This document shows, piece after piece, positions 1 through 64,000 of a stretch of DNA of 64,000 nucleotides. Every line of letters begins with the position of its first letter. Position 1 is the stretch's first letter. The notes beneath the pieces were generated by a model. It did not search any database. It was not told the origin of the DNA and saw nothing but the letters and a program-made list of their open reading frames with translations. A program made the position numbers and the translations under genes. The stretch covers positions 37,820,001 through 37,884,000 of the forward strand of contig OX597836.1 of NCBI GenBank assembly GCA_951406725.2, in the 5' to 3' direction. This stretch comes from Octopus vulgaris (lineage: Eukaryota).

Positions 1-993
1 ACCGATACGAGTGAAGGCACCACAAATTCCTTATAGAAATCGTTAAATGGGTAGCCTTAAATGCATAGCGTTAAGACCAACAAACAGTAGCCATCTCGGT
101 TTAGGAATGTCAGATTCCAAAGAGGTGACAAGGGATTGAATTCTATTGCAAAAGTGAAGTTAGATAAATCTCGAAGGAAGAAATATACACTTATACCCAT
201 ACAGAAATGGTAAACTTTGTGTATGTTATCATGGAAGCCCGCAAATAGAGGGCGATTTCCGGACTTGTGGTTGCTGACCAGTTACCTAATTAGGCAAGAT
301 TTGTTTATACCTTTCCAAGGCATTCTGGGATTAACAAATAAACATCTTTGGAAAGGGTTGCTCAGCCAATCAAGGTTTGTCGAATCTTTCCGTTGCCATG
401 AGTTTGGAAAAGAATCAACGAATGTTCCAAGTTGCTTGTGTAGATTTGTAATTACATATTCCATCTGGTCAAGTCTATACGTTCCACTATTCGCCATCGC
501 CGCACGACTTTGTCTATTCATAATGCTTTAAAAGAAGTTTTTGTACATCACATCGGTTATAGGAACCTTCCGGCGGTCCAGGATTGGCTGCAACGAACAG
601 ATGTTGAAAGAACCTCAGGTCTTACATCAGATTATCTGTCTCATTTCACAATTAGAAGTATTTCTACGTCCCCGTGCAAATGCTTGATAGTCGTCGATCC
701 TTTTTTACGGATAATCTTTCCTTACATTATCTGCTATTTTTTCGTTATAATTTGCTTCTTCAAGTAACACATTACGATCCACATATTTGTGTTGCTTCTT
801 TAAAATACAAGTGGTTTGCACAATGGTTTGATTTGTATCACAACCGTTTCTATTTCCATCGTGTTTATGTCATGGCTATAACATGATGCCCGTTCCTATA
901 CACTTCTTTAAACATCACTGGGTATAACTTTTGTGTTATATGCCTATGTATTCTTTTGCAGTCTTCACTATATGCCTACTTAATTGAACGGTT

Positions 994-1308
994 GTATGTA
1001 TATATGTATGTATGTATGTATGCATGTATGTATGTATGTATGCATGCATGTATGTATTTATGTATGTATGTATTATATATGTATGTATGTATGTATGTAT
1101 GCATGTATGTATGCATGTATGTATTTATGTATGTATGTATGCATGCATGCATGTATGTATGTATGTATGCATGCATGTATGTATGCATGCATGTATTTAT
1201 GTATGCATGTATGTATGCATGTATGTATGCATGTATGTATGCATGTATGTATGTATGTATGTATGTTTGTATGTATGTATGTATGTATGTATGTATGTAT
1301 GTATGTAT
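994..1308. repeat. (TATG)n microsatellite with CATG variants
   Basis: Directly visible tetranucleotide run; explains the MYVC/HTYI ORFs. Confidence 0.97.
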
Positions 1309-1328
1309 GTGAGTGTGTGCATGTAAGT

Positions 1329-1820
1329 ATGAAATGAGCTGCTCGAAAACGCACCGCCTATGAAGTGAACAGGGAAAGCTTGGTCTATAATATTTTTGGA
1401 CGCGTATATTTCTCAATGGCTGGGCTCAATAGTCACCAGCGGAGCCACGAGTGTATAGTATAAATTTATCTGAGTGCACATTGTCCTAAATGGTCAGTGA
1501 TGTCCTTTCTCTGTCACAAGTGGACATCCAGCGTGTATGTATGTATGTATGTATGTATGTATGTATGTATGTATGTATGTATGTATGTATGTATGTATGT
1601 ATGTATGTATGTATGTATGAAGTGAGTTGCTCGAAAACGAACCGTCGGCGTAGTGAATTTGGAAAGCTTGGTCTACAATATCTGCGGATGTGTATGATTG
1701 TTAATGGCTTAGCTTATTAGACACCGGCGGAGCTACACGTGTAAAGTTTAAATTCGTTTGAGTGCACAATGTTCTTAATGGCCAATGATGGTCTTCTCGG
1801 TCAGAAGCAGACAGCCAGCG
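1329..1820 (-). repeat. Two diverged ~205-bp direct copies (1329-1533, 1617-1820) separated by (TATG)n; possible decayed Gypsy pol fragment
   Basis: The copies align end to end (gctcgaaaacg..ggaaagcttggtcta..gagtgcaca..ccagcg). Minus-strand peptides RPSFPCSLHRRCVFEQL and RPSFPNSLRRRFVFEQL resemble the RPxVPxxxRxxVFxxLH motif before the Gypsy integrase zinc finger (inference). Confidence 0.45.
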
Positions 1821-1835
1821 TATAGGTGTGTATAT

Positions 1836-2325
1836 ATGCATGTATGTATGTATGTATGTATTTATGTATGTATGTATGTATGTATGTATGCATGTACGCA
1901 TGAATGTATGTATGCTTGCATGAATGTTTGTATGTATGCGTATCTGCATGTATGTATGTATGCATGCATGTATATATGTATTTCATGTATTATGTATGTA
2001 AGTATGTATGTATATATGTATGTATGTATGCATGTATATATGTATTTTATGTATGTATTATGTATGTAAGTATGTATGTATATATGTATGTATGCATTCA
2101 TGTATATATGTATTCTATGTATTTATGTATTATGTATGTAAGTATGTATGTATATATGTATGTATGCATTCATGTATATATGTATTCTATGTATTTAAGT
2201 ATTATGTATGTAAGTATGTATGTATATATGTATGCATGTATGCATGCATGTATATATGTATTTTATGTATGCATGTATATACATATATATGTATGCATGC
2301 ATGTATGTACGCATGCACGTATGTA
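1836..2325. repeat. Degenerate (TATG)n microsatellite with higher-order subrepeats
   Basis: Directly visible. Confidence 0.95.
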
Positions 2326-2790
2326 TTCTCTCAGCTTATTTTGATGCATACCTATATCTATGTACGCGGTTGCTTAGTGCAGTTAGTCAACAAGGTGGGG
2401 TTCATTCTATCTTCAATACATACTAAAACATAAAATACTATTTAAAGAGAAGAATAAAATAAAAAAATTAACAAGAAAACAACAAGAGATTAAAAGTAAA
2501 AGGAAATGAAAAATGAAAAGGAAATATGTAGCCGAATGGGATTTCAAATTCCCTCTAGTAGAATATCTTTAAGGTTTACATGTAGGTCCTTATTAATCTA
2601 ATAAAGAAATGAAGTCATTGCAATGGAAGAAAAGAAAAACTAGAAAAGGAAAAATTTTATGCTATTATTAATGTTATTCCTACTGATATTATATTGTCAA
2701 GTTTATTGTTGTTTTTTCAAGATCGTAGGATGTATTTGAAGGAGATTTAGTTGATAATTATAGCAGCTCGACTGATCACGTAGATTTAAC

Positions 2791-2826
<36 letters not shown>

Positions 2827-2828
2827 CA

Positions 2829-2859
<31 letters not shown>

Positions 2860-2882
2860 CATTATTATTATTATTATTATTA

Positions 2883-2913
<31 letters not shown>

Positions 2914-2936
2914 CATTATTATTATCATTATTATTA

Positions 2937-2985
<49 letters not shown>

Positions 2986-3044
2986 CATTATTATTATTGT
3001 TATTGTTATTGTTATCATTATTATTATTGTTATTGTTATTGTTA

Positions 3045-3102
<58 letters not shown>

Positions 3103-3123
3103 CATCATTATTATTATTATTAT
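2791..3123. repeat. (ATT)n microsatellite
   Basis: Directly visible; gives the poly-Ile ORF. Confidence 0.97.
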
Positions 3124-3486
3124 ATGTAAATCATTCAAGAAGAAAATAAGTTGACGTAATTAATATTCACTAAACATTAAAAAAAACTTTGCAGTCGACG
3201 CATATTTTCAGAGTTATTTTGTAAAACATGTGTGACCTAAAAAGAACTTCAACTGTCAATGTATATTTGAAGTTTTAGTTATCTAAAGGTTAGGTCAGTT
3301 GATTTTTTTATGATGAAACACAGGACTTGAAAAAGAGAAAAAACAAAAAAAAGGTTAATATTGTAACTGAAATACTTTGATAAGAAGAAACAGTGTTCCC
3401 TGGTTTAGACCAGGGTTTCTGTGCAACAAACTTTAATTGCTGCTGGAGAATGTTTAATGGAAAATATTTAACTTTTTTTTATATAT

Positions 3487-3911
3487 TCTCTTTCTCTCTT
3501 TCTCTTTTACTTGTTTCAGTCATTTGACTGCGGCCATGCTGGAGCACCACCTTTAATCGAGCAACTCGACCCCGGGACTAATTCTTTTGTAAGCCCAGTA
3601 CTTATTCTATCGGTCTCTTTTGCCGAACCGCTAAGTGACGGGGACATAAACACACCAGCATCGGTTGTCAAGCAATGCTAGAAGGACAATCACAGGCACA
3701 CAAACATATATACACACATACATATACATATATATATATACATTTATACGACAGGCTTCTTTCAGTTTCCGTCTACTAAATCCACTCACAAGGCTTTGGT
3801 CGGCCCGAGGCTATAGTAGAAGACACTTGCCCAAGGTGCCACGCAGTGGGACTGAACCCGGAACCATGTGGTTGGTAAACAAGCTACTTACCACACAGCC
3901 ACTCCTGCGCC
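3487..3911 (-). mobile_element. tRNA-derived SINE, family A, full length
   Basis: The minus strand starts GGCGCAGGAGTGGCTGTGTGGT (A box) and has GGTTCAGTCCC (B box), an internal TA/CA microsatellite and an (AAGAG)-type tail. Related pieces at ~5830-6000, 8205-8370, 8830-8945, 11987-12055, 14790-15170, 17375-17535, 43595-43740, 54200-54400 and 61040-61160. Confidence 0.85.
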
Positions 3912-4545
3912 CTGTTGCATATTATAACTTTTAACTCCGCATTTAAGTTTGAGATGCAGGATTGTTTTAACCCCTAAAACTGACTTATCACACTTGGAAT
4001 TATGTTTCTACTTCACCCTCTGTCTTCGGGTCAAAATTTCTTGATCTTTTGCCTTTTCATTTATTTATTCATTTGTATTTTATTTATTTATAATCAAAAT
4101 TGACAAATAAATATCTCCCGCTGAAACTTAACATAAAACCACTGCACATAGCAACATGTCATAATGTGGACTAAATGCTGCTAACGCCTGCTTCCTTGCA
4201 GCTGCGAGTGTCTTGATAATTTCATTTTAAACCTGCTGCTGTGTAAACAACAGCGATTATAGAAGCAGATACTAGAAAAAAATTATCATTCTACGCGACG
4301 TGAAAAATTGCAAATACTAAAGAGAACAAGTGTTTGTTTATATAGTCGCAATAATTCCTGACTTGGGTGATTTCTTTTTAATATCAAGCTAGTAAATTGT
4401 TTCGTATACATCAATCTATGACGATGTTGTTTAATCATTCATATTCATTTTCAGTTCGTACGGCAATAGCAGTGGTGACGTAGTAGAGACAGAGGAAATT
4501 ATGGTACATTAGTAAAGGATTAAATGAAATTCAACAATAAAATGT

Positions 4546-5005
4546 TGTTATATTTCGGAATGGTCATTTTGCCAGTTTAGCCAATAAAATCACACGCACT
4601 ATATATTTGGTGTTACTTTGCTTGAACAAAATAAGAATAAACAAAAACAACAACAAAAACAAATTACATGAACGTATATAAACAGAAGATACAAATATTA
4701 CAGGCATCCCCCCACACACACACACTAAATAAACATAGACGCACATAGAGATATAAGCATGCGCAAATGAAGACATAGAATAGAAATACAAAATGGCTGA
4801 CTGTTAGTAAGGAGAGACACAAATAAGAAAGAAGAAAACAAAGGACCAATGATGCGGTCACAGGAGTGTGACGAAAGAACTCTGGCCAAAATAAGATTAA
4901 GATTAATGTAAAAAATAAATAACACTGACGCAAAGTAACACCAAATATATAGTGCGTGTGTTTTTATTGGCTAAACTGGCAAAATGACCATTCCGAAATA
5001 TAACA
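4546..5005. mobile_element. MITE with ~76-bp terminal inverted repeats and TGT...ACA ends
   Basis: 4546-4621 is the reverse complement of 4930-5005 with one mismatch. Flanks ATGT/ATAT may be an imperfect 4-bp TSD. Confidence 0.85.
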
Positions 5006-5169
5006 ATATCTGTTTCAACACACGACTTCACATAAAAAAATCTTGCACAATAAATATATAAACGTACTAACAATAAAATGACTAAACCGAAAATTACTTT
5101 TTATAAAATAAATATTATAGCTATTTTATTTAATGCATTTTCAAACGTAAGCGGCAATGGGTGTGCAAC

Positions 5170-5489
5170 CAGTTGTGTAGCTAATAGGGGAACAAGGGGA
5201 GCAAGGGGAGAAACCACTCCCCACTAGCAAATTTTAAAAATTTGGCGTCATTTCAATAATCTTTTAAAACTCTTTAGTTACCTATATCAGGAGTTGTAGG
5301 TTTCATACGTAATGACATTGTTACTGAAACATGAAATTATTGAATATAGGATACAATTACGTATATTATAACTAACGAAATATTTTGCGTAATATAAAAG
5401 AAATGAGTTAATTATTATTTGGTATGTACCACAGCGCCTTTTTATTATGTGCTCGATCCTACTAACTTTAGAATCTGGCTACGCCTCTG
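5170..5489. mobile_element. Non-autonomous DNA transposon, hAT-like
   Basis: Imperfect TIRs CAGTTGTGTAGCTA / TGGCTACGCCTCTG; perfect 8-bp TSD TGTGCAAC at 5162-5169 and 5490-5497. Confidence 0.8.
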
Positions 5490-6046
5490 TGTGCAACATC
5501 GTTCGCGATAAGCTCTATAAGTTCTACTTAAAGATTTGAATCGTATTATGGACTGCCAGAAACTACACTCGTTTATCTTTTACACTAAGTTCAAGCGACA
5601 GGCGAGCTAGTGTTAATATATCCGATGCACAGAGTACTAAAAAAAACTAACTAGAAAGAAATACGTAGAGAGAGAGAAAATGGCATTAGTTAATGACTAA
5701 TGTTTTTATTTTTCCGTCAACTGCAGCAGACTACGCCCGACATGATTCCGTTTAATTACGACCATCAGTGAAGCACTGACTTCATCGTTGATGAGATATT
5801 AGTGTGTTATTTTGATATGTTTCATTTTTTTTAATTCTTCGAGTCATTGGACAGCAACAATACTAGGGCGCCGCCTTGAAGGGTTTAGAGGAACAACATG
5901 ACCCCAATACTCATATCGGTATTATTTGCCGAGCCGCTATATTCCGCGGATGCGTAACAAACCAGCACAGGTTGTCAAGTGGTGCAAGAAGACAAACAGG
6001 AACATACATAGACATACATACATACATACATACATACATACATACA

Positions 6047-6077
<31 letters not shown>

Positions 6078-6126
6078 GTACGTACGTACGTACGTACATA
6101 CATACATACATACATACATACATACA

Positions 6127-6159
<33 letters not shown>

Positions 6160-6174
6160 GTATGTATATATATA

Positions 6175-6360
6175 TGAACAAAGAGAAAACAACAACGCGA
6201 GGACGTGGAACAAATATAGTGTTATTGGACGCTCAGGAAAGGAAAGAAAGAAGGAGGATTTAACGTTTCGAGCGGAGCTCTTCGTCAGAAACATAGAAAA
6301 ATGAAAAGCCCAAGGAAGGGAAGACGGAGAAAGAAAATCGCCAACGATACACAAGCGGTA
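6175..6360 (-). mobile_element. Penelope-like terminal fragment with minimal hammerhead-like motif (6262-6288)
   Basis: The minus strand reads TTT CTGACGA A GAGC-TCC-GCTC GAAA CG TT AAA. It lies between TA/CATA microsatellites and is related to 51070-51263. Confidence 0.6.
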
Positions 6361-6911
6361 TATATATATACACATATATATTAATCGAAGTGTACAGTAT
6401 CATATGTCCATTACAGCCAATCTTACCAATCGGTTTTGCACGAGCGTTTCAACAGAGTGTTAGTTAACAGTCCGATTATGTAATCCTGCACTCATCAGAA
6501 GTAGCCGTTATGGATTTAAATATGACTACTGCCCTCGATTGTTGAAGGTGATTAGACACATCCAGTTCGTGGTTGGTGTAAAAAAGGTGATGAAACGAAT
6601 TAAAAAAGGTACTGAGTCAAGAGTTATGTCCCCTGGTACCAAAACATCGCCTCTGGTGGTGATTTTGTTGCAAGTTGGCAAGAGTTTTCTAGAAAAGAGA
6701 TTGTGGGAAATCTGTTTGTCTTTAAGGTTGGTGTCCTTGTGGAAATGGAATGTGTGTAGTAGGTTATACATATAGTACCACTGCTACATATATTCCATTT
6801 CCACAAGAATACCAATTAATGTTTAGATATTCGTAAACTTTGATGACTTCTCCGTGCATCACAACAGTTGTAAGAGATTTATTCATCATTATTGTAGCCT
6901 GAACAGCCCGT

Positions 6912-6992
<81 letters not shown>

Positions 6993-7218
6993 GAAATATT
7001 AAAATTACTAAGTCTCTCTAAAGGAGATTACGGCAGCGTTACTGGATATTAATAGTTATCGCCATACTAATATGGCAGTCTATAAATATAAGACTAAAGC
7101 TGTCGCTGATTAGCTCCAAGAGGCGACCGCCTCTAGCTAGCTATATGACACACGAACCCGCGTCCATTACAACCTTCGAACAGGGGAGGTCAGCCACTTC
7201 ACCTTGCTAGTCAGACAT

Positions 7219-7259
7219 CTGCAGACATGTTTCAGGGTTGTTGCCCTTTATCAATGCAG
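7219..7259 (-). ncRNA. Minimal type I hammerhead ribozyme with mutated core
   Basis: The minus strand reads CTGCA TTGATAA AGGG-CAACAA-CCCT GAAA CATG TC TGCAG. Stems I and II are perfect, stem III is palindromic and the site is GUC. The core is two transitions away from CTGATGA. Confidence 0.75.
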
Positions 7260-7376
7260 CGTAGTCAGACCCACAGGTGTCGCTACTGACCGTCTGTTCG
7301 AAGATTTTATTTACCTAGTTACAGTAGAATACATCCACTTGTTTTCAACATCTATATATAGGTATGTATGTATGTA

Positions 7377-7428
<52 letters not shown>

Positions 7429-8954
7429 GTGTGTGTGTTTATCTTTGACTTTGTGTTTGTATCTCACCACCACTTGACAACTAGTATTGGTATGTTTACG
7501 TGCCCGTAACTTAGCAGTTCTTTTTAGAAGCAATATAAGTATTTCTATTATTGCCACACTCGATGGTGTTGCTGTCGTTGTCGAGGTCGTTTTCGTTTAG
7601 TTCCAAGTGAGTCTCGATCAAGTAAACTTATGACCAAAGACATACTCTGTTATGATCATTATTTTTCATTCTTTTTTTCTTTTGTACGTTTCAGACACTA
7701 TATATATAAGTCACTATATATTTAAGATTCCACATAAGATTCAGTTCTTGTTACGGTACGGTGGATTTTTGGTTTCAATGGCTTCAAGATTTATGCCACC
7801 GGAGTGCAAGTTCCTAGTAGGGTTTCCTATGATGGACAGGTCAAAGGATACAGACTAGACGAATATGGATCACCTCTTCTCAGAAGCAAAAATTAGTTTG
7901 CGTAGGGTTATCACTCTTTCCTAAAAAGAAAAATCTAAGTTACAGAAGAATCGAGGACTATTCAAAACGAACAAGATCTGGAAAAAGGTCTACCCTCAGG
8001 GAAACATGACATAGCGCAACAAATGTACGGAGTTGAAAACGCAGGACTTTGTGTTCTCGAAGAAGGCAATGTAGTTTACGTTCGTCCAGTTTGCTGGTGC
8101 AGTTACTCTACTTTTGGTTATCACATCCTGAATGTTCACGGCTACATAAGCACCTGAAACAATTAGCAAAATCATAGCACATGTCACCAAGCTATACTCG
8201 TTCGCGAGACGGTGGGCTTGCACGCAGTTTCAATCTACCAAATTCACTTACAAGGCATTTGTTGGTCTGATGTTATAGTAGAAGGCAAGACACTTGCTCA
8301 AAATTCGTGCGGTTGGACCGAATCCGGACCCAAGTTGTTGCAAAGCGAAATTCGTAATCACACATCCATACTTGCAGTCATTTACATGTTTTTCTTAATT
8401 TCCCATTTTGTTTTCTTTTGTCATCGCAATCTTTTGATGTTTATGTAAATGGATGCACCTAAGTAAAACATGTGACACGTACAATGAAACTCAATTATTT
8501 TCTATACTGTGTAAATGGCCTACATTACGGAAGACTGCCTCTAGTAACTGTAAGCTATGTAATTATGAAATAAAAACTTATGAATTTGCTAAGTTAACAT
8601 TTTAAAAAGAAATTAACGTGAAATTTAGTCGAGTCAACAGAAGAGTATTAAGGCTTCGTCTCAGTCTACTGAAGTTCATTATAATTAACACTAACTAGAA
8701 ATGACATATATACATTACATTCTCTTAGTCACAGAATCAAAGGTTAATCAGTTTTTAAAGGGCCGTGCATCATGTGCACTATATGCAAAATGTAAGATGC
8801 TTTCATGAAAGAGAATAATTTCACCAGTGTTTGTAGCCTTGGGTTCAGTCACGCTACGTGGCATCTTGGGCAAGTGTTTTCCCCTATAGCCTTGGACTAA
8901 CTAAGGCCTTGTGAGTGAATTTTGTTAGACGGTAACTGAAAGAGGCACATTGTA

Positions 8955-9428
8955 TGCGATACCTATTGCATCTCAGAAAAATGAAGCCATCACCTTCTCT
9001 GCAGATGAAACGACCTATGCCTTCTTTGGAGCAGGTGGGGAAGGGGTGTTTTCTCTGCATGGATTGTCTCTTTCTCTCTGGTTTTAAAGGGATGAATCGA
9101 ACACTCATCCTAGTTCAGGAAACGTTTGAGGAAACCAACTGGATCTGCCTCGAACAATGTCAATTTTCCTGTGATGTGATCAACTTCCTGCGCTTTTGAT
9201 CAGGTGTCAGAAAACGTGACAGTTGAGAAATTTGGCAAAATGAAACCTTCATTATGCCAAGTTAACTTTGCGGAATATTCTCAAATTTCTCTCAGTATAT
9301 GCTTAAGAGCATTGGCTATTTTATTTATAGTCAATCGCCTGCCATCCATCACCATGCGGTGAACACTATCAATGTTTTCCTCAGTGGTGGCAGTTACGGG
9401 ACATCCAGACCTTGGGTCATCTTCAAGA
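8955..9428 (-). pseudogene. Decayed mariner transposase, N-terminal half
   Basis: Frameshifted minus-strand peptides LEDDPRSGCPVTATTEENID..RRLTINKIA, RFLTPDQKR, PERKRQSMQ and PKKA*VVSSAEKVMASFF*D match mariner HTH and linker motifs. Confidence 0.8.
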
Positions 9429-10033
9429 TGTTATCTTCTTTCTCTTTGATTTTCAAAGATATATTCACATCAGCAGAACGGATGACCTCTAAGACGGTAC
9501 ATGCTTAATTTTTTTGTTTGTCCCAAACAACAATATCCGGTCAGTTACGTTTACACTTGACAATTGTTTTGATGGGAATGTTCCACCAGTATTTCTTTTT
9601 GTACGTATTAGTGTATGTATTCAATGTCGAGGGATTCTCTATATTAATCCCAGAACAGACTTTTTACCGGATGGCATTGTATATTGTTTTTGTGACAACG
9701 TCGTGTCGCATAGGGAGGTAGTACTTTGATAATATTTTTGGACAGTTGCTAACCACTTGTAATATATTCCACAGAAATGTGCCTTAATCTACACTTTCAG
9801 TCGCATCTTGGAATTCTAAGAGCTTCACTGTCTCTTGTTTATTAAGTATTTGGTAGCAATCTCCTGTTCTTTGAGTGCAAAAGCCTAACCTTCGAAGTGT
9901 GGTGTGTGATGTAGCGTTATGTCAATTGTCTTCTTCAAGTCTTGGGGAAACATACCCATGCATGGTCTCTTTTTTTGTATGCTGAGCATTTAACTTCCAG
10001 GTCTTCTTTCAGGTATGTTAATCCGACTGTTTG

Positions 10034-10106
<73 letters not shown>

Positions 10107-10178
10107 TACATGTGGGTGAAAAAAATGAATGTAAAACTCAACAAATTTAGTTTAAGTTACATAATAGATATAATAATC

Positions 10179-10940
10179 TTTTCTACTCTAGGCACAAGGC
10201 CTGAAATTCTTGGGGGGTGGCTAGTCGATTAGCTCTACCCCAGTATGCAACTGATACTTAATTCATCGACCCCGAAAGGATGAAAGCCATGGTCGACCTC
10301 GGCGAAATTTAAACTCAGAACGTAACGACAGACACATATACCTATTTCTTTATTACTCACAAGGGGCTAAACACAAAGAGGACAAACAAGGACAGACAAA
10401 GGGATTAAGCCGATTACTTCGACCCCAGTGCGTAACTGGTACTTATTTAATCGACCCCGAAAAAATGAAAGGCAAAGTCGACCTCGGCGGAATTTGAACT
10501 CAGAACGTAGCGGCAGACGAAATACCTATTTCTTTGCTACCCACAAGGGGCTAAACACAGAGAGGACAAACAAGAACAGACAAACGGATTAAGTCGATTA
10601 CTTCGACCCCAGTGCGTAACTGGTACTTATTTTATCGATCTCGAAAGGATGAAAGGCAAAGTCGACCTCGGCGGAATTTGAACTCAGAACGTAGCGGCAG
10701 ACGAAATACTTATTTCTTTATTACCCACAAGGGGCTAAACACAGAGCGGACAAACAAGGACAGACATAGGTATTAAGTCGATTATATCGACCCCAGTGCG
10801 TAACTGGTACTTAATTTATCGACCCCGAAAGGATGAAAGGCAAAGTCGACCTCGGCGGAATTTGAACTCACAACGTAACGCAGACGAAATACCGCTAAGT
10901 ATTTCGCCCGGCGTGCTAACGTTTCTGCCAGCTCGCCGCC
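10179..10940 (-). mobile_element. tRNA-derived SINE, family B, with three tandem 184-bp internal modules
   Basis: Single head GGCGGCGAGCTGGCAGAAACGTTAGC at 10940; B box GAGTTCAAATTCC; core GCCTTTCATCCTTTCGGGGTCGATAAATTAAGTACCAG. Module junctions at ~10341, 10525 and 10709. Confidence 0.9.
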
Positions 10941-11006
10941 TTAAACTGAATGCATATTAGTGTGTGTCCTACCGCTGAATCCGTAATCTACGCATTGACC
11001 TGATCT

Positions 11007-11177
11007 GGGTTAGGTTTAGGGTTAGGGTTCAGAGTAAGATTTAGGGTTAGGGTTTAAAGTAAGGTTTAGGGTTATGATTACGGTTAGTGTTTGGAGGTTA
11101 GGTTTAGAGTTTAGGATTATAGTCAGGATGAGGGATTGGGATTAGAGTTTTGTTTTAGAAGTAAGGGTAGGGTTAGG
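11007..11177 (+). repeat. Degenerate TTAGGG-like tract, probably inside a small transposon
   Basis: GGGTTAGGTTTAGGGTTAGGG... with many variant units; weak inverted repeats ttagtgtgtg / cacacgctaa on either side. Confidence 0.7.
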
Positions 11178-11459
11178 AGATAAGTCACACGCTAAAGTGG
11201 TACCGAATATTCTTTGTGAGAAGCAGAGATGAAAGGGAAATACAGTGACTGAGAACGACTTCGCAGAAAATAGCTCAAAGTTGGAGGAGCACTTAAATAT
11301 TACACGGATTTGCTGATTAGTGGATATGAATAAGTCGTTAGAATCAATATTAACTTAACCGTAGTTAAACTAACAGCCAGTAACAATATCACGTTACTAA
11401 CTCGTTATGATATTATGTTTAACATTCTATATCACACCACGAGGGGGTATAACACACTA

Positions 11460-11664
11460 CGTGGGGTTTACTGAAACGTTCCTGACTTTGGTTAAATTAA
11501 TTCAGTTAATTATGGTTTTATTAAACATATTCCCCTCTCAGATTCATGCACTTATTGCAGCGGTCCTTCAGTTTTTCTAATCCATACAAAAGAACTCGCA
11601 AAGTTGGGCCTCTACCCAACTTTCGCGATACCCTTAAAGCCAGGAATTTTTCAGTACCCCCTCC
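11460..11664 (-). mobile_element. Mariner-derived MITE
   Basis: Imperfect ~27-bp TIRs (GGGG..TACTGAAA.GTTCCTG.CTT), TA on both sides, and an internal minus-strand remnant KLKDRCNKCMNLRGEYV (mariner C-terminus). A relative lies at ~31860-31990. Confidence 0.75.
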
Positions 11665-12282
11665 TATAATATTATTCAGCTAACATACATTGTATGCTGT
11701 AGGTCAGCAAATTATATTACATTGTACATTTAACCCTTTATGGCATGTGTCTAGTATTATGATATTATATTATTACAGAAAGTTAAAGAAAATAACTCGA
11801 GTTGGTTAATGGCAGAAGTTTAGATAATACATTTAGCATGCACTGAATGACCTCAGCAACATATTCTAAATGAACAGACATTTGTCTTTTAATTGGAGAA
11901 AGAAAACAAAAATTTGGATGCAATTGTTAGCAAATTTCGAAAAAGAAGGGAAATCTTTTTTATTACATATTTAAGATGTGTTTGCATAGGCGCTAGCATG
12001 ACTGTATGGTTAAGAAGCTCGTTTTGCAACTGCATGGTTTCGGGTTCGGTCCCGCTAATTTTGAATTAACAGTAGCTCTAATAATGTAAACATTACCGAT
12101 GTCAATACATAATGTATGTGTTTTGTTTGTGCGGTTCCTCGCTGCTGGACTCATTCGAGAAATAGTCCCTTTAAGACGTCGAGTGTTAAAGACTATTTTC
12201 CCCGAGACGAATCCCGCAGCCAATAAGCACATAAACAAAAACACGTATGTTAAGTTCGAGAAGTTGGTAATAATAATAAATT

Positions 12283-12757
12283 CCCTGATGCCATACCAAG
12301 CAGTGGCTTTCATTGTTTCTGACCATAACTGATTGGAAGTGTTATCATGTACATGTTTTGCCTGGTGTAAAAATGGGCAACAGCAAATATTCTGCTCATA
12401 ACAACAGATTTGCTTGTCAGTTGTTTGACCATAAGCAGTTGACCATGTCCCTTAGTGGCTGACAATATATACACCTCTGATCATGAGAAAAATTGTTTTG
12501 TTCAACATTCTTAAGCAACACTTATTCAGGGACCTTTTGAGTGGGATGGGATACTCGACCGAAAGACAATTCTAACTGGTCCCATCTGCAAGGTCATGCG
12601 CTGTTTATCTTGATATGAGATCACCATGTTGTGCATATATGGTTGTGATACATGTGCCTGGTGTACCCCTATCAGACGGGTAGTCATGACGGGTATACTG
12701 GGCTTCGTATATTTGTACCCCAGTGTCACTTTGATGGCATGCGCTGCTCTCTCACTC

Positions 12758-12835
<78 letters not shown>

Positions 12836-13272
12836 TGTCTTGTTTGGTATAAAAGACAGATTACAGCAAATATTTTGCTCAATACAACAGATTTGTTTGT
12901 CAGTTGTTTGACTATAATCAGTTGAGCATGTCCCTTAGTGGCTGACGATATGTGCCTTTCTGATCACGAACAGAAGTATTGGGGGAACATCATAGCCATG
13001 TGTTGAAAGGAATTCTCTGGGATTTGGATAATTCACCTCTGGAAACATGGGCGTTTCGTTCAACATCCTTAAACAACCCTTACTCAAACTGAAGAAAATT
13101 CTTATTGGGCCCCACCTGCAAGGTCATGTGCCGTTTACTTTGATATGAGATCATGTGATGCATGTGCCTGGTGTACCCTTATCAGACGGGTAGTGATGAT
13201 GGGTATACTGGGCTTCGTTTATTTTACCCCAGTGCTCTCTCAATAATAATAATAATAATAATAATGATGATG

Positions 13273-13309
<37 letters not shown>

Positions 13310-13449
13310 TAATAATGATAATAATAATGATAATAATAATAATAGTAATAATAGTAATAATAATGATAACAATAATGATAATGATAATAATAATAATGAT
13401 AATGATGATAATAATAATAATAATGATGATAATAATAATAATAATGATG

Positions 13450-13516
<67 letters not shown>

Positions 13517-13533
13517 TAATAATAATACTAATA

Positions 13534-13576
<43 letters not shown>

Positions 13577-13716
13577 TAATAATAATAATAATGATAATGA
13601 TGATGGCAAGAACTGCTCTCTCACTCAATAATAATAATAATAATAATGATGATGATAATAATGATAATAATAGTAATAATAGTAATAATAGTAATAATAA
13701 TAATAATTAATAATAA
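12283..13716 (+). mobile_element. Chain of 5'-truncated retroposon 3' ends (family C), each followed by (AAT)n
   Basis: Homologous copies 12283-12757, 12836-13240 and 13601-13627 all end at ..ctctc(tcact)caataataat. Further pieces at ~14180-14330 and 49665-49780. Confidence 0.8.
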
Positions 13717-14064
13717 TTTAACAAGCACCATATGTAAGACAGGGTACGCTATTTATAACACTGAGTAAAACATTGAAAATTTTATCGCGAAAAAGTGATT
13801 GGCTGAAAGAAAGAAACGAAATTGTTCAAACTGAGTCAGACCTAAAGATTACGTTACAATATTTTCAGTAAATGTTGCTAGTATAACTAGGACGTTATAC
13901 ATGCCATAGAAAACATCATAAAGGATAGCAGGTTGTTGTGCCTTTTCTGAATTATTGCAACAAAGATAACCAGTGATTTACTTTATGTAACATATTTTTG
14001 TCTTTACTCTGTAAGTGTTATTTCCTGTTACCTTTTATCTAGATATCAATGGAAATAACTACTA

Positions 14065-14361
14065 TTCCCTTCAAACTTTGCTTTTCTCACCTGGACATCA
14101 ATATTATGAAACTGACATATTTTACGTTAAATTTCAGACAGATTCAGTGCTGAGTTACTAACGCAGAAATATCGTTATAATAAATATTCTGTTCAGTACC
14201 ACAGATGTGATTGTCAGTTACTTGACCTTAACCACTTGAACATATCCCTTAGTGACTGAAAATATGTGCATCTCTGCTCATGAGCAGAAGTAGTGAGGAA
14301 ACATTGAGAGGGATTCTTTGGGGGTTTGAATAAATATAACAAAAGCAAAGTTTGAAGGGAA
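14065..14361. mobile_element. 21-bp perfect inverted repeats enclosing a family C fragment
   Basis: TTCCCTTCAAACTTTGCTTTT (14065-14085) / AAAAGCAAAGTTTGAAGGGAA (14341-14361). Confidence 0.6.
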
Positions 14362-14410
14362 ATATCAGCCATTTTTTCATACATAGGTCACGTGTTAAGG
14401 TTATATCTAC

Positions 14411-14540
14411 AGATACTCTATAGAAATTATAGCCAGCACTGATTTTCGTTACGACGTTTCGTATCCGAGACCTCAGATCATATCGGATACGAAATGTCGT
14501 AATAAAAATTAATGTTGGTTATAATTTCTATAGAATATCT
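14411..14540. repeat. Palindrome with 58-bp arms and 14-nt spacer
   Basis: 14411-14468 versus 14483-14540; 8 mismatches, all transitions. Confidence 0.9.
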
Positions 14541-15189
14541 AGGACACAGTGTTGACTTATAAAAGGTATTATATACTCTATAGTATATTATGGATGCATA
14601 ACGAAATACCGGGTATCTACAAATTATTAGGGGTAAGCAAATAGGAAATAACAGCTACTAGGGTAAGAAAATAGGAGGGATACGCAAATAGGAAATAACA
14701 ATTACTACCCAAAGACAAACGTCGTGTTACACGCTGTGTTATGTGTCTACAAACAATTCAGGCAGACATTTAATACACTAATCTTTACCTTGTTTCTATC
14801 ATTGGACTGTAGTCGCGATTGGGTACCCTCTTGAAGAGATTTAGTCGAACAAATGAACCCCAGTACTTATAATTTTATAGTCTGGTACTTATTCTATAGG
14901 TTTCTTTTGCCAAACCGCTCTGTTGCGGAGTTGTAAACAAAGCAACACCGGTTATCAAACGGTGAGGGACAAACACAATGACACACTCATATTTATGTGT
15001 GTGTGCGTGTGTGTGTGTATGTACAGTTTCCGTCTACCAAATTCACTCGCAAGGCATTAGTCGACCCAGGGATATAGTAGAAGACATCTGTCCGAGGTGC
15101 CGTGCTGTGGGACTGAACCTAAAACCCTGTGGTTGCAAAACGAGCTTCTTAACCACACATCCATGTCTTCACGTATGCTGATATTTTGC

Positions 15190-15757
15190 TTCCAAATTTT
15201 GACACAAGACCAGTAATTTCGGGGGAGGTGCTAAGTCGATTACTTCGACTCCAGTGATCGACTGGTACTTATTTTATTGACCTCAAAAGAATGGAAGGTA
15301 AAGTCGACCTAGGCGGAATTTGAACATAGAACGTAAACGCAGGCAAAAAAACCTATTTCTTTACTACCCACAAGGGGCTAAGCACAGAGAGGACAAACAA
15401 GGACAGACAAACGGATTAAGTCGATTACATCGATCCCAGTGCGTAACTGGTACTTAATTAATCGACCCCGAAAGGATGAAAGGCAAAGTCGACCTCGGCG
15501 GAATTTGAACTCAGAACGTAGCGGCAGGTGAAATACCTATTTCTTTACTACCCACAAGGGGCTAAACACAGAGAGAACAAACAAGGATAGACAAACGGTC
15601 GATTATGTGGACCCCAGTGCGTAACTGGAACTTAATTTATCGACCCCGAAAGTATGAAAGGCAAAGTCGACCTCGGTGGAATTTGAACTCAGAACGTAAA
15701 GACAGACGAAATACCGCTAAGCATTTTGCCTGGTCTGCTATCGATTCTGCTAGTTGC
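15190..15757 (-). mobile_element. SINE family B with two 184-bp internal modules
   Basis: Junctions cctatttc at 15352 and 15536. The outer head and terminal body are more diverged than the inner modules. Confidence 0.88.
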
Positions 15758-16201
15758 TTATATTAGCTATCAATAATGGATAAAGCAATGAAATTGGTGA
15801 AAATTGTTTGATAAACAGTAGCTGTTAAAATAAGATTACAACTAAATAACAATGAATTGTGATATATTTTACGTTCGTGCCAGTCTTGACCTAAAATATA
15901 AGTTTTTTTTTTTGTTATGTTCTTGTTTAGTCATTTTCCCTGTCCCAAGCAGCCCCATTCTTTGGTCATTGTTTCACATAAAACTAGGGCAAGTATTTCT
16001 ATTCTCTATGGAACATTGTTAAGTACCACTTGAAGAAATTATAGGCACTGATTCTGTTTATAGCAAACAGACTCTGTTATGTCTTTGTCTAATCAAGAGT
16101 GTCCTATTGAAAAGAACTGAAACTAAATTTTCAGTACGAGAAGCACTATTTCCAAACGACGAACCGTGTTTGTTGTTAAATAGTTGTCTTACTTCGTGAA
16201 A

Positions 16202-16292
<91 letters not shown>

Positions 16293-16306
16293 CATACATA
16301 CATACA

Positions 16307-16399
<93 letters not shown>

Positions 16400-16611
16400 T
16401 TATTGAAATGGATAAATGAATTATCTTGTTACGGATTATTCAAAATTTAACCGATACCTGGGTAGCAAAAATCACAACAGAAAAAACACGGTTGAGGTTA
16501 CGACCATGGGGTGTCGCAACCGTACCTTAGCGCGGATAATTGAAGTTTTATATATTTAGTGAAGGGAAGAAATGGAGCTGAACGAAGATTCTACAAAATT
16601 CCTTTTTATTA

Positions 16612-16695
16612 TTTTCTACACATGTTTCAAAGGCTGCAAATTTCCAAATTCGGATTGAATAAAGGGACCATTTTGCAGCTTTCTCTTCAGGAAAA
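16612..16695 (-). ncRNA. Type I hammerhead ribozyme (left arm of palindrome)
   Basis: Mirror copy of 16893-16975. Confidence 0.8.
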
Positions 16696-16892
16696 ACCAG
16701 AAATATAAATCTCCAAACAAATGCGCAGCAAGCTATTCGAACAAAACGCTCCCTAGGAGCCCATGGTAAAGCACAAAACTGTCTCTCAATTGAGGCACAT
16801 TGAGAGACAGTTTTGTGCTTTACCATGGGCTCCTAGGGAGCGTTTTGTTCGAATAGCTTGCTGCGCATTTGTTTGGAGATTTATATTCTGGT

Positions 16893-16975
16893 TTTTCCTG
16901 AAGAGAAAGCTGCAAAATGGTCCCTTATTCAATCCGAATTTGGAAATTTGCAGCCTTTGAAACATGTGTAGAAAA
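16893..16975 (+). ncRNA. Type I hammerhead ribozyme (right arm of palindrome)
   Basis: TTTTC CTGAAGA GAAAGCTGCAAA-loop-TTTGCAGCCTTT GAAA CATGTG TA GAAAA. Intact core, 5-bp stem I, 12-bp stem II with one mismatch, GUA site (cut after 16970), AATAAA at 16977-16982. Confidence 0.8.
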
Positions 16976-17023
16976 TAATAAAAAGGAATTTTGTAGAATC
17001 TTCGTTCAGCTCCATTTCTTCCT

Positions 17024-17086
<63 letters not shown>

Positions 17087-17145
17087 GCACATATACATAC
17101 ATACATGTATATATACATATATACATATTTTTATGTATTTGTATG

Positions 17146-17181
<36 letters not shown>

Positions 17182-17267
17182 TAGACAGAGACAGACAGAC
17201 AGAAGGGAAGACAGAGACAGAGAAAGAGAAAGAGAAAGGGATGCAGATAAACATGATTAGGCTTGCC

Positions 17268-17308
<41 letters not shown>

Positions 17309-17759
17309 CATAAACATTAAACACCTGTTTCCATACTGAGCATTTGTAGCTCTCACCTTTTAACTATATAAATATATTCTTTTACTTGTTACAGTCATTT
17401 GACTGTGGCCATGCTGGAGTACCGACTTGAAGGGTTTTTAGTCGAACAAAACGATCCCAAGACTCATTTTTTAAGCCTGGTATTTATTCCATCGGTATCT
17501 TTGGCTGAATCGCTCTCTTACGGGGACGTAAACATTAGCGCTTCCATAGATTTGTAGTAATCATCAAATTTTAAAATGTATTTAACTGATATTTGAGTTC
17601 TTAAGAGCTGTAAAAAATTGACCAACTTCTTTTTTGTACAGTCATATTAAGTTTTTCAAATGAAGAAGAACTTAATATGACTGCACAATGATTAAAAAAG
17701 TGAATATTCTATGTGTATTCTCTGTTTTCTTTAAACTATCATATATATATATATATATA

Positions 17760-18861
17760 AGACAAAATAGAGTGAAAAAACTACAGAAGACTTGTGTTAT
17801 GCGGTTAAATAATATATTTAAATCGCTATGTTAGAAAAATGTTAGAAAATTTTGTGTATAGTAACATTGTTTTGGGAGAATGACCGGTTTCGTATTTTCT
17901 TTTCAAATTACTCAATTTCTTTACTGGTATTGTGTCATCTCTTCGCTATGATGTGAAGTATAAAAGTTCCAGAGAGGGGAAGGTAATCAGGGATTTTTTC
18001 GGTATTAGGAAGATATCAAAAATGTTGGGAATGACTAAGTTTTATTAATTTAACAGGATTTGGTTTAGAAAGATTAGAATGTTAGAAGTGGTTAAATTTT
18101 GATTTATATTTTTTTTCAATGAGGTAAGTTTCCTTATTTTAAAATGCTAGAAATGGTTAAGTTTTGGCTTATATTTTTCAATGAAGTAGGTTTCCTTTTT
18201 TAATCTTATTGTTGGTGTTCCAATTGCACATTGATAAAATGGAAAGATTACAAATTGTGGTAGCAGTTGCTTTGCGCATCTCCCAAAGTATTTACTAAAG
18301 GGTATCATTCTGTATTCTGGGACTGCTATCTGCTGTCGGTGTAGAGTGCATCTGCGTCTGAGCGATAATCCCGTGGACCCTATGTAGCCTTGGTGGCAGC
18401 CCGAGCATCTTTTAACATAAATCAAGTTTTCTGAAGCACAAGTGAAGTCAGATTTGATTTTGAATTTTTGTCCCTCTTTGAAAAGGAATTCTGATTCTTC
18501 TAAAAGATTTGGGCATGTTGCGCAATTTGGGCGACTACATTTTTTCACTTTGCATACGTAATTTTAGAAAATGATTTTGCCTTTGGGAGGAGGATCTTTT
18601 TTAGTGATTTCGGTTGATTGTGGCCTTTAATGATCTCATGTGTGTGTGAAATTTCCTTTAATTTGGGGTCCTTATATAGCATTCATAAACTTGGGGTGAT
18701 GATGGTGAAGGCTTCTTTGTTTCTGGAGTTGTATGTGGATATGTACGGCAGCATTTTCGGTGTTGCTATGTTGAACTTTTCTTAAGGTTTTTATGTCGAT
18801 TTGTATTGCACCTCTGATTCCATCCTCTATGAGTTGAACTGGGTAGTGTCTGTCAATCAGG

Positions 18862-18864
<3 letters not shown>
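17760..18864 (-). mobile_element. 5'-truncated Penelope-like retroelement between (TA)n tracts
   Basis: RT C-terminal remnant LIDRHYPVQLIEDGI..LPYISTYN, then the GIY-YIG ORF, a short tandem duplication of the ORF end (~18080-18145), and a decayed hammerhead half GTA..TAC GAAA CCGG TC at ~17878-17920. Confidence 0.9.
18147..18548 (-). pseudogene. GIY-YIG endonuclease domain of a Penelope-like element
   Basis: CSRPNCATC Cys-rich linker, NLIY..CSGC..GYIGST (GIY-YIG), R..LH, E.YFI..YKPKLN. The upstream RT frame is disrupted. Confidence 0.92.
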
Positions 18865-18933
<69 letters not shown>

Positions 18934-21355
18934 CACCAGATATAAATTGGAATTATTTTATTTTAATTTATATAAGATTGCAGAAACTATGCATAGTCTA
19001 GGAAAAATAGGGTAAATGTTTTTATTTTACATTCTCTTTCAGAATTGCATCTATTAGTGGCTTGGAGTTTTAACTGCTCTTTCTAGTCACTCAGATATCC
19101 TATTATTGGTTATCTCTTATGTGTTTGAATGTACACTGTATTCTTCTATATATATATGGTGTTAGGCCATGACGTAAAATATTTTAATTTATCTATATAA
19201 CAGCAGCGGTGTACGAACATATTTTGTTGGAACCAATTCAAATAATTACTTTTTTGTTTCTGTTCTTATGTTATAATACTAATGTGCATTTTTATATACC
19301 TATGTATCGATTAATTTTTCTGTAGTTTATTAACGTTATCAAAGGAATATATTATCAAACAAATGTTAATATATCTTGTGAAACATCAATAATTTCAATA
19401 TTTCTCTGACGTTTTATTGGCGTATTAATAATTCTCTTCTTTAAAAGATATTATTACTCTTTATTCAACAACGCACCGATGTACACTAACAGATTTAATT
19501 GCTTCAGTTTTCAGTAACCAAAGGTATCCATTGACAAGTGGATAGTTCTGTTGATTTGGGGAGAGGAAATATTTTTCTATAATGCCGGTTTCAAATTTTT
19601 AGCACATGGCCATCAAGTCACTACATCAACATCCTCCCCGAAGTGTTTTGTCTGGCACAGTAATGATTCCTCCCGCTCGCCGCTCCTATTATATTGATCT
19701 CAGTAGTTGATTTAGTACTTATTTTGTCAATGACGGATGAATGACAACGAAGATCTTGTTATTTGAACTCAAAATGTAAACGACCGTAAATTAAATATTG
19801 CAAGGCATTTTGCCAACACTCCACAGGTTCTGTCAATTGAACGGTTTTTCTGTTAATAAGTACAAGAATATGTAAGTACATACATTATTTTGCATGTGTA
19901 TATGCGTGCATATGAGTACCCGTGAAAGATACGTGGCCTTCAGCACACAATGTTTGACACCCTATCATAAAATTGTGAAATGCCTTGCACAGTCTTTTCA
20001 GTTGAATTGATTACCAGCCAAGCAATTACAGAACGCTCTTGGATCGTTGCATGGACACAATGGACTACTTTGTACTTAATTGTGCTTTCTTTTGTTGTAC
20101 CCTTGGTCGTACAATTTAACAAAATTGTTTATTATACGGTTCCCCGCTCCTTCAATTGATAAACATTATCTCTCTATTGCACCGAGCTGACGATACTTAG
20201 CGACAGAGCCAGGGAGTGAAATACAAATCGGTCGCATAAAAAATAAAATCTCTCTAACAAGATACTTTCGACTTATTTATTATTACGGTACTTTCTGTCA
20301 TGCATTTCGAATCTCCAGCCGAAAATTTACTGCCAAAAGGAAAGGCAAGTGGACCAAGATGACTTTGGAGGCCCCGAAGTTCCATAAGAAATGCAAGAGG
20401 ATTTGATTTGGAAAGATAGTGACGATGTTTGAATGTTTACACTACATGTTTACACTATAAACTGCGTCGATTTGTATGCTGAAAAATACGGCAGTCCGAT
20501 AATCTTTCAAACCTTCTACCCATAATGTTGGTAACTGAAAAGAAGGCAAAATTTTTATAATATCTCACATATCGAGAATAATTTTTTCGTATAGATATAA
20601 TGTATAATACTTGAAATGCTATTAAAAAATGTCACTCAGCAATCATACAAGTTCTGCTTTCCGGTTATCAAATTACTAAATCCTTTAAAAGAATATCCTG
20701 TTAAATAAACACGGAAACATAGACCTTTAATTTCTTTTAAATAAGTAATTCATAGCTTGCTTTATAAACTTCTAATTACATGAATGCCAGATTATCGAAG
20801 ACTGAGTTTTGGGGAATAATTATTGCTACGGTTATGGAGGTAACATCTATGCAATTACCTCCTAGTTTCCCTCTGTTTTGTTGGGGTTGAGGTTTGATCT
20901 CTCTACATATAAAACAAGAGAATAGTGCCGACGCTTTCTTCAAAGTTTTCTTTTCCTGTTAGAATATTAAAAGGAAAACATCTAAGGATACTTACGAAAA
21001 TCTGTCTAAAATTTCCAAAATTGTCTACTATGATTTTAGTAATTATTAAAACCATTCCTCTGTAAATGAATTTATATACGAGATAGGAATTTGTGGGAAA
21101 TGATGTAAAATAGAATACCTAACTTTACGTTTATATCACTGTTCTGGATATTCTTGTTCGTTTTTCCATAAGATCATTCATACATTCGTGAACTCAGACG
21201 ATTTGACCGGGAATTCTTGACAAGTCCAACACAAGCATGAAGCGCTCTGTTACACATTAAATAGACGTGGACGGAATTGCTAATGTGGTGGAGACTCTGA
21301 ACGTCCGAAGCTTATCCTTCTGCTTAGTTTATCTGATTTTAAATAGTTAAGATGC

Positions 21356-21408
21356 GTCCCCAAAGTCCATCCCCTCCTCACCGTGGTGGGGACGCTAGCA
21401 ACGGATAG
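21356..21408 (+). ncRNA. Candidate minimal HDV-like ribozyme
   Basis: P1 GTCCCCA/TGGGGAC (7 bp), P2 ATCC/GGAT, P3 CC/GG, L3 TCCTCACCGT, G after P1', J4/2 CAAC. G1 is the first base after the TSD. Confidence 0.65.
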
Positions 21409-21730
21409 TGTCAGAGCTATGCCGTCGGGAACTTCGGTTCCTGGTAGGGCCACCCAAGGCGGATTGGTCTGACACCGAGTGGTATTAGGGCCACAACCCG
21501 GCAGACGGGGCTCTGCTGAAAATCCTCGGAGTGTCTGTTTCGGTAACCGGCGGCTCCTCGGTCGTTCTGTCTCTGCGTCTGCGGACAATCTGCGGCAAAC
21601 AGGATGTCTCCACATGCGAGATTGATGGGGACCGCTTGTGAAATCCACATATTCCCACGAAACTTCTTCCATGAGTAGAAGAAGCCGACTCAACCCGCCC
21701 AGGGTGAATGTCGCCACAAGTACAAGTAAG
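21356..21730 (+). mobile_element. Non-autonomous bipartite RTE-clade retroposon (5' UTR joined to 3' end)
   Basis: 8-bp TSD TAAGATGC (21348-21355, 21731-21738); RTE-type 5' UTR motifs cgtggtgg..gagctatgccgt..agggccacccaag; short-repeat tail CAAGTACAAGTAAG; GC-rich against its flanks. Confidence 0.8.
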
Positions 21731-23069
21731 TAAGATGCTATGCTACCTTTCCCGTTGAGATAGATCTCTCGCCAATGAGGCTTTCCGATGACTGATTTGA
21801 TACTTCGACGTGAAAAACATCAGCTCAATGCTTAAATGTACTCAAGATGAGCAGGGGTAACAAATTCGAAATCTCAGTTAAGTATAATTAGATTTACCGT
21901 ATGCTGTGTATAAAGAAAGTTATAACACGAGGACCAATATTAATTGAATTTCATCTTTAGAAACCGCAATGACAATTGTGAATATGTTCTGGTCACATTA
22001 AAGCTTCTCAGCGAAGCGTAGGAATTACAACCGTGTTTCGTGGTCTGCTACCACAATAGCTCCTTTATAGGATCCAGTTAGCTCAAGACATCATCAGGAG
22101 GAACCACGTCTGGTTTCGGCCCCTACTCCTCTACCGTTTTGACGTGGCAGGGCCCCTACTTTCGGAGGTGTCTTTAGCTCTGGTGTTTGATGCATGTCTT
22201 CTTTCTTCTTCTGTTCCCTGGCCTCTTTGATGTATCGTCAGCGAGTGTCAGCCGGTGACTGACTGACTTGTCAAATTTTTCCCTTTAACTACCTGCTGCT
22301 AGGCTCCAGCGGGCAGCCCCAGTGATAAGATAATTACTAACTATATCGGTGAACAATAAGATACACAAGTTGGTATGGCAGCAGAGAACAACGACGGGAG
22401 AAATTATCGAGGGACGTTATACTCCCAGAAAACAAATAGTTAAATCAGAGCGAACATATGTAATGTAATATGCAAAAGCAAGTTTATTAAATGGACACCC
22501 CTGATCCATTATATTATAATGTCAGGGATTATTTTCATGGTTTTTATCTCAAACTACAAATTCTGTAGCAAAGCTAGCCCACCCAATATTTTTATGGAAT
22601 TTTTTTTAGAAAACACTTGGCGTGTTACTCTATAAAAAAATAAATTATTGCTGCAATAAATGTCAGAAGAATTTATTTTAACCTCAAATTTTCTGTATAG
22701 GACTGCAGTTCTGATAAGATAAACATTAGCGTTCTATCATTGCATGAATTTTGCGAGGGAGATTTTTAAAAAATAAAATAATAAACTTCAAAATTGTTTA
22801 ACTGATAAAGGAATATCAAATAATCTTTAGGAAAAAACAAGTTCAATAAGTATCAATTTTATTTTAAAAGGAGCAGTTATCCAACATTAGCTCAACACGT
22901 TGTAAATGACTGATAACCGAGTATGTTTTCCTTGCAAAAGGCCGAGAAATGCCTTCTTGTTTCTCTTTGCTATATATAGAAATATGATTGCACTCTTACT
23001 GCAAACGTTGTTGAGCGACTCAGTAAACACGAATCAGTATAAAACTTATACCAGTATGATTTTAAGTAA

Positions 23070-23260
23070 GGCGGCGGTGAGATGGCGGAATCGTTAGCAC
23101 GCCGGACAAAATGCTTAGCTACATTTCGTCCGTCTCTACGTTCTGATTTGAAATTCCGGTGTTGTCGACTTTCTCTCATCTTTTCGGGGTCGATGAAAAT
23201 CAATACCAGTTGAGCACTGGGCCGACTTAGTCGATTAAAACCCTTCCTCAAAATTTCCCA
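23070..23260 (+). mobile_element. SINE family B, diverged monomer
   Basis: ggcggtgagatggcggaatcgttagcacgccgg..catcttttcggggtcgat. Other old copies at ~34160-34970 (cluster), 50412-50560, 50715-51055 and 52700-52910. Confidence 0.8.
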
Positions 23261-23391
23261 CCATATGCCTACAGTGAGAAGTACTCAAATTTTAAATAAA
23301 CTGTTTTGTTAATAAGGAAGGTTCTTGACATGTAAGGCTGCTTGTTGTAGCCCGATGTTGGGATTCTTTTCTTTTCCAACATTCTTGAGTG

Positions 23392-23469
<78 letters not shown>

Positions 23470-24028
23470 TCGCCCAGACAATAATCAAGGATTGGGAAAA
23501 AACACCGGAAAATGGTTAAAGTACAAAGATCTCGAAATGGAAGTATTCAAGATGTGGAGCATGGAGGGGAAAACAATACCAATACTAATTAGAACATTGG
23601 GTAGGATAAAAAGAATATGAACAAAAACGTAGACGCTATACTTGCACTCTCAACACTAAACACTATCCAAAAAAATTGCCCTGCTAGGAACAGCGCACCT
23701 CCTACACATGACACTATCAATTCAATAATACAACTGAAACAAAACAATCCACAAACATTAGACACACACTGTATGGCAAATATCACATAAAATAAACAAC
23801 CACCAGTTGGTCAAATACCCAACACATTACACACACAACACTCAATACAAACACAAACACAAAAAATGCTGCACCAGACCCATAACAAAAGAAACTGACG
23901 CAATGTAATACAGGGAAGAATTTGCACACCCCAACAACAAAATGAACACACAATGCTGCACACGTTCCAGCAACATGGTGATGTAGCAGGTGATGCAATA
24001 GAAATTTGTGTGAAACTACCAAATGTTG
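23470..24028 (+). mobile_element. Older decayed R4/Dong-type LINE 3' fragment in (TAA)n
   Basis: Frameshifted peptides RPD.., KYKDLEMEVFKMWSM..KTIPILI..LG and KIALLGTAHLL; (TAA)n on both sides. Confidence 0.8.
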
Positions 24029-24056
24029 AATAATAATAATAATAATCATAATAATA

Positions 24057-25134
24057 AACAGGCACAGAAAAGGCTAAGCGCATGAAAACCCGTGCTAAAT
24101 CTGCGGCCTTAGATATTCTGAATGATAAATGGCAAGAAAAACCTCTCTATGGCAAATACCCAAAGAGAGCAAATAATGCAGATGTTGACAAAGCCCTGAC
24201 CCATCAATGGCTAATGGCCTCTGGCTTAAAATCTGAAACAGAGGGGTTTATCATAGCAGCTCAAGATCAATGCCTACCAACAAGAAACTACCAGGCCAAC
24301 ATATTAAAGATCAGAAGCAGTCCAACGTGTCGTGTATGCCAGCAACAAAATGAAACCATTGACCATGTGGTCTCCAAGTGCAGTCTTCTAGCGCCTACAT
24401 AGTATCTCAACAGACACGATAGAGCTGCACAATATATTCACTGGATAATCTGCAAAAACCTGGATTTGTCCCATGAAAAAAACTGGTGGGAACACAAACC
24501 ACCCCCAGTGCTTGAAAATGACCACATCTCACTCTTCTGGAACTTCACCGTTCAAACTGACAGAAAGATAGATGCAAATAGGCCAGACATCATATTGAAA
24601 GACTTCAAACAAAAAACATGCCTCCTCATTGATATGACTGTCCCAATCGATATAAACGTATCTGTCAAGACCTACCAAAAACTGAGCAAATATAAAGATC
24701 TTGAAATAGAAATCAGCAAAATGTGGAACCTGAAGACTAAAACAATACCTGTTGTCATATGTGCCCTGGGAATGATAGCAAAAGGGGCTGATAGCTACCT
24801 AACTCAGATACCCGGAAACCCAAAAATGGCAGAAATTCAAAAGATAGTGCTCATGGGAACTGCTCATATCCTACGCAAAATACTTTCTATGTAATCTCAA
24901 GGTTTAAAACAAACATAATTTCCGGTTTAAAGAGAGGGAAAAATTTTTTTTTTTTTTTAAACATTCATTAGTACAACACCCCCCCCAAAAAAAAATATAT
25001 GGCACACTAGGCATAACAACAACATGAACTTCCAACCTGTTGTCTCTTGAGGTCTCTGGGTGAGACTTGGAGCCAACTTGTACAAATATAAAGCAAAAGT
25101 CAAACATAGAATAATAATAATAATAATAATAATA
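24057..25134 (+). mobile_element. 5'-truncated R4/Dong-type LINE inserted in (TAA)n
   Basis: ORF remnant plus ~215-bp 3' UTR, with (AAT)n immediately on both sides. Confidence 0.9.
24058..24894 (+). pseudogene. R4/Dong-type non-LTR ORF C-terminus (CCHC knuckle plus restriction-like endonuclease)
   Basis: ORFs 24082-24402 and 24466-24894 share one frame broken by a single TAG. Motifs AAQDQ.L.T, CRVC..ETIDHVVSKC, RHD, NRPDII..D..IDMTVP and K..KY.DL. Confidence 0.93.
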
Positions 25135-25754
25135 ACGATGATAATTCTTTCTACTATAAAGACAGGGCATGAAAATTTGAGGGAAGGTGCAAGGTTGATC
25201 TCAGTGAGATTTGATCTCTGAACGTAAAGATCCGTAAGAAATGCTGCACAGAATTATGTTCGACGGGTTAACGCCCTGTCTCTGTTCTATCTCGGAGATA
25301 CGAAAATTGTGTACACTATGTTTGGGTGAGTCTTCTAGCATTTGGACACGTTCCGTTGATATCATGAACATTTCTCACCAGATGAAATGGTGACCCTTTC
25401 GCTACTTCTTTTAACATTTAGTGGGCAGATATTTTAGGTTTATCAGCAATGTTATCGTTTTATGTGAACATTGAATGTTGTATTTAGATAAAATCAGGTG
25501 TGTCCATTAATAAGTACATGCTTTGATAACTATTTAATCACTTGTTTGAAATTTTTTTCTTGATTTTCCATGTTATTATATTTTACTCAGTGGATAGGGT
25601 ACAGTCACTGTAACATTTACTAACCCTCTAAAACTGATATGACTCACATCGAACCTTGCGCAGGTTGATGTAACTTCAGAGACAGAAGTAAGGTGAAGTA
25701 AAGTTAGGTTAAGTGAGGTAAGATACACTCAACGCATGATGTAAAACAGTCGAG

Positions 25755-25819
25755 GAGACGGGGGACTTCAGAGAGGAATACAAGAGACGGGGGACTTCAG
25801 AGAGAAATACAAGAGACGG
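25755..25819. repeat. 29-bp tandem repeat, ~2.2 copies
   Basis: GAGACGGGGGACTTCAGAGAG(G/A)AATACAA units at 25755, 25784 and 25813. Confidence 0.9.
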
Positions 25820-27720
25820 AGGAAGAAGAGAACATCTGGTAGTCTTTACAGCAAACTGCAAGCTGAGAAAGATGGGTGATGGAAAGAGTGAATTCCAAGT
25901 TAACGAAGAAGGCACGTTTTGGAAGTAGTTGTTGAGTTTTAACCTCATGTCAGCTCTGTTCGAGCAGACATATAGTGATGTTCCAGTCATGACTATCCCA
26001 CTTTTTTTCAGGATTATCTAGGATGATATTGTGTAATGTGATATTTCCATTTTTAAGACGGCAGGAAATTATCTCGAAGGGTATTTGACTGCTATTTGTA
26101 GCAAATCCAGCAACCACATTCAGTCTCCTTATTTGGCTCGCTAGAAATAGAAGCCAGAATATACTCTGTATCCTGGACAGTGGGGATGGGTTGCAGTTGG
26201 AGGCTGAATATGTTATGTCTCAAATACGAAGCAAATATATTGCTTTGTGTCAATAAAAATTGGCAAAAATATTAGAGGCAAAATTTGCAGATATTAATTC
26301 AGACTCATCTGAGACAACAAATTACTGACAGTATTTCTTTAATCACTCTCCCCACTACGCCCACTCTTTTTCTCTCTCTCTCTTAATCAAACAAATAATT
26401 TCTATCCTCCTATCTCTACCCGAACCACATGACATATATCTTTTAACCACATAACAACGAGAGAGCTCTATACATTTGACCTGCTAGAAACAGCAGCAAA
26501 ATCACTTCCTAAAATCTTAAAAGACAGCGAATAATGTTGTGCAGGACACGCCAAATCCGAAAAACTTGACCGGGTAATCACAGCTGGGCTTCTTTTGTTC
26601 ATAGTTTTGTTTAATCGAAGATGATTCGGGCTAAATCCACAGTAGCACCTTTTCTTTAAGACAGTTCAATCTGATGTAAGAGATATTTAGCTGCTATTTC
26701 TAGCAAGTGGAGCGAACACGTAGAGGCTTCCACGTTGCTTCGTTTTTCCCAAGCTTATCAGATGACGGAAATGATATTGTACGACGTTCAAATCCTTCAC
26801 CAAGAAAACTCAATGTGTAAAGTAAAGAGAGACTGGACCAAGTGAGAATAGAAACTACAGCAGAGACTCAATTTCATTGCCTTAATTTCCACTCCGCCAC
26901 TGTGCTTCTCAAAGAAAATTACAGCAAGTAATTTAAGAAATGTTTGGTTTACTCTAAAACATACACAAACCTAATATAGGATATTTAAAACGTTATGCAA
27001 AAAACATATAATATCACTTCTAGTATTCGCCTGACAAGTCAGCAATTCTAAAAGCATTTATGCAAGCTTTTGTTTAGTTTGTTTAAAATTATTTTTCATA
27101 ACTTCAAATTATTTTCCTCTAAAAATACATTATGTAGACAAATTCTGTAAATTTATCTTTCATATATATTACATGAAATGAAACGCAAAACCGCTACAGT
27201 AATTTACAATTTTAAATTATTAGACAGATACATAAAGAGTGAGAGTTAAACCTCTACGTATCTCATACTTATACCCTTCATCATTCTCCTACTTTTCTAA
27301 ATATATCTGCTTCTTCTCTCACTCTCCGAACTTACTTCAACCACCAACAACTCTTCGGTGATATCTCACCCAGACTTAAGGACATCAAGCTTACTCCACC
27401 TCTCTACCAAATCATATTCCTTAGTGACTCACCCACCACCAGTCTTACTGCCAGAGTAGAAACCGAATCTTTCGCAATCCTTAGGTCTGTACAATAATTA
27501 GTTTCATCCGCTACGCACATGTCACACCGACACACAGACACTCTTGATTGCTTTCTCATTCCAAACTCGCTCTCTACCAAGCCATTACAGTCTCGATGTC
27601 AACTCCCCACTTCACATCCCCGCCGGACTCTATGGCATTTTAAATGAGGTAACTGATCAGAATTTCACTACTTTTATGCTAAGTACCTCCGGAAGCGATA
27701 GTTAGCATAAAAGTTCATTC

Positions 27721-28130
27721 TCGAGGACCCTGGCAAAACCTATCGATGGCTTCGATAGTAGAGCCCTGAAAACCAGCGAGAATATCAGATGGTGCCATCA
27801 TGTTTCCAACAAAGAATTGCGTGCGCACAAGTATCAACCCGTAGCCTCACACCTCATAGCTCTCAGTCGCATGCGCTGATACGGACATGCCCGCTGTGTT
27901 CAACTAGAGCATCCCATCGGGACTTTATTCCAATTCGACGCCGCATCTGTGAGCTGGAAGAGGCCTTGTAGTAGGCCCGGCACCAGATGGCTGGGCGTGA
28001 TTGGTAAAGATTTCCAGAGGCTCACCGTTACCTAGGAGGACGTAGAAGGGCCGGCACGGGAACGCCAGCGATGGAGAGCACTGGTGGACTTAGTCGGCTT
28101 TACAAATGATGACACCTCTGGGACCATTAA
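27721..28130 (+). pseudogene. RTE-clade LINE RT C-terminal remnant
   Basis: One frame with stops: IDGFDSRAL..IRW.HHVSNKELR..QP..RMR*YGH..HP..WKRPCSRPGTRWL..RQRWRALV. Confidence 0.85.
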
Positions 28131-29189
28131 ATTGGAATGACCCTTGTCACATCAAGCAGGAGCATGAAACCGAGAAGTCAAGCCATCTCTGAAAGTGCAT
28201 GTGTTTTACCTCTGACCCATCAGAGGCAGCCAAGTGGACTACTTAGTTCCCACAAACAACTAAAACCACTCAAAACCCCAAATACCTGCATTCAGTCCAT
28301 TTATGACTATGTTGCATTTCAACCATGGGCCATGTTACCAACAGATTTGTATCAATATCGTGGGATTCTTTCCTTCAATTTCTCAATGATGATATTTCTT
28401 TAAGAATTACTTCTCCAGAGAACACCTCCACATTCGTGACGCCTGCGAGGTAAATTTCCTTCGGAAGTAACCTTTTCCATCAAGTTACCCAACGTACACA
28501 TACACACCGAATGCGAAGCACCTCCAGTTGTTTCAAATCAAAGAATCTACCGGGCCTTAGAATGACTTTTCCATTGCTCTCATATAACGTACCTCAGAGC
28601 TATACACTTGTCTCGCCAAAATCTTCTCTCCGGTCTCTCTCTTTCTTTCTCACTTTCTCTCTCTCTTTCACTCTCTTTCTCTATCTCTTTATTTCTCTAT
28701 CTCTTTCCCTCTCTCCCTCTCCCTCTCCCTCTCTCTCTTCCTCTATCTCTCTATTCTCTCTCTTTTTTTCTTTGTGTCTCGGGAAACTACCAATGCGTAT
28801 TTCGTAAAACTTGTTTTCTAATGGATCTTCGGCCTTGATGTGAAGTATTCGATCCATGTACCCTGCCTACAGGGTACATGGATCTCTTGTCTGACAGATG
28901 GCAGTCTTCCACCCAGATTGCACCATTGCAACTTACGCTGATGGAGTTCACTCTGCTCTGCTCTTATCAACACTGGTATGCTCCAAGTTCGGTTTGCATG
29001 CCAAGTTTTTCCTCTTCTTCATCAAGAAGATACATACTGTCATCTCAAATAGCGCTCACTCTAACGTAGGTAATACTCAGCTTCATTTTTTCTTGCATTA
29101 TTTACATGCAACCTAGAAACTTCACGGTAAATCTACACTGAGTCCTCGAGCGATGACTTCGAAGATATCCTCAAATGTAGTCAGGCCTA

Positions 29190-29190
29190 C

Positions 29191-29225
<35 letters not shown>

Positions 29226-30150
29226 TGTATGTATGTATGTATGTATGTATGTATGCATGCATGCATGCATGTATGTATGTATGTATGTATGTATCTAGGT
29301 ATGTATGCATGCATGCATGCATGCATGTATGTATGCATGTATGTATCTAGGTATATATGTATGTATGCATGTATCTATGTATGTATCTATGTATGCATGT
29401 ATGTATGTATGTATGTATCTATGTATGCATGTATGTATGTATGTATGCATGTATGTATCTATGTATGTATCTATGTATGTATTATGTATGTATGTACGTA
29501 TGTATGCATGTATATACGTATGTATGTATGCATGTATGTATGTATGCATGTATGCATGTATGTATGTATGTATGCATGCATGTATGTGTGTATGTATGTA
29601 TGTATGTATGTATGTATGCATGCATGTATGTATGTATCTAGATAAGTATGTATGCATGTATGTATGTATGTATGTATGTATGTATGTATGTATGTATGTA
29701 TGTATGTATGTATGTATGTGTGTATGTATGTATCTATGTATGTATGTATGTATGTATGTATGTATGTGTGTATGTATGTATCTATGTATGCATGTATGTA
29801 TGTATGTATCTAGGTATGTATGCATGCATGTATGTATGTATGTATGCATGTATGTATGTATGTATGTATGTATGTATGTATGTATGTATGTATGCATGTA
29901 TGTATCTATGTATGTATCTATGTATGTATGTATGCATGTATGTATGTATGTATGCATGTATGTATGTATATGTGTATGTATGTATGTATGTATGTATGTA
30001 TGTATCTATGTATGTATGTATGTTTGTATGTATGTATGTATGTATGTATGTATGTATCTATGTATCTATGTATGTATCTAGGTATGTATGTATGCATGTA
30101 TGTATGTATGTATCTATGTATGTATGTATATATGTATGCATGCATGTATG
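29190..30150. repeat. ~1-kb (TATG)n microsatellite
   Basis: Directly visible. Confidence 0.97.
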
Positions 30151-30207
30151 TATATCCATCTATCTCTGAATTGGCTACGATGACGAGGTCAGGAAAGTCC
30201 ACTGTTT

Positions 30208-30240
<33 letters not shown>

Positions 30241-30695
30241 TTTTTTTGTGTGTGGCCCACCATTCCTTTCAACACTATTCGAGGAACACGACAAAAGAAA
30301 AAGAACCACAGTGTTCTGCAGATGAAGTGAGTTAACGCAGACTTCCCTATTTATTTTACACTTTAACTCCGGCTACAGTGCTTCCAAATAGCTGAGTTGC
30401 AATTGGTAGCACTTTTTATTTACACTGCAAATATGTTGTTGTTTTTTCCCCCCTCAATTAGTTATAAAGTACTTTTAACACATACATATTATATCAGATT
30501 GTGAAAACATCCAAACCTATAATGTGATGTCTAGCACAGTCAGTCGCTAGTCGCATGGGGGAAAAAAACTTTCCACAGTTTCTGCTATCATATTTCATAT
30601 TTTGAAGAATTAATAACATAATGTCGCAGTTAACTCAGAAACAGCCATGAACCAAAACTTACATGCACACATGTTCACATTTGAATGCATTAATG

Positions 30696-30760
<65 letters not shown>

Positions 30761-31582
30761 GTAGGTGTCAGATGAGAAGCTGTGTGCGGGATATATGTTC
30801 ATTACTGTGTGTTTATAAATTTCTGTTGTCAACCTACATGTTCTCTCTCTGGGGGGTAAACCCTCAAATTTATATTAGACAAAGGTTAAAAATAATTCTT
30901 TTATAGAAATGCTATTCTCTATTCAGTGTTCTATATTATACTTAATGCTATGTCTATAATGTTAATTTAGGAGTATTTACAGTTATAAATACACTTAAAG
31001 TACATGCAAAGGTTTTGACATCAGTAAAGGTTAATGATAGACAGCAATCTTGAAATTGCAATCCTTCAACTGTCACACCCCTATAATCATTCTTTCTCTC
31101 TCTCGCTCTCTCTCTCTTTCTCTCTCTCTCTCTCCCGCATTTTCTTTATCTATCCCCTCTCTTTCTCTCCCTCCTTTCTTTTGTTCTGCGGGTATTTACT
31201 ACCACATATTTTTACGTCAATGCTGGACACTTTCGTCGTTTCGGTGAAAAAGGACTCAGCAGGACAAAGCTGCGTTGTGTTCCTAGTTTGATGTTTTGCC
31301 GATACTGTTATGTAAACAGCAATTACTACACAGTCAGAGTCCACCTTTGCCATCCACTCTTGTGGCCACCCACCAGAATCTATATACTGCAATCAGTAAG
31401 ACTGCCACACTACAGTCATATTGACGTTCAAGTGCAGTTTGGTCCTTAGCCTGGCGGAAACAAGCGGTAGTTGGTCTTGTTCATCCTCTACTTCGAGACT
31501 TCTGATTCATTCGTCTTCATAAATTTATGATAGAAAATTACTATTTTTAAATCTCACAACGAGAGATATTCAGCAACAGTAC

Positions 31583-31799
31583 TTTGGAGTAAAGACTTTT
31601 GCCAACATAACATGGCAGTCCTGGTTTAGAACGAATGTTGCTGCAATTTAACCCCAGGAGACATCGTCTCCAGCTGGCTACACGACACGATCTGTATCGT
31701 ATAGCCTGCTGTAGACGATGTCTCCTGGGGCTAAATTACAGCAACATTCGTCCTAAACCCGGACTGCCATGTTATGTTGGCAAAAAGTTTTACTCTAAA
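31583..31799. mobile_element. Palindromic (foldback) MITE-like element with ~103-bp arms
   Basis: 31583-31685 versus 31697-31799, e.g. gccaacataacatggcagtcc / ggactgccatgttatgttggc, with scattered mismatches. Confidence 0.85.
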
Positions 31800-33586
31800 T
31801 TTATGATGTGCGCCGGACTACCTATGCGACATAGGTAGGAGTACAGGAGGAGGATCATTTAATTATGATTTTACTCAACATATTCGTATTCCCCTCTCTG
31901 ATTCACATAGTTATTGCAACGGCCCTTCAGTTTTCTAAACCCTGTAAAAGAATTCGGAAGGTCTGGCCTCCAACCAAGCCTTTCGCGACACATATATAAT
32001 ATACTTCGTATATGAGATTCGTATATAAAAAGAAATACGAGATGACATTCAACAGTATTCGTGCAGTTGTTGAGGAGGTGGTGGCGGTTGTGGTGCTGGT
32101 GGTGGCGGTTGTGGTGGTGGTGGTGGTGGTGGTGGTGGTTTAGCGATATGTCAGCCTTGATCGAGCACATTTTATTCCAAAGGGATTCTACTTATGACCA
32201 GCCTGTCCTTTTATACATCAAAGCATTATGGTATCTAATATGTCGTTCATTTTTTTTTAGATAAAATAGCATGAGGAAGATTTAGCTGCTATTTATAACA
32301 GGTAAAGCAAACAAGCAGAAGTTCCTTCTTGTGTGATATGGGCGCAGGGGATAGAAATAGCAGGAATCCAGTATGAGAAATGCGAAACGCGTTACAAATA
32401 TTTTGGATGAGGGTGAAGTTGGTTTGGACGACAGGGCAGCATTCATTGCTTTTGCCGAGAGTAGTGAGATCAATGCAGGTAACGTTTCTCCTGGACAACT
32501 GCAAATCGACGACTGCAGAAAAATTAACAAATGCAACGATAAGCAGGCAAAACAAAATGTTGTTATTAGTATGGGATCTGTATGCGGGCACATCATGGGT
32601 CACGATTAGAAAATACGGGGCAAGTTGGAATTGGCTGGTGCAGGGTGCACAAGAGAAGCTAGCTCTGAGAAACATAGGCCGCTGTAGTAACCGTAGAAAG
32701 AGAAGACAGAGAAAAATACAAGATTTTTATGGTTCAAAGGCTGGAGTGTGTTGGTGAGTGACTTGATATAATGGTTTTTCACTGATGTGGTTTGGGATGT
32801 CTGTATGGTGTAGCAGCAGCATGTTCCCCGTGATGTGAACAATACTCCATTTTAAGTCTCACCTGTACTTTGTAGAGTTAGTAGTTGGTGGGAATGGATG
32901 ATCTTTTTATTGCGAGCGGAAAACTTTTATGAAATTTTTTCCGCGGACCATACTCGTTGCGTCTCCTCACTCCGACAATTATGATCTCTTCTCCTCAGCG
33001 ATTATTAATTTTATTCATCTTCCACTTAGAGACTTCTGACTCATTCGTCTCCCCCGCTTCTCGTCGGTCATGGCCTTTTAATTTCCTATAATAAACCTCG
33101 TACAGGATGGTATAAGGAAGACGTTCTCCTTCAGTTGATTTGTCTGTGGAACGTAATCGTGACGAAACCTATCCTTTCTCAAGCTAAATTTATGACGGAA
33201 TTTGAATTCTACACCATTAGGAACTTACTAAAACATTCCTCTTTATACAGTACTTCCGCTAATTTCAGAGGTAAACTGTACTTATTATTGAGTCATTGAC
33301 AGCTGGGCAGCGTCGACTCAGCACAGTTCTAAATGTGACTCCAGTCAAAAGTTTAATAAAAGAAATCACGTATATATTCAAGTTGCGACATTTTTTCCAT
33401 CAAAGTTATTATATTTTACGCGAATTCCTTACAATGTGTTTGGAATTGTAAAGATCCGAAATTTCTCATCAATATGGTTTCTAAATCTTTATAGTCTTAG
33501 TCATCTTGGTGAAGTGATGTTGGTGCATGATGTTGCTTCTCTATAGAGGTTACTGGTCTAATGTGATTAATGTAAATATTGATTCC

Positions 33587-33985
33587 AAATTTGGCACAAT
33601 GCCAGCAATTTTGGGGCAGGGGAAGAGTAGATTACATCAACCCTCAATGCTTAACTGGTACTTATATTATCGACCCCCTAAAGGGATGAAAGGCATAGTT
33701 GACTTCGGCGGAATTTCAACTCAGAACATAAAGACGGAAAGACGGACGAAATACCTATTTCTTTACTACCCACAAGGTGCCAAACACAGAGGGGACAAAC
33801 AAGGACAGACAAATGGAATAAGTCGATTACATCGACCCGTGCGTAACTGGTACTTAATTCATCGACCCCGAAAGGATGAAAAGCAAAGTCGACCTCGGCG
33901 GAATTTGAACTCAGAACATAACGGCAGACGAAATACGGCTACGCATTTCGCCCGGCGTGCTAACGAATTCTGCCAGCTCGCCGCC
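33587..33985 (-). mobile_element. SINE family B with one internal module
   Basis: Head at 33985, junction at ~33754. AATGTAAATAT occurs on both sides (33569-33579, 33992-34002), a possible TSD. Confidence 0.85.
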
Positions 33986-35949
33986 TTGAACAATGTAAAT
34001 ATAACTACCAAAAATTAGAATTTATTACCGTTAGATTTATGTCTCATCAGTTGGGTGTTTATTTTCCTTTGTAATTAGGTTTGGTTGTCTGTGTGTTTAT
34101 TTTACTACTATTCTGTTCTTCTGATGATAGCTTCCATTATTTGAGACATGGCTGGAAGTAGCGAGCTAGCACGGAAAAATGCCTAGCGCTATTTTTCCCG
34201 GGGTTTTTTTTTGGGGGGGGGGGGTACATTCTGAATTCAAACCACGCGGAGGTCAGCTTTGGCTTTCATCCCTCCGATTGATATAATAAAGTACCAGCCA
34301 AGTTCGTGGGTGGGGAGGATAAAATAAAGTGCTAGTTAAGCTTTGGGTTTGATAACATCGACTAATCGTCCATCAAAACTGCTGGTTTTGAGTCTAAAGT
34401 AGAAACCGTTAAGAGTAGTATGTTGGCAGAATCATAAGATCGTCGGACAAACTGCTTTGAAGCATTTACATTTTGGTTTCAAATCTTGCTGAGGTCAACT
34501 TTACCTTTAAGTCCTCAGGGACCGATAAAATAAAGTACCAGTCAAGTTCTGAAATCCATGTAATCCCTTCAATTTTTTTATATATCTCTTCAAAACTTTT
34601 GGTCTAAATCAGAAATAATTATTAAACATCCGTTAGAATCGTTAGAGCGTCGGATGAAATGCTTTGAAACATTTGTTCCAGCTCTTACACTTTGGTTTCA
34701 AATCTTGCTGAGGTCAACTTTACCTTTCAGCCCTCTGGGACCGATTAAATAAAGAAGACGGTGAGCACTGCAAAATCGTTAGAGCATCGGGGGAAATGCT
34801 TTATGATGCTTCTTCCGATTCTTTACTTTCGGATTTCATCGAGGTCAACTTTGCCTTTCGTCCCTCCCAGAGCAATAAAATAAATAATCTGTCAAATAAT
34901 AAGGTCGATGATGTCGACTTACTCACCGCTTCAAAGTGGTTGGCTTTGGGCCTAGTTTAGAAGCCAATATTATACAGCTGACTAATGACATATATAACTG
35001 TTAGATAATCAAATCTCTGCATTCATGCCTACATCAAATCATATTGGATGCAAGAATTCGATGGCAGCCTTCGACTTCTGTGGAATTTTTTAGATCCAAT
35101 ACTGTTTATATACTCTATTATTTATAGCTTTATCTGCTTTGCATTCCATCGTTAAAATCTATATATTTCACGTCTCTCAAAGTTTCTAGATTCTTATGGC
35201 GTAAACCGTATACACATACATATATAAAGCATATACATATATAGAGAGAGAGGGGGCGAGGGGGAAGAGGGGAGAGAGAGGAGGGAGAGTAGGAAGGAGG
35301 GAGAGTTGGAAGCAGGGAGAGTAAGAAGGAGGGGAGGGATGGGGAGAGAGAGGCAATTATGCGGATAAACAAATTAGATAATTAAATATATTAAACATTT
35401 TAAATATAATAATTTGGATATTAAATGCAAAATATGTATATATGTATACACGCAAAACGAGAGAAAACAAAAGGTGGAGACTTTCAGATGATGAATTTTT
35501 AAGAATAGATATATAGATATTTATATTAATAGGTCCAACTTATACGTGTATTTCATGTGTCTAATCTGTTTATCAGCATAATTGCCTCTGTATCAGCTCA
35601 ACTTGATCCCTCTTACAGCCATTCTTTACCTTGCGGAACCGATCTCCTGTAAGATCATCGAAGACTAAGTTTGAATCTTTTGAGCACTGCTGTCTTCTAT
35701 ACTGAGACTATTTGGATCTAATCTGTAGATAGTGACACTGAACAAACCGGGTGTTTTCACACCTTTTTACCATAACAGAGATATTTTCTCCAGTGTAATT
35801 GCAGTGAGTTTGCCTTTTAGCTGTTCAAATATGTCGCAAACATACTTAACTAACCTAAATTTTGCATGTATGTGTGTGTGTATTGGTTTAGCTGATCGAA
35901 ACTGCGGAGTCACTGGAATACTATTATTGCTAAGGAATAAATTTTTAGT

Positions 35950-36193
35950 CTACCCTCGACCGGCAGCGTGCTGTGTCCTTCGGCAAGACACCTTATTTCA
36001 GGTTGCTCCAGTTCACTCAGCTGGCAAAAATGAGTGGTACTTGTAATTCAGAGGACCGGCCTTGTCACAGTGTGTGTCACGTTGAATCTCCCTGATAACT
36101 ACGTGTGTCTGTGGAGTGCTCAGCAACTTACACCTTAATTTCACATTGATCGGATCAACTGGAACCCACGTCGTCGTGACCGACGGAGTGCCA
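35950..36193 (+). mobile_element. Third SINE family, head truncated
   Basis: gtgtccttcggcaagacacctt..ttgctccagttcactcagctg..aaatgagt resembles a widespread SINE central domain; followed by (GATA)n. Confidence 0.6.
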
Positions 36194-36493
36194 GATATAG
36201 ATAGATAGATACATAGATAGATAGATAGATCATAACTGACCGTAACGGTTTTCTACCTCCAGTTTGGAGAGAGGTTATATGCCCGCGGCCACTGGAGTCT
36301 GACCAGTCGTCTATAAAGCTAAGCACTATTTGGATGCGAAACTATTTTTCACTATGACCGGACATATATTTAACTTCATGTGTATGTATGTATCCATGTA
36401 TATATGTATGTATGTATCTATTACACAAAGTGCGATAACAAAGCCAAGGCTGTGAGTTTTCAGGACACTTATAAGGCAAAAGGTATAGATGTA

Positions 36494-36541
36494 GTCTTAC
36501 AGCTGTTTCTGGGATATTATGGGTATCCCTTCATCAGAGAC
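36494..36541 (-). ncRNA. Minimal type I hammerhead ribozyme with intact core
   Basis: The minus strand reads GTCT CTGATGA A GGGATA-CCCATAA-TATCCC A GAAA CAGCTG TA AGAC. There is an A.A mismatch at the base of stem II and a palindromic stem III. Confidence 0.8.
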
Positions 36542-36635
36542 GATATGAGATGGTTAAATAGAGGTATATATATGAGTTCGAAATAAGGAATTAATATATA
36601 CATAGATATATAACGAATTTTATATATATATATAT

Positions 36636-36691
<56 letters not shown>

Positions 36692-36693
<2 letters not shown>

Positions 36694-37160
36694 GAACGTA
36701 AACAAACAAATGAAGGTTGCTTTACAAGCGTTGAGATGTCTTAGAAAGTTAAAGAAGTGATTTTTAATTCACAAACGTAGGATAATACTAATAACATAGC
36801 CTGAACAGGATAAGCTATCCCTATTTTGCAGAAAAAAAGCGTTGGCGGCCGGCTATGAGTCGCGAACTCATACCTCTGTGATTATGCGTCGCGGTGCTCT
36901 GAACCAATTAAGCTAAACTGCCCACACTACAAATTCTTCTGCAAATTTAGAAATCTCGCTTTATGAGAAGCTATCATACGTTAAATTCAAATTACAATGA
37001 ACGTAAACAAAAAAACGAAGTTTGCTTTAGAAGCGTTGAGAAGTCTTAGAAAGGTAAAGAAGTGATTTTAAATTCTCAAACGCAGGATAATGCTAATAAT
37101 ATAGCCTGAAGAGGAGAAGCTACCCCTATTTTGTAGAAAAAAGTGTTGGCGGCCGGCTAC
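36692..37160. repeat. 305-bp unit, ~1.5 diverged tandem copies
   Basis: atgaacgtaaacaaa...gttggcggccggcta at 36692 and 36997. Confidence 0.9.
36843..36922 (-). pseudogene. tRNA-like pseudogene with CAT at the anticodon position
   Basis: Minus strand: GGCAGTT TA GCTT AATTGGTTCA GAGC A CCGCGA CGCATAA TCACAG AGGT ATGAG TTCGCGA CTCAT AGCCGGCC GCCA, then T7. D and T arms are good; anticodon and acceptor stems are mismatched. Confidence 0.65.
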
Positions 37161-38149
37161 TAAGGCCGTTGACCTAAGTTTCTGTAAGAAGCTTAACTTT
37201 AGGTCGCATGCAACCGAATCAAGCTGTTTTGAATAATAAATAATATATGAGTGCGTGCTCCTGTGTGTACATATGTGCCTGTGAATATATACGTACGTGT
37301 GCGTATGTATTGTGCGTATGCTTTGACTCTCGTTTATGAGTTATGGCGTGTTATTTCTGTAAATGTGTTGAATCTCTTCTGTCAATCTAACAATTCCGTC
37401 AGTGTTCCGATAAATGAAAACATAAGTTCCTTTGTTATAAAAGTTAATCGCTTTTGCAGATGATTCAATTTCGTCTTAGCAACTATTATCTTCTAATCTG
37501 AATAAATTAACTTCAATTTGAAGGAAATAATCACCTTATAAATATTCTTTTATATAGTATTTATAATTTTTTTAATTCTTTACTATTTATACTTTTTATA
37601 ATTTTTCTTCAAAGCATTCATTAATGTATGCAGTAGTAAGGTCTACAAATTAGTATGCAAATTATTGTGAGATACAGCTAAATCTCGGTCATTCGAACAA
37701 TCTATTAACCGAATTTCAGATTATCCAAACAAAATCTTAATGTCCTTTGAATGGTTTAATTAACCATATTGAGTATAACCTTACCGTAGAACCAATTCTG
37801 GTACGATCAATTCGTCTTTTGAATGACTGAAGATAATTTTTAAAAAGCGTAACAGGAAAGTGTTGCTATACTGGTGCAACGATCGCATCTTCTGTTTATA
37901 CTTACCAGTCAACTGGTCAGCCAGTCGATCCGCTAGCTTTGTCTCGGTCACTTTAAAATATGTTATAATGAATTCAACATACACAAATAACTAACAGAGT
38001 GAATGATTGAAAGAATTCCAAATCATTGGTGCTTTCATTCACTCTACGAGTTTATTCCGATTGCGTGTCCGATACAAGTAGTCGAGTTTGTCGCTATTAC
38101 AATAGCTGTACGGACAAAGTAAACACATTGACAATACAGGAAGAATACT

Positions 38150-38460
38150 AGATTTTACAATATTAGAAAAACAACGGTGTCCGACTCCAAGAATGCTAGG
38201 TCCGAAAACTGGAAAATTTATCAACCAAAATGAAAATTTACATGCATTAAAAAGAAATTCTATGGAACCAGTAAAAGATGAGCAGCTCGTATTTTTTGTG
38301 ACTTTTACAGCAACATAAAATGGAGTTTCTTGCCTTTGGTCTGCAACTACAAGAAAAAGCGATCAGTTTTCATGAACAAATCCGGCTAGAGAAACAACAC
38401 ATGTCAAATCATAGTGTATTATTTGATGGATTACAGTGTTTCAAAAATCTTTGTTGACCT
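38150..38460 (+). pseudogene. Highly decayed pogo/Tigger-like transposase HTH region
   Basis: Fragments KTTVSD, KRNSMEPVKDEQL and GLQLQEKAISFHEQI resemble CENP-B-type HTH domains; Tigger-like end TACAGCTAAATCTCG at ~37673. Confidence 0.5.
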
Positions 38461-39439
38461 ACCCTCCAAGTCAGTGAGATAGTCTCATTCAAAAGTTGCC
38501 ACAATGCAAAGAAGCATATTATGAAAAGCGGTCTATAACGATAGTCTGCTCGATAAACTTCAATGCCACAGTCGCTCAACCAGGAATAGTCGCAACTATA
38601 AAGAAATATAGCCGTAACAAGTTGCATGTCAACGTCATTGAAGACAAAACAAAGAATTACTGCAAATAAGATATTCGCAGTCAAGAGTACGTTGGTGGGG
38701 ATCTCAAATTCTCGAGAACGTTTCAAGCCGTCAACAGTCAGACTGTTGGTTTAAGGACTTGTGTGCTGGTAGATATGACAGTAAAGAGGATAGTGACCAA
38801 ATCAAAGAGTAACGATTGAAATCATCAAGAACTGCAATCATCTGGAATTAGAAGACTACGGAGAGGGTGAGATCGAAGTTTAAGTTTGAAAGGGACATTG
38901 CAACAAAAACACTTAGACGATCAGATTATCAACATAATCACAGAAGACCAGCGAGTAAGGACGGACATTTTGGATGTTAAGTATTGTCAGAAATTGATAC
39001 CACTTCCAGTTTTATATTACGGAAATTTTCGATAGTTTGAGACTTTTAAGGAAATTATATGAAGTACAATATAAATTCGATAGCGTTAAGCTTATACCTT
39101 TTCGTCAACGTCTTTGATGAACTTTGTGAATTTCCTGCACAAGCATACAAATATAATTTGTAATTACGTCGTACTTCCTTGAATTTCAGTGTTTTTCTTA
39201 TTTGAAAGACGTAATGGATTTTATTTGTAAAATGCAATGAATTTTTAAGCAATGCTCAGTGTTTCGTCTCATTGTATTGATTCAGTTACATTAAAACTCT
39301 GTGAAAATGCTTTTTAATGTAATTCTGCTCAGTATGACTTTCTTTGTTTTACAGCGAATCAGTTATCCGAACAACAAAATACTCCCCATGCGTCTAACTG
39401 TTTACGTGATATTCATAACTGTTATCCTTGTATACCAAA

Positions 39440-39511
39440 GATTATATATCACATAATTTGTTATATGATAACATGATTATATATCACATAAGTTGTTATA
39501 TGATAACATGA
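39440..39511. repeat. 35-bp tandem duplication
   Basis: GATTATATATCACATAA(T/G)TTGTTATATGATAACAT twice. Confidence 0.9.
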
Positions 39512-40296
39512 AATATTGCATTCTCGGTGATATAAATTATATTTGTAACTACAAATATTTTGGAGTTATTTGAAACACTTTATATTAAAAAGAAAGAGTT
39601 GTGTCCATAGCTTTCGAAGGCTCTTCGAGACCGGCCACAAAAACATGGTTAATGTTCCATTTCCATAGCTGTAGGGAAAATTATGGGCAAGGATGGAATG
39701 TCAGGGACTTAACAATCTAATAAGAAAAGCCTGGATGATGTGGCTTGTGCAGAGCCTATCAAAATGTCAAAATATAGTTGACAAATATATATGTTGAGTT
39801 CTTGAGCAAGACAAAATATAGTGAATTGGAACTGTATGACTGGGGGTGGCAGAAGACCGACCAGTTTCAAGGAAGAGAGGCCACTATAGTCCTGGTAGAA
39901 AAAAGTTAGAGGAAAAAGTTCAAGTCTTTGAACTGATGGTTGGAGTATATGGGCCCGCGACCTCATGTCAATTAATCGGATTGCCTGCTGTGCAGGTTAT
40001 ACAGAGTCAGTGTGTGTCTCTGTTGGAGTAATATTGAAGAGTTTTAGCCGTAGAGATTAACCCAGTACTCATTTATTCATTTTTTAAAGTTTGGTACTTA
40101 TTCTGTAGGTCAGTTTACCATACCGCTAAGCTACGTAAGCGTAGAGCAACATTAGTTTTTAAGTGATATGGCGTCAGGGGCAAACACACGCATAAGAATA
40201 TATGACTTAGAATAAGAACAGTAATAAACGAGTAAAGAACGAATATATAGTGTGTGTTTATTTGGCCAAAAAATATGACTGTCCCGAAATACAACA

Positions 40297-40371
<75 letters not shown>

Positions 40372-40598
40372 CACACACACACAGAGGAAGGCGGTGAGCT
40401 GGCAGAAACGTTAGCACGCCAGGCGAAATGCTTAACGGTATTTCGTCTGCCGTTACGTTCTGAGTTCAAATTCCGCCGAGGTCGACTTTGCCTTTCATCC
40501 TTTCGGGGTCGATTAAATAACTACCAGTTACGCACTGGGATCGATATAATTGACTTAATCCGTTTGGCTGTCCTTGTTTATCCTCTCTGTGTTTAGCC

Positions 40599-43348
40599 TG
40601 TAGTGATCCGACAACGGCGCGCGCTCGCGCACCGCCCATTTGTATTTCGCGCGTGTTGGTGCCTTTACCAAGGCACAGAAAGGAAGGCCCTCTCGCGCAT
40701 GCGCGAACCACCGGTAGCACGACCCTATTGCCTACGTAGCAGTTAGCGAGGCAAGGGGGTCGTAAGACGTTGACTACCAGCGTCCAGTCCTCGGTGACTT
40801 GGGACCCAGCGATTGACGGCGACGGTCACGCATATATTCTCTCCATTCGAACTGATTCTAGCAGTCCTTTACCAAAAGGGCTTTAACCAAAATTGTTGCA
40901 GACCAACATCGTCTCCATTGTTCGACGCCATCTTGGACCCTTTCTGTTTTGGGCTGAAGATTGTAAATATTACAATCTATGAATTTTCAGCCTTGCGCGC
41001 CCAGAATCAAGGACATCAGATAACACACTTATTGTTATTGTTTACCAAGAAAGAGAATAAAGTAGTTATATGTATATTCTACGTCTGCGTCTTGTTGTTT
41101 CTGACTTGTAGAATTCTGGATTATTTAAGTAACGGCTAGTGAGTGATTGCTTTGTGCACCCCAAAAGTGCACGAGGATATTCACACCTCACACGTTAAGT
41201 TCGTTACAAGTGGTGACCCCGACGTGATTCTGGTCTAAAACCAGAGATCACTTATCAACAAAAAAAAATCCAGTTTTTCTGCGAAGTCGGAACACGATTT
41301 AACTCTACGCATTCATCTTGCGACGATTTGTTTTCCGGCCACCACAAAGTTGTAGAAGGAGCCTCTTTCTTATTCTACAGCATGATGACGAACGCCATCA
41401 ATTCATCGATGCTTTTTCTCTGCCTTCGTCATCACCATCGTCGTCTGTCTACTTCACGTCGTCGCTATCTTCGTCGCCATCATCACTAAGAACGATGTTG
41501 TCCCAAGTCCACTACAGTCGCCTTCCACCACCAACATCGCCTTTCAACACCGTCGACCTCCACCAAGATGTACATAGCAACTCGCGGAAGTTTGGTCCAC
41601 TTGCCGTTTGTGCATATGCACACCAAGGATTCACAGCACCTTCTACGAGATTTCTTCTGTTCCAGTTAACCTGTCACAGCATCGAAGCCACAACCGTTAC
41701 ACGATATGTGTTCAACCGGCATCTGCATTTTGTGATTTCAACATTTCTGTTACAGAACGAACTGCTATTGTACATCAGGCTATTACAGACTGGTAAATTA
41801 ATTCTTGTCTGGAATGGCCCTTGAGAGACATTTTTTTCTATGCGCTGTTTTTATATTTTGCTCGCATTCACCTTGTATGTATTTCTGTCGCACACACGTA
41901 CACACACATAAATGCTCTCTCTCACATACATACGTCACACGTGCTTTTCTCGCTTGTTTTGTTCCATGCTAAATTTGCCTTTTATGGATACCCCTCATTT
42001 CTATAGACCCTAGCGGTCACGTATACATAGAGAGGGTTGTTTGTCCATTATAACGCGCCAGCATGTCATACTTTTGTTCCTGTGCGAACGAGGCATATAA
42101 TCGCTCAACCACTGGCATATTCTTGCTGTTTTTCGGTCTGGCAGCACTATTGCATTTCATGCGCCTATTGCTTCGCACGTGTACTTGCCTTGTTTTTGCA
42201 ACACGTTTTGCGTTAGCTTGATTTCTTTTCCCGACTCATGTCGGATGTTCAAATGCGCTGCGCCGATTTATAGGCGTAATTATTTTTCCCTGTTAGACCA
42301 CTGTTGGTCACGTAAATTAACAGAAAATTATCTGTGTCGCGCATCACACCAGCATGTTTGCACTTTTGCCTTTTGTGTTACTAGCGAGCTTCTGTCAATT
42401 CCATTTCCTCTCCTGCAGCAATTGATTTAACTGCTATTTGCAGGATCAACTACCTTTAGAGAAGTTGGATTTTAATTTCGCCTAGGTACATTAACTGTGA
42501 GTTTTGCTTTTCCCTCCGCTCCTTTCAGCGGAAGGGTTTATACTTTTGTGACGTATACACTTTCATGCATGCACTCTTGATTTTTGCTCATTGAGTATTT
42601 TTTTCTCTTTTTCCTTTAGTAAATTTCTTGTGTATGTTATAAATTTTGCCATTATATTATTGTGTGCTATTTGGTTATCTGGTGTCCACCTTGAGTTTTG
42701 CAGTCACTACAATAAGTTTCCTTTCGTGCGTACGCACTGGAGGGGAGCCTGTAGTGATCCGACAACGGCGCGCGCTCGCGCACCGCCCATTTGTATTTCG
42801 CGCGTGTTGGTGCCTTTACCAAGGCACAGAAAGGAAGGCCCTCTCGCGCATGCGCGAACCACCGGTAGCACGACCCTATTGCCTACGTAGCAGTTAGCGA
42901 GGCAAGGGGGTCGTAAGACGTTGACTACCAGCGTCCAGCAAGCCGGTGACTTGGGACCCAGCGATTGACGGCGACGGTCACGCATATATTCTCTCCATTC
43001 GAACTGATTTACCAAAAGGGCTTTAACCAAAATTGTTGCAGACCAACATCGTCTCCATTGTTCGACGCCATCTTGGACCCTTTCTGTTTTGGGCTGAAGA
43101 TTGTAAATATTACAATCTATGAATTTTCAGCCTTGCGCGCCCAGAATCAAGGACATCAGATAACACACTTATTGTTATTGTTTACCAAGAAAGAGAATAA
43201 AGTAGTTATATGTATATTTTACGTCTGCGTCTTGTTGTTTCTGACTTGTAGAATTCTGGATTATTTAAGTAACGGCTAGTGAGTGATTGCTTTGTGCACC
43301 CCAAAAGTGCACGAGGATATTCACACCTCACACGTTAAGTTCGTTACA
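40599..43348 (+). mobile_element. Complete non-autonomous LTR retrotransposon, Gypsy-like
   Basis: LTRs 40599-41208 (610 bp) and 42750-43348 (599 bp), TGTA...TACA; TSD AGCC; PBS at 41211; PPT GGAGGGGAG at 42739; 1.5-kb interior without gag/pol motifs. Confidence 0.95.
41211..41228 (+). promoter_or_regulatory. Primer-binding site complementary to the tRNA-Trp 3' end
   Basis: TGGTGACCCCGACGTGAT, 2 nt after the 5' LTR; matches the eukaryotic tRNA-Trp 3' 18-mer as recalled. Confidence 0.9.
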
Positions 43349-43537
43349 AGCCCCTTGTGGGTAGTAAAGAAATATGGATTTCGTCTGTCTTTACGTTCTG
43401 AGTTCACATTCCGCCGAGGTCGACTTTGCCTGTCATCTTTTTCGGGGTCGATAAATTAAGTACCAGTTACGTACTGGGGTCAATCTAATCGACTGGCCCC
43501 CTCCCCCAAAATTTCGGACCTTGTGCCTAGAGTAGAA

Positions 43538-43595
<58 letters not shown>

Positions 43596-44522
43596 GACGG
43601 CCTTTCACACAGTTTCGTCTGTCAAATTCACGCACAAATTATTGATCGGCTGAGGAATATAGCGGAAGACACTTGCCTAGAGTGTCCCGCAATGGAACTG
43701 AATGCGAAATTATGTGGTTGGAAAGTGAGCTTCTTATCTACACTCGTTTATGGAAAAAACAATGATTATTTAAATAAGAATCAGATAACAAATATGCATT
43801 ATTTCTTCATAGAACATAGTTTAGATTATAAGAGTAGAAGCCGAGAAAAGTTAAAAGTGATGGACTGAATCAGTAATCAACAAATACAGAAAGACCAAAT
43901 ATTTGAATTAGTTAGATTACTGTGAGGAAGATGGCAAATGGTGCCCAAAACGTTACAGGTCTCTTCTTTTCTATGGAAAACTCATTTCGTTTATGAGAAC
44001 GTCTTCTGCAAATGATGAAATTCCCAAAAAATAAAAGGAAAAACAAAAACTAATTTTGATATTTGAGATTCTCTTATAAACACTTCTCTCATTCATGAAA
44101 ATAGTCAACCAATTGTCTTCCAATTTCCATTTAATATGACGCCACATTTTAACATCCTAAATGAGAAATAGACCCTTTAAGCTTAGGAGTTGCCATTTTA
44201 ATATGAGTCAACGACCAACCTTTCAAATTATTAGCAATATGCTAACGCTTTCTACGTCGTCCTATCAATTTATTCTATTATTGACTCAGCATAAATTTTT
44301 AAATAAAGGTCAGCTACAATATGCTCAAACAGAATGCCGAGGCAAAACGTCAACCTCTTCTGGAATTTGAATTAAATTAATTATTGGCATCAAATCTATT
44401 AGATCGTGTATTCGTTTTCAATTCTTTTTATAAGACAATTGGATTGATGAAATATAAACAGATAAATCCTACCTGTGACTACACATACATATACCTAAAC
44501 ACCTAGATAACACACGCAAGAT

Positions 44523-44602
<80 letters not shown>

Positions 44603-44990
44603 TAATTATAATAAAGGGTTAATTGCAACAAGTTGCTCAAAACCACATACCGAAAATATTAGAAATAGCAGCCAAATAGATCACTATTTCTACTACTAGT
44701 AAAAAAGTCTCCACAAACAAATAGAATTTACAACCTGTATATGGTAAAGAGAAAGAAAAAAACGAAATCCCAGCCTATTGGATATATATATATATATATA
44801 TATAATCTTTTGTGGTGAATGGCGATTTGACGTCTATATCTAGCATGTTGACTGTCCACTTTTCGTGTTCAGTCCTTAATTGGTATATATAAATATTTTA
44901 ATCTTCGGATTCTTCTTTAATATGCTAGACCACTGGTCTTAATTGATAAATATCAATTTCTACCCTTAATTAATTTTTTATATATATATA

Positions 44991-46951
44991 TATATCTGTC
45001 CCTTTTGCTGTCCTGGTGTTCGTATGCATTCGATCCTTCTTCCAGGAAACCTACGCTTCCAGCTTAGTTTTTCTAATGCTCGTTGCTTGGTTTTTCTTGG
45101 AGGGCTGGCCGTGATCTAGTAATCTCAAGATTAATCAGCCGAAATTACTACGATGATCCGGTTCTTGACTGAAGACTGAGGGTTTCGAATGTCCTGTCCG
45201 TGTTTATTGTGTCGTCTTCTAAGAGTTATACGTTCTTGTCCATGTTGTATTTTTCTACATACCTTAACATATATTCCAGGCGCCCCGTACCCCCCTTAAC
45301 ATTTATGTGAGCACATATTCTTAATAATTGGTACGACTCTCTGTTTGTCTCTCTCTCTCTCTCATTTTTACTTGATCTGTCCCCCTCTCTCTCTTTTCTC
45401 TCTACTCATCCTCTTTTTCTCTTCTCTTTCCTCTGATTCTTTGGTCTAGTCTTCCACTACCCTCCTATTTCTTTGTCTCGCTCTGCACTCACAGGTCATT
45501 CTTCGACACCCATCCCTTCTCCTCTCTGATTCCTTCTTTCTCTCTCTTCTCTCTCTTTGTTGCGTTTGTCCCTCCTCTCTCTCTCTCTTCCTTTGCTTCT
45601 CTTTCTTTTCTTTTCCCTCTTCTCTGTCACGTGACTGTTGGCCGAAATCTGCCTTTCAGCTTCTGACCCTCGTTCTGTTAACATCGCTGTTTTCGTCCGC
45701 CACTATAAAGGCTTTTTCCATTGCGCCAGAGAAAAAATTTGTTTGCTTGTTATCAGTCGTAAGACACTGTTGTTTTCACCGTTAATGCTTCTGTATTTCA
45801 TGTTTCTGTATTCCATTATTGTTTTTTGTTTTTTTATATCTGTCCCTTTTGCTGTCCTGGTGTTCGTATGCATTCGATCCTTCTTCCAGGAAACCTACGC
45901 TTCCAGCTTAGTTTTTCTAATGCTCGTTGCTTGGTTTTTCTTGGAGGGCTGGCCGTGATCTAGTAATCTCAAGATTAATCAGCCGAAATTACTACGATGA
46001 TCCGGTTCTTGACTGAAGACTGAGGGTTTCGAATGTTCTGTCCGTGTTTATTGTGTCGTCTTCTAAGAGTTATACGTTCTTGTCCATGTTGTATTTTTCT
46101 ACATACCTTAACATATATTCCAGGCGCCCCGTACCCCCCTTAACATTTATGTGAGCACATATTCTTAATAATTGGTACGACTCTCTGTTTGTCTCTCTCT
46201 CTCTCTCATTTTTACTTGATCTGTCCCCCTCTCTCTCTTTTCTCTCTACTCATCCTCTTTTTCTCTTCTCTTTCCTCTGATTCTTTGGTCTAGTCTTCCA
46301 CTACCCTCCTATTTCTTTGTCTCGCTCTGCACTCACAGGTCATTCTTCGACACCCATCCCTTCTCCTCTCTGATTCCTTCTTTCTCTCTCTTCTCTCTCT
46401 TTGTTGCGTTTGTCCCTCCTCTCTCTCTCTCTTCCTTTGCTTCTCTTTCTTTTCTTTTCCCTCTTCTCTGTCACGTGACTGTTGGCCGAAATCTGCCTTT
46501 CAGCTTCTGACCCTCGTTCTGTTAACATCGCTGTTTTCGTCCGCCACTATAAAGGCTTTTTCCATTGCGCCAGAGAAAAAATTTGTTTGCTTGTTATCAG
46601 TCGTAAGACACTGTTGTTTTCACCGTTAATGCTTCTGTATTTCATGTTTCTGTATTCCATTATTGTTTTTTGTTTTTTTATATCTGTCCCTTTTGCTGTC
46701 CTGGTGTTCGTATGCATTCGATCCTTCTTCCAGGAAACCTACGCTTCCAGCTTAGTTTTTCTAATGCTCGTTGCTTGGTTTTTCTTGGAGGGCTGGCCGT
46801 GATCTAGTAATCTCAAGATTAATCAGCCGAAATTACTACGATGATCCGGTTCTTGACTGAAGACTGAGGGTTTCGAATGTCCTGTCCGTGTTTATTGTGT
46901 CGTCTTCTAAGAGTTATACGTTCTTGTCCATGTTGTATTTTTCTACATACC

Positions 46952-46953
<2 letters not shown>
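44991..46953 (+). repeat. 844-bp unit, ~2.3 near-identical tandem copies inside (TA)n
   Basis: Period 844 (44998/45842/46686); I see one substitution, at 46037. The + strand is very pyrimidine-rich. Confidence 0.95.
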
Positions 46954-46997
<44 letters not shown>

Positions 46998-46998
<1 letters not shown>

Positions 46999-47262
46999 TG
47001 TTGTGTCTGATGAGAGTGATTCTCTTTTAGTGCCTTATAATTTGACACACCGGTAAAATTTCCACTTATTTCTTCTAATTTTTTTTTTAAATTTTCGTTG
47101 TATCTTGCATCCTTTTTAATAGTCAAAACTATTGAAAAAGAAAAGGTTGCAAGACGCAACAAAAATTTTAGAGAAATAAAAAAGAAATAAGTGCAAATTT
47201 TATCGGTGAGTGTGTTAAATTATAAGGCACTAAAAGAGAATGACTCTCCCCAGACACAACAG
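46998..47262. repeat. Imperfect inverted repeat with ~130-bp diverged arms
   Basis: ctgttgtgtctg..attctcttttagtgccttataattt versus aaattataaggcactaaaagagaat..cagacacaacag; centre aatagt-caaa-actatt. Confidence 0.85.
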
Positions 47263-47321
47263 AATATGCTTCAACACACGAACTCACATAAAGAATCTTG
47301 CAAAACAAATCCCAAAACGAA

Positions 47322-47361
<40 letters not shown>

Positions 47362-47643
47362 CACATACATACATACATACATACATACATACATACATAC
47401 ATACATACATACATACATACACTATATATGGCGCTTTATTTCATCAGTCCGATTGTCTTATAAAAAGTAATGAAAACGAAATAATAATTGAAATTGCGTA
47501 TGTAAATACATGATCTGATAGCTTTGATGTCAATAATCAATTTAGTTCAAATTCCGGAAGAGGTTGAAATTCTACCTCGGCATTTTATCTGAGCATTTAG
47601 TTGCTGACCATTATTTAAAAATACATACATACATACACACAAG

Positions 47644-47676
<33 letters not shown>

Positions 47677-47908
47677 GCATATACATATATATACGTACAT
47701 ATATACTGATATGAAATATAACATACACAGACACTAGCACATGTATATTTATCTATATATCTGCATACATATTTGCCCTACATGTATATAATTAGATACA
47801 TATTATGTGTTGTGTGTGTGTATTATATACGCATATATAATATATACACACACACACACATACCACAAAACGTAACTAATTACATACATATATAGCATAT
47901 ATGTATGC

Positions 47909-47952
<44 letters not shown>

Positions 47953-47995
47953 GGATGGATGGATGGATGGATGGATGGATACGTAGGTAGGTAGG

Positions 47996-48049
<54 letters not shown>

Positions 48050-49609
48050 TACATAATGTGCTAGTTTCCGTGTATGTTATATTTCATATCTATGTATATG
48101 TACGTATATATGTGTATATGCGTATGTATATATGTATGCATGTGTATGTATGTATTATATATGTATTGTGTGTGTGTGTGCGTGTGTGTGTGTGTGTGTG
48201 TGTGCGTGTGTGCGTGTGTGTGTGTGTGTCTTATTCACTAACGTATTTCTAGTGAGAAAAAGCGACAAAGTAAATATTTTATAAAGCCGAACAAACAAGA
48301 ATAAAACCCATTCAAACTGTTATAAAAATGCTTTTTTTGAAAATGGAAATGAGGAAAAGTATAGAAGATAAAATTCCGGCAAACGTAAATATTTGTACAA
48401 GGGGGCACCCATTGAGAATAAATTCGTTTATTAATTTTTTCATGTATTTACTTTATATAAAAATAGGAAGAAATTTTGGCTAAAATGCTGTTCAGATGCG
48501 AATCATTAATTGTCTTTTGAACTTCAATTCTCTAGCTGCCTTACTAAGAAAAAAAGTTAGTGAAAATTGTTTGGTCACGTGTCAAAATATCTGTAGATTT
48601 GTCGCCTACACATTATCAGCTTATCTTTTTGGCGCCTCAAGGAATTTATCGAATCTTTACAGCTGACGTGACTGTTTCTTTTTTGGATTAAAAAGAAAAA
48701 AAGCACCATGCTATCGTTCAAGGTCATTGCTAAGTACAAAGAAACGAAATTTTTATGGACTCACCAAGAATTAATTACGAGTTTTAGAAAATGTAATTTC
48801 TATGGATGGATACCAAGAATTTAAATCTTGTTTAATCGAGCGAATATTTTCAACAAGTATTATTTGATAATGAATGCTGAATGTAAATTGAATATTAAAT
48901 AAATGTAATGCTGTTTGACACCATGTATTTCATTTGTCGACAGTTTCCATGTACTTTACTGTCTTATGAAGCCAAACGTCTGATTTATACAGTACAGGCA
49001 AAGCTCGACTTATCCAAGGGAAAGGAAAAGACCGATACAGCTTGGCACCAGTGACGTTGCAACTCTTTTCTACAACTGTGTGAACTGAAGCAACGTTAAA
49101 TGAAGTATCTTGCTCAAGAACTCAACATACAACCCGGTCAGGAAATCGAACTCACTACCTAATGATTGTGAGTTTTATAAATGATAGAAAATAATGCGTT
49201 CATTCAAAGCCTGAGGATAAAATTCTTACCCAAAGAAATTAACATTTTCTATTTACGTGATAGTTTATTTTTAGCCAATGAAACATTACGTTATAGAAAC
49301 GTATGTAGATGCATATAAATGGGTGAGTATGTGTGTATGTGGAAATATGTGTGTGTATGCAAAATTGATTACTATGCTATACTTTTGCTTTTGTTTTAAG
49401 TATTTACTTTCTCTAAAACGACTAGCAACATCCTACACAACGAAAGTTATATCGCTTCAGTGTCCAAATACATATTGTACATTTTTGCATGTCATATAAT
49501 ATAAGCATTTAACATATATATATGCATACATACGCATACATACATGCATACATATATATGTATACATAATACATACATATGCATACATGCATGCATTTAT
49601 CAATCCATC

Positions 49610-49664
<55 letters not shown>

Positions 49665-49826
49665 GCCCTGATGCAGTACCAGACAGTGGCTCACATGGCT
49701 CCTGATCTTAACTGATTGGAAGTGTTATCATGTACGTTGTTTTGTCTCGGTATAAAAGATGGGCTACAGCAAATATTCTGCATCTTTTAGGTGTGGGTGG
49801 GTGTGGGTGTGGGCTTGTGGATAGAC

Positions 49827-49873
<47 letters not shown>

Positions 49874-51069
49874 AATGTATTTGAAATAATTAAATCTGTT
49901 ATAATCAAATACTTATTACTATTACCGCTGTATGCGACGTTTCCCTCAAATTCGAAAACTTTTATTTGATATCAATCAATACCATTTACAGTATATATAT
50001 ATGCGTATGTATGCTTGTGTGTGTGTTTATGTGCATATATATCTGGGAGTGTAAGTATGTATGCGTGTTTGTTTTATGTTTGCTTTTATTTACTCATCTC
50101 CGTTTAAACAGTATTTTATCATAATTATAACTAATAGTTGAGATTTTCTCTAGCTTAAGATTCATACGGTATCAATATTGAAATACTTTAACTAACCTTC
50201 GTACTAGTTTTAAACTATTTTACTTAATCTGAAGTTATTTCAACTAATCTCATGATCCGGTGGATTAAATATAGTTCTAATAGCAGAAAAAAAGCGTTAG
50301 AATAATTAATATATGATTTTATAACGATATCAAAACATACGAGAGTAACTTTTTTTGTCTTAAAAGTACTCCATTTTCATCATCATCCTCGTCATCATCA
50401 TCATCATCATCAAGGCAGTAATCTAGCAGAATCATTAGTATACCAAGAAAAATGCTTAGAAGCATTTCATCCGTCCTTACGTTCCGAGTTCAAATTCGGC
50501 TGAGGTCAACTTTGCCTTTCATCTTTCATGGTCAATGAGATAAGTAACAGTTGAACACTGGTGTTTAGTGGGTGGGCAAGAAAAGCAACAAAAAAAACCG
50601 AAAACATCAAAAAGAAAAAGAGCAAAAGACATAACATAAAATGCTTAACGGATGCTTAACGTCCTTTCTTCAGGTTTTACGTTCTAGGTGAAAATGCTGC
50701 GTAGGTTGATTTGTCTTTCATCCTTTCAGAATCGATAAAATACGTACCAGTCCAGCACTGGGATCGATGTAATCGACGAACCACGCCCCTGACCATAATT
50801 TCAGGCCTATTACCTTTAATAAAAAAGAATTTTTATAAATATTAAAGCGGCAACCTTGCAGAAACGTTAGCCTATCGGACAAAATGTTCAGCTGCATTTT
50901 GCCCGGCTGTTTACGTTCTGATTTCAAATTCCTGCAGGAGATGACTTTGCTTTCCATCATTCAAGATCGATAAAATAAAATACTATTAGCGTACTGGAGT
51001 CAATATAATTGACTTGGCCCACCTCTTAACATTGCTGGCCTTGTGCTAAAATCTGAAAGAACTTATTAT

Positions 51070-51260
51070 TGTTCGCTAGCTCCTACACGCATTTTTTTCT
51101 CTCCTTGTTTCTCTCCTTGTTTTTTTTCTGTGTATCCTTCTGTCGAAGAGCGTAGGCTCGAAACGTAAAAGATTTTTCTATTCCTGAGCGCTATACTAAT
51201 ACATTTGTTTGTTTGTACTCCACCTGCCTTCGTCTTTTGTTTATTTTCGTAAACTTTCCC

Positions 51261-51263
<3 letters not shown>
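51070..51263 (+). mobile_element. Penelope-like terminal fragment with hammerhead-like motif (51134-51173)
   Basis: ATCCTT CTGTCGA A GAGC-GTAG-GCTC GAAA CG TA AAAGAT, with one core change; ends at (TA)n. Confidence 0.6.
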
Positions 51264-51299
<36 letters not shown>

Positions 51300-51925
51300 T
51301 AATATACTAGCACTGATAATTTTGGAACTATCGACCTATTTCCTTTAATTTAGCTCCTCCTAATACCTCACTTTCCAATCAAATTTTCACACAGCTGGCG
51401 TCCGTGTCGTTCTTTTAACCAAAAATACCACCACTCAGTGTTGATTCACAAAAATCTCAAATATTGTTTTCCTGACGTTCTAAGATTTGAGGTCACACTT
51501 TGACTATGCTTCGTTCTGGAAGTCTAAGACCAAACTGACTGCCGGAATTATTATCACTCTGCCAAAGGTCAGGCGCATTCCTCACTGCTTTTCACATTCA
51601 ATTTATATTCATTTATATTCCGGGATTGTCGCCTCTGACTATATTGAGAAAAATCTGTCATTCTTTGATTTTTTTTTTCATTAACATGGCAGTAATTTTA
51701 ATTAATATTTCTTGTATGTTAACACCCACTTTACTGTTCTATTTTTCTCTGTACTTTTACCGATACTCGTAATGCCTTCTTAATTATCACAATTTCAACA
51801 AAAATAACATTTCAATTGGTGTCTAAAGTTTTGGAAGTACTTAATGAAAAATAATTACAAATCAGGTGTTGACAGAAATTAATTAATGTTTTAGGCATTT
51901 AATGAACTAAATGATTGATAACGTC

Positions 51926-52560
51926 ATATATATTTTTCTTCCGTAAATTTGAGAATTGAATTTAAATTGAAAATGTTAAATTATATTAATTTCATCATTA
52001 TTAAAAGAATTAAACATAAAGTTTATTTAATAATATCGATGGCAGAATCGTTACCTCGCCGGGCGAAATGCTTTGCAGCATTTCGTCCGCCGCTGCGTTC
52101 TGAGTTCAAATTCCGCCGAGGTATACTTTGCCTTTCATCCTTTCGGGGTCGATAAATTAAGTACCAGTTACGTACTGGGGTCGATGTAATCGACTTAATC
52201 CGTTTGTCTGTCCTTGTTTGTCCCCTCTGTGTTTAGTCCCTTGTGGGTAGTAAAGAGATATATATTTTTTTCTTCCGTAAATTTGAGAATTGAATTTAAA
52301 TTGAAAATGTTAAAGTATATTAATTTCATCATTATTAAAAGAATTAAACATAAAGCTTATTTAATAATATCGATGGCAGAATCGTTACCTCGCCGGGAAA
52401 AATGCTTAGCAGCATTTCGTCTGTCTTTCGGTTCTAAGTTCAAATTCCACCGAGACCGTCTTTACCTTTCATCCTTTTGGGGTTGATAAAATAAGTACCA
52501 GTTGAGCTCTAGGGTCGATGTAATCGACTTAGTTCCTCCCGCGAAATTGTTGCCTATTTG
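51926..52560 (+). mobile_element. Young SINE B body inserted with a ~138-bp duplication of the flank and old SINE head
   Basis: 51926-52063 repeats at 52258-52397. The first copy continues into a consensus-like body, the second into a diverged body. Confidence 0.85.
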
Positions 52561-53479
52561 TCAAAATCCGAAAGCAATATCGATGTCTTACTTATCAAAA
52601 GACGAGAAAATGTTTTATTTTGTTTTTGTTTTGATAGCTATCACATATTTTGCTGCAGAATCCAGAAAATGTTTAAAGAAACAGTTATTGGTTTCATCCA
52701 GCTGACAGGATAGTTAGCGAGCCGGACGAAACGCTTAGTGACATTTCTTCCAGCTCTTTATGTTCTGAGCTCAAATTCTGCCGAGGCCCATTTCACATTT
52801 CATACTCTCGGTGTCGATAAAATAAGTCCCACCTGAGCAGTGGGGTCAATGTGATCAACTTAACCCTTCCCCTAAAATTGTAGGCTTTGTGCCAAAATTT
52901 CAAACCATTAATTTCGTTTTCTTACAATTATCATAATAATGAATAAATACAAGATACAGTATTTATTCATTTACTGAGTAATATCACTACCGATTCTATA
53001 TCCATAGCCAAAGCTCTTTCTGTATTTTGTGCATCTGCATGGAGTGATGGAGTTGTAGATGTTTAATTAATTATATGATATAATTGTTTTAAATGTATGG
53101 CACAATACCGCCAATGAACAAAGATGTAGTTCATCACATCAAGCTTAGTACTTGGCTGGCACTTTTTTTTATCGATCCGAAAGTATGAAAGGTAAAGTTG
53201 ACCATGGCAGTATCTGAATGGTATTTCAGCTGCAAGACATGCTAACGATTCTGCAAGCTCACCTTATGTATATATATACATATGTGTGTGTATGTGTATT
53301 CTTTTATTCTTTTACTTATTTCAGTCATTGGCCACGGCAGTTTGAAGTAAGTGTATGCGTTTGTATATGTGTGCATCCGTGTGTGTGTGTGTGTGTGTGT
53401 GAGAGAGATAAAGAGAAATAAAAATTGAAGAGATAAAATATAAATTAATACAATTATTAAAAAATGCAATTAAAAAGTT

Positions 53480-53884
53480 AAACAATTCGACGGAAAGAAA
53501 GGTGTCGAAAACGCGCTTTGTTTCAACAAGACAATGCAAAGCCGCGTACCGCCAGAAAGACCAGCAACAAGATTGAGGAATTGGACGGTGTGAAAATTCT
53601 GCCGCATCCAGTCTTATAGTTCAGACGTTGCTCCATCTGACTACGGTCTCTTCCGATCAAAGTCACCGACTTGAGTCATTCGATGAAGGTGAAGAAGCCT
53701 ACCAAGAATGTTTCGATTCAAAGCCAAAGGACTGGTACTTTGACCAAATCCGAAAGGTTGCAGATCGTTGGCAGAAGGTCGTGGGAAATGATAGTCTTTA
53801 TTTTGAAAAATAGTTATTTTTGAATAAGTTCTTGCATAAAAAATATTTATTTTAACACGGCGTACGAACTTTTTCCTCAACCTA

Positions 53885-53885
<1 letters not shown>
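53480..53885 (+). pseudogene. Mariner transposase C-terminal remnant with right end
   Basis: [37 protein letters not shown]; ends caacctag followed by (TA)n. Confidence 0.88.
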
Positions 53886-53972
<87 letters not shown>

Positions 53973-54121
53973 ATATATACATACATATATATATATATAT
54001 GCGTGTATATATATATATATATACATACATATATATATATATGTGTATATATATATATACATATATATATATTTATATATATACATATATATATATTTAT
54101 ATATATACATATATATATATT

Positions 54122-54187
<66 letters not shown>

Positions 54188-54412
54188 TGTATGTATGTGT
54201 GTGTGTTTATTCCCTCCACCATCATTGCCTGACAACCGATGTTGGTGTATTTATGTCCCCGTAACTTAGCAGTTCGGTAAAAGAGGCCGCTAGAATAACT
54301 ACTAGGCTTACAAAGAATATGTCCTGGGGGGTTGATTTGTTCGACTAAAGGCGGTGTTCCAGCATGGCCGCAGTCAAATGACTGAAACAAGTAAAAGAAC
54401 AAAAGACTAAAA

Positions 54413-54473
<61 letters not shown>

Positions 54474-56283
54474 CACACACACATACACATACTGGATAAA
54501 ATAATGAAACCATAGTCAATGGTAAATATTAAATAGTTAAATGTGTATCTTAAGTCACTTATAATGAATATCAGTGTTTTGAAACAATTGAAATTTCTTC
54601 TTTTCATCACCTTCTCTCATTCCATATCTCTATCTCTAGTTCCCTCCCTCTCTTTCCTCTTCCCAACCCTCTTTATTCATGTCCCCATTTTAGTGACATA
54701 TATTCAGTTTGTCGACCTATTTCAAAGTGGTAGCTTTTATTAGACATCACTGATGAAGATTTCCTCGTTGTGTGTCATTAACTCCTTTCATCTTTATTTT
54801 TTTTTTAGTATTTAATACTGACTCTGATCAGTCACCACGCCTTTCACCTTTTTTTTTAACAAGAACCCAGGATAATTAGTTTCATGCTATATCCTTCCGT
54901 AATTCTGTGTCAATGTGCGCTGAAAGATTGCCCTTTTTGCTCACATCTCCCAGCTAGCGACAGTGTTCCACACTTGAGTTAACCATGAAGTAGGTTCTTT
55001 ACCACCCTAAGATACATCTTTACGTCCCTAAGGTAAGTCCCTAAGATAAGTCTTTACATCCCTAAGATAAGTCCCTAGGATAAGTCTTTACGACTTATCT
55101 TAGGGACTATCGTGTGCATTGCAGCTTTCTAACGATAAATTACCCTCCGTTTTCTTGTAATATGGCCCACCTTATGATGAGCCATGCCTCATGCGGCTCA
55201 CTTCTCGAAAGCAGTTTCCCACGCCTGTCTTAGATCCTGTTCTGCCAACGACATCAAAGCTTATCATCTTGCGTTGCCATGTGAAGCCTTAAGATTTCGC
55301 GAAGACATATCTTGTGACAGACATTTAATTATCTATAGACTGACATGTTGTCCTGGCTTCGTTAAACTATAGGGGAGTGCCAAGGACATAAGCTTGACAA
55401 ATCTTAAACTTGGTAATCAGCCAGGTTTTTATTCTCCAAAACAGACGCTGGGTTTTGTTATATTACAGTATCTGTGTAACAACTTCACATATTAAATTTA
55501 CATTTATAAACATGTTGTTGATCACGACTGAAGCCAGATATCTGGAGTTATCTATCATTCAACATGTGGAATACTTTGAGTCAATACTTCAGTTTTCTTT
55601 ATATAAATTTCATAACAACTCTGCATGAAATTGGGAAATTCATAGCTAACGAGAGCTGCTTTACCGTAAATAACATCTTCTGAGGAGGACATGAGTAAGT
55701 TTAGTCGTGGCATGTCGAGCTAAGCTGTACAATGTACCCCCATGTTGAATGTGAATGTTTACGGAGGAGAAGAATGTGCACGTTCAAAAAAGTGAGTAGA
55801 AGATATCAAGGTGGGTGGAACCTAGCACGCAGCCATGATTGACTCCGCTAAAGATCAGAAAAGACTTAGATGTATCACCGTCGAAACCAACTATGCTTTT
55901 CATAGCACTGTAAAATAAATTGATTCTTGGAGTACTTTAAAGAGTCTACTGCGACTGACGAGGTTAAAGATCTTTGTTGAATCGTCAAAAGTGAAGTAAG
56001 TGATTGAGGTTACTCTCTGCACTTATTATATAAATGGTCGATAAGTTTGAGTGAAAGCTGAACTGAGCCTCTGGGTATGTGTGATTAGCCTTCACTTGTA
56101 AAATAACAAAACTATCTTGAACAAACACTTTACCAGCAACGTAGAGAAGACATTCCACGGCAGTAGTTGAAAACACTGCAATCGTCTATATGCTTCAAGA
56201 GGATAAAGTCAAATACTTCATCGTGCAAAGCCAAGGAGGCTTCCTAGGATCCACATTGCTCACTACTTCAGCTGGCGCTCTTG

Positions 56284-56513
56284 TACGTTCTCAGTTAAAA
56301 TTCCGCCAAGGTCGACTTTGCCTTTCATCCTTTCGGGGTCGATGAATTAAGTACCAGTTGCATACTGGGGTAGATCTAATTGACTAGCCACCTCCCCAAA
56401 AATTTCAGGCCTTGTGCCTAGAGTAGAAAAGATTATTATATCTATTATGTAACTCGAACTAAATTTGTTGAGTTTTACATTCTTTCATTTTTTTCACCCA
56501 CATGTACGCACAT

Positions 56514-56533
<20 letters not shown>
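56284..56533 (+). mobile_element. 5'-truncated SINE B plus 3' flank, inverted copy of 10078-10324
   Basis: Shares SINE variants, the ~80-bp non-SINE flank and the (CA)n tract. Confidence 0.85.
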
Positions 56534-56583
<50 letters not shown>

Positions 56584-56943
56584 CATATTACACAATAATT
56601 ATTTTAATATTCATATATGACCATGCCGTATATACGTATATACAAAAAGTTCATAAACTCTGTTTCTCATTGTAGTTGTTTATTATTTAGATGGATACAA
56701 GAATGAACACTTGTATTAGTTTCTTTTTCCTTATCTCAACTTATTCTGAGGGAAAACAGACGAGAGACACAAAAAACACATTTGTTAAAATATCCTGATG
56801 TTGCAGGTTCTACAACAATTCTTTTCAACATCTGCATTTTATATATTTATTAATGCAGCCTATATTATTACAGACTCTGTTACATATAATGCCATTACCC
56901 ATGCTACGCAAATACGTATACATAACTGTTTCTCTGTGCGCGC

Positions 56944-57610
<667 letters not shown>

Positions 57611-57841
57611 ATCTCATACATGTTTATGTACTTTTATTTCCTTATTTTTGTATACACATGCACAGACATACAAACTCAAAAACATATACGCGCGTGTGTG
57701 TGCATATGTATGTTTTTATATGCAAAATATGACAATATATATACGTATAAACACATACACACTCCCGCTTCATACGTTCTTGGACTTTGCTCTCTTGCGT
57801 TTTTTTTTTATTAACGTTGTTGTCGTTAATGATGCTGCTGG

Positions 57842-57876
<35 letters not shown>

Positions 57877-58924
57877 ATGATGGTAATAATAACAACAACA
57901 GTAATAATAATAATAATATTGATGATAATGCTATTGAAGCAGTTTTCAGACACAGTCATTTATTTACATACCGTTGGAAACAGGAAGCTGTCCTGGTAAC
58001 CCGGTTTAGGTTAACAGGAAACAAATGTTACAATCAACATTAGCAAAATACAGGATATAGATAAATTTCCCCCAACCCCGGCCAAACTCCTTCATTTTTG
58101 AAAGGCGGGCATTGAGGCTCATATTAAATATGGCAGATTTAAAGGAATCAGAAAGAGATCCGTAAATTTAATTCCGTAATGTAATTTCGATTAATAAAAA
58201 AGCTCTCCGTATGCATACAATGTTGAAGTTTCCTTGAAGAATATTCAATATTGAATGTACTCTTGCATCTACTTTGTTGTCTGTAATATGTGTGTGTATG
58301 TGTACATATATGCACATGTGTATCGGGTTGTGTATATATATATTTCTTTTTAATTTTGGAACAAGACCAGGAATTTTGGAGGGAGGGGTAAGTAGATTAC
58401 ATCGGCCCCAGTATGTAATCGACTTAATTCGTTTGTCTGTCCCTGTTTGTCCCCTCTATGTTTAGCCCCTTGTGGGTAATAACGAAACATATCAGTTAAA
58501 GGCCGAATCTGTGGGCTCGGCCTTTAGCTTATTTTACCAATAGAACGATTTCATCTTCACTTTGCAATCCTAATTTATCTTATGGCCTTGCTGGTTAACA
58601 GAATGAACTGTTGTTATTGTGGTTATGTAACATTAATCAAGCGTACGGTCAAATACATTTCAGCTTGACTATCTCGTCCATTTTTCGAAGACATAGAGTA
58701 TCTTGGATGATATTATCTAATGTGCCCACTCTTTTTACATTTATTTTTAGTCCGTAGCGCAGCGGTTTCCTGCTGGCGCACCATAGAGATAAATGCGGGG
58801 TTTAAGATATAAATAACAGAATTGCCAAAAAATGTTGAAGTCCACATTTTAAAAATGGAAGAGGGCGGAAAAAGCGAAAGAAACGCACTTAGACCCTAGT
58901 AAATTTTCCTCTGGAGCTTATATA

Positions 58925-59340
58925 GGATCTTTTCGGTTTGAACGGCATTTTTTAACATAATTTCTAGGTAACTAAAAAATTTAAAACTTCGCCTTCTAGT
59001 AGAATGTGTTTATAAGACATCTTTTTCTTTTGGCTTTATTGAGAAAATTCTATGGTTTGTAAGATATTTGTTGTCTTTTTTTCTTCAATTTCTGCAATTT
59101 CAACCAATCAGTGACGTCTATTGAGGTGAAAAGCATTCTGTGCCGTATGAATATGTCCCTCGTTTAAGAAACAGATTGGGTTTATTTACATTTGTGAAGA
59201 AAAAAAGATACCCTTCCCCCACCCTAACCCTAACCCTAAAAGAGATTGAAATGCAATAGATCGATTCTAGGGTCATAATTATGGGTGACAATTTCATATG
59301 ACACCTCTAGAAAAAACTGCCGTTCAAACCGAAAAGATCC
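58925..59340. mobile_element. MITE with 23-bp TIRs starting GG and 8-bp TSD, Merlin-like by ends
   Basis: GGATCTTTTCGGTTTGAACGGCA / TGCCGTTCAAACCGAAAAGATCC; TSD CTTATATA (58917-58924, 59341-59348); internal (CCCTAA)3. Confidence 0.9.
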
Positions 59341-59769
59341 CTTATATAACCTCTTATAGAATATAAAGCAAGACTGTAACGTACTTTAAGCATTGCGACT
59401 ATACAGAGGTTAACCACGCCGACAACGTCTGTTTCCACCATTTGTAATGAACAGTTCGTCTCCGTATCATCTATGTTTATCGAGGTCAAAAAGTTTGATT
59501 ATTTGCACTGTTTCATTATTGCATTCCGGGTGTTTAAATCCGTTAACTAAACGGATTTAATTCTCGCCATGGTTTCTTTAACTAAAACTAGCGATATATA
59601 AAAACGTAATTCCTTCTGCCAGAATACAAGACTGCTGGGAATCGTGGAAAATTTAAATACATAAACGTGAAATTCAAGAAAAATAGTCTATCCCCATTTA
59701 CTACTGAATATTGTAAAAGTTTGCTTTTGTGGCAGTTGTTATTTTAAACCCCGGTTTAGAACTGGTCGA

Positions 59770-60178
59770 GAATCTTTTCGGTTTGAACGGCAGTTTATTT
59801 CTATCGGTGTCATATGAAATTGTCACCCATAATTATGACCCTAGTATCGATCTATTGCATTTCAATCTATTTTAGGGTTAGGGTTGGTTAGGGGTAGGGT
59901 ATCTTTTTTTTCTTCACAAATGTAAATAAAACCAATCTGTTTCTTAAACGAGGGACATATTCATACAGCACAATGTTTTCACTCAATGGACGTCAGTGAT
60001 TGGTTGAAATTGCAGAAATTGAAGAAAAAACAACAAATATCTTATAAACTATAGAATTTTCTCAATAAAGCAAAGAGAAAAAGGTGTTTTATAAACACAT
60101 TCTACCATTATACGAAGTTTAAAATTTTTAGTTACCTAGAAATTATGTTAAAAACTGCCGTTCAAACCGAAAAGATCC
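59770..60178. mobile_element. Second copy of the same MITE in opposite orientation
   Basis: Same TIRs; TSD CTGGTCGA / CTGGTCAA. Confidence 0.9.
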
Positions 60179-62120
60179 CTGGTCAAAATTACTGATAATC
60201 AAAGGAATTCCAGCTATGACCGTCTTCCTTAAAAGAAAAAGCTCTGCATTGTCTAATTTTATTCAAGATAGAAGAGCGGGATTTGCGGGAGATTTGGCTA
60301 CAATTTTTCGTGATTCGAACGACAAAGCAGAGACTCCTTCGTTGGATTCTGTAGCAATATGTTAATCACAGCAGTGTCTCTAAGTAAAGTAAAACCGAAA
60401 CATATTTTATCAAAACACATTAAGGGTTTACTAAATTACCAAAATCTGACAAGGGATTGGTTAGTAATCTTTCACTGAAAAAATTATGAAAAGTTTTGGA
60501 GGATTTTTTAAAATTTTTTGTTTTGCTTTTTTCTTAACACACTCTCAGATCTTATCAAGCCTTATAAAACTCCATCCCAAAGTTATTTACTATGTACTCG
60601 CATCAGCTGTCACTTAACCAAAACGTGAATTAGGTTGAAATACGAGCGAACATTTGCGTTGACATAAGGAAAAAGTGTGGGATGTCTTCCTTCCGCTAAA
60701 CTATCATCGGTTTCATTAGGTACATTACGATGCTAAATTTCAGCTTTCATTTTCTAAATAATTATGGGAGTAACTACGAGAATAGTTTCAATATAAATAT
60801 ATGAAATATAGTATAATAATTTCTTACATAAGCATAAAACCAGAAATATAGTCGAAGTGTGACATTCGAGTTTATCGACTTCAGTTTTTCAAAGACACTT
60901 TATTTTATCGACCGCGAAAAATGACAAAGTCGAGCACAAAGGGATTTCAACCCAGATCATAAAGAGCATTCAAGGGTCTAGAGAGTTGATTAAGTCCACG
61001 ACTTAAGAATAGAAACGGCTTCTCTATCGAACTTCCAGAGTTTCTGTCTACCGGATTTCATTCACAAGGCTTAGGTTAACCTGGACCTGTAGTAGAAAGC
61101 GCTTGATCGAGGTGCCGTGCAGTGGGGTCGAACCCAAAGCCATGTGTCAGTGAAGCAAACTTTTTACAGTGATGTCTTCATCCAAATCGTGAAAGCTTAT
61201 TGAATAGTTGTGGTAAAGATCCGTCTTCCTTTTCCTATTGAATTAATGTAAATGCTAATTTACAACAGCCCCATTTTGTTACTCTAAACATGATTATTAA
61301 TCATTTAAAATTATTCTCACTTTACGTGACTTTCTTAGATTGGTTATTATCACATTTCCTAAATTTATTTCTTTACAGATTTTACCCGGTCAACACGTTA
61401 ACATATTTACAACTAGCTTAGGGCTGAGTCAAGTCATTTACACACAAAATAATTAAAACACGGCAATATATCCAGTCAAATTGATATCTAATGTAAACTA
61501 ATGAGTGATGGGCTGGCAGAATTGGTACACTGACAAGATATTTTATAGTATTTAGTTGCGTGGCTTCACATTTTGAGTTCAAATTTCACCAAAGTCGACT
61601 TTAGATTACATTCTTTCAGAGTCGAGAAAAGAATATCAACTGAACTAATCAAATAGACAATACCATCCCTAAATAGATAAAGCAATGCATCGAATTTAGA
61701 AATCAATATATTCGAATTACATAAATATAGTAACATTTATACGAAGCAAATTTTTCAGTCTTCAGTGTGAAACGCTTTGGAAGTTATCGCAGGTCTTTGT
61801 ACGACCTCATGATCTCAAGTCACTGAGGTATTCACCAGGTTTAAACATCACTTTAAGCTATATAAAAAATACTCCCACAATAGAATTCGAACTCAGTACT
61901 GAAATCAAAATATATTTAGGAAAATATTACACTATCTTTTTTGTTTACCGAGACAACTATTACCGACTCATGGGAGTCTAGGTGGGGGCTATTAAGAATA
62001 GCGTAAACTATGGAAAGGTGAGCTACTGAATATGTCTACGAATAGTTAAGTGTCTTTGACTAAAGCAACCTACCAGATAATTAATCCTCAAACTATACCT
62101 CCGAGAGGAGTCCGAAGTAG

Positions 62121-62358
62121 TTGTCAAATAATTTCTACTTCACCAGTCCCAATTTCTGGCTTTCTAATTCCCCAGATTGTAATTCCATCGATTACTATGA
62201 GTGGTGCGCAGTTGAGAAAGACAGCAACCGCTCTTCCTGTAACACCAAGGCGCCAAGCTGGAGACCAAGATCAAGGAAGTGTTCGGAAATCTTCACAGGT
62301 ACACAGTGAAGAACAAATGCGCCAGGTTCCGGAGCCGTGTTGGAAGCTGTTGGCGGCT
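62121..62358 (+). pseudogene. Tc1/mariner-superfamily transposase C-terminal remnant
   Basis: FWLSNSPDCNSIDYYEWCAVE..CNTK, then after frameshifts KIKEVFGNL and CARFRSRV; matches WPxxSPDLNPxDYxxW. Confidence 0.8.
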
Positions 62359-63815
62359 GCTTTTAATAAACTGTTATCACCCAGGTACAATCTAGTTGAT
62401 CATTTTTATTGGATATTTTTCTTTTTATGCAAAGTATCAAATTTAGTCCGATCACCTCATGTGTGGGTGTGTTTGAGGGTGTTTACACATGAAAATGAGT
62501 CTAGAGTAGACGTTTGCATATATGTACGATGGTACAATTCTGCAAGTACGTGATTGCAGTGAAAGCAAACTAATGTAGTGCAAAAGTTCTCTCGTTATAA
62601 AAAGTTTTATACTGTTCTAGTTACGCTATGAAATCATAAAAGTATAGAACTTTAAATAACTGTTGACTTCAAAGACAAGCAGCGGTGAATTGTTGCACCT
62701 TTTGACTGTTATTGCTTAGAAGTAATGGATATCGTATCACCTCGATGCAGGTCAGCTATTAGTTAAATGACCCCGTTAAAAATGTGCTGCTTAACATGTA
62801 TTTACTACCGCTGGTGCTTTCAACTGCCACTGCTAACAGTGGTTAAGTATGCCTCTAATATGGATTAGGTGTGTTCTGGGCATGACTTTAAATTGCAGCC
62901 GGTAGTAGTATCTTTATTATGATCATGATGAACTTGTATAGAATTTGACAATACTGGACAAACAAAAGACAAAAATGTTACATGAGTTCGAATGATATAA
63001 ATATTAAAAATTTACTTAAAAAGTATTTTATATACCGATTAAAATTTCCTTTTACTAGAACTTTATTTTAAAATAAAACTAAACCAAAGAAAGAAAAACG
63101 AACAAAAAGGTTAAAGGATCGAACCCGGCAGCCTATAAAAGCCCAGCAACGATCTTTTCCTTTCCTCAATGATTAAGCTGGGTTACTAACACCCACCTTT
63201 CTCATCACATCCTTCCATCGTTTCTCGTATTTTTTTCGGTGACAGGGTCCTCCTCTCCAACCCAAATTGCAACCGGTAGTGAGGCCTTAGTTCGGAAGTT
63301 TTGTGTTTTGGAGGTGTATGGAACTATCTCTTATTCACTATTGTTCCTAGGTTGACTCTGACCCGAAATAGTAGCACCTGTCAGGGTCCTAGCTATGGGT
63401 TAATAAGGATATTAGGGCTTGCCTACATATGCATGGGAAGATGAGATCCAGCGGACTCTGCGAAAGAAACCTTCAATGGGGGTGGGAGGAGGTAGCAGCA
63501 GCAACGCATTGTGGAGTGCAGATGGCAAAATGAAACCAGTTTTGCCACTTGATTGAAGATGGTCACGGACAAAAGAATGAGACTGACGGTATGCAACTCT
63601 TCTTCACTCTGACGTACGAACATGTGTTAAAAAAAGCAACATTATTGCCTCCTAATACAACAGCAAGGTCAGGCGGTGAGCAGGCAGAATCGTCAGCGCG
63701 CCGTGTTTGATGCTTCGTGTTTTTTCCTCTGTGTGGGTAGAGTGGTTCAGGGTTGAATTTGCTTTGTATAGTTGTTTGGATTTTTGCTGTTCGCAGCGGT
63801 TCTGTTTTTTGAGAA

Positions 63816-64000
63816 ATGGCAAGGAAGAACAAGCATTCTGACATCAGTGAGACGGACCTGTCGACTTCGGAGGCGGAACTGGCGAGAACGGTCAACAGAC
63901 TGGACATGGCGTTAGAAGGAAAAATGAATTACGCAGGAGTAATTAAGCCAACAAGTAAGGAGGTTAACCTTGCTAAGGTACCGGACGGCCAAAAATGGGT
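63816..64000 (+). CDS. Open frame running off the window; possible LINE ORF1 N-terminus
   Basis: MARKNKHSDISETDLSTSEAELARTVNRLDMALEGKMNYAGVIK..., 61 stop-free codons after a T-rich leader that interrupts a SINE B head (63671-63703). Confidence 0.4.
   Translation, partial: MARKNKHSDISETDLSTSEAELARTVNRLDMALEGKMNYAGVIKPTSKEVNLAKVPDGQKW

Follow-up and report, generated by a model that had tools for sequence, protein, structure and literature searches.

Why should copies of one SINE carry a single head in front of a variable number of body units? The question is raised by a window of 64,000 nt from Octopus vulgaris (GCA_951406725.2, contig OX597836.1, 37,820,001–37,884,000, forward strand; positions below are counted within this window), in which four loci were predicted to have the structure head-[body-tail1]n-body-tail2. 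We consider it probable that a young tRNA-headed SINE with a LINE-like tail entered older relatives at the head/body boundary, likely guided by its own read-through RNA.

Anatomy of the arrays and the free-standing SINE

The predicted anatomy and coordinates held at all four loci. Locus 1 (n = 3; 10179–10940, minus strand) has a tRNA-like head (10892–10940) with what we take to be an A-box-like sequence, TGGCAGAAACGTTAG; three modules with the tail variants GGTAATA (first body and tail1, 10711–10891), GGTAGCA (10527–10710) and AGTAATA (10343–10526), which have no rare variant in common; and an older host body whose tail2 ends in CCTAGAGTAGAAA (10179–10342). Locus 2 (n = 2; 15190–15757, minus strand) consists of an old, host-type head that is 19% from the young consensus (15715–15757), two body-tail1 modules that differ by 10% and share no rare variant (15354–15714), and an old host body with a CCAAAATTTG-type tail2 (15190–15353). 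The head of locus 3 (n = 1; 33587–33985, minus strand) is a mosaic, with the host-type T at position 19 and the young-type GCGTAGCC at its 3′ end (33937–33985). It is followed by a body and tail1 (33756–33936) and by an old host body, also with a CCAAAATTTG-type tail2 (33587–33755), whose top other match, of the 40 scored out of 5,008 candidates, was 82%; the host SINE's target duplication, 11 bp long, flanks the locus (33569–33579 and 33992–34002). At locus 4 (n = 1; 40390–43538, plus strand) the head, the body and the initial portion of tail1 (40390–40598) are separated from the remaining tail1, older host body and tail2 (43349–43538) by a 2.75-kb LTR-type element on the same strand (40599–43348; TG..CA ends, repeats of ~610 bp that are 97% alike, 4-bp duplication AGCC), which is foreign to the SINE.

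Tandem Repeats Finder reported periods of 184 (3.6 copies) and 178 (2.7 copies). As predicted, inner modules resemble one another (92.5% mean identity) more than they resemble the terminal bodies (84.2%); terminal bodies are 79.0% identical among themselves. The claim that there is only ever one head applies to each of these loci, but two-headed forms exist elsewhere. Similarly, a body start follows all seven tail1 ends at the four loci, three of them with the exact, self-complementary junction GAAATA-GG-TATTTC, whereas other junctions occur at other loci. The window also contains a free-standing head-body-tail1 monomer followed by TATAT (52040–52260, plus strand), and a 5′-truncated tail1 copy that lies antisense within an older SINE (58424–58489, plus strand).

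The 184-bp module is this young free-standing SINE without its head, not a separate parasite. The complete element is 231 bp long, short, dispersed, non-coding and high in copy number: 37 headed monomers made it the commonest tail1 form in 1.2 Mb. A random 1.2 Mb contained 77 tail1 ends, which extrapolates to ~180,000 genome-wide; exact copies of the tail end number at least 73,331. Both TGGCAGAAACGTTAG and GTTCAAATTCC are present in the head, and we take them to be A-box-like and B-box-like, respectively. ARAGORN called no intact tRNA, yet the boxed head, the short, dispersed, high-copy form, the target duplications and the LINE-related 3′ tail are those of a tRNA-derived SINE. No run of four T occurs in head-body-tail1-body. 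Headless copies that start inside tail1 were also seen.

The original prediction had instead given an A-box-less module a life of its own: a headless 184-nt parasite of the SINE, circularized through GAAATA/TATTTC pairing and copied by rolling-circle reverse transcription. The self-complementary junction and the long arrays of near-identical units (6 and 13) would suit a circle, but complete headed monomers, which insert with target duplications, outnumber every other tail1 form; the same GAAATA end also joins AGAAACG, TATAT and GGTA sites, non-complementary ones among them; and subfamilies are mixed within most arrays, with 26 of the 42 arrays holding modules without a shared rare variant. 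Fold prediction pairs TATTTC within a head hairpin (whole-element z = −0.25), and a search of Rfam with locus 1 (E up to 10) returned just two chance matches, with no snRNA and no ribozyme family of the self-cleaving kind expected of a retrozyme-like element. A circle is thus unnecessary and, in our judgment, very improbable; of the routes originally offered, homology-guided insertion survives to the extent that homology does take part. Sequencing contigs at loci 1 and 3 are dominated by copies of the family, and a 182-base joint that goes back is expected from genomic tandems and cannot mark a circle.

Older hosts and the growth of arrays

The original prediction was right that the incoming unit is younger than the SINE copies that receive it and that it favors a particular site; the age difference emerges from dating the hosts. 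Across 41 arrays, host bodies diverge from their own consensus by 9.9% and first modules by 4.2%; the host is older in 35 of the 41 (p = 9e-7), and the two ages are uncorrelated. Host bodies sort into three older subfamilies and are as old as lone copies of those subfamilies (divergence of 8.5, 14.0 and 14.7% vs. 8.1, 14.3 and 15.1%). They are also star-like, with only 5 of 44 nearer to a neighbor than to the consensus.

These data decide against a dimeric master, the reading that the original prediction had named as its refutation, in which head-body-tail1-body-tail2 spread as a unit and n varied by unequal crossover between its bodies. Such a master would supply the fixed junction for free, and clam arrays with a comparable single head have been attributed to unequal recombination (PMC11481361). 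Rare variants are in common within 16 of the 42 arrays (34% of pairs from the same locus, against 2.3% of pairs from different loci), and the array L019 has alternating two-unit patterns. However, first modules and hosts differ in age, unlike the equal-age halves of an Alu-like dimeric SINE: because the hosts come from three older, mutually unrelated subfamilies at twice the divergence of the first module, and since insertions with internal duplications occur, a dimeric origin is hardly credible. Unequal crossover accounts for the growth of some arrays, not for their origin. Judging by shared variants, some of the differences in copy number arose through ordinary local duplication, seen in those 16 arrays. 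Most arrays have 1–3 units; a minority, the 13-mer L011 and the 6-mer L174, have become SINE-derived satellites of at least four homogenized part-SINE units, which none of the four window loci has.

Arrays might also arise in a single event, with reverse transcriptase jumping among SINE RNAs or copying the multimer RNA of a nested source. One target duplication surrounds the entire tail1-ended multimers L002, L009 and L105, and likewise the two-module insert of L318, and the headless copies that begin within tail1 point in the same direction. What single-event copying leaves unexplained is the old, unrelated terminal hosts; moreover, old-type tails mostly occupy the final position of an array (7 of 20 last modules), and the most frequent variants listed for the 85 first modules include none. 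We regard it as improbable for the arrays in general, yet compatible with stepwise nested insertion as a side route, and copying of multimer RNA is possible for tail1-ended arrays. The gradient toward younger modules at the 5′ end that stepwise insertion leads one to expect is weak (11 of 15, p = 0.06).

Target sites, heads and the partner LINE

Copies of head-body-tail1 are flanked by 9–19-bp target duplications whose first base lies directly after GAAATA. Such duplications were found for 30 of 51 monomers (4.4% in a shuffled control) and, with a stricter anchor, for 67 of 150 (1.1% in the control). Among the 77 random tail1 ends, 32 lie where head and body meet in another SINE copy, although only 72 of 6,295 GGTA sites are SINE body sites. 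Contrary to what had been supposed, the junction is not fixed: a second site lies in the SINE head, and GGTA, AGAA and TATA sites are used elsewhere.

A 5′ duplication is retained at 4 of 72 nested loci, and at 2 of 5 loci of a new set; five of these six copies are two-headed (L318 and L230 are examples of loci that retain the duplication). Most nested copies have a single, fused mosaic head, and heads over old hosts diverge by 12–13%, intermediate between young (8–9%) and old heads (19–21%). Two more specific rules were rejected: the 15 bases that open the first body do not always come from the host (host alleles in 2 of 18), and two heads do not persist only over diverged hosts (L382 and L384).

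Tail1 matches the 3′ end of a full-length LINE (L307) at 39 of 47 positions and that of a second LINE-like family at 48 of 55; these LINEs lack poly(A), and several LINE-like tails exist. L307 has two frames, one of 1,146 aa with an apurinic-type endonuclease, a reverse transcriptase and a C-terminal zinc motif (zf-RVT). We take it to be Tx1-like; its domains rule out an R4/Dong element as the partner. The full-length LINE targets (TATC)n, and the closer-tailed family sits at varied sites. When the flanks of 10 copies of the latter were extended, no long frame was seen to enter the tail; the only matches, weak ones, were to the LINE protein's C-terminus.

Site specificity could reside in a LINE endonuclease that recognizes the SINE head, with tail subfamilies using different LINEs. 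Tx1 LINEs are often sequence-specific and bring SINEU to Mariner-N4 (PMC4494074), several LINE-like tails are available here, and the target classes differ slightly in age. Yet no LINE was found at the two SINE sites in 61 loci read from four tail-dependent patterns (12 of 21, 9 of 9, 20 of 127 and 20 of 38 matches), a search that a LINE with another tail would escape; the same patterns yielded SINE copies or truncated tails only. If an endonuclease alone chose the site, moreover, duplication pairs should lack a tail-side bias, and one was observed (see below). We find this explanation unlikely, if worth keeping in mind.

Read-through RNA as a possible guide

Among 62 duplication pairs, those that differ have the tail-side copy nearer to GGTAT, TATAT or AGAAA in 13 cases and the far-side copy in one (p = 0.002); five pairs that differ at three or more positions were left out (18:1 if included), and the retained pairs L020 and L214 are doubtful. 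Mismatches are hardly more frequent over the five opening bases of the duplications (5.5%) than over the remainder (4.8%, a value that was capped and is probably too high), so the 13:1 ratio is a matter of direction alone. Site choice follows tail subfamily: T-type tails are at 46 GG and 3 AGA sites, C-type tails at 7 and 16. Copies at AGA sites are slightly older than those at GG sites (88.9 vs. 91.4% identity, p = 0.035), an age gap that is also consistent with a switch of LINE partner in the course of time. Overall, the tail-side bias likely points to read-through RNA as the guide of the landing site.

The enzymes would be supplied by a poly(A)-less Tx1-like LINE. Since the SINE apparently has no terminator, its RNA would extend into the flank, and RNA from a source copy inside another SINE would carry GGTATTTCG and more than 100 bases homologous to every family member. 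RNA read beyond the SINE end may then pair with the nicked target, the first flank bases priming reverse transcription. The two heads would fuse through homology, at insertion or shortly afterwards, which would regenerate the site and allow the next copy to enter in front. If read-through RNA steers insertion, the location of a source copy sets the landing site of its offspring. We lean, with some reserve, toward target choice being inherited in cis: read-through RNA would pass on flank sequence that primes, and overwrites, the first target bases, so that one early insertion into the head of a relative founded a self-targeting, site-restoring lineage. Such a lineage, its junctions numbering in the tens of thousands, would be a natural RNA-programmed retrotransposon and could seed satellite arrays. 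A non-autonomous element could then gain, keep and switch specificity without a change in protein, and there would be a testable path by which poly(A)-less LINE systems turn site-specific, a mechanism by which dispersed SINEs become tandem arrays, and a hint at how RNA might be used to program insertion sites.

Parts of this scheme have precedents in the accounts available. In R2 and R1/SART1 LINEs, the RNA ends 3′ in target sequence, which anneals to nicked DNA and improves precision (from 12 to 96% for R2Ol with 100 bases), and upstream homology yields uniform 5′ junctions (PMC6530143, PMC7265360, PMC3774820). Those elements are autonomous with one endonuclease-set target, whereas the octopus SINE is non-autonomous, with several targets that track subfamilies. 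Crocodilian SINEU-1/2/3 and Tx1-Mar LINEs, which target a Mariner DNA transposon, share with it a Tx1-type partner, a preference for a site in another repeat (here 32 of 77 tail ends) and tandem copies through sequential insertion (PMC4494074). SINEU heads are snRNA-derived, however, and the tandem copies are separated by duplication, while the octopus SINE targets its own family, its heads are mostly fused, and they have no snRNA match in Rfam. One-head SINE multimers of the blood clam, TSD-(SINE)n-TSD, are alike in having a full head on the first copy, head-truncated repeat units and a full tail on the final copy (PMC11481361). Host dating and target-site analysis, as done here, were not met in the available clam account; the present analysis tested both the dating of hosts and the read-through signal. 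Squamate SINE-derived satellites likewise consist of tandem units from part of a SINE, homogenized in long arrays, but they were seeded by duplication within one SINE (PMC10702118); the octopus arrays were seeded by insertion and mostly have 1–3 units. The SINE consensus sequences may already be in the repeat library described in PMC13282606, and in repeat libraries of the O. vulgaris genome the nested chimeras would be listed as separate families.

The tail1-ended element as a free SINE

In SINE orientation, all four window loci (locus 1, 10179–10940, minus strand, three modules; locus 2, 15190–15757, minus strand, two; locus 3, 33587–33985, minus strand, one; locus 4, 40390–43538, plus strand, one) consist of a 49-nt head, one to three modules of body (116 nt) and tail1 (66 nt, 3' end AAAGAAATA), and a final body with tail2, the host, of which the window holds two tail types. 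This confirms the head, module and terminal-body layout of the original prediction, as well as the closer kinship among inner modules (92.5% body identity between modules, 84.2% between module and terminal body, 79.0% between terminal bodies). Tail1 of locus 4 also contains an LTR-type element (40599–43348; two 610-bp repeats 97% alike, with no long frame between them), and a degenerate, telomere-like (GGGTTA)n repeat adjoins locus 1 (11007–11159).

The 2.8-Gb genome (227 contigs) was sampled as 120 evenly spaced 10-kb stretches (1.2 Mb). Headed elements in this random sample comprised 36 without tail1, 37 head-body-tail1 monomers, 14 in which further SINE sequence follows a single tail1, and longer forms with two (4) or three (2) tail1 copies; searches beyond the sample retrieved arrays of 6 and 13 units. 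Because monomers outnumber the longer forms, the head-body-tail1 unit is itself a SINE, and the proposal that the module is a separate headless unit fails on these complete, free-standing copies. The 77 tail1 ends in the sample extrapolate to about 180,000 genome-wide, where an exact 21-base tail pattern has at least 73,331 matches.

Tail1 matches 39 of 47 bases at the 3' end of a full-length LINE that lacks poly(A), is flanked by (TATC)n and has a 1,146-aa frame with endonuclease, reverse transcriptase and zf-RVT domains; this LINE is putatively “Tx1-like.” One young full-length copy lies in (TATC)n at L307:1500–7540, with 3' ends 98–100% alike in 40 of 40 scored. Tail1 also matches 48 of 55 bases of a second LINE-like family without poly(A) and with varied targets; members at L285–L304 carry a 55–60-base tail1-like end, some with an ORF resembling the first frame about 1 kb upstream. 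The nearest known system, on the available portion of its description, is SINEU with Tx1-Mar (PMC4494074). Duplications of 9–19 bp beginning at the base after GAAATA flank 30 of 51 tail1-ended copies, vs. 4.4% of shuffled pairs. At junctions in L070, L125 and L319–L322 the tail end is doubled (GAAATA or AATAAAGAAATA twice), resembling reverse-transcription false starts.

Nested insertion into older copies

Following the 77 random tail1 ends were a SINE body start (32), head position 15 (1), GG (12), TAT (13), AGA (8) or other sequence (11); body starts make up only 72 of the 6,295 GGTA sites in the sample. At 41 loci, the majority from junction searches, the host body is further from consensus than the first module (9.9 vs. 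4.2%; host older in 35, p = 9e-7), with no correlation between the two ages; the random-plus-window subset gives 9.6 vs. 5.7% (host older in 8 of 12, p = 0.02). The earlier idea of a younger unit entering older SINEs therefore stands as to age, but its fixed site does not, as tails also end at head position 15, GG, TAT and AGA.

Terminal bodies fall into three tail2 subfamilies (33, 5 and 6 of 47; 3 unclassified) and diverge from their own consensus (8.5, 14.0 and 14.7%) much as lone copies do (8.1, 14.3 and 15.1%). They are star-like, just 5 of 44 being nearer another terminal body than the consensus. Direct proof of insertion comes from L318, where a new head and two modules lie between the two copies of a 17-bp duplication, with the old head ahead of the first copy and the old body behind the second, and from four similar loci (L230, L062, L382, L384). 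The 5' duplication is kept in 4 of 72 nested loci, one of them without a second head and one more doubtful, and in 2 of 5 nested loci of a fresh set. Of 5,008 candidates for the locus 3 host, 40 were scored, and none of these matched it above 82% across its length. Very probably, then, the arrays arise by nested insertion into older relatives. SINE multimers of a clam, there put down to unequal recombination, are similar in appearance (PMC11481361).

A separate circular parasite built from the module, closed through the GAAATA-GG-TATTTC junction, is highly improbable and finds no support in the present data: an Rfam scan of locus 1 returned no ribozyme, TATTTC is predicted to lie within a head hairpin, and the same tail1 end joins non-complementary sites.

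Tail1 copies at L243 and L262 entered another SINE body at GGTACTT on its antisense strand. L073 and L075 hold a composite tandem of SINE head, part of a body and 130 foreign bases that rejoins the same head/body site. Within 51926–52531, a head-body-tail1 monomer is flanked by two 270-bp copies, 90% alike, each of which takes in the head and body of an older SINE; the pair may be a target duplication of unusual length.

Choice of landing site

A run of T ends transcription by polymerase III. With no run of four T in the element, transcripts made by polymerase III would be expected to continue into the flank, and the resulting RNA, carrying flank bases, would probably guide the choice of site. 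We examined 150 tail1-ended copies from searches that left the downstream bases free (except one base, position 14). Anchored on bases 6 onward, a duplication was found in 67 (1.1% in shuffles). Its first five bases were the same in 47 pairs; the tail-side copy was nearer than the far copy to GGTAT, TATAT or AGAAA in 18 pairs and less near in 1, with 1 tie. The bias persisted without five rows having three or more differences (13 vs. 1, p = 0.002) and was 12 vs. 1 in an earlier subset. It points to read-through RNA, as mutations arising once an enzyme had picked the site should affect both copies alike.

The site also tracks tail subfamily, which points the same way. T-type tails lie at GG (46), AGA (3), TAT (17) and other sites (24), and C-type tails at GG (7), AGA (16), TAT (24) and others (11); for tail type against GG/AGA site, an earlier version of this table gave p = 4e-7. 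Inside SINEs, 27 of 32 body-site (head/body boundary) junctions are T-type, vs. 7 of 100 head-position-15 junctions among the matches listed (counted by eye). The GG-type motif is exactly the flank of a copy nested at the body site, the AGA-type that of one at head position 15, and the TAT-type that of one in (TA)n. Against the guide reading, mismatch in the first five duplication bases is not clearly raised (5.5 vs. 4.8%) and AGA-site copies are slightly older (p = 0.035). Distinct tails riding distinct LINEs could also give the subfamily-site link; a LINE at the SINE body or head-15 site was not confirmed among 61 loci from pattern searches. On balance, RNA read-through probably acts as a guide to the site. 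Annealing of read-through target sequence to the target is known for R2Ol, SART1 and R1, according to the accessible parts of PMC6530143 and PMC7265360. In the literature searched, which omits most subscription journals, we found no published description of self-insertion by this element, nor of SINE targeting that is inherited in cis.

Single heads and module number

Heads over old hosts (n = 18, one twice-fetched window locus counted once and two two-headed loci included) are intermediate in divergence, at 12–13% vs. 8–9% for young and 19–21% for old heads. At head position 19, 10 of these 18 carry the host-type base, compared with 21 of 88 young monomers (p = 0.01); 6 of the 18 have a young-only variant at the head 3' end, whereas their body starts are young-type, with the host allele in 2 of 18. 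Such mosaics indicate that two heads fused at variable points. The cDNA might invade the upstream head while inserting, a route suggested for R2 elements that have 28S sequence upstream (PMC3774820), or the extra head might be deleted afterwards; either route of fusion restores the insertion site.

Of 42 loci that hold at least two modules, 16 have rare variants shared between modules and 26 have none. Because sharing reaches 34% of within-locus pairs vs. 2.3% between loci, local duplication is real, mostly in long arrays, which resemble squamate SINE satellites as far as the available text describes them (PMC10702118). Loci 1 and 2 are among the 26, locus 1 having three distinct tail variants. 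Among 15 no-shared-variant loci that do not belong to the similarity-selected set, 11 have a last module older than the first and 3 a younger one (p = 0.06). Elsewhere in the window are a tandem duplication of recent origin, about 844 bp long (44991–46962, 99.7% alike), and an inverted repeat of about 415 bp (58925–60178, 92% alike).

Follow-up and report, generated by a model that had tools for sequence, protein, structure and literature searches.

A short internally deleted RTE-type retrotransposon of Octopus vulgaris with a predicted HDV-like ribozyme at its 5' end

We identified, in a window of 64,000 nucleotides of Octopus vulgaris DNA (contig OX597836.1, positions 37,820,001 to 37,884,000), a protein-less, internally deleted copy of an RTE-type LINE in which the parent's whole 321-base leader is joined to its last 58 bases. 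The first 163 bases of this element are predicted to form an HDV-like ribozyme that likely cuts before G21354 and sets the 5' end of new copies. We place the probability of this reading at about 80%.

The element, its 5' end and its parent

The element stands out in the window as a GC-rich, ORF-less insert between the two copies of an 8-bp direct repeat (21348-21355 and 21731-21738), and it consists of bases 1-321 and about the last 58 bases of an RTE-type LINE. The initial annotation had described a 375-bp, TSD-bounded RTE derivative without an ORF; the repeated insert, the RTE-type leader and the CAAGTA/TAAG tail were correctly recognized, but the true length is 377 bp (21354-21730). The features discussed below are as follows, those of the ribozyme being predicted.

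21348-21355, forward strand: left TSD, 8 bp, its last two bases doubling as element bases +1 and +2 (microhomology)
21354-21730, forward strand: whole element, 377 bp, internally deleted short RTE-type retrotransposon, family A
21354-21516, forward strand: predicted HDV-like ribozyme, 163 nt, with the predicted cut 5' of G21354
21354-21361, forward strand: 5' strand of P1, pairing with 21388-21395 over 8 bp (related families have 7 bp)
21367-21374, forward strand: P2 5' strand (21367-21369 and 21371-21374)
21375-21387, forward strand: P3 (two C-G pairs and U.U) with the L3 loop at 21378-21384
21388-21395, forward strand: P1 3' strand
21396-21397, forward strand: 3' strand of P1.1, which pairs with 21379-21380; the family has UG, and G>A at 21397 leaves this copy a single A-U pair
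21398-21401, forward strand: J1.1/4 joiner GCAA, with C21399 as the counterpart of the structural C41 of genomic HDV
21402-21500, forward strand: branched P4 domain of 99 nt, in which differences between families are compensatory; G>A at 21405 is private to this copy
21501-21506, forward strand: J4/2, G-C-A-G-A-C, with the predicted catalytic C at 21502
21507-21516, forward strand: 3' strand of P2, in two parts (21507-21510 and 21514-21516); G>C at 21516 is private to this copy
21517-21674, forward strand: rest of the parent LINE leader, ending in the ATG 21671-21673
21663-21684, forward strand: 7-bp helix, 21663-21669 with 21678-21684, enclosing the deletion junction
21675-21716, forward strand: 3' end of the parent ORF (last codons, with the stop at 21705-21707), a terminal hairpin at 21693-21705 and a short 3' UTR
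21717-21730, forward strand: CAAGTA/TAAG microsatellite tail
21731-21738, forward strand: right TSD

A genome search gave 1750 candidates, of which 40 were scored, namely this copy and 39 others with 94-97% identity over about 375 bp. One 20-mer taken from the core occurs exactly 283 times in the genome, against 0 for a control, and the same 20-mer is present in 12 of 30 copies chosen by their 3' end; together these counts suggest several hundred copies of family A, roughly 700 by extrapolation. The family also occurs in contigs of runs under the organism codes B, C, D and E.

The base directly after the 8-bp TSD is G21356, where the ribozyme had earlier been proposed to begin. The copies do share a 5' end, and it does coincide with a predicted HDV-like cut, but it lies at 21354, and G21356 is base +3 of the element. 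The dinucleotide GC precedes the equivalent of G21356 in 19 of the 30 best copies. When 30 copies were picked by the core alone, the alignment ran from +1 in 17, from +2 in one, from +3 in three and from a base between +4 and +15 in nine. Among 30 picked by the 3' end alone, only nine start at +1, a count that speaks against a 5' end set by cleavage; nine start at +3 to +7, seven at +12 to +19 and four deeper, and one is rearranged. Conservation drops to background upstream of +1, and public contigs diverge at the same place, with loose ends at 21353 in 31 contigs of run X16 and 30 of run X17. The parent LINE copies L319 and L323 also begin at +1. Twenty of the 53 copies with an intact start have a TSD of at least 8 bp, and in these the element follows the TSD directly (nine copies), overlaps it by 2-4 bases (eight) or is separated from it by one extra base (three). 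The copy alignments, the contig divergence and the TSD tally together indicate that the family begins at 21354, with the G1 first proposed lying two bases downstream, and that the TSD of this copy overlaps the element by two bases. Variable 5' junctions primed through microhomology are known from R2 elements whose ribozyme cleaves exactly at the element's 5' end (PMC3774820). A start at C21355, with an extra G from cap copying, was ruled out, because P1.1 would then be mismatched and because the parent begins with G. The base at -1 is T in 28 of the 53 copies and C in only two, which is probably a target-site preference, since this base often lies inside the TSD.

The marks of target-primed retrotransposition are present, namely TSD, 5' truncation, inversion and tail. 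The 5' inversions, at L310, L299, L318, L227 and L230, are of the twin-priming type; the inverted part of L310 stops at base +1, consistent with a template RNA ending there. Tandem duplications of the 5' part were also seen (L032:574-1295 on the minus strand, L033:698-1274, L187:1497-2984 and L168:1328-1822), with units of 119-187 nt occurring two to three times and, in L187, a 363-bp unit occurring four times; each unit holds most of the ribozyme head.

Longer variants of the element contain a reading frame that corresponds to the C-terminus of a protein. A search with one such variant gave nine LINE 3' fragments among 30 loci, and walking upstream from 3' fragments, with 20 of 41 matches retrieved, led to three full-length parent copies (L319, L323 and L329) and to L318, whose 5' part is inverted. 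The three full-length copies have element bases 1-321 at their 5' end, 94-97% identical to the family majority, and bases 322-379 at their 3' end, with 3.1-3.4 kb between the two parts; in L323, base +1 immediately follows the TSD. The parent copies carry a reverse transcriptase (RVT_1, E 1.3e-34) and are 68-74% identical, over most of its length, to an intact 1035-aa endonuclease and reverse transcriptase protein from elsewhere in the genome. None of the four long copies (L318, L319, L323 and L329) has an intact ORF, all being broken by stops or frameshifts, and the endonuclease and C-terminal fragments had no Pfam match at 0.001. The parent has a single ORF with endonuclease and reverse transcriptase, a length of about 3.3 kb, a short 3' UTR and a microsatellite tail, and its protein scores higher with the RTE-like than with the CR1/L2-like families of the genome, labels that were given from motifs. 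We take it to be an RTE, a name that comes from architecture and motifs rather than from a tree of named references.

The deletion junction lies between 21674 and 21675, where parent bases 1-321 meet the last 58 bases. On comparison with these parent copies, the element is a protein-less, internally deleted copy that joins the 5' and 3' ends of one RTE-type LINE, as the initial annotation had supposed when it inferred a non-autonomous RTE derivative made by internal deletion. Its proposal that the element is independent of Pol III also agrees with what we found, as the element contains no tRNA gene and no Pol III A/B box and thus no small-RNA head of the SINE kind.

Other queries for the parent led elsewhere. 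PF14529 yielded CR1/L2-like LINEs, PF20049 yielded old RTE-like fragments bearing other tails, the 66-bp 3' end of this copy retrieved short copies in 30 of 30 cases, and a reverse transcriptase query retrieved four RTE-like families without the CAAGTA/TAAG tail. Two young LINE families were noted along the way. L218-L222 are members of an intact RTE-type family of about 4 kb, 98-99% alike, with an open frame of 1123 codons and a C-terminal zinc-finger-like motif in the protein; the HDV-like core pattern had no match at their 5' end. L034-L063 belong to a very young CR1/L2-like family, with copies about 99% identical and, in many of them, open frames approaching 1000 codons.

The predicted fold and its covariation

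The predicted fold has the nested double-pseudoknot order P1, P2, P3, L3, P3', P1', P1.1', joiner, P4, J4/2 and P2'. The L3 loop of family A is UCACCGU, with U first and C-G near the end, and J4/2 opens as in HDV-like ribozymes, with C21502 and, three bases on, A21505. This C is kept in 108 of 117 copies and deleted in seven. A descriptor allowing a P1 of 7-8 bp, one P3 mismatch and one extra J4/2 base, composed after the fold had been seen, found a single solution in the family majority and in this copy (start at +1, C at +149, which is 21502) and none in 1000 shuffles (on minimal forms and descriptors, see PMC10879173 and PMC4870747). Rfam returned no HDV-type match to the element at E values up to 10, or to seven loci at E values up to 1, for which the long P4 may be the reason. 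Pseudoknot-free folding was no better than that of shuffled sequences (z of -1.3 and -1.1).

The joiner G-C-A-A-C, facing G-G-C, aligns with G40-C41-A42-A43-C44 and G73-G74-C75 of genomic HDV, making C21399 the analogue of C41. In genomic HDV the A43:C41:G73:C44 quadruple is structural (PMC1874588), and C75 of HDV is the general acid (PMC6326823); the predicted catalytic base of the octopus element is C21502. In the copy in the window the base at -1 is U, which is the most favourable base there for genomic HDV (PMC1874588).

Family A is unusual in having an 8-bp P1, which it shares with its parent and which can alternatively be drawn as 7 bp plus one extra G, and a U.U in P3, besides an indel hotspot at the 3' edge of the fold and a covarying helix around the deletion junction, both considered below. 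J4/2 is also one base longer than canonical, and P2 is made of 4+3 bp. The R2 ribozymes have a P1 of 6-7 bp, and an R2 ribozyme with a mismatched P3 has been described as active (PMC3774820).

Pattern searches and their follow-ups added short sister families to A, namely B with 4 copies, C with 30 aligned copies (86% identical to the majority) and D with 20 (96%). The four short families and a separate RTE-type LINE family, III (L226, L227 and L230), share the HDV-like double pseudoknot in the same order, with P1 beginning at base 1. Their five P1 sequences differ and yet each helix is complete, running from base 1 up to the edge of the P1.1 strand, with 35 of 35 pairs formed; since the families are related, such counts are not independent. 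This matrix used majority lines for A-D and the single copy L227 for III; the more worn L230 was left out, and its P1 pairs at 5 of 7 positions. Among the 120 permutations of the P1 strands only the true assignment reaches 35 of 35, the mean being 23.6. P1 is 7 bp long in B, C, D and III, and family A and its parent have gained a base pair, with a base added on both strands. The covariation in P1 and P2 that was expected of a working ribozyme family is present, and the distal P2 too changes in a compensatory way (CCA/UGG versus UCA/UGA).

The remaining parts vary in keeping with the fold. P1.1 is CA/UG in A, B and D, one A-U pair in C and CC/GG in III; P3 has two pairs and U.U in A, B, D and III, and three pairs in C. 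With its 3-bp P3 and a GCUAA joiner, family C has the textbook form. P4 is 98-100 nt long in A-D and 25-30 nt in III, and four of its five helices have compensatory changes. In 12 real copies, 93% of the cells of P2, P3 and P4 are paired, against 29-47% when the strands are slid; two-sided changes occur in seven cells (1 of 500 shuffles) but in only three pairs (120 of 500 shuffles), and counts of this kind are inflated by relatedness. Family D has A in place of the conserved L3 cytosine, and its 5' ends still lie at or near base 1; an R2 ribozyme that is inactive carries this substitution together with a second change in L3 (PMC3774820).

Several related heads were noted. Family D (L162-L185) is a young sister family with the same type of tail as A. 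Family B (L147, L150, L159 and L161) is about 560 bp long; it shares the head but has another 3' end and an ACAA tail, and all four copies are inserted in CAG/CAA microsatellites. The LINE family III has an HDV-like head of 88-92 nt with CC/GG P1.1 and a short P4. Older RTE-type remnants (L104-L106, L138, L141, L143, L149 and L153) have the L3 sequence UUGUCGU, several with a CUAA-like joiner downstream, and are probably further ribozyme heads. Eleven contigs of run X16, with a loose end before 21407, have yet another head ahead of the shared P4, which suggests a further sister family.

The copy in the window differs from the family majority at three places in 163 nt, 21397 (P1.1), 21405 (a P4 base) and 21516 (distal P2), all of them in predicted pairs. 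About 99% of the depth in the public contigs of runs X16 and X17 carries the family base at these sites. P1.1 has 2 bp in the family majority and 1 bp here, and the ribozyme of this particular copy is probably slower or dead.

In the mechanism we propose, a transcript from the flanking DNA, or one starting slightly upstream, would fold into the double pseudoknot, with C21502 acting as the general acid. The endonuclease and reverse transcriptase of the parent would then bind the retained 3' end and use target-primed reverse transcription to place a copy of the RNA at a new site, a role we assign to the parent on account of the shared 3' end, the TSDs, the 5' truncations and the inversions. Second-strand synthesis would often be primed by 2-4 bases of microhomology, which could have produced the GC overlap of TSD and element seen here.

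Indel hotspot, junction helix and other explanations of the fold

Indels of at least 3 nt cluster at +140 to +165, an interval chosen after the list of indels had been seen. Where 2.5 events would be expected there are 19, spread over 17 of 117 copies, and their breakpoints mostly differ. This is where, on the predicted fold, a reverse transcriptase would first meet the pseudoknot. The helix around the deletion junction is 7-8 bp long, and its sequence differs among families A, C and D while remaining paired. Length variants that are shared between copies change only its loop (4-58 nt; a longer variant still occurs in L309 and L314), and a strand of the helix is lost in two of 125 copies (a set including a few D copies), both singletons.

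These observations could mean that an active HDV-like variant (8-bp P1, U.U in P3, branched 99-nt P4) keeps its structure while it is being reverse transcribed and so gives rise to the hotspot at its 3' edge, and that a helix between the end of the leader and the end of the ORF is required in cis and sets the limit to which an RTE can shrink; we hold this prediction to be rather doubtful. It is quite conceivable that both features are instead DNA-level artefacts, caused by slippage at G runs and hairpin-guided deletion, and carry no information on the RNA fold, a reading that bears on these two side observations alone. The hotspot does contain a G run and short repeats, and a 7-bp match between leader and tail is no more than shuffling gives, with 136 of 200 shuffles doing as well for the parent and 44-135 of 200 for four other RTE families. 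Against such artefacts, other G runs and stronger hairpins of the element have no comparable pile-up, the helix covaries in A, C and D, size variants touch only the loop, down to 4 nt, and strand loss is confined to the two singletons. If the prediction is true, genomic copies would be a read-out of RNA structure within the retrotransposition complex, and the RTE habit of spawning two-part miniatures would have a structural cause.

The fold itself could be an inherited ribozyme, now inactive or dispensable, in which case a Pol II promoter inside the leader would define the 5' end. Such a promoter would likewise yield a sharp 5' end, every deletion spares the whole leader, and the first 77 nt of L1Tc combine promoter and ribozyme functions that share one start (PMC3185411); the non-canonical P1, P3 and J4/2 of family A and the L3 C>A of family D could be signs of decay. 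We nevertheless consider this explanation unlikely, given that P1 has been rewritten several times and is still paired exactly to base 1, that family A and its parent gained a P1 pair on both strands, and that the catalytic C and the A three bases on are kept in all five families, where J4/2 reads G-C-N-N-A.

The initial annotation had modelled a compact ribozyme of about 53 nt, nearly lacking P4, that cut before G21356 with C21399 as catalytic base, and this we regard as very improbable: a 7-bp helix does begin at G21356 (21356-21362 with 21387-21393), the run of C ahead of P3 offers partners for the three G that follow CAAC, and P4-less HDV-like ribozymes exist (PMC10879173, PMC3774820), but family and parent begin at 21354, where the family P1 starts, C21399 is A in family D and absent in B and C, the third base past it is C and not A, and the descriptor returns only the 163-nt fold. 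The other parts of that model were misplaced as well. The L3 loop read as UCCUC is UCACCGU at 21378-21384, the CAAC taken for J4/2 is the J1.1/4 joiner, and the P4 thought almost absent is a covarying domain of 99 nt. The single G assigned to P1.1 (CA/UG in the family, with G>A at 21397 here) and the GGAUAG assigned to P2' resulted from a shifted register and one private change, G>A at 21405; the family sequence from +50 would give P2 only three consecutive pairs. The C21399U mutant suggested as a negative control is the wrong one, since C21399 is not conserved and matches the structural C41.

Relation to known elements

The ribozyme-headed LINE miniature is an arrangement already known, the design being that of R2 SIDEs, NARTc and bipartite RTEs. 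The R2 SIDEs and R2/R1 SIDEs of Drosophila (Eickbush and Eickbush 2012, PMC3414825) are likewise short, internally deleted LINEs that keep a 5' HDV-like ribozyme and the 3' end, and they are moved by the parent's protein. The octopus element differs from them in its RTE-type parent, its dispersed insertion, its TSDs of 8-18 bp and its hundreds of copies; it has a large P4 where the SIDEs have a large J1/2, and cleavage, demonstrated for the SIDEs, is predicted here. In trypanosomes, NARTc and RIME share the Pr77 ribozyme head of the parent L1Tc, which cuts at base +1 as predicted here and tolerates a single-pair P1.1 such as this copy has; that ribozyme is 77 nt long instead of 163 nt, and the LINE clade is a different one (Sanchez-Luque 2011, PMC3185411).

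The closest in layout are the bipartite RTEs Bov-A, RTESINE1/2, MAR4_MD, WALLSI3 and RTE-N2_Lch (Kojima 2018, PMC5786205), which combine a 5' leader with the extreme 3' end, have no tRNA head and are presumed to be Pol II transcripts, as is the octopus element. Ribozymes at the 5' end were named there as the likely reason why such elements keep the 5' end of the LINE. Head structures are not in the text compared, whereas for the octopus element the fold, covariation, parent and junction variants have been worked out. An HDV-like fold at the RTE 5' terminus was reported by Ruminski 2011 (as cited in PMC5786205, PMC6765202 and PMC3774820), and a review counts RTEs and some SINEs among the users of HDV-like ribozymes (PMC6765202). 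Some of the minimal HDV-like and theta ribozymes are active with a J4/2 one base longer, as in family A; these lack P4, which here has 99 nt (PMC10879173). Our literature search, with Repbase, Dfam and supplements outside its scope, found no paper on this family, which may already have been named, and the word "ribozyme" occurs 0 times in two octopus repeat papers (PMC9115989, PMC13282606).

The value of these elements is as a test set. One genome contains four short families, a parent LINE and a second LINE family, with ribozyme heads that differ by compensatory changes, including a gained P1 pair and a swapped P1.1. The head of LINE family III (L226, L227 and L230) would be the easiest natural positive control; a 53-nt construct would mislead, as would a C21399U control, because that change strikes a structural cytosine. 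The natural variants may reveal how much variation the HDV fold can bear, and whether a ribozyme or just a promoter is what RTE miniatures require.
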